Source: Ginglymostoma cirratum (Eukaryota). Taken from it: DNA of 64,000 nucleotides. Under the pieces are notes generated by a model. That model worked only from the letters and a program-made list of their open reading frames with translations, did no database searches and was not told the origin of the DNA. The position numbers were made by a program, and so were the translations under genes. Below, one piece after another: positions 1-64,000 of the stretch (position 1 is the stretch's first letter; every line of letters begins with the position of its first letter). The stretch is taken from NCBI GenBank assembly GCA_024137785.1, contig JAHRHZ010000018.1:34105819-34169818 (forward strand), in the 5' to 3' direction.

Positions 1-1199
1 ATAGATTCCAAGGACTGGTATTTTAGTCACTACCAAGATGGGTTCAGATGCAAAGAGGGTGCTAAAAATAGTGCCACTAGCTTGCATACTGACTCCCTAT
101 CTCCATTCAGCCCCCATGGCATTCTCCCAGAGGTGAAGTCAGTTGGGGGACCCCTCCCCCCCGCCCAGGACCACCCCACTCATATGCAGGATGTAGCCGA
201 TTCAGTTTATAATGGTCACTGAAGGCCACCTTAAAGAAGTTGACTAATATTTTCCATTCAATATCCCGTTTCCAGCAAGCAGTGGGAAGCAGTGCTCCAG
301 GTAAGCCATTAGGTCCTCCCTACCTGCCTGGGTGCAGCAGCTGCTGCTGGTTATCCCATAGATTAGCCTACGTACAACCAGCCTGCCTCCCCCATGTCAC
401 ACAATCTGGCCTGGTTGCAAATACAATCTTTCAACAAGTTTTGTAAAAGTTTGTGAGAGGGTACCGCAAGTTTGAAGCACCCTCTCCCTCATATACTTAG
501 TAGTATTCCTACTGCTCTTCTTATGCAGACAGGCTTTGGGGTAGCAGTTTTTTAACCCTTTGGTGTTGAGGCAAGGGGTGGTGAAATAGCCTCAGATGAG
601 AATAATAGATACTTTTGCTATTACACACATCTGTAGTGGTTGGACTTGACCAGAGTTCTCCTGGCTGAGAGTTAGGGGCACTACCATTGTGCCACAAGCG
701 GACTCAAAGCTTCTGATTAGCTCTCAGGTTTCAACAGCCTGTTCACGGTGCTTAATTGGATGGCAAATGACCCATCAGGTTCCAAGGTAAAACACAATTG
801 AGAGATTGTTTCCAACATAGTGCAGGCAATTAAACTCTTTGCTCCTGGTGAGGGTACAGAAGTACATGGGGAAGTACAGGACCTGATGCTAGGAATTAGA
901 AGCAACTATAATTTTACAGATGCACAAAGTTAGGACTTGAAAATATACACAAACCAGCTTGTAGAACTTTTAGCTATTGAATATCATTAGTTCAGAGCAT
1001 TGTTTTGTCAGTTTTGCACTTTATCGGATTTGGGTGGGAACAGGAGGGATAAAATACTGGTTGGTATAAATGAACAGTTCTCTTATATCAGTCGCCTATA
1101 TTTTGATCAGCTGTCCCTGCCAAGTTCCTCCCTTCCACCTTTAATGCTCCCCAGTGCTCTCCACCAAGCTCATATTTTTTGGTAGTTCCTCTCCTATCT

Positions 1200-1440
1200 C
1201 ATTCATGGCCACTCGGAACCCATTTCCTCCACTTCCTGCTCCTTTAATCCTATTCCCATGAAACTACTGACTACCCAACCTCCAAGCCTGGAGTCAGGTT
1301 AGCCAGCATCATAAAATGGTTCCCTCTTCTTTAAATCTGCTGCTATCCTCCCTACTGTGAAAAAATAACCACTTGACCTCTCCGTTCTTGCAATCTACCA
1401 AGCTTCTTGATCATGTTTCTGCCCCCCAAATTCATTCTCA
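1200..1440 (+). mobile_element. Decayed L2/CR1 RT fragment
   Basis: ttaaatctgctgctatc..cctactgtgaaaaaa..cttgacctctccgttcttgcaatctacc resembles the K.A.I.P..KK..LD...L.NYRPIS coding region. Confidence 0.45.
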
Positions 1441-1459
1441 CCCCTCTCAGAACTGGATG

Positions 1460-2120
1460 ACAGTATTAGCAACTCATGCAGCTAAGAGAATGGGGGTTGA
1501 AGGGCTCATAAGTAGTGTTTGCTTGGCACAACTGTGCAAATTTGGAGCTCAAGGCAAAAAAAAAAACAGAGATGTATCCGGCTTGGTGGAGCTGGTTGTT
1601 GGTGAAGAACTGGAGTTGTGCCAGGGAGCAGTGGCTGGAATGCAGTGTGGTAATCAGAGGAAGTGTAGACCGAGGAAGGGAAGGTGATCACTGAAGGCAG
1701 AAGCATTCACTGTAGCAGTCTCAAGGCCGGATCAACAAAGACAGAGGAGTTGGTAATCCTTTGTGAGGTTTGGTGGGACTTGGTGACCCACTGTGGTATT
1801 AACTTTTGATGAGAAATACATGGGACTACTTTGGTCATATTTAATGTTTAGTATGCACTCTGGGTGTTTGATCACAGTGTGTTGTCCATGTTTGCCATAT
1901 GTTGGTTCTGTGTGTTAGGAATCGTACTTTTATTGGAGTTTCTAATACTGTTCTAACTCCTATAGTAACGTATTGATGTTTTAACCATGGAACCTTGTGG
2001 ATTTATTCTCTGAACACATTCCTGGGATCTCACCTCTTGTCTACTTTAAAAAATAAAAGTTATTAATCCCTGAATAGATTGCAACAATAAATTTAGTAGA
2101 CTGGTCTGAGATTGTAAGTT
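1460..2120 (+). mobile_element. Possible solo LTR
   Basis: LTR-like composition with aataaa and an ..ctggtctgagattgtaa end; no partner LTR seen. Confidence 0.3.
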
Positions 2121-2169
2121 AAACTTCGCTGTCTCATCTGTAGTCACAACAGTTTTCACATAGGTGCTG

Positions 2170-4130
2170 ATTGTTGCAATGGAAGTAAAGTGTACAAAAT
2201 AATTGAAAGAAGTTGTGAATTATCTTGTTACGTTGTTTGACACAGTAGTGTATTGTGAGGTATAAATATCTATTGTATGGTACTCTCTGTTGCCTGCTCT
2301 GATGGAAAGGTACAAATAAATTTAATTCATTTAAGCTTGCCTGCTGCTAAGTTGTTGTCTGTGCACTACAACAGAAAGATGGTGATGAAACTGGGATGGA
2401 ATTTGTTTCTACCCTTCATTTCAGAAATTAGGTGCTGAAGAACATTGTGACATTTTTTAGAACTCCTGCAGTTGCTTTTTAAGAGAGTTTGAACTACTTG
2501 AAAGAGGTCTCTGTTGTTGCACATTGTCTTCAGATACACAATAAGTCAATATTGTTCATAATGGGCAAAATGGCTCCGAAGACATTTTTGGGGACGATGG
2601 GGGAATTCAATTGTTACCAAGAGTAGTGGTATAATTGTAAACAAAAGTTTCACATTTAGCTGCAAATGGATAAATTAGGAGATAAGTGTAAACTAAATGT
2701 TTCCTTAACTGCGATGGGACCAGATGCTTTTGGTACAGTTTTTAATTCCTGTTGTCTGATCAACCCCAGTTTCTTATTTCTTTATTCATTCACAGGATGA
2801 GGGTGTCACTGGCCAGGCAGCATTTATTGCCCAGATGGCAGTTAAGGGTCAACCACATTGCTGTGGATCTGGAGTCACTTGTAGGCCAGACCAGGTAAGG
2901 ATGGCAGTTTCCTTCCCTAAATGGCATTAGTGAACCAGATGGGTTTTTTGCAACAATCAGCAATGGATTTATGGTCATCATTAAACTCTTAACTCTAGAA
3001 ATTTATTGAATTCAAATTCCACGATCTGCTTTGGTGGGATTTGAACTCAGGTCCCCAGAACATTATCTGGCTCTCTGAATTAACAGTCCAATGATAATAC
3101 CACTAGGCCATCACATCCCCCTAACAATTATGCTGCAATTAATTAAATTCTGAACTTGCAAGAGATCATGACAGAGAATGAAATTAAACTGAGAATGATG
3201 TTCCATCAAGGGAAACACTTGTCAAGTGAGAGTATTGCAGATCACATTCTTGTGTTTAAACACCTCTCTCACCAATGTGGTATGACATAAATCAACTTTA
3301 GGAAGCCAAAAGAACAATAAGATCCAGGCCATGCTTTTAAGCAAAGCTAATAAGCACACAAAAAGGTGACCTGTGATAAACCCATAGCCATGGATATGGC
3401 AGAAAGAGATAGCTGCAAATTGCAAACGAGTCCTTTTCCAGAGCTGGTATAGGAGGTCCTAGCAAGATCCATGTGACACCAGCCAAGTTCATAGTAAGGA
3501 ATTTAGATGCTACTGTTGCCATGACGAAAACCAACTATTTAAATGCCCCTTCTCATCATAGTGCTATGCCTGTGTGAAAGTGAGTTACATCCAGACAGCT
3601 TGCAGGAAGAGAGGAAACAGTAATGCTCCAAGTCGCAGTAAAGTTCCAGGTCACAGCCATGCACCAAGTTAAGGTCATGGTAGATCTAAAGCTAGTTCAG
3701 GAGACTGGAAAATCTTGAACATACATATGATAGACATGAAAACAGAAGTTAACATTATCAAGCAGAAAGATCAAGACTTGTACTCAGTCAAACAGCAAGA
3801 AAAACAGCACATGGAAGACGAGAGTAAAAGGGTTGAAGATATAAATCACTGGCCGCAGGAAAAATGGAAGCATAGATTCACAACTTACTTTCATTGTTGA
3901 TACAGCTGCAGCAGTATCTTTTACTTTAGAAGGAGAGTACAAAATGTCCCCAAATCATATTCTCTTATGCAAATTTGCAGTGAAATATCCTGTTATTTCA
4001 ATGAGAGCACTCCAGTGTTTGAGGAAGGGCAGAATATAGAGATGCATCCTTTACTTGACATTGGTGGTAACAAGAGAGAAGGAAATAGCTTAAGAAAGTA
4101 GGATAGAATCTTAGAGGTCAGAGCAACATA
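2170..4130 (+). mobile_element. Decayed Gypsy LTR retrotransposon 5' part (LTR end, PBS-like site, gag, zinc knuckle, protease), interrupted by a SINE
   Basis: aataaa...acaaca followed by a tggtgatga PBS-like site; gag-like remnants; CYAC.K zinc-knuckle remnant ~3565-3605; aspartic protease VDTAAAVS at 3896-3919. Confidence 0.6.
2782..3121 (-). mobile_element. tRNA-derived SINE, full length
   Basis: A box TGGCCTAGTGG, B box GAGTTCAAATCC, LINE-like tail gggcaataaatgctg...tgtgaatgaat; homologous to 44972-45297. Confidence 0.85.
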
Positions 4131-6479
4131 CAATGTTTGCAACAGAATCAGATGAGAAGTTTAGTGAAGCCAATCTTGGAAATATCTTACCCCATTTTTT
4201 ATGCTTTTCACAAGCAGCATAGTGAATTTTTCACCTTACAACAGCAACTTGCCAAGAAATGGGAATTTTTCTTGTTAAACACCTCATGCCATTCATATTT
4301 AGTATTCTATCTTACCAAACTCGAGAAACAAACTGGAATTCGAGAAAATGTAATTTGAAACTGCTTGCTCCAAACAACCTCCATGTTGCATGCAGTCAAA
4401 GTGCTTCTTTGAGCAGGATTCATGGGTCCCAGGCACATGCCCTCCCACTGTCCATGGACATTGGCATCAGAATGCGCCAACCCCTCACAACCATCATGAC
4501 AGTTCTCCAATACACTAGCACGCCACTTAGGAAGTGCAGACTTGCACTGCAGGGTGCAACTCGAAGTAGTACGGAAAGGCTGAAACAGGGACTCTTTGCA
4601 CTCATAGCTAAACACCAGCTCATGCGTTGGACCAGGCTGTTCATATGCTCTCTTAGTACTCACTCACTTAGCATCTATATTTTGCCTTGCCATGCCATGC
4701 CCTGCCCGTCAGCACGTCCGTGCTTCAGTCATAACCAATAGTCTTTCAGGAAGACTCACAGACAGGTTGGTTGTTATACTTGTCAGTAGGGATTTGTCTG
4801 GGAATATCTTGATGAATAGTACAGCAATACATCAATGTAACACCTACAGCATGTGCATGACAAACATACTGCACATTCATTCAAACAAATAGCCATTTTG
4901 AAAACTGGAGGGGTTTAGTCCTCAGTCCAGTCAAGGGAATCTATTGTCAGTTAGAGGGCCCCAGAACTATCAGATATGGGGACAGTCTGCACACAGTCCA
5001 GGGCTTGGTCATAGTCAGTCGCGTGCTTGGGATTCTCATGTTTTGGGGATCTGTCCTAATGCAGTCCAGAGAGTGAGCAGCAGGCAGTCCTGTCAGGGGA
5101 ATCACATAGTGTTGTTCGGGGAGCTCCAAAAATATCAAGCAATCAGGGTCTGATCAGTCATGTACTTATCAAAGCCGGTCAGATGTCTGGGGTGTTTACA
5201 GTCTTGGGTAGCGGGTTTTACAGGATGCCCATCTACCAATGATATAAGAAAGCTCAGGAGGGTGGTGAGGTTCTGTAGAGTCAGCGGCGGGGGGAGGGGG
5301 GGGAAATTACTGCCCAAAGGGGTGGGGGAGTCAAGATGGTGATGGGGGGGTGGAAGCAGAGGCATTTGCAGAGGTGGGGACAATGACACTGACAGGGAAA
5401 ATTCAAGGCGAATCGGAGGAATGTGGAATAGCATCACGGGGCACAGTAGACCCCAGAAAGGGGGTTGATCGCAGTGACCATCACCGTGCCTCCACAGGAG
5501 GAGCACAGAGCAACATAGTGGCATCATTAAAGCATAATGTCAAGGTTCAGGGGACAGGGAAGATAGCTGTGGAAGGAATTCAATGTGCTGGGCTTTCACA
5601 TGATGAGGTGGGTAATGCATGGCAAAAGGGGATATAGATCCTTTTAGCGGTATACGTGGCAACGAGGCGAATGGTGTCCACCATGAGCTGTGTTTCCTGC
5701 CATCACTTAGCCATTGTCTCGATGCAAAGAGCTGCTGGAAAATGACTGGGACAACACCCAGGGTGCGTGGAGTAAGGGTCACTTTGAATGCAAAAGCACA
5801 GGATCCACAAACATTGGTTGCAAGGACATTAAAAGAGAAAATACATAAAGCAGCCATTTGCAAACCTCAGCTATATTTAATTTGCACATTTGTAATACAT
5901 TCAGTGTGAGAATTCTAGGGGTCAGATGCTGTTCAAAGGTGAGTTGCAAAATGCCATTGGTGCTTAAAGATTGAACCTGGGTATCTCAATAGTATTTAAA
6001 TCAGCAGCAAAATTGTTACAAAAGGCCATTGCTGCCTGAAGGGGAATGATAATGTGTACAGCTTCTAATGGTCCTGTGAGCCACCCAGCATTGATTCATT
6101 TTCTGTCATGAAAGTGTTGCAATAGTGTCGAGTGAATGCAGTGTGAAGCTCAGTGTTTGATGTGTGTCTGGGATTGAAAGGCTTTCAGGATGTTCAGACA
6201 CTCCTTTACAATGATATGTGGTGGTCACTCAACCAGAACAACACCTTCAACATGTTGCTGCAGAGGCAGAAGCTGAATGTGGGTGCATGATGGAGACATG
6301 TTTGCCATTGGGTTGCAGAGTGTCTCACTGTGAGAAGTGTGCATCCCTCATCTGCAAAGTCTGCCACTGGATGACTCATCTAGGATCTAGCATCCTCTTT
6401 CATTCCTTCTGTTTCTATATTAGGTCAGTTCCACTTAAAGTCCTGCACCAAGCCACTGGTGGGTCCCTGTGGCTGGCTT

Positions 6480-7560
6480 CCTAAGAAAGAAGAGACAGAT
6501 GCAGGAGGACCAGTAATCCCAGGGACAGCAGCAGGTTCCCATGGAGGACAAATACCACCCAGATCAGGGAGAGTTCACTACTGCGTAACCCCTCAGGATG
6601 TGTGGAATGTTCAGGAAGCCCAGAGCTTCTTCAGCCCCACTCCATTTCCTGGGGCTGAGTGAGGCACAGTGACGATGCAGGCTCCATATGCCCTGGGACA
6701 CAGTGCCGGACTTTGCTTGATGCTAGAGTGGGACCCGAGGGCTGCAGGAGAGGGAGGCCACCCTCTCTCGGTGGCTGTGAAGGTCACTGTGCCTCTGAAT
6801 GTTTATGCAACTGGCCTCTTCCAGGGAGAGACAGATGATCCATGGAGGATCTACCGGTCATGCATCCATAAATGTATCAGAACAGTGATCAATTCCATCT
6901 GTGCGAGGTCACACCGGTTCATTTCATTTCCCCAAAGACGAGGTCAGTGCTGCAGCCTGGACAGTGAGCTTTGGGAACATAACTGGATTTCCCTGGGTAC
7001 AGTGTACACACGTGGCACAGATAGGGCCATATCACAACACTGTGGAATTCACCAACTGGAAGGGGTCCCATTCATGTATGTGATCTGTGATCACCATTAG
7101 AGCTTCCTGGAGCTGTGCGCCCACTACCCAGGCAGCTGCCATGATAGCCATATCTTGGAGCTCTCTCATGTACATTTGAGGGTCTGGGGACCTTACAAGG
7201 CTGGTGACTGAAAGTTAAGGTCTTCCCACTGTGAGCACGGCTGATGATACTATTGTGCAAACCCCTGATTGTTGCGGAGGGCAGATACAATGCCACCCAT
7301 CCTTTGAGCAGGGACCATGGTGGAGTACACAGTAGAGCTGCTGAATCTGTGGCTCTACAGTTTGAAGTGATCTGGGGGGTCCTCCAATATAGACTGGACA
7401 GAGTTCGCCACATCTTCCTGGGGTAAGTTTTCTGAGGAGGACAACAAGGACTCTGGAAGGAGGAAACTGTCATTGTCCATTACAGAGCTCAGTTACATAA
7501 GCCAGACAGAACTCGATTGACATCCAGTTCTGGTAGATGCAGGCTGGGTACCGTAGACCA
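6480..7560 (+). pseudogene. PIF/Harbinger (HARBI1-like DDE) transposase remnant; probable terminal repeat ends at ~8189
   Basis: LSVAVKVTVPLNVYATGLFQG..CIHKCIRTVI..FISFP; GFPWVQCTHV..FTNWKGSHS..VICDH; EGRYNATH; GVLQY. Frameshifted. Confidence 0.8.
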
Positions 7561-8379
7561 ATGTGGACTGCAAAATAGTCATTGATAATATTGATTCTGA
7601 AATCTGACATGCATTGTCAGTGAACTTTAGCCTCTATTGATTTTGTTTGTTTTCGCTTTTGATGTCCATTAATAAAAGCATATGTTTGGATTTGTGCAAT
7701 TGTTTGCTTGTATATGATGCTCCTCTGCTGGACAATGATAAGCTGTGGTATCTATTGGGGACTGGGTGGTGCTGACGGAAAGGGTGTTCAGATGGGATGC
7801 AGACACAGATAGGTAGAGCGTTTGTGTGTGCTGGTTAACAGCAATGAGGGGGCTTGTATGTGAGAAGGAGTGTCAGCCATGCCTGCTTCATGCAATGGAC
7901 AGCATGGCTTTGTGGCTGCTATGCCATCAAATTGCTGATGAGGGACAACATCAGATGGCCAACACTTGTCCTGGTGCATAGCAGCCTTTCAAAGAAGGCA
8001 TACATGTAAGGGATTCTCGTAATTCAGTTTTCAGGTGAACAGCGCATGCTAGGATGGAGCAAGAATCAGATGTGAGGAACACCATAGCAAAGGGCTAATT
8101 TGTTAATGCAGTAAGTTTGGAATGATGGGGTGAGAAACTCACTAGGCCTTGCAGCCAAAATCCCTCCAAAAAATGCAAGATTCAGCCCATAGTGTTCAGC
8201 TAGGCTGAGATATTTGTGGTTGGAATCAGTAAGAATACGTTTGTCATTGAGGGAGAGGTAAAAGAAGACAAAGTAGTCTTTGAACAAAATGGACCAAATG
8301 AAAAAAAATTAGCCATCAGTTCAAAATCCTAAATCAAGCAAATCTTGTAAATGGGGATGGTGTTTCAGGATTTGCTGTG

Positions 8380-9390
8380 AAGACTTATTCACTTTTCGTT
8401 ACTGAATTAGCTGCTAATTACTCTTTGAACATAAATTACATGCCACCGGAGAAGTTACTGAAGAAATTCACAAGGATCTGCTGCTTAGTGAAGTACCCAA
8501 TTACTTCGTGAATGGCTGGCTTATGGTGGGAAGATGGAAAAATACAGGACTGTTACATACATAGAAATGAATTGAGTGTAGATCAAGACTGTTTCCTAGT
8601 GTGTTTAAGAGTTATTAATCTGCCAATGTTTAGACAGATTATCAGAGGAACTTCATCAAGTGCACTTAGGTATAGTCTGTATGAAAAATGTGGAAGAAAA
8701 GTTATCCAAAAGGAGATAGAGCATTGAAGATGTGGCAAAAAGTTGTGAAGTGTGTCTCAGAATTAGGTATAATTTAACGAATGTTCCTTCCATTCTACAG
8801 TCAAAGACAAGTAAACATCGCGAATGAGGACGTGTTAATTTCTTTGAAATGAAAGATAACAAATACTTGTTTTCATCAATATGTACAGTTATTGGATAAA
8901 ATGTGTGTCTATGTCTAATACCACAACTGCCAAAACTGTTGCGGTTTTTAAAAAGTTTGTTTACAATTAGCATGTTGTCAAGCATGTTGATGTCAAATAA
9001 TGGTGTCCAGTTTACATCAGAAGAGTCTAAAATATTTCTGAGTACCAATACAGTTAAACGTACTCTCATACCAGCATATCACCCACCAACTAATGATGCT
9101 GCAAGAGGAACTGTGCAGATTGTGAAATGGTCTTTACAGAAATATTTATCAGTGACACATTGACCACTAATTTCAGGTGGAGTTATTCTGTAAGTGAACA
9201 GAAAATAGTTTTCCCTATTCATTTACAGAATAACTCCACAGCCCAGAACTGGTTCCTCACCTTACAAGTTAGTGTCTTATCACACTCCTAGGGCAGAATC
9301 CGGTTTGGTCAAGCCTGACGTCAATAGCAAAGTAAGAAAAAAAAACAAAGTGCTCATCAGACAGGCTGATCAACAGCAAATAGAACTCAA
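8380..9390 (+). mobile_element. Gypsy integrase remnant (zinc-binding and rve domains)
   Basis: ELSVDQDCFLVCLRVI and NNGVQFTSEE..FLSTNTVK..IPAYHPPTNDAARGTVQIVK match the Gypsy rve consensus (DNGPQF...PYHP.SNG.AER.VQT.K). Confidence 0.8.
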
Positions 9391-9399
9391 TCGAGATCA

Positions 9400-10200
9400 A
9401 TATGAGACAAGGCACTTGTGCAGGACAAACAAGGCAAGGGAATACATGAAGAATGGTAGGACACTGGGGAGCAACAAGGATCAGAGGGACCTTGGTGTAC
9501 ATGTCCACCGATCCTTAAAGGTATTGGGACAGATGGATAATGTGGTTGACAAAGTATTTGGGATACTTGCCTATATTAGCTGAGGCATACAGTTTAAACA
9601 CAGGAAGGCCATGTTGGAACTGTACAAAACAGTGGTTAGGCCACAGCAAGAGTATAATGCACATTTCTGGAATCCACTTTAAAGGAGGGCTGTGATAGCC
9701 CTGGAGAAGGTACAGAGGAGATTTGCCAGGATGTTGCCTGGGTTGGAGAGTTTCAGTTACGAAGAGAGATTGGACAGACTGAGATAACAAGGTGTGGAGC
9801 TGAATGAACACAGCAGGCCCCCAAGCAGCATCATAGGAGCAGGAAAGCTTGACGTTTCGGGCCTAGACCAGTTTGTTTTCCTTAAAGTAGAGGAGACTGA
9901 GAGGGGACATGATTGAAATGTATTAAATTATGAGGGGCATAGATAGGGTAGACAGGAAGAGACTTTTCTCCTCGATACAGGGGTCAATGGCCAGGAGACA
10001 CAATTTTAAGGTAAGGGGCAGGTTTAGAGGAGATGTGGGGAATAACTTTTTCACTTAGAAGGTGGTGGGAATCTGGAACTCACTGCCTGTGAGGGTGGCA
10101 GAGACTAAAACCATCAGTATTTTTAAGAAGTTTTTAGGTGCGTACTTGAGATGCCACGCCATACAGGCTACAGGCCAAGTTCTGGAAAATGGGATTAAAA
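9400..10200 (+). mobile_element. CR1 LINE 3' fragment
   Basis: QRDLGVHVHRSLKV...FGILAYIS and VVGIWNSLP...TISIFKKFL are CR1 ORF2 C-terminal motifs. Confidence 0.85.
9781..9869 (-). mobile_element. Short subfamily B insert, truncated within the hammerhead, inserted into a CR1 3' fragment
   Basis: Minus strand ggtctaggcccGAAACGTCaagctttcctgctcc...gttatctc; CUGANGA is missing. It interrupts the CR1 sequence ...ggacagact|gtttgttttcc. Confidence 0.8.
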
Positions 10201-10205
10201 TAGTT

Positions 10206-10930
10206 ATAGAGTCATATAGAATGGAAACAGACCTTTCGGTCGAACTAGTCCATGCCGACCGTGTTCCCAAACTAAAATAGTTCCATCTGCCTTGGTTTGG
10301 CCCATAGTCCTCAAAACCTTTCCTATTCATGTACTTATGCAAATGTATTTTAAATGTTGTGACAGTTACCTGCATCCACCACTTCCTCTGGCAGTTCATT
10401 CCACACACAAACTATTCTCTCTAAAAAAGTTACCCCTCATGTCCTTTTTAATACTTTCTCCTGTCACCTTAAAAATATGCTGCCTAGTTTTGAACACCCC
10501 CACCTTTGGAAAAGATCTTTGCTATTCACCTTATCTGTGCTCCTCATGAATTAATAAACTTCTATAAGATCACCCTCAAACTTCTACGGTCAGTGAAAAA
10601 AGTCCCAGCCTATTTTTATAACTCAAACCGTTTATTCCCAGCAATATCCTGGTTATTTTTCCGAACCATCTCCAGCTTAATAATATCCTTTCCATGGCAG
10701 AGCAACCAGAACTGCACACTGTACTCAAGAAGAGGCCTCACCAACATCCTGTCCAACCTCAACATGACGTCCCAACTTCTATACTCAAAGGTCGTAACCA
10801 TGCTGTCTACTGTTATGCAAATTCCAAAGAATTATGTACCTGAACCCCTAGGTCTCTTCGACAACATTACCCAGGGCCTTACCATTAGTCGTATAAGTCC
10901 TGCCCTTGTCTGTTATATCAACATATAAAT
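10206..10930 (-). mobile_element. CR1 LINE 3' fragment
   Basis: EYRSWDVMLRL..LVRPLLEYSVQFW; 3' ctatgactctat tail. Confidence 0.85.
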
Positions 10931-11247
10931 TGGGCAGTTTTTTTTTGACCAGTGTGGATTTGATAATCTGAAGGGCCTTTCTTTGTACTGTCAATCTCTG
11001 ACTCTCTTTCGGTAGCAGTTATTCTAACTAAATCATAACCCCAAAATGCAATGAAAAATAATACAGTTTAGTCCAAATCTGCTCAGCCAAAATTCAACTT
11101 TTAACAGGTTGCTCCTAATGATGGCTATTAGTAAGCATGACTTGTATTCTAAAATTTTCTTAATTCTTTCCTTCTCTCCTGAAAGTATTGGGATTTCATA
11201 GATAGCTGCTGTCCTCCAGCATCTCATCAAAGACACATTTAAGAATT

Positions 11248-12505
11248 ATAGAGTCATAGAGATATACAGCACGGAAACAGATCATTTGGTCCAACTCGTC
11301 CATGCTAAGCAGACATCTTATGTAAATCTAGACCCATTCGCCAGCATTTGGCCCATATCCCTCTATACCCTTCCTCGTATACCCATCCAGATGCCTTTTA
11401 AATGTCGTAATTGTACCAGCCTCCACCACTTCCTCTGGCAGCTCATTCTATTCATGCACCACCCTCTGTGTGATAAAGCTCCCCCAGGTCCCTTTTATAT
11501 CTTTCCCCTCTCACCGCAAGCCTATGCCCTCTAGTTTTGGACTCCCCTGCCTTGGGGTAAAGACCTTGCCTTTTTACCTTATCCATGCCCCTCATGATTT
11601 TATAAACTTCTATAAGGTCACTCCTCAGCCTCCAACGCTCCAGGGAAAATAGCCCCAGCCTATTCAGCCTCACCCTATAGCTCAAACCCTCCAAGCCAGC
11701 AACATCCTCATAAATCTTGTGAGCCCTTTCTAGTTTCACAACATCCTTCCTACAGCAGGGAGACCAGAATTGCACACAATACTCCAGAAGTGGCTTAACC
11801 AATGTCCTGTACAGCTGCAACATGATTTCCCAGCTCTTATACTCAATGCACTGACCAATAAAGACAAGCATATCAAACGCTTTCTTCACTATCCTATCCA
11901 CCTGCAACTCCACTTTCAAGGAACTATGAACCTGCCTGCAAGGTCTCTGTTCAGCAACACTCCCCAGAGCCTTACCATGAAATGCGTAAATCCTGGATTT
12001 GCCGGTCCAAAATGCAGCGCCTTGCATTTATCTAAATTAAACATTATCTGCGACTCTTCGACCCATTGGCCCATCTGATCAAGATCCCATTGTACTCTGA
12101 GATAACCTTCTTTGCTGTCCGCTACACCTCCAATTTTAGTGTCATCTGCAAACTTACTAACCATACCTCCTATGTTCACATCCAAATCGTTTATATAGAT
12201 GACGAAAAGCAGTGGACCCATCACTGATCCTTGTGGCACACTGCTGGTTACAGGTCTCCAGTCTGAAAAGCATCCTTCCACCACCACCGTCTGTCTACTA
12301 CCTTTGAGCCAGATGTGTATCCAGATAGCTAGTTCTCCCTTATTCCGTGTGACCTAACCTTGTTAACCAGTCTACCATGAGGAACCTTGTCAAATGCCTT
12401 ACTGACATCCATGTACATCACACCCACTGCTCTGCCCTCATTAATCCTCTTCGTTAATTCTTCAAAAAAAAATTCAATCAAGTTAGTGAGACGCGATTTC
12501 CCATG
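11248..12505 (-). mobile_element. CR1 LINE, 5'-truncated, with RT core
   Basis: MDVSKAFDKVPHGRL, WRPVTSSVPQGSVMGPLLFVIYINDLD...KFADDTKIGG, LVKPLLEYCVQFWSP; ctatgactctat tail. Confidence 0.92.
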
Positions 12506-12810
12506 CAAGAGGCAGCAGAAGAAATGCACATTATCCTCTGTTTCAACCACTTATGTAGAGCTTGGCTCTAATGCCTGCATACAAACCTTCTTGTCAACTG
12601 GGTGTGGGAATCCCTGCTGATTTCTTTTCCTCCCGAACCTGAGGGACTAAATTTATGTGGAGCCAGGAAGGCTCTGTGGACCTAAAAATGGCAGGTAAGT
12701 CCTGGATGCAGAAATCTTCTTCACTTTCCAATGATCCAGTTTTTATCTGTGGAGGAATGGGCCACACTTGATTCACAAAGGCAGAGACCAAAACCAAGTA
12801 AGTCCATATA

Positions 12811-12882
12811 ATTCTGATGAAGGGTCACTGGATCTGAAACAGTGACTCTGCTTTCTCTCCACAGATATTACCAGACCTGCTA
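12811..12882 (+). mobile_element. Short subfamily A hammerhead-derived insert (3'-truncated)
   Basis: CTGATGA-AGGGTC(ACTG)GATCT-GAAAC..gactctgctttctctccacagat..ccagacctgct. Confidence 0.7.
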
Positions 12883-13289
12883 ATTTTGTCCCGTTTGTGT
12901 TAGGGCTGTGCCAACTTTGTACAAAGCTTAAACAGATGTCATTTGCGCTGCTTTGATTGAGAGGCCATCTGGTGAAGTTGGAAAAAGTAATTACCATTTG
13001 TTTGTGCTTTTTCTATGGAGTATTTTGTTGATAGTTAACAAAAGGCTAATATTACATTAGAATAAAGACTTGGCTAAGTTTCAAAGGCACAAATATCTCA
13101 GCACAATGTTCTGAGTTCAGAGCTTGTTAGTTTAAAGAGGCTATTAAAGAATTAGCTATCTGTGATGCAGGATCTAAATGGAAGACTTCTTCTTGTTTAC
13201 CCATTTAGGGAATCCCCCAACTTAAACAACCCTCCTTAATAGTGAAAATTTAGTCCACTAGGTGCAATTTTCATTATTAGTTAATGGAA

Positions 13290-13445
13290 TATGTGTACTG
13301 CTGGCTGACGCCTCATTAATTGTTTATCACTAATTGCACAGAGGATAGTTAAAATTCAACCACATTACTATAGATCTAGAATCACACATAAGCCAGACCA
13401 GGTAGGATGTCAGATTTCCTTCCCTAAAGGGCATTAGTGAAGGAA
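13290..13445 (-). mobile_element. Partial copy (3' half) of the same SINE
   Basis: caaccacatt...ccagaccaggtaggatgtcagatttccttccctaaagggcattagtga. Confidence 0.65.
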
Positions 13446-16400
13446 ATTAGAATGTTTCAAAATGTTTCCATTTTTCATTAATTCACTACAGTTCACGGAC
13501 TTAACTGAGGGCACTTCCCAGTCTTCCCTGCATTACAGTATGGTGTATTGAACAGAAGGAGAAGGACCTGTTTAGATAATGTTAAATATTAAATTAACAC
13601 AGATAGAATCTCTCAGTGAGAGACTCCATAACCACAGAGTCACTGGTTTAGATTCAAATATTTAGAAAGTCGAATGTGCTTTTGCTTGTTGATTAATAGT
13701 TCTCTTTTGATGCCTCTTTGCTGGTTATTTCACTAACACCTGGATTTTAGTTTAAATACTAGGTTTTGATCCTTTGATTTTTCTTTTGATTGTTTTATCT
13801 AGAAAAAAAAATTACCATAGTTTAATTCATCTGTTCACCTGTCAAGAGTTAGGAAATCTGTCTCAACACACAATAACTTGATATATTTGAACAGAAAGTC
13901 TGTATCCATAGCTTAAAACTATAATACCTGTTGCTAGGAAATTGAGGTATATGCATAGATGGTAGGAATACACTTATAATGTGTGCTTCATAGAGTGTAA
14001 GATCTGCAGTCCCAATGCTAACTTTAAAATTAGTTACAAACAGAATAGTAATGGTTAAAAAGAGAAGACCTACACCTTGAATGTTCTCAACTACAGTACC
14101 CTATTTGTTTAGTGCATTAGCGAAGTTTGCTTCCTGCCTAACAAGAAGTTAATGATATAAGAAAACACAGTCTCTCATGATGCCTTTTAGACAAATTAAT
14201 GGGATTAGGTCATCTTTCGCAAAATTCAAAACCAGACAGGGGGTGGAATTGGGGCAGGAGAGAGCGTGGGACCGTAGTTTAAATTCAGAGTCTCGATGTG
14301 TTGGTGATGAAAATATTCTTAATAACCTAAATAATTAATGGCTCCACATTATGAGACATGGAAATGTATGAAAACATGGACTTATATTTTAAAAATCAGA
14401 CTTTTGATGTCTGGTTTACATCTTAGATATTTCCGGACAGCCTACTCAAAAACAGAGCTGTCTAATCCAAAACTGGACTGGTGGCAACACCAGCAGCAGA
14501 AACTAGGAAGCTCCACAAAAAGGACAGCTGAGACCATTTGAGAAAAGAATGTTGTAATACTGTAGTACATTCCACAGGGAAGACAGCTGGAGCTGTGAAA
14601 AAAAAATAATAAGAAAAACAGAATATACAGAATAAAAGCAATTAAATGGTCTGCTAAGTAAATGGGAATGGAGTTGCAGTGTGATGTGTACTATTGGCTT
14701 TTGTTCAGTTCAGGGACAACTGGAAGACTGAAGAGTTAAGAGTCTGGTCCCGCAATTATTCAGCCAAGTGTTTGTACGGCGAGACAGGACACACATGCCT
14801 CCATTATATTTCTTCAAAGTTGGAATCAGTTCATGCCAATGTGGTGCACACATGCAATACCTTTTCCACTGTGTGTTGGATACATGTGCCAGGACTGACT
14901 GTCTGGCCCTTTTTTTAATCTTGATAAATCATTGGCAAATGATTGAAGGGTCGAGAAACTGGATGTAAGCAGATATGTAAACCTCAATGAAAGTAACTAC
15001 AGCACCTATTTCAAATACTATTCTAATTACTTCCCTAAATGTTTCGAGACAAAATTTAAAAACTTGTAAAAGAATGATCCAACATGAATCTAACAAAAAT
15101 ATTGTAATTATGTGCCTGGAGCCAATGCAACAAATGGAGCAAAATGAAAAGAAAAAAAAACTTACATTTGCCTAGCACCTTACACAGCCTCAGCACATCC
15201 CAAAGACTTTCCCAACGAATGCTATAATGTAGTAAAGCTGACACTCTGCAAGAGAGGAAGAGTGTGTGCCTGAGTTTACATGTCTCAGCGAGTGTGCATG
15301 TCAACATCTGCATGTGTGTCTAAAGCTAGGCAGTCTGGTACAAGTATGGAGGAGAGAAATGAATGTATCTTGGATGCCTGTTGGTTGATTACAGTATGAT
15401 TCATTAACACACACATTTGGCAATACCAGAATTTTGAAACCTCGAGTCAAAATCAAAGTCTGAAATGGGCTAACTGCCCAGTCATTAACACTGTAAAATT
15501 GTTACCATTTTGTCGTGGATTTTTAAAGTAAACTAAAATGCTTGCAATTGGCACCTATTGTGCATGTTGGCTGTAATACTGCACAAAGAATTGGAATTGT
15601 TTTGAAATACAATCCATAGAAAAATATTCCCAGAAATTTGGGATTCAAGTGTAATTTATATAAAAGACACAGCTGCTCTGGTGAACCTGAAGCTAAAGGG
15701 AAGGACATTTGGTCAATGTATCAAAGCTCAAAGACAGAGGGAACAAATACAGAAGAAAGAGAGCAGGCAAAGTGAAAGGTATTAAGTTCTCACAGAATTC
15801 CTGTGGCTTGGGTCTATCTTATGGAATTATTAGACACAAATTCTCCTCCCTGTTTCCCTGGTGCAGAACACACACCTAGTCAGTTTACTACAAATAGCCA
15901 ACCTGACTTCAATCAATCTCTGACTGGAAGGCAACTTCTGTATTTTCAGGGTGGTCGAGGATAGAAACTGAATAGAAACCTTCATGAATAAATGGAGCCA
16001 TAATGTGAGGATTTGACACACCCTGCTTATGGTCATAGACAGACCATCCTGGCCTGTAGAAATCAGTTCTGCAGGTTTGGCATTTAACTTTAGCCCTGGT
16101 CTATTATGGGACTATGTCTGGTGTGGCTGTTGAAAGATCCGTTCAGCAACAGGTGGGAATTCCATTATGTTTATAAAGAGGGACTGGTAGGTTCACAACT
16201 TCATTCCCCCACTCATGGATATACTGGGCACCAGATCCAACAATGCTGGCATGACTTCCAGCAATATCTTCACCCAACACTTTTACCCTTACTAATTCAA
16301 TTAAGCAAGGCAGGAATGTTTATGAGGGATTTACCCATTCTAAATCATTCAGAACTGACCTTGATGATAATCAGTCCCTATTCCACAATAAAATTAATCC

Positions 16401-16879
16401 AGTCCCTCATAGTGAGAACTTATATTAGATACAAAAGGAATAAACATGGCCATCATAGTGTTCGCTTCCTCCCTCTCTCATGTTGTAGCTTGACACCTGC
16501 TATGTGAAATCTGCTATTGAAAGTTTCTGCCTATCAAAAGGGTTATTTACAGCACAATTGCTGGGTCTTCTTGCAATTGAGAACCAGGTTTCTATGTGAA
16601 TGCAATGTGCACATCAACAGATCAACACAATAATATTTAAATGAATACTTTGAATGAATCGAAAAGAGAGCTCAATATTGGCAAGGAGATGATCTGATTC
16701 AGTTCCAATGGAAATTGACAGCATGTATGCTGCAATTAAGGAACAGTAAACATGCCAGCTAGTCAACCACATGGAAAGTCAGAAATATTCAGAAGCCATG
16801 TAAAGCTTGTAACTACAGTGGTATTGTATTTGTATGGTGGCTTTGTTCGCAAGTTTATAATGGGTTAGAACAGTATGTT

Positions 16880-16975
16880 GTGTTCTGAGGAAGGCAGACC
16901 TGAAACATTAACTCTGATTTTTTTCTTCACAGATGCTGCCAGACCTGCTGATCTTTTCCAGCAACTTTGTTTTTA
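16880..16975 (+). mobile_element. Short hammerhead-derived insert (subfamily A) with 15 bp TSD
   Basis: TSD ttagaaca(g/c)tatgtt at 16865-16879 and 16976-16990. Reads gttCTGAGGAaggcagacctGAAAcattaactctg...cacagatgctgccagacctgctg...ccagca. Confidence 0.82.
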
Positions 16976-17278
16976 TTAGAACACTATGTTTACTGTTTCT
17001 TGCTCTCACTTACTGAGTGTGTGCATGGGAACAAAATAATTAATAACAGTAGCTTTTACTAATCACAAGTTAGCTGCCCTTCTTTAAGAGGAAGAAAAGA
17101 ATTTGCCTTGCAATGACAATGATAAGAAAAAGAATGTCACCACAGCTTTGCCACTACAAAGTTAAAGAAGCAACCTTAATGCAATGTGGACCACCACATT
17201 ATCATCATCTTCCACTGACAATGTCAGAAAATGACGACATTATTGAGGTTGGTTGGCTCGCTGAGCTGGTTTGTTGTT

Positions 17279-17322
17279 CCGCAGACGTTTCATTAGCATG
17301 CTTGGTAACATCCTCAGTGCAG
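17279..17322 (-). ncRNA. Hammerhead ribozyme in the inverted pLTR arm (stem II partly decayed; same sense as TGFB2 pre-mRNA)
   Basis: Minus strand CTGCA-CTGAGGA-TGTTACCAAGCATGCTAAT-GAAACGTC-TGCGG. Confidence 0.75.
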
Positions 17323-19007
17323 CCTCTGATGAAGTGTCGGTATGTTTTCCCACCTGGTTTTTAAACTCTGGGGTCCGTTGCGATGGATTGCCTCACTTCC
17401 AGGTTTCCTCCATAGTGGAATGTATATGGGGTCGAGTTCTATGTGTTTATTAATAGCATGCTTCGTGGAGTGCCATGCTTCCAGGGATTCTCGTGCTTGT
17501 CTCTGCCTAGCCTGTCCCAGGATCTCGGTGTTGTCCCAGTCGAAGTCGTGGTCCTCCTTGTCCATGTGGATTGAGATGAGTGAGTATTGGTCGTGTCTTT
17601 TTGTAGTCAGTTGGTGTTCATGTACTCTTGTTGTTCGTTTCCTTCCTGTTTGTCTGATGTAGTGTTTCTCGCAGTGTCTGCAGGGGATCTTGTAGATGAC
17701 ATTGGTCCTGTACATGGCTGGGAGTGGGTCTTTATTTCGGGTGAGCACTTGTCGTAGGGTTGATGTGGGCTTTTGTGCCACTCTGATGCCTAGCGGTTGT
17801 AGGACCACTAGCAAGGGAAATAATGATAACACTACTTGAACAAGAACACGACTCCAGTGAAACCACCTCCAAGGACAACATGCTTAAACTACTGGACCTA
17901 TGCCTGACCATCCACTTCACCTTCAATGGCCAAACATATAAGTAATTCAACGGGACACCCCAGGGATCGCCTATCTCGGGACTCATAGCAGAAGCAGTGA
18001 TGCAAAGACCGGAAAGGACTGCCCTTCTGCAAATCCAACCTAAACTATGGATACGCTACGTAGACGACACCTTTGGCATCATTAAATGGACCAAATTAGA
18101 AGAGACACACAAACTCATAAACAACACCCTCACCGGAATAAAATTCACCAGAGAGGAGGAGAAGAACAAACAACTCCCATTCCTGGACATCATGGTAGAG
18201 AGCAAGACAAATGGGGAACTGCAAATGAAAGTTCACCAAAAAGCCCCACACACAGACCAGGTACTGAACTTCAATAGTAACCATCCCAGCGCACAGAAAC
18301 GAAGCTGCGTGCGAACACTATTTAAAAGGGCAACAACACACTGCAGCAACATGGAACTATGCCAAGGGGAGGAGGAATATCTCTTCCAAGTGTTCATGGA
18401 TAATGGATATCCAAAGCATTGGGTCAGGAGATGCCTACAGGAACAGCATCAGAAAGATTCTACACGCCGCGACACACTCATCACACAACCCTACAGCAGG
18501 AACACATGGGAACTCACCACAAGACTTCTACGACCGCTGGGCATCAGAGTGGCACAAAAGCCCACTTCAACCCTATGACAAGTGCTCACCTGAACTAAAG
18601 ACCCACTCCCCACCATGGACAGGACCAATGTCATCTACAAGATCCCCTGCAGAGACTACGAGAAACACTACATCGGACAAACAGGAAGGAAACTAACAAC
18701 AAGAGTACATGAACACCAACTGACTACAAAAAGACACGACCAATACTCACTCATCTCAATCCACATGGACAAGGAGAACCACGACTTTGACTGGGACAAT
18801 ACCAAGATCCTGGGACAGGCTAGGCAGAGACAAGCACGAGAATCCCTGGAAGCATGGCACTCCACGAAGCATGCTATTAATAAACACATTGAACTCGACC
18901 CCATATACATTTCGCTACAGAGGAAACCCGGAAGTGAGGCAATCCATCGCAACGGACCCCAGAGTTTAAAAACCAGGTGGAAAAACACACCGACGCTTCA
19001 TCAGAGG

Positions 19008-19051
19008 CTGCACTGAGGATGTTACCAAGCACAGTAACGAAACGTCTGCAG
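19008..19051 (+). ncRNA. Minimal type I hammerhead ribozyme in the Penelope 3' pLTR
   Basis: CTGCA-CTGAGGA-T-GTTAC(CAAGCACA)GTAAC-GAAA-CGTC-TGCAG: 5 bp stem I, full core, stem II, palindromic ACGU helix III and GUC cleavage triplet. Confidence 0.88.
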
Positions 19052-21320
19052 AACAACAAACCAGCTCGGCGAGCCAACCGACCTCAACACCCACTACCCG
19101 AGCTACAGATCTACTCCAAAACCTTAGTGATGACATTATTACTAAGGGGGGAGGGAATTAAAAATGCAAGTCTTTTACGTGCAGATTGAAGGCCGGAATT
19201 CCTCAATTCACCTGACTGGACTGCAACAGACCTTCCATCCACCATCGCAAACTTTGCCAGTTCCCCTGGGTTGGAGGTGATTGGATTTTCACCACAATAT
19301 TCCCTCACGATCACAAACAACAATTGAGGGCCCACCAGCGAACCACAGGAAAATTAAAATTGTGTTGTATCAGGACAACAGTTACAGTATGTGAAGTACC
19401 ACAGAACCCTGAACATTAGATTAACTCATTTGAGGAATTGAATGGATTTGCAGTTTAAGGCTTTGAGGGTGGAAGCTTTGAACAGGTTTGCAATTTGGTA
19501 GTTAAGGTAGCTCTATTAAACTTCCTCCCCCCATGCTCTCCACCTCCCCTCACATAGTATTTAAAAGGATTTTGGAAACTTCCCACAGCTGACTCAAGTC
19601 TATTTCCACCTTTCCTACTAAGCCAGCAGTGTCCATTCAGGATCCCTTTTTCACTCATCCTAACCAGTGCTGTTCAGATGCAGGAGGTAGAAAAGGCATT
19701 TCCAAAGCTGGTTCTGTCAGAGCTCATGGCGTGAAACTTCAAACTCGGACAGTAAAGTGTCTGTTGGCATCAACTGACCCATTTCTTGTCACTCTGTACC
19801 ATGATCGTACTCATTTCCAGGAGGATTAGAGAGGGGATTATAGCCCACACCATGTTATTACAGCAGAAACACAGCCAATATCATTTTGCACGTGATCTGA
19901 GGAGCATCACTTTCCCAGCACAGATCAAAAGTCTATACTAATCTTCCCATTCCATGCCTTTCCTTTCAAAATGCATGTATATTTATCTTTTAAATGTGAC
20001 TTTTTAATGTATTTTTTAATGAATATGTTTTCCTAACTGGCCCCCACTTGATCCTTCCCATTCCACTGACACAAGATGGACTGGAATGGTTTAAGCTGCC
20101 GTCATTTCCATAATGGCTTTCAACATGTCAAAGTATTTTCTAATGGGCCCCCAACTGAACTGAACAGACTCAGTTTTGTATGGTCCCTTTAGCTAATAAA
20201 CCCACTAACAATGGACAATGCTTTCCCAAAGAAAATAATCAGTGAAAGGGGCTCATGAAAATATTCAGCCTTTTGGTTAGGAGTCAAGAACTTGACTTTT
20301 TGAGATACTGGCTTGCTTCATACATTCCATATTTCAAGAAATAGCGAGACTATCAGCTTTACTGCCTGTGCTTTGGGAAATCATTACTTTCAGGGTAGAT
20401 AAGGATAGCAATGCCAGGCTAAGTAAAATGCTATTGCCAACAGATAACTGTAGAATGTAGGCTGTAAGCTAATATCAATTCAAACTGTCCAACAGACACC
20501 CTTCTGGATTATATTCATGTTTTGACTGTATATGATCCAACAGTCACAATACAGCGTAGTAGGTAAAAACTTCTTCAATTCCCACAGACTAATGCTGTAG
20601 TCGCTGAAATCTCTTTCCCCACTATGAGTGAGCTAAAAGTTCAGATCTACCATGACCATTCACGGCTGGGACTCTTGGGAAACTATATTTGACTCTTGAT
20701 CAAATTTTCCGACCCTAAATGACTACTACTTTCCCCTGAAAATACATTAATGTTTTGATTTGATTTTATGAGGAGATTGCTTTGAGAAAACAAACTGCAA
20801 AGTGTGAAGAATGCTGCCACTTCTGGGAGGCCTTGGCCCACCCTCATATCTCTCATATTTTTTTCAGATAGAAATCACTATTCAAAGGTGTTTTTCTCTT
20901 GCAATGAAAATGAACTTTATTAAAAGAAGTAATCTTAGAATTTTCTGGTCATGCTGTCAGTGGTATTATTGATATAATTCAATTTTGGCAGAGCTGCTAT
21001 TTGCAACAAATCCATTGCGCCTTCCAATGCAAAGGATAGGGATACAGTTTAACTTTTATTTTGTGAAAATAAAGGCTTCCTGGAAACATATAATTACAAA
21101 GTTAAATTAGTTTTGAATGTATAAGATCTTGAAGTGAGATAATAGAAGAGCTTTGTATTAATAGGTTGCACTTGGACACATTCTGGGAAGAAGCAAGTTA
21201 GCCTTCACTGATCTGTGGCTGACTAAACATGAGATACACATTTCTGAAGAGAAGTCTTAAGTCATATAGTTTAAATTTTATTCATGCAACTAGATTTGCA
21301 TTAAAAAGTCAGAAAAGCTA

Positions 21321-21418
21321 AAGCAAATACAAAGAATGCTGGAGAAAGTCAACAGGTCTGGCAGCATTTCTGAAGTGAGAAACATATTTAATGTTTCAAG
21401 TTGAGCATGACTTCAGTC
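21321..21418 (-). mobile_element. Short decayed subfamily A insert with perfect 14 bp TSD
   Basis: TSD agtcagaaaagcta at 21307-21320 and 21419-21432. Minus strand ..gaagtcatgctcaacttGAAAcattaa...atgctgccagacctgttgactttctccagca. Confidence 0.75.
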
Positions 21419-22089
21419 AGTCAGAAAAGCTATGTTTATTTGAAAGATCTACTTATTGCAATGCACTCAACGACAGCACATAAATAATATTATACCATTT
21501 TCACAACACTTTGCTGGATTTTTACATTGCTTTGCATTGATTGCAGTGTTCGAGATTAAACACGCTACATGTGGAATTGACAATTTCTCTCCTGGCTCCC
21601 ATTTGTACATAAACCAGCCAGTGACTGGAAATATAGCCTTATAGGCATTCAGAGGCAATGTAGTTTGGATCAGAATCCTGTGTTTTCTTTTTGTTGAGTG
21701 GAACATTTGGAGCAGGGAAGGGAAATACAGGAGAACACTAACTTTTCCAGAATAAAGACAGAGGATTCTGGAGATGCTAACAACAGGTCGTGAAACTGAA
21801 ACACTGTGCTGTGCTTTACAATGCATGGGGTTTGGAACGACAAAGCTAGAGTGAAAATCAGGCTCTCAAGTTGCTTTTGCAGGCACAAGGATCAGTCCAG
21901 TGATCTAACTGCTGATGGCCTCCAAAATGGCTGTCCAAATCCATGAGGGGCTAATCAAACCACACCCACACTTGCCACCTATCCACTGCTGGCAAAACCT
22001 CCCTGACTCCATAACTGTTGTAACACAGTTCCCATCGTTTTACCAGAATTCTGCATTTGTTCCTGCCACTCAAGCATCAGTTAAATTAA

Positions 22090-22345
22090 ACAAAAACCAA
22101 AGAACTGAGGATGCTGGAAATCAGAAACAATTTCAAACATTGCGAGAAAAACTCAGCAGGTCTGCCAGCATCTGTGGAGAGAAAACAGAGTCAATGTTTC
22201 AGGTCCAGGAATCCTTCTTCTGAACAAGTAAAATTCAGCCTGTTAAGACAATATTTCTCCTGATCTGCAGACCTGCTTAGTTTCTCCTAACATTTCCTAT
22301 TTTTTTTTCAGACGTGCAACATCTGGAGTATTTAGCTTCTTCAGT
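22090..22345. mobile_element. Subfamily A unit on the minus strand (22090-22225, with 3' tail) next to a decayed plus-strand remnant (~22255-22345)
   Basis: Minus strand gttcagaagaaggattcctggacctGAAAcattgactctg...cacagatgctggcagacctgctgag...tgatttccagcatcctcagttc. Confidence 0.68.
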
Positions 22346-25300
22346 TTTTTTTTTAAAACTTGTGTAAACTATTCTCCTGGAAAGAAAAAGGCCAAAGAAT
22401 TTGCTCTGAAGCATCTGCAAATAATTCGGCAACAAACAAACTTATAACCCCTCAATGTGACTCTCTTGTGAAATTTCCATTTCGTCTGTTGTGTAGAGTG
22501 TGGACTATGTTCTCTATTTCTCCTTGATGTTCAGACTGAGTTCAAGAATCTACTAAGGGAGAAACTGAAACCACTGATTGAGGTGAGTGGTAGAAAAGGC
22601 CTGGAGAGATTGAAAGACCTATCTGCTTCAATTAGTCCACATCCTATCATTCTGTGCCATTATCTACAATGTCACAATGCCATGTCATCATTATGCTATT
22701 GAGCTGGTTTTAGTTTTTTTTAAATTATTAGATGATATTGAGGGCACAGACCCATCCAGCAGTCAAAGATTTAATTATATCTTCAGCATCACATCAGGAC
22801 GTTTTCCAATTTCCAACCTAAACATGAAACTGTGGCACTCCTGCACTGACATAACAGGATTTAACTAAGATTATTTAACAGCAGCCTAAAGAAAATCAAC
22901 AAATCTCACCATCTCGTTCCAGGGTGATTTTCTTTCTATGAAAATAGGTACAAACAATCCACAATAAAATACATGGCCGTTAAGTTTAAAATCTTAGAGT
23001 TTCAAAATAAACCTTTTTAAGTTTCTTTATGAGCTCATTCTTTTAAAGATAGAGCTTGCAATGAAAAGTACAAAACTTAAGAAATCCAAATAAACTCTCC
23101 TCCAGCACAATTTAAGATTCAATAAACAGAAGGGAAAACATATTAAACATGCCCTTCTATACTGTATGGCTCCTTGTAAACAGTCAAGGGTGTCCTGTGA
23201 ATTTTTACCAGAGAAACTGCATAATCACAGTGTAATGCCAATTTCAAGTGTAAAAGAGTAAGAAATTTCAGGAGTAGGTCAGTAGAACTGCTTTTTTACT
23301 TCATGCCAATATAGCTCAATCTTTTATGTTGATTCAAAAGAACCTTTGCTGAAAATCTCTGCTTTTCACTAACCTAGACCCAGCTCTGCACCAGAGTGCA
23401 ATTTATGCAAATTTCTTGAATTTGCACCACTTCTATGTGAGCAGTAAGTCTACCGTAACATTTCACGCACAGTGGGACCCAAGGTGTTATTTCTGGCTTT
23501 TCATAGTTATTGAATGTTGTACTTTTAACCATTTCCCTTCATCCAGAGAAAAATGTGTTTTTTGTGCCTTTGAATGCATTTCTGTGGATCAAAATAATTT
23601 GCACTAAACACTGAAGAAGCCCTGGCCTGTCCATTATTTGTATATGATGGTTTGATCTCTTAAAATCATGTTCATACACAGAAAGGAACTTAAAGAAGGA
23701 ACCTGGCATATGCCAGCTGAAAATCTAATGAGATTTTCAGGGAACTCTGGCGCAATGCACCAATCAGAAGGTTTGCCTAAATTTTGTGTGAAGTCATTTT
23801 TAGGAATTTCCAGGCTGGTATACAATGCTGTGCTTAACAGATATACCAAGTAATCACAATGTAGGGCACACCTGTCATTATTCTGAGGTGCTAGCGGAAA
23901 TCCCCTTAGAACATGTTGCTATATCCTGGTGTGTTCACTTGTGCTACACAGTTATTTGGCCAGCCACATTTTTTTTCCTTTAATGCTTGCAGGTACATGC
24001 TGTGGATTGCTAAACCTTTCACTGGGGCTCAGCGTTCATACATAACAGGCTCTTGGCAGGATTTCTTCTCTAAAGGTGGAACTCACCAAAGCAATTAAGA
24101 GAATTGCTGTGGAAACAAGAGGTCAATAGGACTCTAAAAGAATTGGAAGTGTAACAAAGGTAGCATGAAAGCTTCCTCATAAGGCTTTTGTCGAGACTGA
24201 GATGTTCAACAGCTGAATGTTTTGAGGGAGAAGAGACAGCTACAAGATCATCTCCCTCTACTGATAGAAATACAATTATGTCCTTTGCACCCGTTTCCTG
24301 GTACTTAAGTCCAAATTTTCAGGCAGACAGGAGGAAAACAAGGAAACAAGGGTGGTTCACATGTCTGCTGCTCTTGTAGGTAATGGCATATTTAAAACTA
24401 AGCAGCCTTCAGTTAGAAGCATCTTTCATCTCCCACTTTTAACCATTCCTGAAACATTCCTGAAGAATGAGTCATAAGCTTTAAACCTAAGGAGTGTTTT
24501 TGCAGATGTTAGACAGCCTTTTGGAAAGGTTTAACTACCATTTCTGACTTGTTAGAAGTAGACATGAATGTGCATGAATGATGCACAAGGTGTGTGGAAC
24601 TATCAAGCTATCAAATCATTTAAATCCCCTGCTTTTTAAATTAAAGAAAAATCCTATGGTGTCTCTATTGGGGTGTGGGGGGATGTGGTGGGGGACTCAC
24701 CAGGCCCTCACCCACACTTGGCCTGATCCCCATAATATGGGGGAGGGAAAGGGGAATTACGGTGTCTCTGAGGCCTATTAGGAACATTTATGTTTGTAAT
24801 TAAGTGGCAATCAAGGGGTTCAATATACTTCCACAACGTGCTGAGCAGTGGAAGGCAGGAGAGAATAAAAAATCTATTTCATCGCCAAATTCGCTGAAAC
24901 GGTGTGAAGAAAAGTGGATATCTTCTTCAAGGAATGACCTGTGTGGATCAGCAACACCACACCTCCTCAAATTAGATCATGCTCTATCGTTCCTCCATGC
25001 CTGGCATCCAATGCCAACACACCCACCCTCCTCAACTTGTTAAGGCTGCCAGCAGTACATAGCCCCAAAAGCTCAAGGCCTTTTAAACAGCCCAACTCAA
25101 CACTTGGCAGCCCCTTCAGTTTCTCTGGCACTGTTTCCAGAGGTGGCTGACCAGACTCCAGCTTTCCCCTGCCCCCCTGGAATGAAAATTCAACTTTTTG
25201 GGTAAGATTTTCTAGAGTTGGTTTTGGTAGTTGAGAATTTTCCCAACTCCGCACACCTAACTGGACAGCGTACATTTGGCCACACTGTCACCTTCCCCAC

Positions 25301-25939
25301 GGGCACCCTGGGACAGGGGGAAAAGCGTGGCCAATAGGAGAAAGCCCTTTGAGGATAATTGATTAGGGCAAGGGGCTTAGATTTTTTTTTGATTTTCTCT
25401 GCTATTTTGAGCAGAGTCACAACGGAGAAATCCCTCATTCCAATTCTCTGCATTTGTTGCGAGTACCTATAGAATTGTGAAATTGGAAGGAAAGGAGGTT
25501 TGCAATAAACATTGTCGGACTCACCTAAGTCATGATTATCAGTTCAGGAATATTGGAACAGAAGTACATATTCAGTTTACCAACTCTTTCTATTTGCCTT
25601 TCATCTATATCCTGCAAGAAAAATCTCTCAACCCAGTCCTCAAATTTTCAGTTGATCTAGCATCTATAGACTTCAAAGGACTGTGGTGTCATTCCTGATT
25701 CTTATTATCCTCTGTGCGAAGAATTCCCCTTGATTTCACACCTAAATGTTTCAGCTCTAACCTGAAGATTGTTTCTCCTTATTATGACTTTCTCTGACCA
25801 GATGAAATAGATTATCTAACCAATCAAGTTCTTTCATTTTGAACTATCCCCTTGACTACCCTAGCAAATTATTGTCCTCATTCCCAATACCTTGATTAAA
25901 TCAACCCTCAATTTCCTGTTCTCAATGGAATCCAACCCA

Positions 25940-26472
25940 GGGCTAAATTTTCAAGCTGTACTGATGTCAGGAACTGAGCAACAAGGCCCAAAAATTACAA
26001 AGTCATCCACTAAGCTGGCGTCCTGACCCTGTTCTCAACGTCATTCTGGCCAATGTGGATTCAGAGCTTAAGAAGGTCAGACAACTAGACTAACTACCAG
26101 GTCTGCTGAGCAGGGCTTGAGGAGAACAAGGGGAATTTCCCAGCTTCCTATTTGTCAACATGACAGGTAGTGGATTGGCTGCCTGGAAGCTTACACATAG
26201 CAGCAGGCCAATGTCTCGACCCTCCTGGCCTGGCCTGCCTTGAGGACATAACTGACGGCTGCTGTTTGTGGGCCCAATGACCCCACAAGCCATGCCTTTC
26301 CACCCTCCACTGTGGTATTTTGACTTCTTTTTGCATTTTTTTTCAGATAAAGTTTTGAAGGAGTGTCTGCGGGTGAATTTTCTGGCTGAAGCAACCACTC
26401 CCCTTCCCCAGTTACCTGCATTCTGCTGGCTCTTTCCCTCAAACATGATGGCTAGCTTTGAAAATTCAGCTT
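25940..26472. mobile_element. MITE-like non-autonomous DNA element (probably Harbinger-type)
   Basis: Imperfect terminal inverted repeats gggctaaattttcaagct ... agctttgaaaattcagctt. Confidence 0.6.
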
Positions 26473-26599
26473 AATTGGGTAGGGAACCTGTCTCCATGCT
26501 AGATAAGGACCCATCCAAATAAAAATCATGGTTTTATTAAGTTTCCTACTGAAATGAATTCAGGGCACAAAAACACTCTTTATTATTCCACCTCCATTG

Positions 26600-27330
26600 A
26601 GAATTATTCTTTTCCCTGGAAAATATATATTACCCATAAGTTTTATAAAAGTATACTGCGTGATCATTCCAATAACAGTACATTTGGTGTAAGCCAAATC
26701 AATTCCTTCCAATAAATGTACGTTTCTCAATACACTTACAATTACAGTTAGTATTCACAATGTCTATTGCATGTAAAACATTCAGTTCAAGGACTTTTAC
26801 ACAGTTTCCATCCTCATGTTATACTATGGCTGAAAAGCCTTAGGCCGTCCCCAATTGTGCCAATGTGGTGGCTGTCCTAAGCTTTATTGTATCCCTCAGC
26901 CTGTAATCATGAACTGTGGAAACAGCCAGTCTGCAACACACAGTCATGGTGTACCCTTTGCATTGATAGACCAGCAGGCTTTTTTCAGGCCAAAGGGCAT
27001 CTTTCACTGAGGTGATAGTATTCCAGATGCAGTTGATGTTTATCCTGGTCCGCGTCTATAGGAACAGCCCATACAGCACAGTGTTGCATGTTACAGGTGT
27101 TTTTTGGGATAGACCTTGACAAAACTCATTCTATCTGCTTTGAGATCTTCTTTCCAAAGGTCCATTCCAGAAGAGAGAGATTAACTGTCCCTTTCCTGCC
27201 ACAGGTCTTTTGAGAATATGTGGAGGGAATGACAGTCAGGGTGTGCAAGAAGGAACTGATGCAGAAGGGCCTTATTACCATCAGTCTTGGAGAAAATCAG
27301 CCCCCCCTAGTTTGTGCAACACATCTGCAT
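26600..27330 (-). mobile_element. Tx1/L1-clade LINE 3' fragment
   Basis: Minus strand VLYGLF...NINCIW.TITSVKDALW..KSLLVYQCK, typical of the Tx1 ORF2 C-terminus. Confidence 0.65.
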
Positions 27331-27479
27331 GATATAAACCTTTAACCTCCAATATCATTTTGGTGACTTTGTACTCTACTCCACATGTTCTACTTAGTAT
27401 ATTCTGAAATACTTTGAATATCAGCCTTGAAGTTCATTGCAAGCTCTTCCTAGACTTCTTATAGCTCATGGCTTATGTT

Positions 27480-28100
27480 TTCTATACACTCAATTATTCC
27501 AATGCGACCCTGAAAGAATGAGTTAATCCAAAACCCTCTGCCTGTACCTTAACTCATTCCAAGTCCCTGTTACCTCTGTGTTCACTGACCAATTTTGGCT
27601 CCTGATAAGGCAAAGCCTAGATTTAAAAATGTTCATCCTTGTTTTCAAAACCCTCCATGACCTTGCAATTCCTTCTCTCTGTAGCTTCCTGTAGCCGCAC
27701 TGCTCTTTGTGATTCTTTGATTTTGGTCTCTTGCACATCCCTGATTTTCATCATTTCCTTATTAATAGGCAGTCATGACTTCCACTGCCTTGGCTCTGGA
27801 CTCTGGAATTTCTTCTCTGAACTTCTCCACATCTCTTTCCTCCTCAAAGATGCTTTTAAAAACCTATCATTAATCGCCTGTCCTAACAACTCTTTACATT
27901 GTTCAGTGTGAAATTTTGTTTCATGAAGTTTCTGGGATGTGTCTTTGGAAGATTTCCAACATTAAAAATGCCATATAAAGAGTTCTGAGGAAGGGTTATC
28001 AGACCGAAATGTTAACTGTTTTTTCCTTCACAGATGCTGCCAGACCTGCTGGGCTTTTCCAGCAACTTTGATTTTTTCCCTATATAAAGGCAAGTTGTTG
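27480..28100 (+). mobile_element. L2 LINE 3' end, interrupted near its tail by the hammerhead insert
   Basis: atccaaaac..tgcc..ctcattccaagtcc..ttggctcc..tttaaaaatgttcatccttgttttcaaaaccctccatg, tail ..atataaa..caagttgttg. Confidence 0.7.
27981..28081 (+). mobile_element. Short subfamily A hammerhead-derived insert with 8 bp TSD, inside an L2 3' tail
   Basis: TSD atataaag at 27973-27980 and 28082-28089. Reads agttCTGAGGAagggttatcagaccGAAAtgttaact. Confidence 0.78.
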
Positions 28101-29833
28101 ATAATATCAATGTGTGTATCTTTTCGTTCCCTTAAAGCTCTCCCAGTCTGCCAGATTTCCATTTTGCTATGTACTTGTTTGAACCTCTCTTAACTTTACA
28201 CAGTAGTTTCTTCATTTCTTGGTTATTGGAGTTGACCCAAGAAAATGGACTTGGGCTAATAAGTAACAGCAAAAACTCAATTTGCATTGTACCTTTAACA
28301 TAGGAAAATTTTGCAAGGCTCTCCAAGGAAGTTTATTCAGACAACGTTTGATATGCATCTGTAACAGCTGCATTGCTGCAGCTAATGACATCCTAACATG
28401 CCACAGCTTCTGATGTGCACCAGCTTTATGTTTGACACAAATGGACACAATGCTAATCCACTGTAATACTACCATTTTCACTAGAAACACCAAAATTGGG
28501 AGCAATACTGACATCCTGCTTTCACATACCGCTACAGCATTTACAATCATAACAAAAGAATGTAGCTAAATCTCATGTGTAATAGGAATATCATAAGAAC
28601 ACACACAAGTATCCTTCCCCACAACCAGCACTTTGAATAGAGAAATTACACTCCCAATGTCATATTCAGCATGGCTTGCAACTTAATGAAAAAGTCATAT
28701 TTAACATATATTATTATCTCATTCTGCCTCATAAATTGTTTTAATATTTTAGTGAAACCGTATTAGACTGGTGAAATGTCAATACATAGATACTGATCCA
28801 GAAAACTGAAAAATGCTGAATGTATAGTAAATCATATTAATAAAATCCATAAACTCAAAAAAGCTGACAATTTAAATATAAATCAACAATTCAAAACATA
28901 ACCTTAAATACAGACTTGAATACCAGTGCCATTGTTTTAAAATAATTAAATCAGACAAGTCATGTTTTAGTCCGTGTGATTTCTATAAAAACAATTGGTC
29001 ATACTGAAGTGTGCAGTGGCACATAACTTACACTGCTGGTTTGCCCCATACATTCACTACTTGTAAAGGAGAAACAAAGCACTCAAACATCACGTTTTAT
29101 AGTGTTGAAGTCAGAAAACTGTGATGGGATATGTGCGTACTAAGCAGATAAAGTTTGGTAGCATTACACACACCCCCTCTCGCAAATGTTGCAGATACTT
29201 AGCAACTTTTTGTTGGTGATCTGGCAGCATTTTGAAGTGCAGTCAGTGAAGTTTAGCCTTTAAAGTAAAAAAAAAACTTGTTCTAAATGTTCTAAGTATT
29301 AGAATAGACCAATTGTTGTATGTTACAATTGCCTCTTCATTTTTTGAGTACAATACAGCAGATTGCTGACTCACATTAATACCAAAGTGATGTATCTCAA
29401 AGTTACAGCAGATCATGAAAATAGAAGGGTTGTAATGCTTGAAGTGAAAAAAAAACTCTTGTCTTGCAGTACATGGCTTACTAAGAAATGTCAAGTAATG
29501 TTAATCACTGTCCCAGTCAGCTACCAAGTATTATGCTGAATTATCTTGGGATCCACACATAAACCTAATCTCTACAGAAAATAATTATAAGGTGTTTAGG
29601 ATATTTTGGAGTAATTTTATAAGAAAAGCCCCAAAGGCTGAAAACATAATTTCAATATTTTGACATACATATATGTGGAGCGTATTGTTTCTCTCCAATT
29701 TAAAAACTGTCTCAAAAAGTTACACAATGAATGAATTCACTATTACTGGATGTCCAACAATTACCAAATGTTCAAGTCAACAACAATTAAAATGAACATC
29801 AAATGCATTAATTTAATGAAAATGAAAAATGAC

Positions 29834-29997
29834 CTGATAAAGTTCTATTCGTTGTTCCTCTACTTTCGCCTTTGGATTCTGTAAACGAAACACTCTGAAC
29901 TCTGCCTTCACCAGGTTTGAAACATTTTTCTCCATTGAGGTGACATCTAAATACACACGTCTGAAGTATGGGTTATATTGTTGGGACGGGATGACAT
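29834..29997 (-). CDS. TGFB2: TGFB2 coding exon 2 (LAP prodomain), 164 nt
   Basis: Acceptor tttttcatgtag|AT completes A+AT = Asn with exon 1. Translates [55 protein letters not shown]; donor CAG|GTCATT. The [17 protein letters not shown] motif is characteristic of TGFB2. Confidence 0.95.
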
Positions 29998-32900
29998 CTA
30001 CATGAAAAAGCACAGAGTAAAAGCAAGTCAATATATCAGCAAAGACCAGCTTGTATATGTGTAAAAGCAACTGATGCCAGGATGCAAAGCATTAATTTCA
30101 GTCAGGTATCCAAGATGTCCCTACATATAGCAGCATCTAGGACCCCTGCTCCCAGATTTCATAAACAATCAGTTTAAATATAAACCATTAAATTACAACA
30201 TTTTTCATATTCTGAACTTGGCATTATGTAATAACAACTTGTTTCAGAGGGTAGAAAGCCTTAGGTTTCCATGTAAAGTAGGCATCCTATTTGTCTGTAC
30301 TGCTGAGGTGTAAGATAAAATGTTACTATTACAATACTTTCGCTCTAGAGTACTAATACACAAGACTCTCTATTCCCCATTATTTTGCATCAAAACTTCT
30401 AAATGGTCCCTTATTATGCCCTTTTGTGTAACACACAGCAAGTATTTTGCAAGTAATGTATCATCACAGTTAATCAGGATATTAATAAAACATCTGCTCT
30501 AGCAGAACTGCCAAACTAATAATTCATTTTAACAGTACAGACTGCATTCTTTAAGATATCAGGCATTACCATAAGCATTACTGAAGAAAGTATTATGTAA
30601 CAAATAATAATGGCAGAAATTAAGTGAAAGGCTGCAAGGTAGTCTTATAGGTTCAGTTCAGATGCCTGAACAGTTTGAGCTTTGCTTTTTCCACTTCTGA
30701 CATTACCTGGATTCTTCAATTTAATAACTAGCTTGTTACTTTTTCTCAACTGTGTATTATCCTGCATACATATGTTCTCTCTTCCTGTTGGGAAACGGTT
30801 TGAATTAAAATTCATGGCACCAATTTCAAGGTTTCTTCCTGCCAGTCTTGTAATTTAATTCCCTTTCCTTTTGGAAAAATGGGAGTGTATCTTAAGAGCT
30901 TCAACATGTGGATATGGAAAAGCCGCCCTCTGGTTTAGCTGTTAACCAAAGGTGTACCACAATCTGATTAATACCTATTTGTAATAGTCACTGCAATACT
31001 TGAGCCCATTTAAACATTAAAAACTCCTGGTAATTTTCAAAACCTTCATGTATTACAACAACATAAGTAACATAAGTAGTAGCAGGTGTCTGCAAACATA
31101 ATTGAAAAATCAGCTACTCTTTGGTTTAAATGGTGCAAACATATTGTGCCTCTATCTCTGGAGATCAAAGTCAGGCTCTTTCCACCAGTTTCCCAGCCGT
31201 TCAGCAAATCACTGACACAGGGAATGAAATTCCCCGACTTGATGTGTTCTGAATTTCATATTTTCTGTTGGGAGAGTGGTGGGTATGATAATAAATAGAA
31301 TTAACATTTTAGATAGATTAAGGGTGCTGCTCCCAAATTGTCCAGTGGCCCCTGCTGGAAATGTGCATGTGAATATTCAACGAGGACATTCCTAACACTC
31401 AATGCTCAATGTAATGCACAAATCATCATCATTTAGGCACAATATTGAAAAATAATTGGAAGTCATAGAACTGTACACAATAAAGAGCCAATGACTTTTT
31501 TGAGAGAAAAGGAGATAACAAGAAATTAAGAATAAATAGAGCTTGTGTAGTCTCCATGCTGGTTGTTGAATTATTACATGAAATATGTTTGTGCAAACTC
31601 AACCCTCTTTCCAAAAGATATAAGTTAACTAACCACACAACAGTACAATATTCATTTTACAACTTAATTCAGAATCAATTAAAATGGAACCTGCACCACA
31701 TTGGTGCTGAATGAAGTGCTGTTCCGAGGATAATGATTCTGAGGATTATGTTAGAGGAACCACTACAGGGTTGTAATTCACACCAATACAAAAGACCATT
31801 TGACTTTGTTTAATCCATTCATTCTGAAAAATAACTGCTCTTCTTATTTCTGGTATTGTCATGAAATTTGACATGTATTAGAATTTCTGAATCCAAGCCA
31901 TTTTGGTATACATTAGAAATGGCACTGGCCTCAATATTAAGCCCTGCAAATCCTCAATGAATTCTTAACTCTACTACCCAATAACACCCCATTAACCAAT
32001 ACCTAAGCAACTTGATCCTTCATCCAATTTCTTATCCATACACTAGTTTATCCTAATCCCCACAGCATACATTCCAATTATGAAGAGATTCTTCAATTAC
32101 TGTTGCACATGATAGGATTTAGCACTGTTCATTTGGGTTGCTATGTCTAAAAGATGTCAAGGCAGTTAATCTAGCAGGATATTGCCCAAATAAAGCTATG
32201 TTGCCTGCTGTTAGCTAGGGTAATGTTGTGGAGACAATCCTTACTTTGTCCCTGGTAATGGTTACATTAATTTGCATAAAATTGAAATGAAATTAATGGA
32301 CTATGAACCCTGTATCTTGTTCACACTACATTTGGAAATGGGCATGTTTCTAATCTATTGATATCTTCACAGTACCCAATGACTCTCTCATAATGATCCT
32401 CAGTGCCCCTCAAATGTTCTCCCTAAACTCTCTTGACACTCTGGAATAAGTACCCACAGTCCCTTAGGTTCTATCTGTTTAAGGTGTTCAGCTTGAACAA
32501 AACTTCTATCCTATTTATAGCGAAGCCCTGAATAGTCTTTTTCTGCAAAGGCAGTCTTAATCAAGTCTTCCCTTGTGAATACTTGACTCATTGTATCTAG
32601 AATTTTCACCGCAAGTTTAACGCATAAATCTGACTTGAAAATCATTGTAGAGAATTGCCAATTATACACAGCTTTGGCTGCTGCACCTCCAGAAACATTT
32701 CCTGAATAGGTGGCTGAGTGTTCGAGGAGCTGTGCCAGCTTCAGTATAACAGCTGACATTGATAAAGTGCCCCAGAAACCAATGCATGTCAATGACATCA
32801 TCCTATATACGCACTCGAACAAATCTAACTCTCTGAATCAGTATATTATTCCATATATGTACTGTAAACCCATTTGGATCCTGTCAAAGTGCATGTGCAG

Positions 32901-33329
32901 TAGTGTTTCACCTTTTGGAGGAAGCTGTATCACTTAGACAAGGCAGCAATTTTAATACCCATTACTTATAGCCAGATTGAAAATCAATACAATCAGCAAT
33001 GTACCTGACCTGGAAGTACACCAGACACTGAGAAAGTAACACAGAAAATGCTCTTTTCTCAAGCTGCGACAGTCACAAATCCAACTTTCCAGAAGTGGAA
33101 TCATATGTACGAACCCATTCTTCTCTGACTTTTCAACCTCCAATATGTTAAGTTAGAGTTGAGGGAATATATGTACAGTTAACAGAATATACTACTATGT
33201 GCACTGCAGCCTATGAATGAAGTCTTGTAACAAGTTGACACAGTCTGAACATTGTACAAGCAAAACAAAAAAGGATAATAAAACGTAAGATAACATAACA
33301 AATTACCAGTGTTATTGTATGAGTCTGCA

Positions 33330-33620
33330 ACTCTGGTGGGGAGTCCAGAACATTGCCAGGGCAAGGTGAAGTCAGGAAGCATTTCTTCACACAATGAGTA
33401 ACAGAAGTCTGGGTCTCTCTCCTCCCAAAAGCTGCTAAGACTAGATCAATTGAAATTTTTGAAGTGGATACTTGTAGATTTTTGTCAGGGATATTTATGA
33501 TAGAAATACATCAAGGGACAAGGAACAAAAAGAAGCAGAGGTGAAATGAGGTTAAGATACAGATTAGCCATGATCTCTGTCAACTAGAGGAATTGAATAC
33601 CATACTCCCCTTCCAGTTTT
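33330..33620 (+). mobile_element. Decayed CR1 3' fragment
   Basis: gtgaagtcaggaagcatttcttcacacaa...acagattagccatgatct resembles a CR1 3' end. Confidence 0.5.
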
Positions 33621-34429
33621 CTAGTTTTAGCCACCATAAGGAATAAAAGACTTTGTTTAAGCCATTCTTTATATTGATGGAATAACATTTTGTTTTCCTG
33701 GCTGCATATGCTATGTTCTTCCTAATATCTGGTAGCTAGACAATCGGGCAATAATCAGCAGCAATCCTTCAAACATAGGCTTTTGAGATGCTGCCAGACA
33801 AATCTTGACATTGCCTACATTTTGGATTATTTTCCATAATCCACAGAGTCCAGGTGACCTCAAAAAAATAACTGGCCAATAAAAACAGATGTAAGTGGCC
33901 AGGATAGCAAGTTGCTCCAACCTACATGAAATATGTTTTTGGATATAGAGGTCACCATGACAACACCTTTGGCTGACAGATGTTTTTGCTTGTTTTTACA
34001 AAATTACAGTTTAAACTAATTTATGTTCCCACTACAGAGGGACACACTTAACCCCTTCTGGACAGGCTTCAACATTTCCTCAAAAATTAGTTCTTTTCTG
34101 TCTAAAATGATATTTTACTTCTTTGGAAAAGAAGGAAATAATTAGAGTGATGGACAGATTAGAAATATAAATACAATACTTTGTTTCCAACTAGATGCGT
34201 GAGAACATGTGGTTTCAGGATACCATTTCTGTCTCTGTGTCCAATCTTCTCTCCCTAGTGTTCCCCAGGAGAGGAACTGAAATTTTGGCTCTGAAATTTA
34301 GCTTCACATCCAGTAGGATGTATGCATCTAGTGATCTAGATACCCCTCCACCCTGCCCTTTTCTTTTGAATAATTGCAAAATAAAATTTACCAGGAGAGT
34401 TGTTGCAACTTGAAAATCAAATGGAATTG

Positions 34430-35205
34430 TATAGTGGACACTTTAGTTGCACTGAATTATGTTACTTTTCAGAACAGTCAGGCGTACACATTTTTGGGGT
34501 CAGCGGAACAAGGAGCCTTTGAGTTCAGGAAAACCTGCCTAACAACAGCCTTTGGAATGGTCCAGCTGCAGTTTGTTACCGACCTGTAAGTACAGTGCAC
34601 TCAGAGACATCCAGATGTCTGCAAACAGGAGGCATCTCTCACCATCTCGCTCTGAGTAAAAAGGACAGAACTGAAATACTCTGATGGGAAAATGTTCTAA
34701 TACAAGACAGACCTAGGTTCACCCTATTGAATCAAAGATCAACTATCACTTTGCAGACAACATCACGTCATCAACACAAAGAAACATCAAAAGAATGATT
34801 TAAAGCACTCATTCCCCCGTTGTAGTATAGATGTTTGAACTAAAGATTTTTTGCTTTCCTGTTTATATTTTCCCACCCATAAAATGAGTTTGAAGCTATC
34901 TGCCTTTATCTCATTTATAGATGAAACTGTTATGTGTTTGGGGTTTTAATGTGGCATATTTTAAGTTGCGTTATTAGTAATGGCTAATTCATTTTGTTTG
35001 CCATTTGTTAAAGACTATGTTTATTTACAATAAATAGTTATTTTCCTGTTAATGATTTAATATAGTGTGAATCCCTTTTGTTCTTCATAGTTGTCAGTCA
35101 GGCATTTTAATCATCTTGGTTTAATTGGATCATTACATATTTGTGACAGCTTATGGAACAGTGGAGTTCGATTATTGGCACACTCTACCCAAATAAGTTA
35201 TGACA
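34430..35205 (+). mobile_element. Possible solo LTR
   Basis: aataaa followed ~170 nt later by a ..gttatgaca end; LTR-like internal composition. Confidence 0.3.
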
Positions 35206-38106
35206 ATGATCTAATCTCACCTCATTTCAATGCAGTTTGCTATTTTCCCACACAGTGTAGAAAAATTAAATGCTGACAGTTCCTGAGATGAAGGTCTGGG
35301 CAGGTACCAAGCACCTCCAGTTCACTGCTTACTCCTCCAGACCTCCATCTTGGTTAGCATTTCCCAACATCTCGGAGCATGTCCCATGAACTGGTAGCCA
35401 CCTCCATCCTTCATTCATTCAATTGGCATTGGACACGCACCAGCCTCACCACATCATCATGGCACTTGTCCAACACAGTTATGATACAGTTCACCCTTTC
35501 AATACTGCGCTTTGGAGCTCGCTGACACCTTTTGTGGCAATGCAGCTGCCAGGCCACTTTGAACATAGGCACAGGCACCCAGCTCGTGCATTGAAACACA
35601 GCGCATCTCAGAGGTCTTAGTTTGCTCTCTTAACACTCAATCACTTTGAGTCTACTTGGATGCTCAAAGCATCTTTGCCTTTTCTTGCCTTTCCCTTTAG
35701 CACAGACATAAAGGAAGGCAGCTCGTCATGGTTGCCAGGCAAGGGGGCGGCTATGTGTCAACAGCACCATGCCATAACATTATCACACCTACAGGCACAT
35801 TCCAGCATTGAATTTGCTTCAAACAAATTCCCATGCATAAAAATCTAAAGGATCTGGTGTCATTAGACAGGGGCTTCTGCCATATTCAGTTCAGAGCGTT
35901 GTACCCTCTCAGTCCATGTGCTTGAAAATGATCAGTCGGTTGCTTGAGGTATCCAAGGTCAGGAATTCTGTGTCATTTCGTCCAGACAGTGGGTCATGGT
36001 CAGACCTGCAGGACCGGTGCAAACAGTCTGGGGATTAGCAGTAAGTCTGTCATTGAGTTGCACAGAGTTCAGTTAAGGGTTCTGTCACTCTCAACAGTCT
36101 GACCTCTCTTTTCAAGTTGATCAGGGGTGGGACAGTCTGGGGGTTCTAATTGACTTGAATTCAAAAGGGATTATCAGGGCAACTACTGAGGTGGGAAAGT
36201 CAATTGTGGGAGTTTGAGAAAGCAAACTGGGATTGAGATTGGACATGAACTGTAAAGGCTTGTAACTCAATATGTATTAGGGTGGAAAACTATAATACAT
36301 TGGTGGGTGCAGTTTACTGTGGGAAGGGGATTCATCAATGCTCATCACTACCTTGGCTTCAGTAAGGGAAGGGTACTTCATGGTAGTTGGTATACTGAAC
36401 TGTAGGCCTGGGACTCAAGGTTTGTAGATGAAGATTTAAATTAAAATGTTGGGTGAGAACATTTGAAATGATGGGGTTGACAGGAAATGCAAAGAAGAAA
36501 GTAACTTGAAGGTTTGGGAAGATCACCTAGATTAATAGGCTGAGCCTGCAAGTCACCCTGCAAAGTGCAACAGGGATAACCTTCCCTCCTCATCTGAATC
36601 ACAGGTGCACAATGGGAGTTAAAAATGGCTGCACTACACCTGGAGTAGGCAGATTAAGGTTTCCTCCTGACTGAAGGAGCTGGCTCTATGCACAAGTGAT
36701 TTGAGGGTCTTCAGGGGCAATAGCATTTACCAGGCACTTATGCAGTACAGGTTAAAGACATTATAATCACTGAAATTTGTATATGGACCACAATCAGTAA
36801 CCAACTATGTTGATGCCAAATCCTGGCCACAAGCAATCGTGACCATATCATTGTCGTTGCAAATTGATCATAGTCATCTTCTTGAGGCTGAAGTAATTGC
36901 AGGTAACCTCAGGAGTGTCACTTGAAGGTCACAATTCACAAAGACAATCCACAATCTCAGAGGCTGCACACAGGCACAGACTGACATCTCCTCACCTTTA
37001 ACAATATTTAATAACATGCTCTTACATGCAATTCTGCCTTTTTTGAGTAATATGGGGCTGGGTGTTGCGGGGAGGAGGTGGGGGGAAGGTTTCAGTCATC
37101 CTACCACATTTCCAATCTCCTCCTGTATTTGTGTGATATCGCCTGTGCTGCAAACATTGGAAGAACGTTCACTACACCAAAGGTCCATGTACAGACAACC
37201 CTCCTTGTCAGGATTCGCCATGCCCCAATGTATCGAGGGCTATTCTGAACTGTCATTTGTGTGTGATGCAAATGCTGACTGCTCACATTACTAAGGACCT
37301 GCATTGTTTCTGATATCACTCACCCAGGCTCATTGCAATCATGGCCAATAGATCCAGTCACGAGAAGTTTTATCATCACTATGTCCATTGTACAATGAAA
37401 GCAAAGAGAAAGTGAGGAAAGGCAAATGAACCAGTAAGCCCAAGGCCAGCAGCAACCTCCAGCAGCTACCAAACAGTCTCTACACGAAGAATTTGTAGCT
37501 GAAGTTCCCCTCAGGATGAGGAAGAATTACAGGAAGTCCCCTTGTCAGGGCCAAGTGCAAATATAATGCTACTCATTCTTTGACAAGGCCAAGGGCTGCA
37601 GTGGAACAGATCTCCTGAAGATTAGGTTCTGATAACTAGAACGGTATGTGGGAGCAGGGCGTTTGAAGTACACTCGAGACAGAGTATGCCACATAATCCT
37701 TGCAAGCTGTGCTCTGCAGAAGTGGAGGGGATGTGATGGGTGCTGATGCGCTGGGAGAGCAGCAACAGTCTTCCAAAGAGGAAGAGGAGGATATTGAGCA
37801 GGAGGAACAGCACCTTTACCATGACATAGCAGCGCAGTACAGACACAACAAGTCAAACAGGGCTTAACAGATACCTGTTTCCAATTGATATGAATTGATT
37901 GAGGTCACCAATTGTTGACTGTAAATTTACTGTTGATTAAAAGGCATGCAGGTCCTATTTATTGCTAGAAACAAATGCCTTTTTTTTGTTAGCTTTTCCT
38001 TCACTTTTTCTGTTGTTTAATAAAAGTTAAAGTTAATGTTAACAAATATTTGAAACCTTTACAATATGCGATGCTCCAATATCCACCAAGACAAAATATT
38101 ACGCTA

Positions 38107-38351
38107 AACAAAAACAAAAAGAACTGTGGGTGCTGTAAATCAGGGACAAAAACAAAGTTGCTGGAAAAGCTCAGCAGGTTTGGCAGCATCTGTGAAGAAA
38201 AAAGTCACAGTTAATGTTTTGGGTCCAGTGACCCTTCCTCAGAATGAGTTTTATGAGGAAGGGTGACCAGACCCGAAATGTTAACTCTGATTTTTTTTCT
38301 TCACAGATGCTGTCAGACCTGCTGAGCTTCCAGCAATTTCTGCTTTTGTTC
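38107..38351. mobile_element. Head-to-head inverted pair of subfamily A hammerhead units (near-palindromic)
   Basis: Minus unit ~38107-38245 (CTGAGGAAGGGTCACTGGACCC...) and plus unit ~38246-38351 (..tgaggaagggtgaccagacccGAAAtgttaactctg). Degenerate flanking repeat aaaatattacgctaaac / aagatattatgttagac. Confidence 0.85.
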
Positions 38352-41049
38352 AAGATATTATGTTAGACTGGAAAACAATAGCAACCCTTTAGACAGAGTG
38401 CTAAAATGGTGCAGTACTAAGGACAGGTAACTGTTTGTAGCTGCATTCTTGTAGCTTCAGTTACAAGAACAGTCAAGTAAATTGGTGATAATGTAAAGTT
38501 GCAATACATCTATGAATGTGAGCATTTATTTCGAATGAAGTGTTACCGGTACCACCGATGTAGCCTTGGAAGCCTTGCTTTTACACTTCCCTCCCACTGT
38601 GAAGGGTTATTTGTGGCTGGCAGCATTTGACCTGGTGCAGAGCTGGAGTCTGAATATGGCGCTAGTGGGACAAATCCCACTTGTTCCTGTTATAGGCAAG
38701 TTTTTCTGTTACTGGTGAGCAGACAAGAGCGCAAGTGAGCGGCTTTGGGTACGGTGCGTCCATAAGGAGGTGAGCAGTGGAAAGTTGTGAGATAACTTGC
38801 CACAGCTCATGGAGGGAAACCCTCTGTAAAACTCCCCAAAATTGACACGTATGATTTTTTTGGTGAAATTCAGCCCTATGTCGATTTCTTTCAACAATAC
38901 TTTGAAATAACATACTCCAAAGTGTTGTAATACATGGTCCAACACACAGAACTGTACCATGCTGGATTCCATGGCCCACGCGTGAGTTCCAAATATTATC
39001 CTAAGATTCTGACTCAGTATCAAATCCAAGCATGTAACCCTGTTCTGAGCCAAACAGTAAATTAAAGGGATTTTCATGCCATATCACTTATGTACACAAC
39101 ACAGCATTGAGCAACAGAAGGGGTTCTGATGGGGTACAGGTAAGTGAAAGGAATTAAGCAGGATACCTGTGCACACACACTTAAAAATCTCTAACACGCC
39201 TGTATCATTCTTGTGGCACTACCCTCCAAAAGTATTCAGCCACAGTTACCAGTGTCTGTAGAGGAAAGCTATTAAATGTTAGAGCTATAGGTCTTTACTA
39301 TACTACTCCTCTTTTCAAGAATTTCTGGGTTGTTTCAATCAATATTTAGTGTGAACAATGGAAGGTAACTTTATAGGCACACAAATGAAGACAACTGCTT
39401 CCTGCTGTCATTATGATTGGCTGGAAATTATTTTAAAAGTCGTAAATAAGACTTGAGGGGGATTGTTGCATAGCACTTATTTTTCACTTGACAACATTAG
39501 TTTTCGTAAACCTTTCTAACAAAATAACGGCATTTTTAAATATTCCTGTACAGTCCTATGGAGTGGAATTAATTTGCAATTGATGCTGTTCAGGAAAGTT
39601 AACACTTTAATATAATTTCAAAAGTAAATTCTTTGCAGTGCTACGTAAAAACTGTTGAACCAGTCTTGGTGGCAAGGAAGATTTGTTTCAAGTCTAGAAA
39701 CTGATCGTTTTATGCCTGTCATGATTTTGTTTCAGTGTGGTATAAACATGAAGTAGTGGAATGGTTGCTTGTTTCTCAAATGTCTGTTCTGTGTGAGATT
39801 GAAAACAAATGGCTGATCCACTACCACCAGCTTCCACCCCAGCGTGCTTTTAAAGAAGTTTGAGTTGTTAACAAGCTAATGTCCTAATGTTGCCTTACAA
39901 ATGGTGAAGTCATTTCCCAAAACTGCACTCAGGTAAGTCACCTTTTTACTGAAAACAGTACTGCTGCTTTTCAGGAAAACTCACTCCACAGGAATTCAAT
40001 TTCCTGAGACCTATAGTACATTTCCAGTTATGTGGAGGAAACTATGGCCAGGAAATTCCTTGAAACTGCTTCTATTCTACCAGCACTACTTTGCCTGGAA
40101 TGTGGCATTACAGGATTCATGGTATGCTTCTGGAAAAATATTTATGGCAAATCAAGACCAGCTCCACGGAACCTGCTGGTCTATAGGAACACCAATTTAC
40201 ACCATTAATCCATCTACACTGATGGACAGTCAATATTGTGGTGCTGACAGCATAAGGATCATCAGCACAAAACTGCTCCATATCAATGAGCACATTTTGG
40301 CAGGGGGACACTTGTTGTAGCTCCAGTGGCACGGACACCCAGTTTCCCTGCTTTATCCCATTGCTGGACTATTTTTGCAGCGGTGAAATGGGGCTAACAC
40401 AAGGGCGACCTTTCCACATTCAGATTATCCAGTCAGCCTCCAGGTTCACAGTGTAACTGCTTAGAAGTGGCCTCTTGGTGTCAGATCAAGAAGAGTGGGA
40501 GGGAAGCATTACTTAGCAGGGACCCATTCTGCCTGCCTGGGTGAAGCAGTAACTATAGGCCACTCTGCCAAAGGATGCTCTGCTGCATCTCGTCATGCTG
40601 ACTTGGCTGCCAAAGTCACTTTATGATTAAAATATTCATTTGGAAACTTAATTCCAAACACAGTGCTTTGTGTTCCATTTTCTTCATTTGGAGAGGTCAA
40701 GAGCAGAACCCTAATCTTTGGGCTGCCCAAAGTCTCTGTATGTTTTGCCCAGACTTGCATCCTGGAGGGAACACTTCAGTTTCACTGCAGAATGTCATTA
40801 CAATATGAAAGTTACAACTGATAAGTCACAGCCTATTGGTCTAGAGAAAGGGCATTTCAAGTAGCCTCCAATGATAGGAGGGACAATTGTTACCTACTGG
40901 TCAGCCACTGACCAGTTCAAATTGGACTGTCCCTTAAGATAAAGAACTGATCTGCCTCTATCTTTCTCCTTCAATAGAGATTAGAGTTTTGCTCAACAAG
41001 TTGACATAGTCTAGCACACTATGCAAAAAAAAATTAATTCTTTCACCAC

Positions 41050-43620
41050 CATGCACGGCTCTGACAGAAGAATATAGCTGGCTAATAACATGGACAAGAC
41101 AGCAGTAAGTGGTCAGGGACTTGATAGAGTGAATATTGATGTAGCTTCTCTGCTAGAGATGACTGGCACCAGAATGCTGAAAGGAAAGGACCCCAAGTTC
41201 AACAAGCAAGGGAAGAGTTCAGAAGAAACACATGGGAAAGTGTAGGCTTTACCGTAAGGAACTTGCTACTCCCAATGACAGAAACCTCCACAAATGGTTC
41301 AGAATGTGTTCTTTCCATCGGCCTCTCAACTCAAGCAAGGCCATTAGCCTTATGAGTACTTACACGCCAATGTATGCTCTGCTACAGCAGTACCATGAGG
41401 AGCTTGGCACTGCTTTCACCAGAATCACTAAGTAAGAATATCATTACCTACTCAGGGATTTCAAATGTAAGAGCTATTGAGATCTGAGAAAGATAAATGA
41501 GAATGGACAGAGAATACTTGTGCTAAGCTGCTACCAATAGCTTTGTGTAACTCAAAGATTCTTTTCCACTAGGTGTCTGGAGATTTTGAAGTTCCAGGCA
41601 TCGGCACCAACTGGATCGGATTGCTAGATACGGTTATACAGATCACTCCCTGCTGTTCACCAGGGTTAGGGTGCAAGCCTTGATGATTCTCGTTGAAAGC
41701 TGAAATGCTGTCTCTGTATCTACATCATTGATACTGCCTACCTGGATAAAAAAAGCAACAATTCCTCAACTTGTTTGAATGTGGTATCTTCAAGCCTTCA
41801 CAAACAGAGTGAATAAGGGAAAAGAAAGATACTGGGGGACACCATCTACATTACCAGACACAAAACATGTAGGAAACAAGAATGGGAAACTGCTGGCTGT
41901 TTTGAGGTTAAAATCATTGAATTCAAGTGGTTTTTTTTCTTTTACTGTAAGAGAGGTCCAAGTAAGAAGACAGTGAATACATTAATAGCAGGTCAAATAG
42001 ACTGCTAGACAGCATGTCAATAACTGCAGCTTGCAACTTTGCCAGAATTTCCATATGTCCTTTGACACATGGAATACTAGAGACATACGAACGGATCAAA
42101 AAGGCAATAGGGCTATCAGCAAAAAAAATGAAAACATTGGAAACAAAGCCTGGGGAGATCATCACTGACTGCAGTAAACAGTTGGCGAGATGGTGCAACC
42201 CTGCCTTGAGTTGTACCCTAGGGAGAGCTCGATCATCAAGGAAGAATTTGACTCTACAGCATGCCTGCCTACCATAGAATATGATAATATCAAACCCACA
42301 ATGGGAGAGATTAGCAAAGCAATTGACTTGCTTGGCAAGGGCAAAGCTCCAGGTGCTGAAGATATACTACCAGAATTTATTGAGCATGGTAAACTGGTAA
42401 TCGGGCAGCATCTAAATGAACTGCTCTACCCGAGGGAGGGGCAGTGACTCAGAATATGCAGATTGTGACCTTGAACGTGACCAGGGTCAACTGCAACAGG
42501 TGCACCAAATATTGAGACATTGCCCTGCTGGGCACTGTGGGAAAGATATTAGCCTCTGCTGACCATGCTTCTGACTGCCTCCCAGTGTGGTTTCAGGGCT
42601 GGCAGATCTATAACTAATATGATATTCTGAGTCAGCAATGGTAAGAGAAAAATATGTGAAAAAAGAAGGTAGTGCTACAGTGTCTTTATTCGTCTTAGCA
42701 AGTCATTTAACTGTGAGAGGAGATGGTTTATTTAAACTGCTGGGAAAAATTGACCGCCTGTCAAATCTGCTCAATGCATTATCTTCTTTTCGTAACGGGT
42801 AAGGTCAGTTCGGACAGAGCAACATTACAAGCCTGTGACATCCACAGTGGGATTAAACAGATCTGATGTTCTTTGGCATATTCTACTCTTTGCTGCTATC
42901 GTATACTTTCGGGTCATCTACAGAGAATGTCATAACGGACAGAAAGCTAGTCATCCTTGCTCATTCGAGATCCTAGACAAAGGTGCACTAAGGCCTGCAC
43001 CACACTGCTAATGCTGCATTAGCATTCCTTAGTAAGACACACCTTCAGTGGCAAAAGGACAAATTCTCTCACACGTGTAAAGAGCTTGATTTGACCACCT
43101 GCATAATGACGAACATCATGGCCCAGCTTTTTGCCATACTGCCATTGATCAGCATTGCTAATGTGACTATGGAGGATGTCAATAGCTTCACATCTCCAGC
43201 CACCACAATCACCAGCTCTCTGCCATTTGGTGCTGAAATCAACACATGCATCACAAAAGCTTCAACTGAATAAGAGAGAGAGAATGGGACAATTGCAGCC
43301 TAATTGAGAACACCAAAACTAGGAGTTAGTATCCAGCATCCTAAGCACGCTCCTTTACAGCAGTAAGATCTGGACAATGTACACTAGGCAGGAGCAAAGG
43401 TTGAACAGTTTCCATCTTTGTCACCTCATATGTGTCCTCTGCACCTCATGGAAGGACAAGGTCACCAACTCATAGCTCCTGAAGTAGGCAAATTCAATTC
43501 ACATACACTGAGTGGTAAGCTACCAATGTCTGCACTAACTCAGCCAAGGTCACTGAATAAATGACAGCTGCATACCTAAAGACCATCTGTAAGGTGAACT
43601 GGCCACTGGTCCACTGGGCA
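41050..43620 (+). mobile_element. Decayed near-full-length RTE-clade LINE (APE endonuclease + RT)
   Basis: KTA...LDRVNIDVASL.E; YERIKKAIG...GEIITD.SKQLARW; PTMGEISKAIDLLGKGKAPGAEDI.PE; QCGFRAGRS.TNMI. Confidence 0.75.
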
Positions 43621-43884
43621 GCCATTCCTTCAATAACAATGGGGGAAAATAATCATGTGCTCTGGTCTTTCTATTGTTTCCAGGCTCCTTACTCCTCTCC
43701 TACCCCCACTTTAATCCTTCCCTTTACATCTTCCAGAATTGCAAATACTGTGAAGGTAATTTTTTTCCCCTTGAGCATTCTTCTTGAGATTTTTCTTAAG
43801 GGCTGCTTTTGATTTCAGGAGCTTCTTTTTCATTCTCACTAACTTGATGCAATCACTTAATAACATGAACTTCTGTATTCATGC

Positions 43885-44750
43885 GTTGCTGAAAAAAGAC
43901 CTATTTTGTTGAAACTTTTCTTCTTATACACATCAGGACAATTCACAAGAATACCAATCCAACAGAAAAAAAGACATTTATATTATATGACAAGCGAGTC
44001 CTGATTGTTTGGCAAGGGGACTCTGATTGGTAGAGACATTGCCATGGAGAACACACCTGTGAATTCTGATTTAGAGAAAACTGTGAGGCTTTGTTTTAAT
44101 TTTAAACCAGGCAGATGAGCTTTGGCTAGTCAGATCATTGCCCTGAAAAATGAACCAGTGATTGGCTGTCACTGATTTTGTTAAATTGAAACAGGCACAG
44201 TGTGTGTACCAGCTCTTTCTGTCTATAAGGAGCAAAACCCACCCTATTAATATATGTACCTCTGGTAAATGCACTTTTACCACACTGTGATCCTGACTGA
44301 TATCCAAAACTATGAGGACAGACCAGGACCTGAGGGCATAGCTTCAAAGTGAAGGGGTCACTTTTTAGAACAGAGATGAGGAAGGACTTTTTCAGTCAGG
44401 GAGGGGTGAATCTGTGGAATTTATTGTTGTGGAAGGCTATGGAGGTCAAGTCATTGTGTGTATACAAGACAGAGATGGATAGGCTCTTGATTAGTAAGGG
44501 ATCAAAGGTTATGGGAGAAGGCATGAGAATGGTAAGGAGAAACATATCAGCCATGATTGAATGGTGGAGAAGACTCAATGGGCTGAATGGCCAAATTCTA
44601 TTCCTATATATTATGGTAATATGGCTGTTAATATAATTCCTTGTGCACTCAGAATTATCTAGCAAATGTTGTCCAATTGCAGAATGACACAATGTTGAAA
44701 GTTTTGCAAGCACAGGCTGGGTGAGTACAGTCAATGCCTCATTTGTCACA
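43885..44750 (-). mobile_element. Old second Penelope-like family 3' end (GIY-YIG C-terminus plus decayed hammerhead at ~43906-43941), interrupted by a CR1 fragment
   Basis: Minus frames give SAIGQHLLDNSEC..Y and TYI...RQKELVHTLCLF; downstream tgtcCTGATGtgtataagaaGAAAagttTCaaca resembles a decayed type I hammerhead. Confidence 0.6.
44310..44625 (+). mobile_element. CR1 LINE 3' fragment
   Basis: FRTEMRKDFFSQGGVNLWNLL...KTEMDRLLISKG followed by a typical 3' UTR. Confidence 0.85.
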
Positions 44751-44971
44751 AATGGAAGAAGGAATATGCTGTTTGATAATACTCTGTCAGTCTTTGGAAT
44801 AGATGGTCCACAGACATGGCATCACACTGGCAATGAAATTTATATACCATATTATTCAATTGTGTGTAATCTAATTAGGGTAGCTATTATCCAACAGTAT
44901 GGCTTTGATGCACCTTTGTTCAGTATATCTCACTTCATTGTTTTAAGAGAGGGAAGACTCCACAATTGGAT

Positions 44972-45297
44972 GGGGGAGGTGATGGCCTAGTGGTATCACT
45001 AGACTATTAGTCCAGTGACTCAGGTAATGTTCTGGGGAGCCACGTTTGAATCCCACCATCGCAGATGGTGGAACTTGAATTCAATAAGATGCTGGAGTTA
45101 AGCATTTAATGTTAACAATGACACCATTTGGTTCACTAATGCCCTTTAGAGAAGGTAACTGCAATCCTTACCTGGTCTGGCCTACGTGTGACTCCAGACC
45201 CATAACAACACTGCAGACATTTAACTGCCCTCTATGCAATTAAGGAGAGGCAATAAATGCTGGCCTAGCTAGCAACACCCATATCCTGTGAATGAAT
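44972..45297 (+). mobile_element. tRNA-derived SINE, full length
   Basis: gggggaggtgaTGGCCTAGTGG...GTTTGAATCCcacc...ggcaataaatgctggcc...tgtgaatgaat. Confidence 0.85.
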
Positions 45298-46429
45298 TTT
45301 GAAAAACATTTGCCTCCAAGCCCCATTCCAGCATCCTGACTTGAAACTTGGAACAATATCACTGTTTCATCATTGCTGCTGGCTGAAAATGCTAGAACTC
45401 CTTCTCTAACAGCACTGTGAGTATACCTGCAGTCTAAGGTTTGCGGTAAGTGAATGTTCTCATACAGTGCCAGTTTCTCACAAATATCTCAGCCTGAAAG
45501 CAGAGTTCAGAATCCCATTGGGAGATTCCCCTAGTGACACTCATGATCCAATCCTTAATATTTACATTCATCTTCATAGTAAGCACACACCCTTTACTAG
45601 TAAGACAAGGAACAACCTTACGAAAAGGAACACCATGTACTTTTTCAAACCCACTCAATATTTCTTATATTATAACACATTTTACTTTTACTCATTTAAC
45701 GTTCAATCTGCTTCAGACTACACTTCCCAAACTTTGTTTCACTGTAATCCCAGACAGAGGCATGAAAATTGCCACAACCCCTCAGTGAAAGTGGAGAGAA
45801 AGAGGGCTGGCTGGAGAAAGTGTATGGCTGTTGGAACTTAGTCGAAGCTCCAAGGCAGCTATTAGTGCTTCAGGTCACACAACCCCAAAATTTTAGCTTA
45901 TGAACCAATTAGAAACACTCTATCCCTCATTCTGGAAAGCCCTGGCTTAAGATGCACTGTAAGAAGTATTGCTGCTTGTAGTCTTTAACAATTAAAACCT
46001 GACAACTTCCCTTCACCTGAAAGAAAAATGTTAAAGTTCAAACTTATTTTGAGCACATTAAATAAACACGAAAATTAAAGGGTACAGTTTAGGAAAAAAA
46101 ACTCTGCCATATGTCGGCAAGTTTTGAAAGTTAATTAGATAATGTTTTCTTGGAAAGAAAACTGCACCATTTCACTTATCTCAGCAGTAAAACAGACAAA
46201 ATGTTTATTCCATTTGTCACAGCACACTGACACTGGTCATCTGGAATGCTCTACGCTATTTGTTTTTCTCCACATGTAACTGTTCTTATTGAACGAACAA
46301 TTGAAAACACAGAGAATATGTTTTACGTAAGAATGAAAAATCATTTAAAATAATGCATGATTAAAACCAGAGAACCTAATTGGGATGCATATTTCAATCA
46401 TTTTACCTGCAATAAACTCCTTTTGTGGC

Positions 46430-46742
46430 ATGACAGGCATCATTGACAAGACCAGCATGCATTGCTCATTCCAAATTATCACTGAACTAATTGACTTGTT
46501 AGACATTTGAGGGCAGTCAAAAGTCAATAATATTGCAATGGATCTAGAGCCACATATAGATCAGAATGGATGAGGATGGTAGATTTCCTTCTCTAAAGGA
46601 CAACTGATGATATGGTCATTAGTATTTATAATTCCTGAATTATCAATCGAATTTAGGCTCCTCCAGCTGTTGTGGTGGGATTAAATCCCATGTCCCAGAG
46701 CACTAGCTTAGCCCAGTGACGTTACCACTATGCCAACATCTC
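46430..46742 (-). mobile_element. Decayed copy of the same SINE
   Basis: Homology to the 2782-3121 body and head. Confidence 0.65.
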
Positions 46743-47344
46743 TGCCAAGTTTGGTGGTGATGAGGAACCTGATCCAAAGTCCTATACTGCTTTTATGTAG
46801 TGAGGCATTGTCTCAGCTCACCTCATACTTTTTCAGTTTCTACATGTTACATGCTGGCAAGAGTTGACGTGTTCCAGGACCCGAGAGAAATCATGGACTC
46901 AGGTGCTTCTCCTGTTTCTGTCCCATTTCAACATGACACAATTTACAACCATGGCTTTGTCAGACAATTGGACACAACTTGGTTGTTTGTATTATGCAAC
47001 CAGCTCTACATTTTGGAATTAGATCCTACACAATATCCAGACAGCACCAATATCAAACAGGTTTGAGCCTCACAAGCACAACAAGCAACAATCCTCTCTA
47101 CAAATGTAAAAATGTCAAACCAGCAGTGACATATTATGTTGGCATGTAACACCTGGTTTTACTTCCAAGTTTAAAAAATGGCAAAACCTTCCAGTATATT
47201 AGCACCATCAAATTTGTTATTTTTATTCACACAAGCGGGCTTTGTTAACAGAAATATTGCATATTGCACTGAATGATGAATATTTTCTCATTTTAAGTAG
47301 GAGCAAGCTGTACTTATATATGCCCAGCAGGGAGAATATAACAG

Positions 47345-47550
47345 AAAAACAAAACACTATAAATGCTGGAAATCTGAAGAGAAAATGCTGAAAATGTTCA
47401 GCAGGCCAGGCAGGAGTAGTAGAGAGAGAAAAAGAGAGTTAATGCTTGAGGTTCATGATCTGCACTCGCTCAGATGAAAGGTCATTGACCTCTATTTGTC
47501 TCTCTGCACAGATGTTGCCAGATGTGCTCAGCATTTCCAACACTTCCCAC
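47345..47550. mobile_element. Older decayed head-to-head pair of subfamily A units
   Basis: Minus unit ~47345-47460 and plus unit ~47468-47550 (cagatgaaaggtcattgacct...cacagatgttgccagatgtgctcagcatttcca). Confidence 0.6.
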
Positions 47551-48330
47551 TTCTACTCGCTTTTGCGAGCCCTTCAAAAAAAATCAATAAGACTTATTGT
47601 GTGTCTCTCATTCCCCTTCAGCAAGAAACCCAGCAGCAGCTGCCTGCAATCTGGTTTGGCACAACATTAAACACGAATTTCAAAAGACAAATGTTCAGGT
47701 AGGCAAAAAAAAAACCACACACAACCTGCTGAGGCAAAATCATTCATTGTCAAATGAGTGATTAATAAAAATGATCATTAAAATGCAAAGCAGGATAGTT
47801 AACCAATAAAACTTCTGGGCTTTAGCACTTGAGAAGCAAGGTAGAGGGAGACAGATCAGCCCCTAAGACGTGGTTAACATGAGAGGAGGAGGGGGCTGGA
47901 GAAGATATAGAGTTGAGTTTAACTAACAATGAGCCTGTACTCACCTCCGGTGCCTCAGGCTTTAAACTAGTCTTGATGTAATACATATGAAGGTGGGGTT
48001 CAGCTGTAGGTGGCCTTTCAGCCTGGGTTTCCCTCCTCTCCCTGCTTGATGTGTATGTGGATAGGTTTTTGGGAAGGGAGGAGGGTACATACCCCCGAAC
48101 CAAGCAGCCGGTGTATGCCTGTACGTGTGTGCCCAATTCACAACCACTCTCAGGGTTCTGTCTCATCTATTCTCTCACCCTGCTCACTCTTCTCTTAATC
48201 TCATTCAGTCAGTGTCTCCCACACCCACTTACTTACTTACTCTCTTAGTCACACTCACCTACACTTTCCCACACTCACTCACTAACACTCACATTCACTC
48301 CGTCACTCACACCCAGTTATTTCCATACTC

Positions 48331-48441
48331 GAGATAACAAGCATGGGGCTGGATGAACACAGCAGGTCAAGCAGCATCATAGGAGCAGGAAAACTTGACG
48401 TTTCGGGCCTAAACCCTTCATCAGAAATGGACCATCAGAAA
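48331..48441 (-). mobile_element. Short hammerhead-bearing retro-insert (subfamily B) with 13 bp TSD
   Basis: TSD tatttccatactc at 48318-48330 and 48442-48454. Minus strand reads ..ttCTGATGA-A-GGGT(TTAG)GCCC-GAAACGTC-aagttttcctgctcctatgatgctgc...gttatctc. Confidence 0.85.
48392..48429 (-). ncRNA. Minimal hammerhead with intact core, same sense as TGFB2 intron 1
   Basis: CUGAUGA at 48424-48418 and GAAACGUC at 48404-48397; 4 bp stem II; weak 4 bp stem I (AUUU/AAGU). Confidence 0.75.
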
Positions 48442-50329
48442 TATTTCCATACTCTCTCTCTTTCACACTTGCCAACTTATTCACACTCTCACACTCACTG
48501 TCTCACTTACCCTCACCAGCCAGGGAAAACTGAAATCAGAAGAAAACATATAAACATCAAACCTTCAGAAGAATATTCAGAACCAGACACAGAGGAGGAA
48601 GTATTGGAGGAGGAAGTAGACAAGGACCGTGTGGTAAAATCTCTAAACCCTGCACCTACACATTCTGACTGGAGATTCGAGAACATGGAACTAGAATCTG
48701 TCGCCACCACTGGAATTTCACATTGCGTTGATAATGCCCCAGCTTACAGTCCTGATCATAGACAAAACCAGAAATATAGACTCCCATAAGATATCAGAGG
48801 GAGGACCTCAGATCGGAAATATCAGTTAGGAAGCTGGCGGAGTGGTGAGGGCAGAGGTGCTGTGTTGGGGTGTGGGGTAGAAGCCATGTCATACATAACT
48901 GCATGGGTGAGGCAGGAGGTTTGGTTGAGAAGCAGACCCCAGGGGTGGGTTGGTGGCAAGTCAGGGAGCTTGAGGGGTGATGAAGGATCCATCAGCCATG
49001 ATTCCCCACGTGACGAGTAAGAGGGAGGGAGGTCTGATGCTGAAAAGATGCCCTGGATTTTGGATTTTGGTGGAGGTGAAGTTGTCATCATCAGCCAATA
49101 GCATCATGCATGAGCAGGTAAGTGGTCAGGATATTAGATCATCCAAATGGTTTGATTTAGGTAGGACAGGACCACACACACCAGTAAGGCAGATGGCCGA
49201 GAAAGGCCTTCAGGCTAGAGGTGTGCAGCACCAGCAGATTTACTTCTGTTCATTCAACTTGTGCTCAGGAGCCTCCACTTCCAAGCAGGTCCAACAAATA
49301 ATCCACCACGTGTCACACACGGAAGGGAAAGAAAGGAAGGAGATCACTGACTGGGGAATCTGATGTATCTCATTGGCTCAGTGATAGTTGTTCTTCAGAC
49401 CCCAGCAAACATCAGCCGATTAGCCTGTCAACTGGCATGGTTTACATTCCAGATTAACTGCTTTGGACACAGACCATCCAATTTAGCAAGCTAGATGGTC
49501 AATGAGCCCAAGCCTTTTAGACACACAGGCTCAGTGATTGTCACTGTCTGCAGTCTGCCCCCAGGCCCTGAACTACTTTTAGTACCTTTGGTCATGTCAT
49601 TTGACCTGTCACTTGTAGGGGTGCAACACCTGGCTGAAGTGACCTGCTCTCAGTTTTTCCTTCATTATGGTGGCAAAGATGTCGGATGACTGCACTGCAC
49701 CTTTCCTTCTTGGCACTGTTAAAAGTGTTACTTATTCTGCAGAGAACTGCATATCTGCTGTACCATGCTGAACCCATTAATCATTAAGTGCTACACTCAG
49801 CACATCAGCTTTTCTTCACACTCTGTCAAAGCTTGGCTAAAACACTCTTATCAAAGATAGACAAGTATGAAAGGGGGCTAAAGACTGCTGTTTAGAACAG
49901 ATGGCACTCTGAATCGTGGGTTTGAGAGACTGGAAAAGACATGGTGGGAATGAAGCAATGAAGGTGAGAGCAAGACCATTCTGAAGAAATCAATATAAAC
50001 GTCAAAACCTGTACATTGCAGTGAAGTAGAAGCATTCCTCAATCAAAGGCATGGTAGTGAGTGTCATTTTCTATCTCCTTTAAACTTATAAAAACAAAAT
50101 ATTATTGCAGAGAATTATAAAGAATGGGGAATCTCAAGTAATTAATTGGTAAGTTAAATCAAATACAATAGTGATATAGCAGGGCGGGTGATGTGTTGCT
50201 GCTGCAGCATGTGGAAGCTGCTGGACACCAATGTGATCTAAAGTGGACACATCTGCAGTAGCAGTTACAAGATTCTTGCAAGTTGAGCAGGTGAGTGTGA
50301 GAATTGCAAGGAGGATGAGCAAACTGACC

Positions 50330-51160
50330 ACAGCATCATGATACAGGGAATCATTCAAGGGGGGGAAAGCCACTTGAATCGGAATGTAGTTATGGTTGGA
50401 TACAGTATAATAGGTTATTAGATATAGTTCTTTGCAGTTATCAGCAAGAGTCCTGAAGACTATGTTGCCTGCCCAGGTTAAGGACATCTTCTCGGACAGG
50501 AGAGGTACTTGGACTGGAAGGAGAAGGATCTAGATGTCATTGACAACAATGGTACCAACAGCACTGGTGGATAATTTTTGTCCCCTTATCTAAGGAAAGG
50601 CATTGGAGGCAGTCCAGGGAAGGTTCACTTGTTTGATACTGGATACAGAGGGATTGTCTTAAACTTGATGGGCTGAAAGGCATTTTCTTAGCAGTAGACC
50701 TGTATGCCTCAATGAGAGATTGAGTGGATTGGGCCTGTACTTGTTAGAACATAGAAGAATGAGAGGTGACCTGGTTGAAACATACAAGATGCTTAGGGGA
50801 CTCGACAGGTTAGATATGGAAAGGTTGTTTCCTCTTGTGTGAGATTCTAGGAGCAGACAGAATAACCTCAGAATAAGGGGTCATGCATTTCTCAGAGAGA
50901 TGAGGAGGAATTTCTTCTCTCAGAAGGTTGTAAATATGCAAAATTCTTTACTGCAGAGAACTGTTGATACTGGGTCATTAAGTATATTCAAGGTTGAGAC
51001 AGACAAATTTTTAATTAGTAAGGGAATCAAGGGTTATTGGGAAAAGGGAGCAAAATGGAGTTGACTGTTATCAGATCAGCCATGATCCCATTGAATGGAA
51101 GAACAGACTTGACAGGCTGAATGGCCTACCACTGCTTTCATGTTTTACAGTTTTATGGTG
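50330..51160 (+). mobile_element. CR1 remnant: ORF1 SGNH-esterase-like piece (~50330-50560) next to an ORF2 3' end (~50570-51160)
   Basis: Decayed VVMVG.SI..., CCLP...DI and GTN motifs, then the CR1 3' end (gagaggtgacctggttgaaacatacaag...tcagccatgatc). Confidence 0.65.
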
Positions 51161-53631
51161 TTATAGTGTCAAGGCAGCATCTAACATCAGTTAACTCATT
51201 AAGCTCCCCCAATTTTTCAGTACATGGAACTCTGTATTTTTAATACATGTACAAATATTTTCCAGATTACTAAGTTTCAGATTGAATGTAATTGGAAGAG
51301 TCCCAGAGATATGTCTATCAATTCTCCTAAAGCTGATACATGCGGTCAGTGATATAACATAGATTAAGGACATTCTTCAATAGATATTATTATCTGGCTG
51401 TAGCTAACTCATTCAAAATCATCTCCTCACTGACAAAACTTGAAAATATCAGAACAATGTTCCATAAACTACATTTGCATATCAGTAACAGCATGTGATA
51501 AATTAGCAAATGATTAAAAATTTCCCTGAATAGAAGGCTTTTCAGTTGCGGTCACTGGCCTTCCTGAATTAGTTCGGCTACATAAGTACACTTTGAAATG
51601 ACTCCTGCAGAACTATATTTAAAAAAGTGCAAACAAGTAAGCTGTCAGTTAAGCAGTATTACTGTCTAAAACCTATTACTGTAGATTATAAAACGCAGTC
51701 AGCAATACCAATTTATGTATTGCACTGTGCGCGGCTGAAAGTCATACTGGCCCAACAGGAAAGAGCACTGAACATGTACATTTCCACACATGCATAGAGC
51801 TCCACTCCCTGGTATGATTTTTGTTAGGAGACTGAGCTTAAGTGTCCAATTGCTCGTAACTTCAGAAAGATTCAATGCTCAGATGATAAAGTGCTCAGAT
51901 GGTGCAACAGACTACTTGAACATATATTAAATACAAACAAAACTGTGTATCTTCAACTTAATTTTTTTAGGAGAAAAAGACTGTTAGGATAGTTCCAACT
52001 TTTGAGTCACATAAAAAATTTGATCTAAAGATCATTCACTGAGATATTTCAGATAGTTGTTTAATTATGTTGAAATACCGCCAGTTGTTGCTTATAAGGA
52101 TTTCATGAGGGTGGCGGTGGGGGAGGGTGTGCAGCGAGGGAAACATTTTTTAAAAAATGTTTCCTTGTCTAAATGCATTTTTGACACTAAAATGAGGTTC
52201 AGGATATCATCTGTTTTGGGGCGTTTTAAAAAATAAAAACCCTCAAAGATAGTTGCATATTTTTGATAACAGGCAGCAGCAATCAGAAATATCATCTGTA
52301 ATCAAGTTTTCTGCCTAAAGCAACCACTGCAATAATCAAATCATTCAATAAAATGGCATTCATAGATTGGATCTAAGCCTGCTTCCACAAGCCAGCAAAT
52401 GTTTTCATTGCTGCTGTCAACTGTGTGATACTGTGCTTTTTAACAAAAAAAAATTTGGACAAGAATGCCATACAGCATTGCAACCTTGCACAGAAAACTT
52501 GAAGACTGCTTACGCTTGTAAATGCAGCCCTTGTTTAATTGATGTTTTTCCTAATTTTATTTTAATTATGATTTATTTATAGTGACTAATTTAATGAAAT
52601 TATGTTTTTATTCTGTGGGATTCCAGAACTTCTTATCTATATGTTTTGAAATTTCAACCCAGCACTTTCTTCATCTATAATTTGGATGACTAGTTTGCAA
52701 AGATTGAAGTCATTCTTTGTTTATATTACATGAGATTCTGGGAATCTTACCAGAGTTTTAGGATATTTCATAAATCCTTCTGTGAAAATCATAATCCAGT
52801 GGCATTTTAGGAATTTACACTCGAGTTACAGAAATGATATTCTAAATAAGAAGAAATAAAATTTTTTTTTTTTTCAAATCTGAGAAATTATTTAGCATCA
52901 TTTGTCTAGTAAAGTACAAATATATGATAAATTATTGGGTTTTGAAGCAGCATCTATAAATCAGGGAATATTCTCTATCTTGTGTACAGTACATCAGCTG
53001 GAAGCTGCCAGACACAACTGTTGACTAAAATGTTAAAAATTTCTCCAGAGCCAAATAATAATGAGGAAAAAAAAGTGAGGAAAATGAGTTGGAAGAAGGT
53101 TCACATGATGGAATGATGGCCTGGAATTTCCTGGAAAGTTTCAGTGAAATTATATTGTAAAATTGGAATTGTGCCAGATTTTTCCAAGAAAATTTGTATG
53201 TAGCTGATTAGCGCTAGTTTACCACTGATACATCTCAAAGTGCAAATTGCCTCCATTACTTGCAACACTTCTGAGATAGCGCTGCCAAAACACTCTGCTG
53301 CTTATTTACATCTCTCCATCCCATGCAAAACACCAAGCCTCACACAGAATTATATCAGCGCAGAAGGAGACCATTTGGCCGAGAGTCCATGCCCTCTGTG
53401 CAATGAACCAGTCAGTCCCATTACCCTGTTCTATAGGTGCAGCCCTGTAACATCACTGCATTCAAATGCCTATCCAACGTCCTTCTGAAAGCACTTATCA
53501 TCTCTGCTTCCAACACCATTATGAGCAACAAATTCATGGTCAGTATCATTCGCTGCATTAAAAAAAAAATTCCTTATCATGTACTAGTCGCACTCATACC
53601 TAAAATTCCTCATGTCCGGTATCACTCCATT

Positions 53632-53751
53632 TTTCTGAAGAAGGGTCCTAACCCAAACCGTCAACTTTCCTGCTTCTCTGATTCTGCCTGGCCTGCTGTG
53701 TTCCTCCAGCTCCACACTGTTATCTCTGACTCCAGCATCTGCAATTCTTGC
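53632..53751 (+). mobile_element. Short hammerhead-derived insert (subfamily B, with 3' tail) with 12 bp TSD
   Basis: TSD tatcactccatt at 53620-53631 and 53752-53763. Reads CTGAAGA-AGGGT(CCTA)ACCC-aaacCGTC (GAAA box mutated); body homologous to 48331-48441. Confidence 0.8.
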
Positions 53752-56700
53752 TATCACTCCATTAAATCTATTTTGGATTCTTTATCCCTCACATTTCCTG
53801 GACTTATGCAACAACAAACAATGCCATGGAATAGATTGATTGGGAGGTATTTAGGTATCTGATATTGACATAAATGGGGGTTCTGGAGTTTGATCAGAAT
53901 TTTCTTCATAATCTAAAACAATAAACTTGCTGAGAGGTGCATTATACCTATCCAGTGTTGCTCGCAGTACATCTGAAATACTTTGACATTCCCTGCATTT
54001 GGAAAGGTTAAACTGTTGGAAACATCTTCCCACTCTGTATAACCATGTCTAAGTAATACAAGAGCCACAAGGGAGCACGCGGAGAGAAAAGGCTCCAAGA
54101 AAGAGGTGCAATGGCAGAGGATAACAGTTAGTTATTTCACCTGCTGATGGTGCTGCATTTGGACTTGTTTTATGCTGATTCTCACACTATGCCATACACA
54201 CCAGGGCTCCATAATTTGGATCTACATTCTGCAGCATGACTGGTGCAGAAACCAGCAGAGGTTTTGATGCGAGTTAAATTCAATCTAGGAAATGCCAGTA
54301 TAAAAAAGAGTTATTTCTGGAAAGTGAACCAGTTGATTGTGTACTTCCTTAGGAAGTGGTGAAATTACGGTTTTTGAACAAATACAGTATTGAAAAAAAG
54401 TCATTTCCTGAGGAATCCTAACTTGACTTTCACCAGTGCCAGCTGCCTTAAAGTGGTTACAGATAAAACGCAGCAGGTGAAGGGGCTCCGGAAGAGTAAC
54501 GCCTCACTGGGTGGAAATGGCTGAAAGGTGGACTTTCAGACCTTTTTGTTGTCTTTTACAAGGAAGATGTGTTGAAATGCTTATTCAGAAATCACGTCTT
54601 CTTGTCCCCTTCACTACTCGGTGAACTAATGCATGAAAAAGGAGGCAGTGTCAAGTAGCTGATGCCCAAACACATTTTATGACTGTGGCCAGTGGTGGCG
54701 AGAAGTAAACACTTCGAAACACAAAATTACAGAATCTGTGGCTCACGAAGCTTGGAACTCTGCCGGCCCAGGCTAGCGTTGAGTTATAAGTAACCACACA
54801 GCTCGCCGCCCTCAGGGGAGAGAAGCTGGAATCTACGTTCTGAGCTTCTCATGGTGGAGGGGAGTTGGTCCCATCCCACGTTTGACCGCTCTTGTGTGTA
54901 TTGCATGGGCGGCAAGCACTAACCACTCTCCCCAACCCCCCACCGGTCCTTTTGAAAACTCTGCATCGTTATTCCATGAACTCAAAGCACTGGGTCACTT
55001 TCCCTCTGTTCACCGGAGCCAGGCACACACAAGAGCACTGAGGCTCGGATTGGGAGATTGCAATTCCATGCAAAAACAGCCTCAAAACTGAAGCAGTGCA
55101 AGTTCTGCACCACCACCCAAGCGGCAGATTGGAGATTGGAACCTATTATTTACGTCCCGTTTCGATCACATGTTTAACTCCGATCTTAAGAGGCAGAAGC
55201 AACCAATTTGCACTCTGCAGTTTTGAACCAGGAACACACAGCATGCCAATTCGGCGCAAGAAGTAAGAAGTTTAGCACCATGTGCGCCAAATTATGAGAA
55301 ATTATAGGGAAGACTTGAATTTACATAGCGCTTTGTAGCCATCCCATTACGCTTTACAGCAAAGAAAGCGATTTCAGTGGCTTCACATCAGTTTGCTTTA
55401 TAATAATCCCTAGGCAGGTCAGAAAACAAGTTTTTATTTCACTTTCAATCAGACCTTCCTTTTCTCCCCGCCCTCCTCAATGAGTTTGAAAATATTCAGA
55501 GAGGAGAGAAACATGTCCGGAAACGTAAATTGGAGTAAAACAGTTCACGGGCTCGCAAAGGATTGAGACTTGCTTTCGGGACGACTGGAAATAAAGCACT
55601 GTGTCGATGTGTGTCGATTTCTGGCCTGGATTTCTCGTTTATTATCCCAAGCGTCTTCCGAGACTGCACTCAATATTCGGACCTAGCAACTATTCTTTAC
55701 CAAGGCAACCAAAGTATAAATACAAATACCACCGAGTCAAACTACACTCATTCCTCGTTTAGCAAAGCCGTTGATAAAACCGAGGAAGGTGTGTTTTCGA
55801 CATTTGACCTCCAATAAACAGCAAAATGATACAAGGTCACCTGCCAACTCTCCCCAAAGTAGCGGTAACTTGATTTAGGTCAAAAACCCGCATTAAAGGC
55901 AACTTTTTTTTTTGTTTTCAAGAATGTCCAAGCTGTCCTGATATCATCCTTATTATCTCGCCACTATCCCTTTGACCCAGTTCTGGGGCGGAATGGTATT
56001 GGCATTCAGCCCAAGTTGAGAGTCTGACAGTATTTCTGTAACGGCCAAGGATAGCACTGTTATGTGAAACAGTACCCTGAGGATTGTGAGGCAGGCGATT
56101 TCCGTCCTTTAACCTGCTGCACAAATGACTGGACGTGCACGTGTTCCAGACAGAAATAGCGATTTCACTTCATTGGGGTGGGGGTGAACTCTGTTGTGAA
56201 GAGCTGTTGTCTGAACTGATAAAGCTGCGCTGATTATTGTTGACATTGAACATGATTACACATTCTGAACTGTGGGAATACCTCAAAATTTCGACAATTG
56301 TCTAAAATCTGATATCGCGTCGTTAATGGGATAGGTTATGGGCTATTTAACACTACATGACAACTTTTCACGTACAAAAACAATCATACCCATGCACGGT
56401 TTGCGATACAGGAACAACTCAACGGCTTGGTTTCTGGTGCTGACCTCCCTGAAAAGTCCCATTAACAATTTAAGGATGTGGAACAGATTATAAAGATCAC
56501 ATTTTATAGATTTCCTATGTACGTTCTTTAATAAACCTTCGGTTAAATTAACCACAGGAGAACCGCAACAATATTTCGGAGCCAAAAAAAAAGTAATTTC
56601 GGTTGATCTGAAAATAAAAGGTTATCGTTCCTTTTCTTTAAAAAAAAAGCATCGATTTCCACATCAGAAATGGACAAGTGCTGGACAACTTGACTCTGCA

Positions 56701-57358
56701 AAATTATCCAAAGTGAGCATTTGAAAAGCCGCAGAGGGTCGTTCAGCGCTGAATGGGTTAAATAGTAGTTGGCGATCAGAATATGTATCCCTGAGCCTGC
56801 CTGCCGTGTTTGTTTACACAGCACCTGTCTTGGAATTTCACCATTTCCACTGAAGACAGCAGCTTGGAGATTGTCTGATTAATATTTTTAGATAGGATTT
56901 CTGCGGGGCATCAGCCCAACCCGGTTCGTGGTCAGGCGATCATGCACACTGCCCACAGCCCAATTTACCGCGACAAGAAAATAAACAAAAACTGTCCAGT
57001 CCACGCCGTGTGCCCTGCTTAAACTGTGGTGTTCAAATAGGCGAATACTTCAGATTCCTCATGTGTGTATATCTAACATATTACATAATGATAACACGAA
57101 AACAAACTGCCAACTGAACGCTTTTGTAAATTCGGTTGTACATGCAAAAACGTTTAAGTCTTAAAGAGGAATGACATCCCTTTTTGTTGACACAGGTTGG
57201 GCATTCAAACTATCAGTCTCTTAAATGAAGCATTGCCAATCACACATCTTTAGCCAAACTGGGGCGTATTTGAAATAAGCAGATTAATATAAGTACATTA
57301 GTCCCCGTAGGCTGACAAAAAGGGATACAAACTCTTTTAAGTTGCTGTTATTGCTTAC

Positions 57359-57704
57359 TTTCAGGATAGCTAAATGGGTTCATGTCAATCTTGTAAACTT
57401 CTTTGGCGTAGTACTCCTCTTCGCTCCTCTCCCGTTCACAAGTGGCTGCCCTCTCGTTCGCTTTCTCAAGAAGCAAATCCCTCGTGCTGTTGTAAATCGC
57501 GATCACCTCGCTCGAGACCTCCTCCGGCTCCGGGTAAGTTTCCGGGGGGTTGGTGAGTTTCAGTTTGCTGAGGATTTGCCCACGGATCGCCTCGATCCGC
57601 TTCTTCATGAACTGCTCCATGTCGAGGGTGTTGCAGGTCGACAAGCAAGCGGCGATCATTGCGAAATCCAGCGTGAGAAAAACAGTGAAAATGGAGTAGT
57701 GCAT
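57359..57704 (-). CDS. TGFB2: Transforming growth factor beta-2 preproprotein, coding exon 1 (signal peptide and start of LAP prodomain), 346 nt, phase-1 donor
   Basis: Translates [50 protein letters not shown]...YNSTRDLL...[20 protein letters not shown], which matches the TGFB2 N-terminus as I recall it. ATG at 57704-57702; donor GAA A|GTAAGC with GT at 57358-57357. Confidence 0.97.
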
Positions 57705-57992
57705 TTTCAAAGCTGGGCAGTTGCAAAGTTGAAGAGAGAGAGCGAGAGAGAGTGGGTGGGTTGTGAGGGCCAGGGAAACAAGAGAAAGAATCAGCTGCAG
57801 CTTGTGACCGTCACGCGAAAAGAATCAACAAGTTAAATATTTACAATAAAAGAAAAAATATAAAGAGGAAAGGCACTTTTTGTTGCTATCGTTTAACCTT
57901 GATTCTCAAGTCCTGTGCAGTTCAATGACTCCCTTCTGGTTGCAGCTGTAGTCCAGGCGCTAAAGCTGCTTCTGCCGAGGATCAACACACCT

Positions 57993-58001
57993 TCACTTCA
58001 T
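57993..58001 (-). promoter_or_regulatory. Minimal uORF (MK*) in TGFB2 5' UTR
   Basis: Minus strand gcgATGAAGTGA. Confidence 0.4.
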
Positions 58002-58308
58002 CGCAGTCCCGAGGAATTCTTTCAACTTCTCTCTCTCTCCCTCACAAAGTCTCTGGTTCTCCAGTTTTGAAAAAGTCAATAAAACAGCAGCTTTATTTCT
58101 CTCGGTTGAGTTCTCCTGCGGTCCAGGATGAAGTTAAAAGGGCAGAGAATCTTACACACTAGGGGGAGGGGGTGAGAATAACTAATTTGTCAAAAAAAAG
58201 CTGAGTTCAATTTCTTTGAAAAAAAATCGGACTGGCAAGAGATGGAAAAAAGTTTGATATATATGCGAAAAAAATCTTAAGTAGGAGCCTCACGTCTTTG
58301 GCAAACCG

Positions 58309-58326
58309 TTATTTTTGCTGCTCCAT
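58309..58326 (-). promoter_or_regulatory. uORF (MEQQK*) in TGFB2 5' UTR with strong Kozak context
   Basis: Minus strand aggATGGAGCAGCAAAAATAA (A at -3, G at +4). Confidence 0.5.
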
Positions 58327-58478
58327 CCTCTAGTCAGACAGCCCAGGCTGGGAGTGCGTGTGAGTAGTGAGTGAGTGAGTGAGTAAATGTGAGTGAGTGA
58401 GAGAGAGGTACAGTCTGTACAGTGTGCGTGTCAGTGAGCGACTTGCCAGCAGATAACATCAGGCTGCACAGGGAGACC

Positions 58479-58484
58479 TTTATA
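58479..58484 (-). promoter_or_regulatory. TATA box (TATAAA) of TGFB2
   Basis: Plus strand tttata, positioned ~25-30 nt upstream of the inferred start. TGFB2 is known to have a TATA promoter. Confidence 0.85.
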
Positions 58485-58498
58485 ATGTCTCACTTTAC

Positions 58499-58504
58499 CA
58501 CGTG
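58499..58504. promoter_or_regulatory. E-box CACGTG (USF-type)
   Basis: Palindrome ~15-20 nt upstream of the TATA box, the same arrangement as the mammalian TGFB2 promoter. Confidence 0.8.
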
Positions 58505-58518
58505 TTGCCTCCATGGAG

Positions 58519-58526
58519 TGACGTGG
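58519..58526 (-). promoter_or_regulatory. CRE/ATF-like element (CCACGTCA)
   Basis: Plus strand TGACGTGG, just upstream of the E-box, as in the mammalian TGFB2 CRE/ATF-E-box-TATA module. Confidence 0.8.
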
Positions 58527-58728
58527 GGCTCCGGCCGATGGAAGATTTTCCTGATTTTCGTTCGCGGGGCTGCCCACTGACAGGCGGCGCCGGCTCTCCG
58601 CGCTGTCTTAGCGCTCTGTCTCCCCACGCCTCCCCCACCCCCCCCCAAACTCCACACACTCCCTCACTCCGCTCCTGGCCATCGCACTCATACTTGGATT
58701 GTCCAAAGCCGGCTTTCCTGGGGTGAGG

Positions 58729-58768
<40 letters not shown>

Positions 58769-58769
58769 C
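58729..58769. repeat. Compound (GT)n(GA)n microsatellite in the proximal promoter
   Basis: About 12 GT units followed by about 8 GA units. Confidence 0.9.
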
Positions 58770-61700
58770 ACTCGCCAGGAGAAGACGGTGTTGAAGGGCT
58801 GTCTGAAGCACACTGTAACATTGCACGATAAATTATCTGTAGCGTTATTATCGACTGTCCTTCCGGGGGATTTGATGCAAGTCCATCCCCTCCCCCTTCC
58901 TGGTCAATCACAGAAACAACCGATATATCAGATTTTTTTTCCCTGTGAGGTAAGATTGCACAGTCATTTAACCCCCACACAATCAGTGCGACAGCCACAT
59001 ATTGGGGGAAGGGTGTGTTATGTTACTGACAAGTTTGTCTGAAAGCATGTCCCTCTCTAGCATCGAGAAATGTTCTCGCCCTTCCCGATCCCCCACCGAG
59101 TTGTCACTTTGGAAAACTCGACCAGCGATTTTCCTTTTGCAGGAACAGTAGATTGTGTAATCATCTTCAATCAGAAATGACCCTGGAGGGGGTGGGCGGA
59201 GAAAAAGCCGTTCGCGTTCATCACCTTAAAAATGACACTGTGCTCAAACAGGTGTGGTGTGTTAGAGACCGACCCAGTCCGTGCTGACTCCGAACCCGAT
59301 CTGATTTCTCTAGCCTCTCACACCAGGATTCAGGAAAATACGCGCCCTTTGTTTTATTATTAGTTTCCAAAGCACGGGCCCGGCATCAGAGAGATTTCCA
59401 CAGAAAGCCACTGAAGATGAACTTTTGCTTCAAGCCGAGTGAGTCATGCTGAGAAATGAAGACTCTGTCAAGAAGACCTGGCGCATCTCTCATCTGTAAC
59501 TTTTCCATTCAGGGACATATTACACACTCCACACTGTGTGGAGTTCTGCAAAAATTCTTGTACATAACTTCGTGGGCATTTTAACATTAAAAGGAACAAG
59601 CAACCCATTTGCTCTGTTGTCTCATTCCCAGCTATTCGATTTCTTCTAACTAATAGTAGCTATTTTTAAACAAAAGCAAAACACAATCTCGCCTCGGAAA
59701 ACACAGGACTTGATGAAGTAACAAGCAAAATAATAGAAGAGAGCAGTGGCGCTAGGGCCCAGGGGACACCACTTTCGCTGTCTTTCCGCAGAATGGTGCT
59801 GCTCTGGCTCAGGGTAGTTTCGTGACAGGCAATTGTGATCACTTGAGAAATGGTCTACCTACGTGACTCAGAAAATTAGAGTAGACAGTTGGACGAGTAG
59901 TCCGGTTTCTAAACCAACAGACAGTTGGACAAATATTTCCACGTCGTAGGGGAAAATAAAGTGATTCAGACTCGGCAGCACCACTGGAATTCTCCCTCCG
60001 AAACGTGCAGTGAAGTAAAGCACAGGTCCACACAAAGTAAATGCTAGTTTCTCCAGTAACCTCCCGCCAGCAGCTGAGGCGCGGCGGCATCGCCCTGGGG
60101 TTCCCAGCATTTACTGAATACAGTGGAGCCTCTAAATCACCGTTTGCCGCCAATGTATAGCAAGGAAAGGTCAAATGAGCCATTTTCACACCTCTCTCCC
60201 TCGCAGCAAAAATAACATTCACTGTAGAGCTCTTAAAGTCATTGATATTATGAGGGATATCAGCACATAATCTCCAACTATCAATATGTGAATACAGCAC
60301 TGAGGTCGTGCTAATGCCTGAAAGTGGAAACCGGGTCTAGCTACGCAGATGAATGCTCACTACCTAACAAATGAAGACTTAGTGGAGAATGAATTATTGC
60401 AGGTGTCCTGTTTTCTGACTGGCCTTTTCCCTCATTACTCTGTAGGTTCCAGCGATCTCTCGGTTTCTTGCCCCATTCCCTTCCATTACTTCATTAAGCG
60501 GTCACCGGCAACGAGTAGTAATGTTTTGCTAGACACTGTGAAGTGCAGAATGAAATAACAAACATACAAACGGGACTCTGAATCAACACATTTTAATTCT
60601 ATTTAAAATAACATCAAATGAACAAATTCTTTTGTGAGAATTCCTGATTTTCACCCTTCCATTTTGAAGGGATCTGTGCCCCAAATTCAGACCACTTTTA
60701 AAACAAAACTTCGGAAAAGAAAACACTTCATTAAAGAGGCAACTCGTTCCCATATACAAAATCTACTGCATTCACAGAATGAGTATTACTCCAGTTTGGT
60801 TTACGCCAAGTAGTACTAATGAGCACAGGGTTCATCGGGCTGAATCATTTTTCTCAGCAACGTCACCATTTGCGTCCTCATCACTCTCTTTATCCCAATC
60901 TTTCATTGTAGCTCCCATCATGAAGTCATCGCGTAATATGTTCCACGCTGCACTGTCTTCTGATTTAACTTTAACCTGAAATAGACCACATGATAAATGT
61001 AATCAAAAGCACAAATGAGCATAAATGATTCACTTTTTCAACAACTCCGAATACTCATCTGATGTAATTTTTTAAACCCCCAGGTGCTGGCTCATTAGAA
61101 TATTTCCTGGCACACCAGTCAGATACAGAGCATGGATTTAATAAGCCCTTTGAAACCAGATACTATATTTCTTTTGATCTCTGAACCAAATTCCCTTTAT
61201 GTGCTACAATGCCTCATATGGCACAAAGCTGGCTTCAAGAAAGTTTGATTACTGTAATATTGATCTTCATTTGGACGCGTCAGAGGTCGTTATCGTGCTA
61301 CTAATTCATTCTTTTGCGCTCCACTGGTTCAAGCGGAAACAATCTCGTACAACATTTCCTATATTTGTCTTTAAAACTAGAGGCATCCGGCTCAGTAGTT
61401 GCAATCAGTTGAGAGTTCCCCCTCAACTCCCTTTCCTTAGGAGTTACTATTTATACAATAGCGGTGTAGAATTTTACAACTGGCTAGGAGAACAGAATTC
61501 CGAAATTTTGAAAGGATTAAGGTAGAGCTGGAGCGCCACTCTGAGGTACCTCTTAGTATTACACTATTAATTAACGATTTCACCCGCCCACTGCACAAAA
61601 CCAAGGCACTCAGTTCAAGTAAAGGGTTTTAGAGTCTGTTAGAATTCACAGCATAAGCATTAAAACAGCTTAGTTAGTTTCGTTTTACACTAAAGTCTTA

Positions 61701-62865
61701 CATACATAAAATGCACAAGTGTGTTTGAAGGGGGACGTGGAGACTAAAAACGGCAGCTAAAGTGTGACTGTCATTGCAACATACTAGCTCTGAACATTCT
61801 TACAGACCTGCAACTCTATCAGTAATGAAGCCTTGGTCCTTAATTCAATCAATTAAAAGAAAGACATACTTTCTAAGCAAGGTTGAAGAAACCTTGAACT
61901 TGGCACCCTCGAAGAGTTATATGCATTGATGTAAATTAAGAATCAAATAATGTCCCTTGAGTTTTCCAAACTCGACATTTGAGATGCTCCTTTGAACTTA
62001 TAAATGTCCCTTTGAAATTTACAAATCGACAATATCCCACTAGTATATCCACCGCTCAGGATAGAGAATAGTCGAGTCAGCATTAATATCTTCATCTTAC
62101 GACAGAATTCCATGTGAAAGAGGCATGATTTGGATTAGGTTCATTAGGATTCTGCTGAGGAATGCTAAATAACCAGGTGGTGTCAGGTTGAAATATGGAG
62201 GGATTGTGTAAGAATTATAGCTAATGTGCAGTCAACAAAAGGTCTGTGAAAGTGTGAAATTTATAACCACACAAAGTCATAAAGTGACTACACCTAGCAT
62301 GTGGAAAAAATTTCAATCATAATTGTCATTAAGGGTTCAAGAACAGCAAGAGTCATAAATTGAGAAAAATATCAAAATTCCAGGTACACTTTCACTTGCA
62401 CTAACAGCTCTCCAATATCATGGCAAAGCTGCCGTTCTTCATATGTGCCTAGATAGTGAATGACAATGGGTTCTTCTACTCCCAAGTACATCGCAAACTA
62501 CTCAGATTCTATCTTCACACAAGCACTGTTCATCCAGGATTGTGCATTATCTAGCCAGGAACACAGCGATCAACAGCAACAGTCCTGGTGAATTTTCTAT
62601 TCTATCCTAAAACTAACATCCAAGTGCTACCTTCATGACACCAGTCAATGCAGTGAAGATCAAAAGTTGAACCCTGGACTTTGTAATCATTCAGAATTAC
62701 AAGATAATATCTTCATTCTCTTGGACAAGGCTGCTTGGTCTCATCATCTTTACAGATGCAGAACCCCAGCCTTCTCCACTTCCTCTAAATCTTCCTGGTT
62801 TTGCTTGAATATCTGCATGAGCATAAAATATATATTCACTATTTTCTCTTTTAGAAATCAGATCT

Positions 62866-64000
62866 TTGAGGTTGGTTGGCTCGCCGAGCTGGTTTGTTGT
62901 TCCGCAGACGTTTCGTTACCGTGCTTGGTAACATCCTCAGTGCAGCCTCTGATGAAGTGTTGGTATGTTTTCCCGCCTGGTTTTTAAACTCTGGGGTCCG
63001 GTGCGATGGATTGCCTCACTTCCGGGTTTTCTCCGTAGTGGAATGTATATGGGGGCGAGTTCAATGTGTTTATTAATAGCATGCTTCGTGGAGTGCCATG
63101 CTTCCAGGGATTCTCGTGCTTGTCTCTGCCTAGCCTGTCCCAGGATCTTGGCGTTGTCCCAGTCGAAGTCGTGGTTCTCCTTGTCCATGTGGATTGAGAT
63201 GAGTGAGTATTGGTCGTGTCTTTTTGTAGTCAGTTGGTGTTCATGTACTCTTGTTGTTAGTTTCCTTCCTGGTTGTCCGATGTAGTGTTTCTCGCAGTTT
63301 CTGCAGGGGATTTTGTAGATGACATTGGTCCTGTCCATGGTGGGGAGTGGGTCCTTAATTCAGGTGAGCACTTGTCGTAGGGTTGATGTGGGCTTGTGTG
63401 CCACTCTGATGCCCAGCGGTCGTAGAGGTTTTGTGGTGATTTCTGACGTGTTCCTGCTGTAGGGTTGTGTGATGAGTATGTCGCGGCGTGTAGAATCTTT
63501 CTGATGCTGTTCCTGTAGGCATCTCCTGACCCAGTTCTTTGGATATCCATCATCCATGAACACTTGGAAGAGGTATTCCTCCTCCTCTTGGCGTAGTTCC
63601 ATGTTGCTGCAGTGTGTTGTTGTTCTTTTAAATAGTGTTCGCACGCAGCTTCGTTTCTGTGTGCTGGGATGGTTACTATTGAAGTTCAGTACCTGGTCTG
63701 TGTGTGGGGCTTTTCGGTATACTTTCGTTTGCAGTTCCCCATTTGTCTTGCTCTCTACCATGACGTCCATGGACGGGAGCTGTTTGTTCTTCTCCTCCTC
63801 TCTGGTGAATTTTATTCCAGTGAGGGTGTTGTTTATGAGTTTGTGCATCTCTCCTTTGGTCCGTTTAATGATGCCAAAGGTGTCGTCTACGTAGCGTATC
63901 CATAGTTTCGGTTGGATTTGCGGAAGGGCAGTCCTTTCCAGTCTTTGCATCACTGCTTCTGTTATGAGTCCAGAGATAGGCGATCCCATGGGTGTCCCGT
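62866..64000 (-). mobile_element. Penelope-like retroelement of the same family (RT + GIY-YIG), runs past the window end
   Basis: ORFs 63360-63989 (MGSPISGL...YVDDTF) and 62937-63338 (GIY-YIG) are nearly identical to the 17.8-19.1 kb copy. It ends at the same ...AACCTCAA boundary as the inverted arm at 17245. Confidence 0.93.
62902..62945 (-). ncRNA. Intact minimal type I hammerhead ribozyme
   Basis: Minus strand CTGCA-CTGAGGA-T-GTTACC(AAGCAC)GGTAAC-GAAA-CGTC-TGCGG with a perfect 6 bp stem II. Predicted cleavage between 62907 and 62906. Confidence 0.9.

Follow-up and report, generated by a model that had tools for sequence, protein, structure and literature searches.

Short inserts bearing hammerhead ribozyme sequence in the genome of the shark Ginglymostoma cirratum have 5' ends that are clustered at one position and are not random truncations. 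Their sequence places these inserts in autonomous Neptune-type Penelope-like elements (PLEs), of which they form the terminal hammerhead module; they are not a separate non-autonomous family. It is probable that these stubs, as we call them, arise when reverse transcriptase (RT) starts inside an RNA, roughly 100 or 130 bases behind its likely capped front end, and then runs off that end. Hammerheads at PLE ends are already known, and the element class itself is ordinary.

Hammerhead-derived inserts in the window

The window analyzed here is a 64,000-nt stretch of G. cirratum contig JAHRHZ010000018.1, and module positions are numbered from 0, the first base of the CUGANGA core. All ten inserts named in the original prediction are present and homologous, and they form two groups, A and B. 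They are listed below with their target-site duplications (TSDs), followed by two copies of a different PLE which, like the clustering of 5' ends at one position, were absent from that prediction.

9781..9869, minus strand: B-type module beginning at about +9; ribozyme core absent; no TSD above chance
12811..12893, plus strand: old A-type module beginning at the hammerhead head; motif degenerate; TSD not found
16880..16977, plus strand: A-type module with the short end (+96); stem II deleted in part; TSD 16865-16879 / 16976-16990 (15 bp, 1 mismatch)
21321..21418, minus strand: old A-type module beginning at about +18; no core; TSD 21307-21320 / 21419-21432 (14 bp)
22088..22226, minus strand: tailed A-type module (+134); mutated core; candidate 9-bp TSD at chance level
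27981..28081, plus strand: A-type module, -4 to +96; 8-bp TSD 27973-27980 / 28082-28089, chance-level score
38106..38351, no single strand: two A modules head to head, with the tailed arm (to +135) on the minus strand and the short arm (to +97) on the plus strand; candidate TSD (10 bp, 1 mismatch) at chance level
47345..47560, no single strand: head-to-head A pair, old and diverged; right boundary approximate
48331..48441, minus strand: young B1 module spanning -6 to +93; minimal hammerhead intact, with core at 48424; 5' junction with 11 additional nt; TSD 48318-48330 / 48442-48454 (13 bp)
53632..53753, plus strand: tailed B2 module (+120); GAAA mutated; TSD 53620-53631 / 53752-53763 (12 bp)
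17243..19087, plus strand: different PLE, 5'-truncated, with RT and GIY-YIG; inverted 5' arm; intact minimal hammerhead at 19013
62866..64000, minus strand: second copy of the 17243 PLE; hammerhead at 62940; extends beyond the window

The PLE at 17243..19087 would be Poseidon-type by the feature of lacking a Zn-finger linker. Five clear TSDs had been claimed for the inserts. Those of 15 (1 mismatch), 14, 13 and 12 bp at 16880, 21321, 48331 and 53632 outscore all 150 random controls. The fifth, the 8-bp duplication at 27981, adjoins the insert exactly but scores at chance level, being matched by 10 of 150 controls.

We searched the window with a strict descriptor of the minimal type I hammerhead (CUGANGA, stem II, GAAA, UH, stem I). 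It matched at 48424 (minus), and at 19013 (plus) and 62940 (minus) in the different PLE, with no match in 30 shuffled windows; the Rfam hammerhead search that had been suggested gave no match in the window at E<=10. Every insert had been described as starting at or within a minimal hammerhead. All are hammerhead-derived, but the motif is intact at only one of the ten sites (48424, minus); the CUGANGA core is missing at 9781 and 21321, and the other non-intact sites are mutated. The 6-bp stem I of the proposed subfamily A consensus needs correction: ahead of the A core the element itself reads CATCAGTT, which makes stem I 4 bp long. B1 and A heads conform to the minimal type I hammerhead with a 4-bp stem I; stem I of B2 is only 2 bp. 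Among 17 A and B heads, 88.8% of stem positions are paired with one two-sided change, and shuffled controls (27-494 of 500) are not clearly beaten. This count covers A and B, a third family having been left out when it did not align; the paired stems of that family are wholly different in sequence. For B1 and A monomers the hammerhead is not the minimum-energy fold (z ~0), as expected for a minimal motif.

Several other identities were rejected. No tRNA or tRNA-like head was found and insertion 3' ends carry no poly(A) tail, which bears out the view that these are not ordinary SINEs and disposes of a tRNA-derived one. A MITE is rejected because there are no terminal inverted repeats with a short fixed TSD, and because the centres of the inverted pairs vary and their two arms are unequal. 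The Rfam MIR matches at 38205, suggestive of a miRNA hairpin, are the inverted pair itself. The inserts at 38107 and 47345 are head-to-head inverted pairs and not tandem dimers, and the 64-kb window holds no tandem arrays of the module and no repeats running from cleavage site to cleavage site, which rejects a retrozyme array and the retrozyme-like units originally envisaged.

Coding capacity of the parent elements

In other copies, groups A and B both extend upstream into RT and GIY-YIG coding sequence, in agreement with the PLE machinery that had been proposed. Nested extensions of this kind, reaching about 2.2 kb, are present at 12 of 30 loci in group B and at 5 of 30 in group A. In one long copy, L247, Pfam matches to RVT_1 (E=1e-6) and GIY-YIG (E=2.4e-5) lie within a single 537-aa frame, and the insert at 48331 is identical to the 3' module of this copy at 100 of 100 positions. 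A second copy (L439) carries an unbroken 1037-aa ORF and a third (L437) has a module-ORF-module layout. The unit opens with a module (-5 to +93 or +127), followed by a short leader and the 1037-aa ORF with its ATG; a pyrimidine-rich 3' UTR of about 250 nt and a second module complete it. Within the ORF the order is RT, Zn-finger linker and C-terminal GIY-YIG. Broken old frames gave Pfam matches in 1 of 7 and 1 of 4 proteins, and the coding content of the A family is shown by broken frames and homology; a PDB sequence search returned chance matches only.

The young B1 element thus has the single ORF with RT and C-terminal GIY-YIG of an EN+ PLE, and the shark elements share with Neptune-type PLEs (clade features as in PMC8557442) a pseudo-LTR (pLTR) formed by partial tandem arrangement, an optional tail of 30-40 nt, an inverted 5' copy, TSDs of variable length, insertion 3' ends free of poly(A), and heavy 5' truncation. 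The linker between RT and endonuclease, CX4CX2C, fits the Neptune pattern CX2-5CxxC, which is common to Nematis (PMC8557442), and the assignment as Neptune-type is made by this shared feature. What differs from other Neptune-type PLEs is that the shark carries about 1.1 million terminal modules, most of 100-135 nt, starting at one position. The density of one module per 3.9 kb agrees with the high copy number predicted. The non-autonomous Penelope/retrozyme-like family of the original prediction is not supported, in that the module belongs to autonomous elements and the inserts are without the upstream TATA-like region; its alternative reading, extreme ends of PLE pLTRs, was essentially correct.

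Position of 5' ends

We mapped the 5' ends of 131 modules in 511 kb of sampled genome stretches, from which 42 of 80 arbitrarily placed stretches had been excluded for having no readable sequence. Sixty-four begin at -11 to +3, concentrated at -5/-4, which is 4-5 nt ahead of the ribozyme core, and 21 extend upstream. The remaining 46 begin 3' of +3, indicating that ordinary truncation also occurs. Copies carrying 5' body sequence likewise start at -6 to +5 in 17 of 29 cases. Genome-wide, there are 3,206 exact matches with a non-C base at -6, and 27 of 30 inspected are true short starts.

Promoter-like words stand at a fixed distance from this position. Among B copies that retain upstream sequence, 85 of 108 have TATTTAT at -31; in family A, 14 of 30 copies have TATAAA at -29. 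Such TATA-like words occur 0-2 times per 2-kb element. In both families an Inr-like word lies at the start position, about 30 nt behind the TATA-like word. There is also an extra G at -4/-5. In composites, module and ORF-fragment pieces are joined ahead of a module; where both sides of such a junction are known, we observed the G in 11 of 12 (A's precede it in 4). It is also present in 16 of the 26 young copies that are not inverted (p=1.4e-4). A hand count of the first 100 listed of the 3,206 matches gave 40 G, 16 A and 44 T (G versus A, p=3e-6). For family A, which is older, the extra G does not reach significance (4 of 12 at -4, 0 of 7 at -5). An RT adding C without a cap would yield the same extra G.

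The pile-up could instead be a pause site, at which RT copying a long RNA from its 3' pLTR stalls at the hammerhead stem or the upstream C-rich tract. Ladders of truncated copies do exist, the B upstream tract is C-rich, PLEs are heavily 5'-truncated (PMC8557442), and the start site is not seen in RNA run X21. We consider this improbable given that family A has the same offset despite different upstream sequence, that the TATA/Inr spacing fits exactly, that the untemplated G and A+G at the junction point to run-off and a jump and not to a stall, and that the T-run differs from 3 in 37 of 81 short starts whereas it does so in 1 of 108 continuous copies.

An account that we rate lower still is a non-autonomous, retrozyme- or SINE-like hammerhead mini-element with its own transcription, mobilized in trans. 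Short copies far outnumber long ones, and retrozymes derive from PLE pLTRs (bioRxiv 10.64898/2026.07.22.740005). Set against this are the identity of the young short copy at 48331 to the module of an autonomous element, the form of the units, which neither run between cleavage sites nor build arrays in the window, the composites, which show RNAs starting at -5 to run on into the ORF, and stubs without the TATA region. In a weak form of this account, many stubs may derive from RNA of solo 3' ends that keep the TATA region, and solo 3' ends bearing the promoter region are indeed common.

Inverted pairs

Modules have two preferred 3' ends, +93 and +127, and 88 of 97 classed head-to-head pairs combine a short with a tailed arm; many of the pair and junction loci come from targeted searches and are not an unbiased sample. 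TSDs of 10-21 bp flank 65 of 130 pairs and 0 of 150 controls. Each head-to-head pair is a single insertion. An origin by self-priming on an antisense transcript, proposed for rotifer PLEs (PMC3846280), with solo stubs as remnants of such structures, would suit pairs whose two arms belong to one subfamily (28 of 30; shuffled mean 10.9) and RNA reads that are strand-balanced in an unstranded library, but is very unlikely here because the extra G and A-run lie on the sense 5' end, each arm terminates at one of two RT start sites, and extension of both strands has been shown in vitro (PMC11167929).

Predicted cleavage site and RNA

Module-module junctions end at +27/+28 at 14 of 74 loci (p=5e-4 versus uniform), a null that is generous since ends also peak at +35 (8), +23 (7) and +39 (7). 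The +27/+28 ends make up 10 of 35 junctions with untemplated bases (p=9e-5), and one locus (L374) has five in a row. Rare short multimers repeat only the 5' 33-50 nt, and a junction search in family A gave one match. These junctions suggest that ribozyme cleavage after +27 probably affects some transcripts. The cut RNA would not be the main template; only 7 of 131 modules start near the cut site (+23 to +33), by which copying mainly from cleaved RNA is rejected.

For RNA, the poly(A), unstranded run X21 is the sole informative source (X22 has 5 reads; X3 and X17 are contigs). In X21 there is no site where many molecules begin or end, and neither start nor cleavage is seen. Passenger transcription dominates, with 77% of aligned reads continuing into unlike sequence, and reads are balanced across strands. 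Stubs lie inside host transcripts.

Proposed mechanism

In the run-off model that we favor, the TATA-like word at -31/-29 and the Inr-like word would start Pol II transcription at -5/-4. The endonuclease would nick the target, and the nick would prime RT at +93 or +127. On reaching the RNA 5' end, RT may add a C across from the cap, which would appear as the extra G; cap-derived extra G's of this kind are known. Integration of the short cDNA would leave a solo stub, priming of both target strands, one per start site, would give an inverted pair, and a jump of RT to the 3' end of another RNA would give composites and partial tandems. Stubs without the TATA region would be dead ends.

Minus-strand strong-stop DNA of LTR retroelements is a short cDNA that begins internally, close to the RNA 5' end, and extends to the cap. 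More tentatively, PLEs may replicate through a step comparable to that of retroviruses, in which target-primed RT copies the capped 5' module first and an obligatory jump to an RNA 3' end, set partly by hammerhead cleavage, lets it copy the remainder; we regard this as possible but doubtful. The systems resemble each other in having a promoter-bearing region upstream of a repeated region. They differ in that shark priming would be by nicked target DNA and not by tRNA, with direct integration, and in that the jumps seen in the shark are end-to-end or by microhomology, so the likeness is an analogy and not membership. Were such a step real, the pseudo-LTR would be regenerated and partial tandems, tails and inverted arms explained; the million stubs would be failed transfers, and the multimers telomerase-like repeated copying of a short template.

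Comparison with known systems

Published minimal type I hammerheads share the 4-bp stem I, the extra base before stem II, the G-C closing pair and the palindromic stem III stub. They too are mostly single motifs with some opposite-strand pairs, which have been read as truncated PLEs; sharks are not named in the part of that account consulted. In the shark, by comparison, stem I begins at the putative transcription start and junctions peak at the predicted cut site.

The Anolis Poseidon element PAc has been studied in vitro (Frangieh et al. 2024, PMC11167929). In that study, two internal RT start sites bound the tail, both target strands are extended, and uncleaved RNA is the main template, with no reads at the cut site. 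The shark copies agree with PAc in these start sites, in both-strand extension, in the uncleaved main template and in the lack of reads at the cut site. PAc belongs to another clade, and its ORF starts inside the hammerhead, whereas that of the shark starts about 40 nt after the tail. Run-off at the RNA 5' end and template jumps are not addressed in the part of that study consulted.

Non-LTR retrozymes are alike in their type I hammerhead, pLTR derivation, lack of coding and occurrence as dispersed monomers (PMC7229834; bioRxiv 10.64898/2026.07.22.740005). They differ in forming tandem repeats of 150-450 bp, with canonical ribozymes and circular RNAs in PMC7229834, while shark stubs occur singly or as head-to-head pairs and are not monomers delimited by cleavage.

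Implications

The stubs alone would make up about 2-3% of the G. cirratum genome (order of magnitude). Pseudo-LTR regeneration, the origin of tandems and inverted arms, sense versus antisense RNA, and cutting in vivo are described as open questions for PLEs (PMC2377424, PMC3846280, PMC4209133, PMC11167929). The young shark family, present in thousands of nearly identical copies, provides base-resolved junctions that bear on each of them. Its natural, unbroken 1037-aa ORF suits the existing assay of the anole element. The approximately 1 million stubs likely record how a poorly understood class, the PLEs, copies itself.

The inserts are terminal modules of Penelope-like elements

All ten homologous inserts of the original prediction are present in the window, in two groups, A and B (at 9781, 12811, 16880, 21321, 22090, 27981, 38107, 47345, 48331 and 53632). 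Among the target-site duplications (TSDs) proposed for them, those of 15 (1 mismatch), 14, 13 and 12 bp exceed 150/150 random controls, and the one of 8 bp does not. At both 38107 and 47345 the insert is a head-to-head pair. Opposite the 22090 copy, positions 22230-22330 may hold a degraded second arm of A type. A hammerhead had been proposed at every insert; a strict minimal-hammerhead descriptor matches only 48424 among the ten sites. The descriptor finds three motifs in the window versus none in 30 shuffles, the other two lying outside the ten sites in another Penelope-like element (PLE), and an Rfam scan of the window returned no hammerhead match. The other annotated features of the window are:

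17243-19087: second PLE, first copy, without Zn-finger linker
62866-64000: second PLE, second copy, 94% like the first, without Zn-finger linker
57348-57824, minus strand: exon encoding TGF-beta propeptide (PF00688, E=3e-10)

In both copies of the second PLE the minimal hammerhead is intact and its stem I is 5 bp long. The copy at 17243-19087 also has an inverted 5' arm, a one-sided tail and what looks like a TSD of 9 bp. All ten inserts are situated 3' of the TGF-beta propeptide exon and are probably intronic. A near-perfect 25-bp hairpin at 9172-9242 has sub-threshold miRNA-family matches. Further dispersed repeats (2777-3132, 13328-13460, 44961-45304, 46496-46572; 10278-10573, 11329-12027) resemble, by appearance, a SINE-like family and LINE-like 3' ends.

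Genome searches showed upstream continuation in 12/30 B loci (163-1068 nt, as a nested ladder) and 5/30 A loci, and further walking reached about 2.2 kb in both families. At locus L247, a 537-aa frame contains RVT_1 (E=1e-6) and GIY-YIG (E=2.4e-5) domains, and its terminal module is identical to window positions 48331-48430 (100/100). Long PLEs ending in the same module exist, and the module belongs to a PLE with an RT and GIY-YIG ORF rather than to a separate non-autonomous system. The 48331 copy is a member of the young subfamily B1, whose RT-region copies are 99-100% alike. Locus L439 has an unbroken 1037-aa ORF running from ATG through RT and a CX4CX2C linker to GIY-YIG; locus L437 carries the module at both ends. 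At the element's 5' end the module continues through its tail to a short leader and the ATG. The linker would, by that feature, place the element in Neptune or Nematis (PMC8557442). The closest named proteins are from Rhincodon (93%), Stegostoma (88%), Chiloscyllium and rays, from which we infer a probable carpet-shark relative as host and a wide spread of this PLE family in elasmobranchs. Two ray gene models with host-gene names (P0011, P0053) contain RT-EN sequence of the young PLE, which suggests annotation spill-over or exonisation. Residues ~190-285, in the N-terminal part of the young protein, form a variable-length Ala/Thr/Pro/Asp-rich repeat linker (L298, L303, L305, L317). Many young insertions (L296-L325) consist of a module, 0.3-1.7 kb of ORF start and a second module, a composite class without the full ORF.

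Of 80 stretches placed arbitrarily in the genome, 38 were readable; these 373 kb contain 95 modules, or one per 3.9 kb. Provided that the readable part is representative, the 4.36-Gb genome would hold 1.1 million (Poisson range 0.9-1.36 million). Adding the window and its neighbours brings the count to 131 modules in 511 kb, 46 of them in inverted pairs.

Module ends and junction bases

Positions in the module are numbered from the first base of CUGANGA, which is 0. Module 3' ends fall into two classes, at about +93 to +97 (short) and +120 to +135 (tail), and RNA reads have loose ends at both positions. The 5' ends of 131 modules lie at -11..+3 in 64, farther upstream in 21, at +4..+22 in 22, at +23..+33 in 7 and beyond in 17; among copies chosen for 5' body, 17/29 begin at -6..+5. 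An exact genome-wide pattern that requires a base other than C at -6 matched 3,206 times, and the first 30 matches comprise 27 true short starts and 3 mutated long copies. In both families an Inr-like word (consensus YYANWYY) has its A at -4. Among copies retaining upstream sequence, 85/108 in family B have TATTTAT at -31 and 14/30 in family A have TATAAA at -29; natural 2 kb copies contain 0-2 TATA-like words each. These Pol II-type signals would set a transcription start at -5/-4. TATA and Inr have been noted before in the pseudo-LTR (pLTR) of a rotifer PLE (PMC3846280).

Where an element's own 5'-body piece is joined before a module, the sequence of both sides is known. In 12 of 16 such junctions the module begins at -4/-5, and G precedes it in 11 of these 12; the G has no source on either side in 10, and 2-8 A's stand ahead of it in 4. 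Among all non-inverted young copies beginning at -4/-5, 16/26 have the extra G (p=1.4e-4). A hand count of the base at -6 in the first 100 genome-wide matches gave 40 G, 16 A and 44 T, the T class taking in pair centres and mutated long copies. The older A family shows no significant G excess (4/12 at -4; 0/7 at -5). The extra G probably marks run-off at the RNA end, opposite a cap that RT would copy; L1 and cap-trapping work reportedly links such a G to the cap. The two modules of locus L300 differ at three subfamily-diagnostic sites, and therefore some jumps, at least, were between RNA molecules; RT may jump to RNA 3' ends. Long copies would arise either by priming at the 3' module or by transfer of short cDNA, the latter a novel case.

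In the poly(A), unstranded RNA run X21, 20,562 reads fall on a 901-nt stretch across the module, with no pile-up of begins or ends there, and 77% continue into unlike sequence. These reads show passenger transcription and neither support nor exclude the start site.

Inverted pairs

We collected 137 inverted pairs over all loci, many of which came from targeted searches. The 97 with both arms classed comprise 88 short+tail, 7 tail+tail and 2 short+short pairs. TSDs of 10-21 bp flank 65/130 testable pairs versus 0/150 controls (p about 1e-17), and 28/30 typed pairs have the same subfamily in both arms. Because of these flanks, arm classes and shared subfamilies, each pair is one insertion. Antisense self-priming, as proposed in PMC3846280, fits the pairs less well than twin priming, which would proceed from both target strands at the two start sites. 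An anole PLE protein primes in this way in vitro (PMC11167929).

The ribozyme and its possible cleavage

In A and B1, stem I starts at -4 and is 4 bp long, stem II has 4-5 bp, and the palindromic stub is present; B2 retains only 2 bp of stem I, and in a third family the stems differ and are paired throughout. Formal counts on 17 A and B heads give 88.8% paired, not clearly above shuffles. A pattern in which a cut-short module precedes another module matched 93 times; with 6 matches containing N removed, these reduce to 74 loci. In 14/74 the end of the first module is at the predicted cut, +27/+28 (p=5e-4 against uniform), as it is in 10/35 junctions with untemplated bases (p=9e-5); locus L374 has five such junctions in succession. 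This test is weakened by further peaks, at +35, +23 and +39, which stem from microhomology or from the edge of the pattern. The peak is suggestive of cleavage in vivo, and transcripts may be cut by the ribozyme. Since few copies begin at the cut site, cleaved RNA is not the main template. Loci L374, L388, L397 and L402 contain arrays of 2-5 repeats of the module's 5'-most 33-50 nt; junctions differ inside the first three, and the arrays resemble repeated copying of a short template.

Relation to published work

Minimal hammerheads in pLTRs are already published and are widespread, both singly and in pairs on opposite strands (PMC4209133). Tails and inverted pLTRs have been described (PMC3846280, PMC8557442), as has internal initiation (PMC11167929). 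Our search, for which most subscription papers were outside reach, turned up nothing published about hammerheads in shark PLEs, nor about a fixed 5' run-off, an extra G or jumps in any PLE. The module family may be catalogued already, and the supplements of PMC4209133, PMC11167929 and a retrozyme preprint that includes one cartilaginous fish (bioRxiv 10.64898/2026.07.22.740005) may bear on novelty. Given the element anatomy, end positions, junction bases and pair geometry observed here, the best explanation is that RT would start inside the RNA and run off a likely capped 5' end, the cDNA then being integrated or RT jumping to another template. The interest of the find lies in the junctions, as a likely record of the mechanism.

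Follow-up and report, generated by a model that had tools for sequence, protein, structure and literature searches.

A 244-bp head-to-head pair of hammerhead-bearing pLTR units in a shark TGFB2 intron with the features of a Penelope-like insertion

The window, that is the whole 64,000-nucleotide stretch of Ginglymostoma cirratum DNA that was analysed, carries a TGF-beta propeptide exon on its minus strand (57351-57824), for which the closest solved structure is TGF-beta 2 (E value, 4.8e-44). A second exon-like frame, which resembles exon 2, lies near 29850-29980 (minus). Exon 1 near 57350-57750 and this exon-2-like frame place the insert described here (38107-38350), together with several other units, in intron 1 of TGFB2. 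A broken LINE-type RT fragment was recognized at 11452-12353 (minus; RVT_1; E value, 3.7e-11), with related 3' pieces at 10278-10573. Another dispersed repeat family is represented by decayed copies at 2777-3132, 13328-13460, 44961-45304, and 46496-46602 and is probably a shark SINE. A separate short hairpin at 9171-9248 belongs to neither of the subfamilies (A and B) considered below, and its matches to microRNA models are weak and below threshold.

A search with an nhmmer profile built from eight window copies identified 12 subfamily A and B units at 10 loci (E value, <= 1.6e-5; the next match had an E value of 0.25), and two of these loci are head-to-head pairs (Table 1). TSDs of 8-15 bp were found at eight of the ten loci, one of them weak (8/9), and the TSD search gave no convincing duplication at the 12811 copy or the 47345 pair. 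The first-pass annotation had described 47345-47550 as a similar pair; its head-to-head arrangement stood (E values, 1.8e-7 and 1.6e-5), and a convincing TSD was not found. A pattern scan for further loci gave no match in viral contigs, nine in metagenomes, and five in prokaryote genomes, and all 14 matches covered 21-27 nt only and were dismissed as chance.

Table 1. Positions of the head-to-head insert, its parts, and related copies in the window.
Feature	Position	Strand	Remarks
TSD, left copy, 15 bp, boundary +/- ~3 nt	38092..38106	.	12/15 vs 38351-38365
3' tail, 38 nt, minus unit only	38107..38144	-	Unmirrored in plus arm; solo copy 22088-22225 also has tail
Mirrored arm, minus unit (pLTR-like unit, subfamily A)	38145..38244	-	Sequence comparison of arms
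Degenerate minimal type I hammerhead, minus unit	38208..38244	-	Core 38242-38236; G12 -> A at 38220; stem I 5' strand cut short by junction
Non-palindromic centre, 6 nt, including first bases of plus unit; too small for internal TSD	38245..38250		
Degenerate minimal type I hammerhead, plus unit	38246..38287	+	C3 -> A at 38253
Mirrored arm, plus unit, ends at short 3' end	38251..38350	+	
TSD, right copy, 15 bp	38351..38365	.	12/15 vs 38092-38106
Subfamily B, short end, 5' part replaced by other sequence	9785..9893	-	TSD 9/9
Decayed subfamily A copy	12811..12893	+	No convincing TSD
Solo subfamily A, short 3' end	16880..16975	+	TSD 14/15
5'-truncated Poseidon-type PLE, another family	17245..19127	.	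TSD 12/13; 560-nt inverted arm; forward RT-thumb-GIY-YIG; 40-nt tail
Solo subfamily A, short 3' end	21321..21418	-	TSD 14/14
Solo subfamily A with tail	22088..22226	-	Weak TSD 8/9
Solo subfamily A, short 3' end	27981..28081	+	TSD 8/8 to 9/10
Older head-to-head pair, tail on minus unit	47345..47550	.	nhmmer E 1.8e-7 and 1.6e-5; no convincing TSD
Subfamily B, short end, hammerhead core 11/11	48331..48441	-	TSD 13/13
Subfamily B, long end	53632..53751	+	TSD 12/12

The insert is a 244-bp near-palindrome composed of two subfamily A units of ~100 nt joined head-to-head at their ribozyme ends, as the first-pass annotation had proposed. In the pairwise alignment of the arms (minus unit, 38107-38244/5; plus unit, 38246/51-38350), 85 of 99 aligned columns were identical, with 14 mismatches and three further small internal indels. 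The tail is confined to the minus unit and measured 38 +/- 2 nt (38107-38144), in agreement with the ~40-nt excess claimed for that unit, and it has no mirror in the plus arm. The plus unit ends at 38350/38351, the terminal C being common to unit and TSD. Six bases at the centre are unpaired, and the centre can close a 6-nt loop. Minus-strand RNA of the insert was predicted to form a single hairpin (-126.8 kcal/mol; z = -15.1) that none of 200 shuffles matched in stability. Matches to microRNA models at this position were weak and below threshold, and the insert looks harmless. The tail was a repeat of the preceding segment in one of the four units tested, namely the minus arm (6 of 2000 shuffles; 1033, 182, and 913 of 2000 for the others). 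A 34-37-bp repeat and an internal promoter have been described for the tail of PLEs (PMC2377424).

Near the short end, the two arms differ (AATTTCTG vs AACTTTG), and the difference matches distinct common variants in a related shark, organism A, and in two solo copies. No listed derived base is common to both arms, and only one differing site is possibly at the level of subfamilies. In one alignment, the 16880 copy was closer to each arm (9.7% and 12.9%) than the arms were to each other, which is compatible both with two separate primings and with fold-back copying of one arm, neither model excluding it.

The distribution of 3' ends was tallied from 12 ends, all from the window. Measured from a common anchor, the TSD-bounded subfamily A units showed four short ends (31-36 nt) and two long ends (72-73 nt), two classes separated by ~38 nt in the window. 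Subfamily B had two short ends and one longer by 23 nt, and the Poseidon-type family described below had two short ends and one longer by 40 nt. The two discrete 3' ends claimed earlier for subfamily B were therefore recovered (short in the 9785 and 48331 copies, long in the 53632 copy), and two end classes, as had been expected, occur in all three families among the window ends. Because solo copies use it, the short end is an insertion end in its own right. The 3' ends of the units are T-rich. Of the eight A/B units with a located hammerhead core, seven begin 2-7 nt ahead of it, and the eighth has a 13-nt duplication in front. These 5' ends do not coincide with the cleavage site, which is ~30 nt further on, and none of the 12 units runs 5' of the hammerhead into shared sequence. 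The 48331 copy contains a short duplication of the unit start between its 5' TSD and the unit (48428-48441), and in the 9785 copy ~26 unrelated bases stand between the 5' TSD and the unit (9868-9893).

A single TSD was identified around the whole pair: CAAAATATTACGCTA (38092-38106) and CAAGATATTATGTTA (38351-38365) match at 12 of 15 positions, and all three mismatches are transitions. Displaced positions served as controls, with boundaries either fixed at the unit ends or loose. None of 396 controls reached the score of the pair with unit-defined boundaries, 35 of 398 reached it with loose boundaries, and five other 15-mers among the 63,985 in the window match as well as the TSD. The TSD search found none around either half alone (best half score, 1 vs 7 for the pair), so that one duplication encloses the pair and neither half has its own, as the first-pass annotation had predicted. 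Position 38095 in organism A is G, the base of the right TSD copy, in all three contig sets, and the match there is at least 13/15, given the single position seen. Four features of EN+ PLE insertions are found in the pair, namely a head-to-head inverted copy, a tail at one end, a single TSD, and the layout of minimal type I hammerheads. It is highly probable that the pair represents one insertion event by a PLE-type mechanism. The earlier proposal that the mini-elements integrate by this mechanism is supported by the single TSD and by the two 3' end classes in the window.

It is very improbable that this structure arose from two separate insertions, with the later one placed in opposite orientation against the 5' edge of the earlier. 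Such an event is conceivable in that PLE endonucleases can cut their own pLTR (PMC11167929) and in that the 16880 copy is at least as close to the arms as they are to one another, but neither half has a TSD, the centre leaves <= 6 nt, and head-to-head pairs recur, with a second one in the window and many in organism A. Even less weight is given to a MITE or fold-back DNA transposon, or to an assembly artefact. The insert is short, palindromic, TSD-flanked, and non-coding, and a similar 12-nt A-rich word begins both termini (18 of the 30 terminal bases match between the ends), as might be expected of a MITE; however, 38 terminal nucleotides are unmirrored, single arms occur with TSDs of their own, and TSD length varies from 8 to 15 bp rather than being fixed. 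The solo copies rule out a MITE or fold-back DNA transposon. An artefact is contradicted by the 14% difference between the arms, and assembly error is excluded since both flank-element junctions are present in a second species.

To that second species belong public contigs of organism A, in three sets from three studies, which were aligned to 37750-38750 (flanks ~4-5% different); a raw-read run of organism C aligned to the same interval yielded one read. In all three sets, one contig runs from the left flank 29 bases into the tail, with three differences, and other contigs pass from the right flank into the plus arm for 23-25 bases; both overlaps are shorter than the 31-letter bridging criterion. 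The left-flank contig continues into the tail, which an empty site would not do, so the insertion probably took place before the two species diverged. No empty site, seen as a skipping joint, occurred among the 15 joints listed of 342 in organism A.

The family is very abundant in organism A, with 43,000-63,000 matching contigs per run. Among the loose ends listed, the top one in all three sets was 38244, the hammerhead start (1414, 1405, and 954 contigs), and agreement beyond it was low, as expected for unique flanks. Loose ends listed at 38155-38159 reflect subfamily differences and not 3' ends. Head-to-head pairs made up 11 of the 15 joints listed of 342 (60, 70, and 53 contigs), and three of the 15 were artefacts of the mirrored reference. 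In the listed pairs, one arm is complete to 38242-38245 and the other is shortened by ~40-85 nt, exact junctions being blurred where alignments break at the T tract. Near-complete pairs exist at other loci too, as eight of the 24 listed pieces run across the centre and carry 15-23 differences. Three other arrangements were observed. A tail-to-tail composite (joint 38330 to 38146, 11 letters between) had a depth of 350-440 compared with 12-20 for the single-copy flank (X1, X7), and this composite was itself amplified. The joint 38143 to 38255 combines an inverted tail-only piece with a full unit and was seen in X1 and X7, in a single contig of depth 46 and 154, respectively. In run X7, the joint 38244 to 38160 leads head-to-tail from a tailed unit into the next at a word common to tail and 5' end, a possible route to tandem, retrozyme-like forms.

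The claim of two opposing hammerheads held for their layout, with 10 of 11 core positions kept in each arm. Neither is intact: the minus arm has lost G12 and the plus arm C3, and a CpG-type change has removed the CG palindrome at 15.2-16.2 from both. Both positions are canonical in the family majority of organism A, at 55% of the depth for 38220 and 73% (C) for 38253. All 11 core positions are present in 3 of the 12 window units, and the 15.2-16.2 palindrome is present in intact copies. The A/B units show the minimal-hammerhead traits of PLEs: an extra base after A9, G10.1-C11.1, and no helix III. No Rfam hammerhead match was obtained in the window at gathering or E-value thresholds, covariation of the hammerhead pairing among the 12 decayed window copies was not above shuffles (344 of 500 equally paired), and the isolated hammerhead folds were no more stable than shuffles. 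Both hammerheads of the pair are probably dead, to judge from their core changes. Minimal hammerhead motifs need a second copy of the same sense to cleave (PMC4209133), which a head-to-head pair cannot supply. In this pair the ribozymes mark the family and are no sign of activity.

The core boxes, extra base at 9/10.1, G10.1-C11.1, and missing helix III are those of the minimal type I hammerheads reported for metazoan PLEs, which occur mostly as dispersed single motifs; in Schistosoma, dual motifs lie 100-700 bp apart on opposite strands (PMC4209133). Unlike these dual motifs, the two motifs of the pair abut, with cores 11 nt apart, and are mutated. The available text of PMC4209133 contains no analysis of TSDs or tails for the dual-motif pairs and no mention of shark.

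A larger element at 17245-19127 had been cited as the autonomous example of the same asymmetry. The asymmetry was confirmed, with the end of the inverted arm at 17245 and that of a 40-nt tail at 19127, but the element is not autonomous: it has an RT and a weak GIY-YIG match, is broken, and is truncated within the RT. It also showed no match to subfamily A or B by blastn (E < 0.01) or nhmmer (E < 5), so that it illustrates the hallmark and did not supply the template. The closest vertebrate relatives of its RT are Chiloscyllium and Stegostoma proteins. Its tail translates as an ORF N-terminus (62% over 39 aa to P0011) and ends ~110 nt after the start codon, as in PAc, the Poseidon element of Anolis carolinensis; by this likeness the element may be regarded as Poseidon-type. 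Its two arms begin 725 nt apart. A three-way comparison of Poseidon arms gave 14, 17, and 10 private changes in 558 columns, a result that does not tell one template from two. A second Poseidon-type copy, 94% identical and with a short 3' end, lies at 62866-64000 (minus) and runs off the window.

No second PLE-type RT was detected in the 64-kb window, and peptide searches, an Atlas search, and a second search from P0065 found no RT-encoding element with a subfamily A pLTR. The query of the partner search, a 33-aa peptide read from the minus arm, had two matches. One, a leucine-rich-repeat protein, was rejected as chance. The other, whale-shark gene model P0065 (g46612.t1), ends in the subfamily A peptide, tail included. 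By eye, its first 79 residues read on the opposite strand fit the PLE RT motifs in order, and we take them to be Neptune-like. Against a profile of 62 Poseidon-type proteins, this antisense RT reading scored 13.8 (shuffled mean, 14.7), and 350 of 3000 shuffles equalled it in the number of conserved residues matched. These residues may be a PLE RT on the wrong strand that links subfamily A to a Neptune-like element, and P0065 is a lead only.

The combination of an inverted pLTR, a tail, and a TSD has already been published for PLE insertions (PMC3846280; PMC8557442), so the hallmark invoked at first pass is in print. EN+ PLE insertions such as Pen2a_Av carry an inverted pLTR in head-to-head arrangement, have a tail of 30-40 nt at just one end, and are enclosed as a whole by a single TSD of at least 8-10 bp (PMC3846280; scheme in PMC8557442), as is the case for the pair described here. 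Unlike them, the pair has no ORF: its arms are of pLTR length (~100 and 139 nt), and each extends to the start of the hammerhead. In vitro, the PAc enzyme cuts and extends both strands, and RT starts at two internal sites that define the tail; the enzyme is predicted to be a dimer, and hammerhead cleavage is not needed (PMC11167929). These start sites lie ~100-140 nt downstream of the hammerhead and the targets are AT-rich (PMC11167929), a likeness to the mini-elements, but the latter are a different sequence family, with U-rich rather than AC-rich ends.

A single TSD, two 3' end classes, a fixed 5' end, and varied pair junctions were observed. The best explanation, to which we assign a probability of about 0.8, is one retrotransposition by a PLE enzyme (RT + GIY-YIG) acting in trans, the insert consisting of two hammerhead-bearing pLTR ends. 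The enzyme would nick both strands of AT-rich DNA ~15 bp apart, and each nicked 3' end would prime reverse transcription inside a PLE RNA. Priming at a distal start site would give the tailed arm and priming at a proximal site the tailless one. Both cDNAs would run to the 5' end of the RNA, just before the hammerhead, after which the two short cDNAs would be joined head-to-head and repair would fill in the TSD. As the palindrome would be assembled by joining at insertion, it would not be a travelling unit. Such a copy, ending at the start site, probably has no downstream binding region and would be dead on arrival. If RT began in the 5' pLTR, any PLE transcript would yield cDNAs of pLTR length that lack this region. 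Given a single PLE-type event, two primings are slightly favoured, and the use of two start sites accounts for the short arm ending where solo copies end.

The mirror arm of the same PLE-type event could also have been produced by fold-back, in which cDNA or antisense RNA self-primes at the centre and the endonuclease then trims at the short site. Palindromic PLE junctions have been read in print as products of self-priming (PMC3846280), and the tail as a product of EN-mediated resolution (PMC8557442); an antisense RNA route has been proposed for rotifer PLEs. Here, the centre can close a loop of 6 nt, and in the middle part of the unit both arms belong to the same subfamily. Because the centre fits fold-back and two primings alike, fold-back remains a strong rival; it falls short of even odds once a single PLE-type event is granted, and as an explanation overall it is possible with somewhat less confidence. 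Several details speak against fold-back: the end of the short arm coincides exactly with that of solo copies, one site at which the two arms differ has distinct common variants in organism A, and the arms of the Poseidon copy in the window begin well apart. The difference near the short end hints at two templates, although two later mutations from a third variant would also produce it. A two-RNA, two-primer reaction, in which a dimeric enzyme primes from both nicks on separate RNAs and copies each from one of the two internal start sites to its 5' end, is a tentative and rather doubtful extension of the two-priming reading. Under it, the arms of the pair would derive from different master copies, and solo pLTRs, tailed pLTRs, and head-to-head pairs would all be dead ends of reverse transcription that starts internally in the 5' pLTR.

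A further possibility is a dedicated non-autonomous family (non-LTR retrozyme monomers or a SINE-like RNA) that borrows a PLE enzyme. Non-LTR retrozymes are short, non-coding type I hammerhead units, related to pLTRs and dispersed as monomers, like the mini-elements, and are present in one chondrichthyan (PMC7229834; 10.64898/2026.07.22.740005). Non-autonomous PLE derivatives have also been published (PMC8557442; 10.64898/2026.07.22.740005), and the lack of shared sequence 5' of the hammerhead in all 12 window units, the very high contig counts of organism A, and the one head-to-tail junction of a tailed unit to the next in run X7 are what such a family might show. However, retrozymes form head-to-tail tandems with intact hammerheads, whereas the pair is head-to-head with dead ones; the available text of 10.64898/2026.07.22.740005 has no occurrence of "head-to-head," "palindrom," or "tail." By the definition of that 2026 preprint, an active non-LTR retrozyme was rejected, the units being head-to-head and not tandem and each core being mutated. 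No tandem array occurs in the window, and the fixed, unpermuted ends do not suggest circular templates. The Poseidon enzyme, moreover, needs RNA beyond the RT start sites (for PAc, the first 172 nt of its ORF), which the copies here do not contain (PMC11167929).

Neither a Pol III B box nor a tRNA head was found in the units. A tRNA-derived SINE was rejected: there was no tRNA and no B box within one mismatch on either strand, A-box matches were loose only, and the 3' ends are T-rich. The mini-elements may be dead ends derived from a longer RNA instead of a family that propagates itself. A dedicated family is held to be credible but not probable. Within a single PLE-type event, a longer PLE RNA, autonomous or internally deleted, is the rather likely template, and a dedicated short RNA would be the less expected one.

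The formation of inverted and tailed PLE insertions has been called undefined (PMC8557442), and the in vitro study left the steps after priming unvalidated (PMC11167929); in its available text, inverted pairs and solo pLTR inserts are not treated, and "solo" does not occur. In a literature search that had most subscription journals, Repbase, and Dfam outside its range, no paper was found on ORF-less head-to-head pLTR inserts of sharks, a family that may already have a name; nor, with most subscription journals again outside, was one found on a two-primer formation of PLE inversions.

The pair is the known PLE footprint of inverted pLTR plus tail reduced to the pLTR, and what it offers is material for testing a mechanism rather than a new system. 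ORF-less pairs of ~245 bp fit into one read and carry both ends, the junction, and the TSD, and the mini-elements are abundant in sharks, with 12 units in 64 kb and tens of thousands of matching contigs in organism A. Because the pairs are short, complete, and abundant, arm-by-arm typing of subfamilies can decide between two primings and fold-back. If true, the two-RNA reading would explain the long-unexplained inverted pLTR without self-priming, and it is testable on very many copies. Such pairs will also be classed wrongly as MITEs or as microRNA hairpins. In the host, this copy would place a predicted 100-bp double-stranded stem in the TGFB2 pre-mRNA, for which no function need be supposed.
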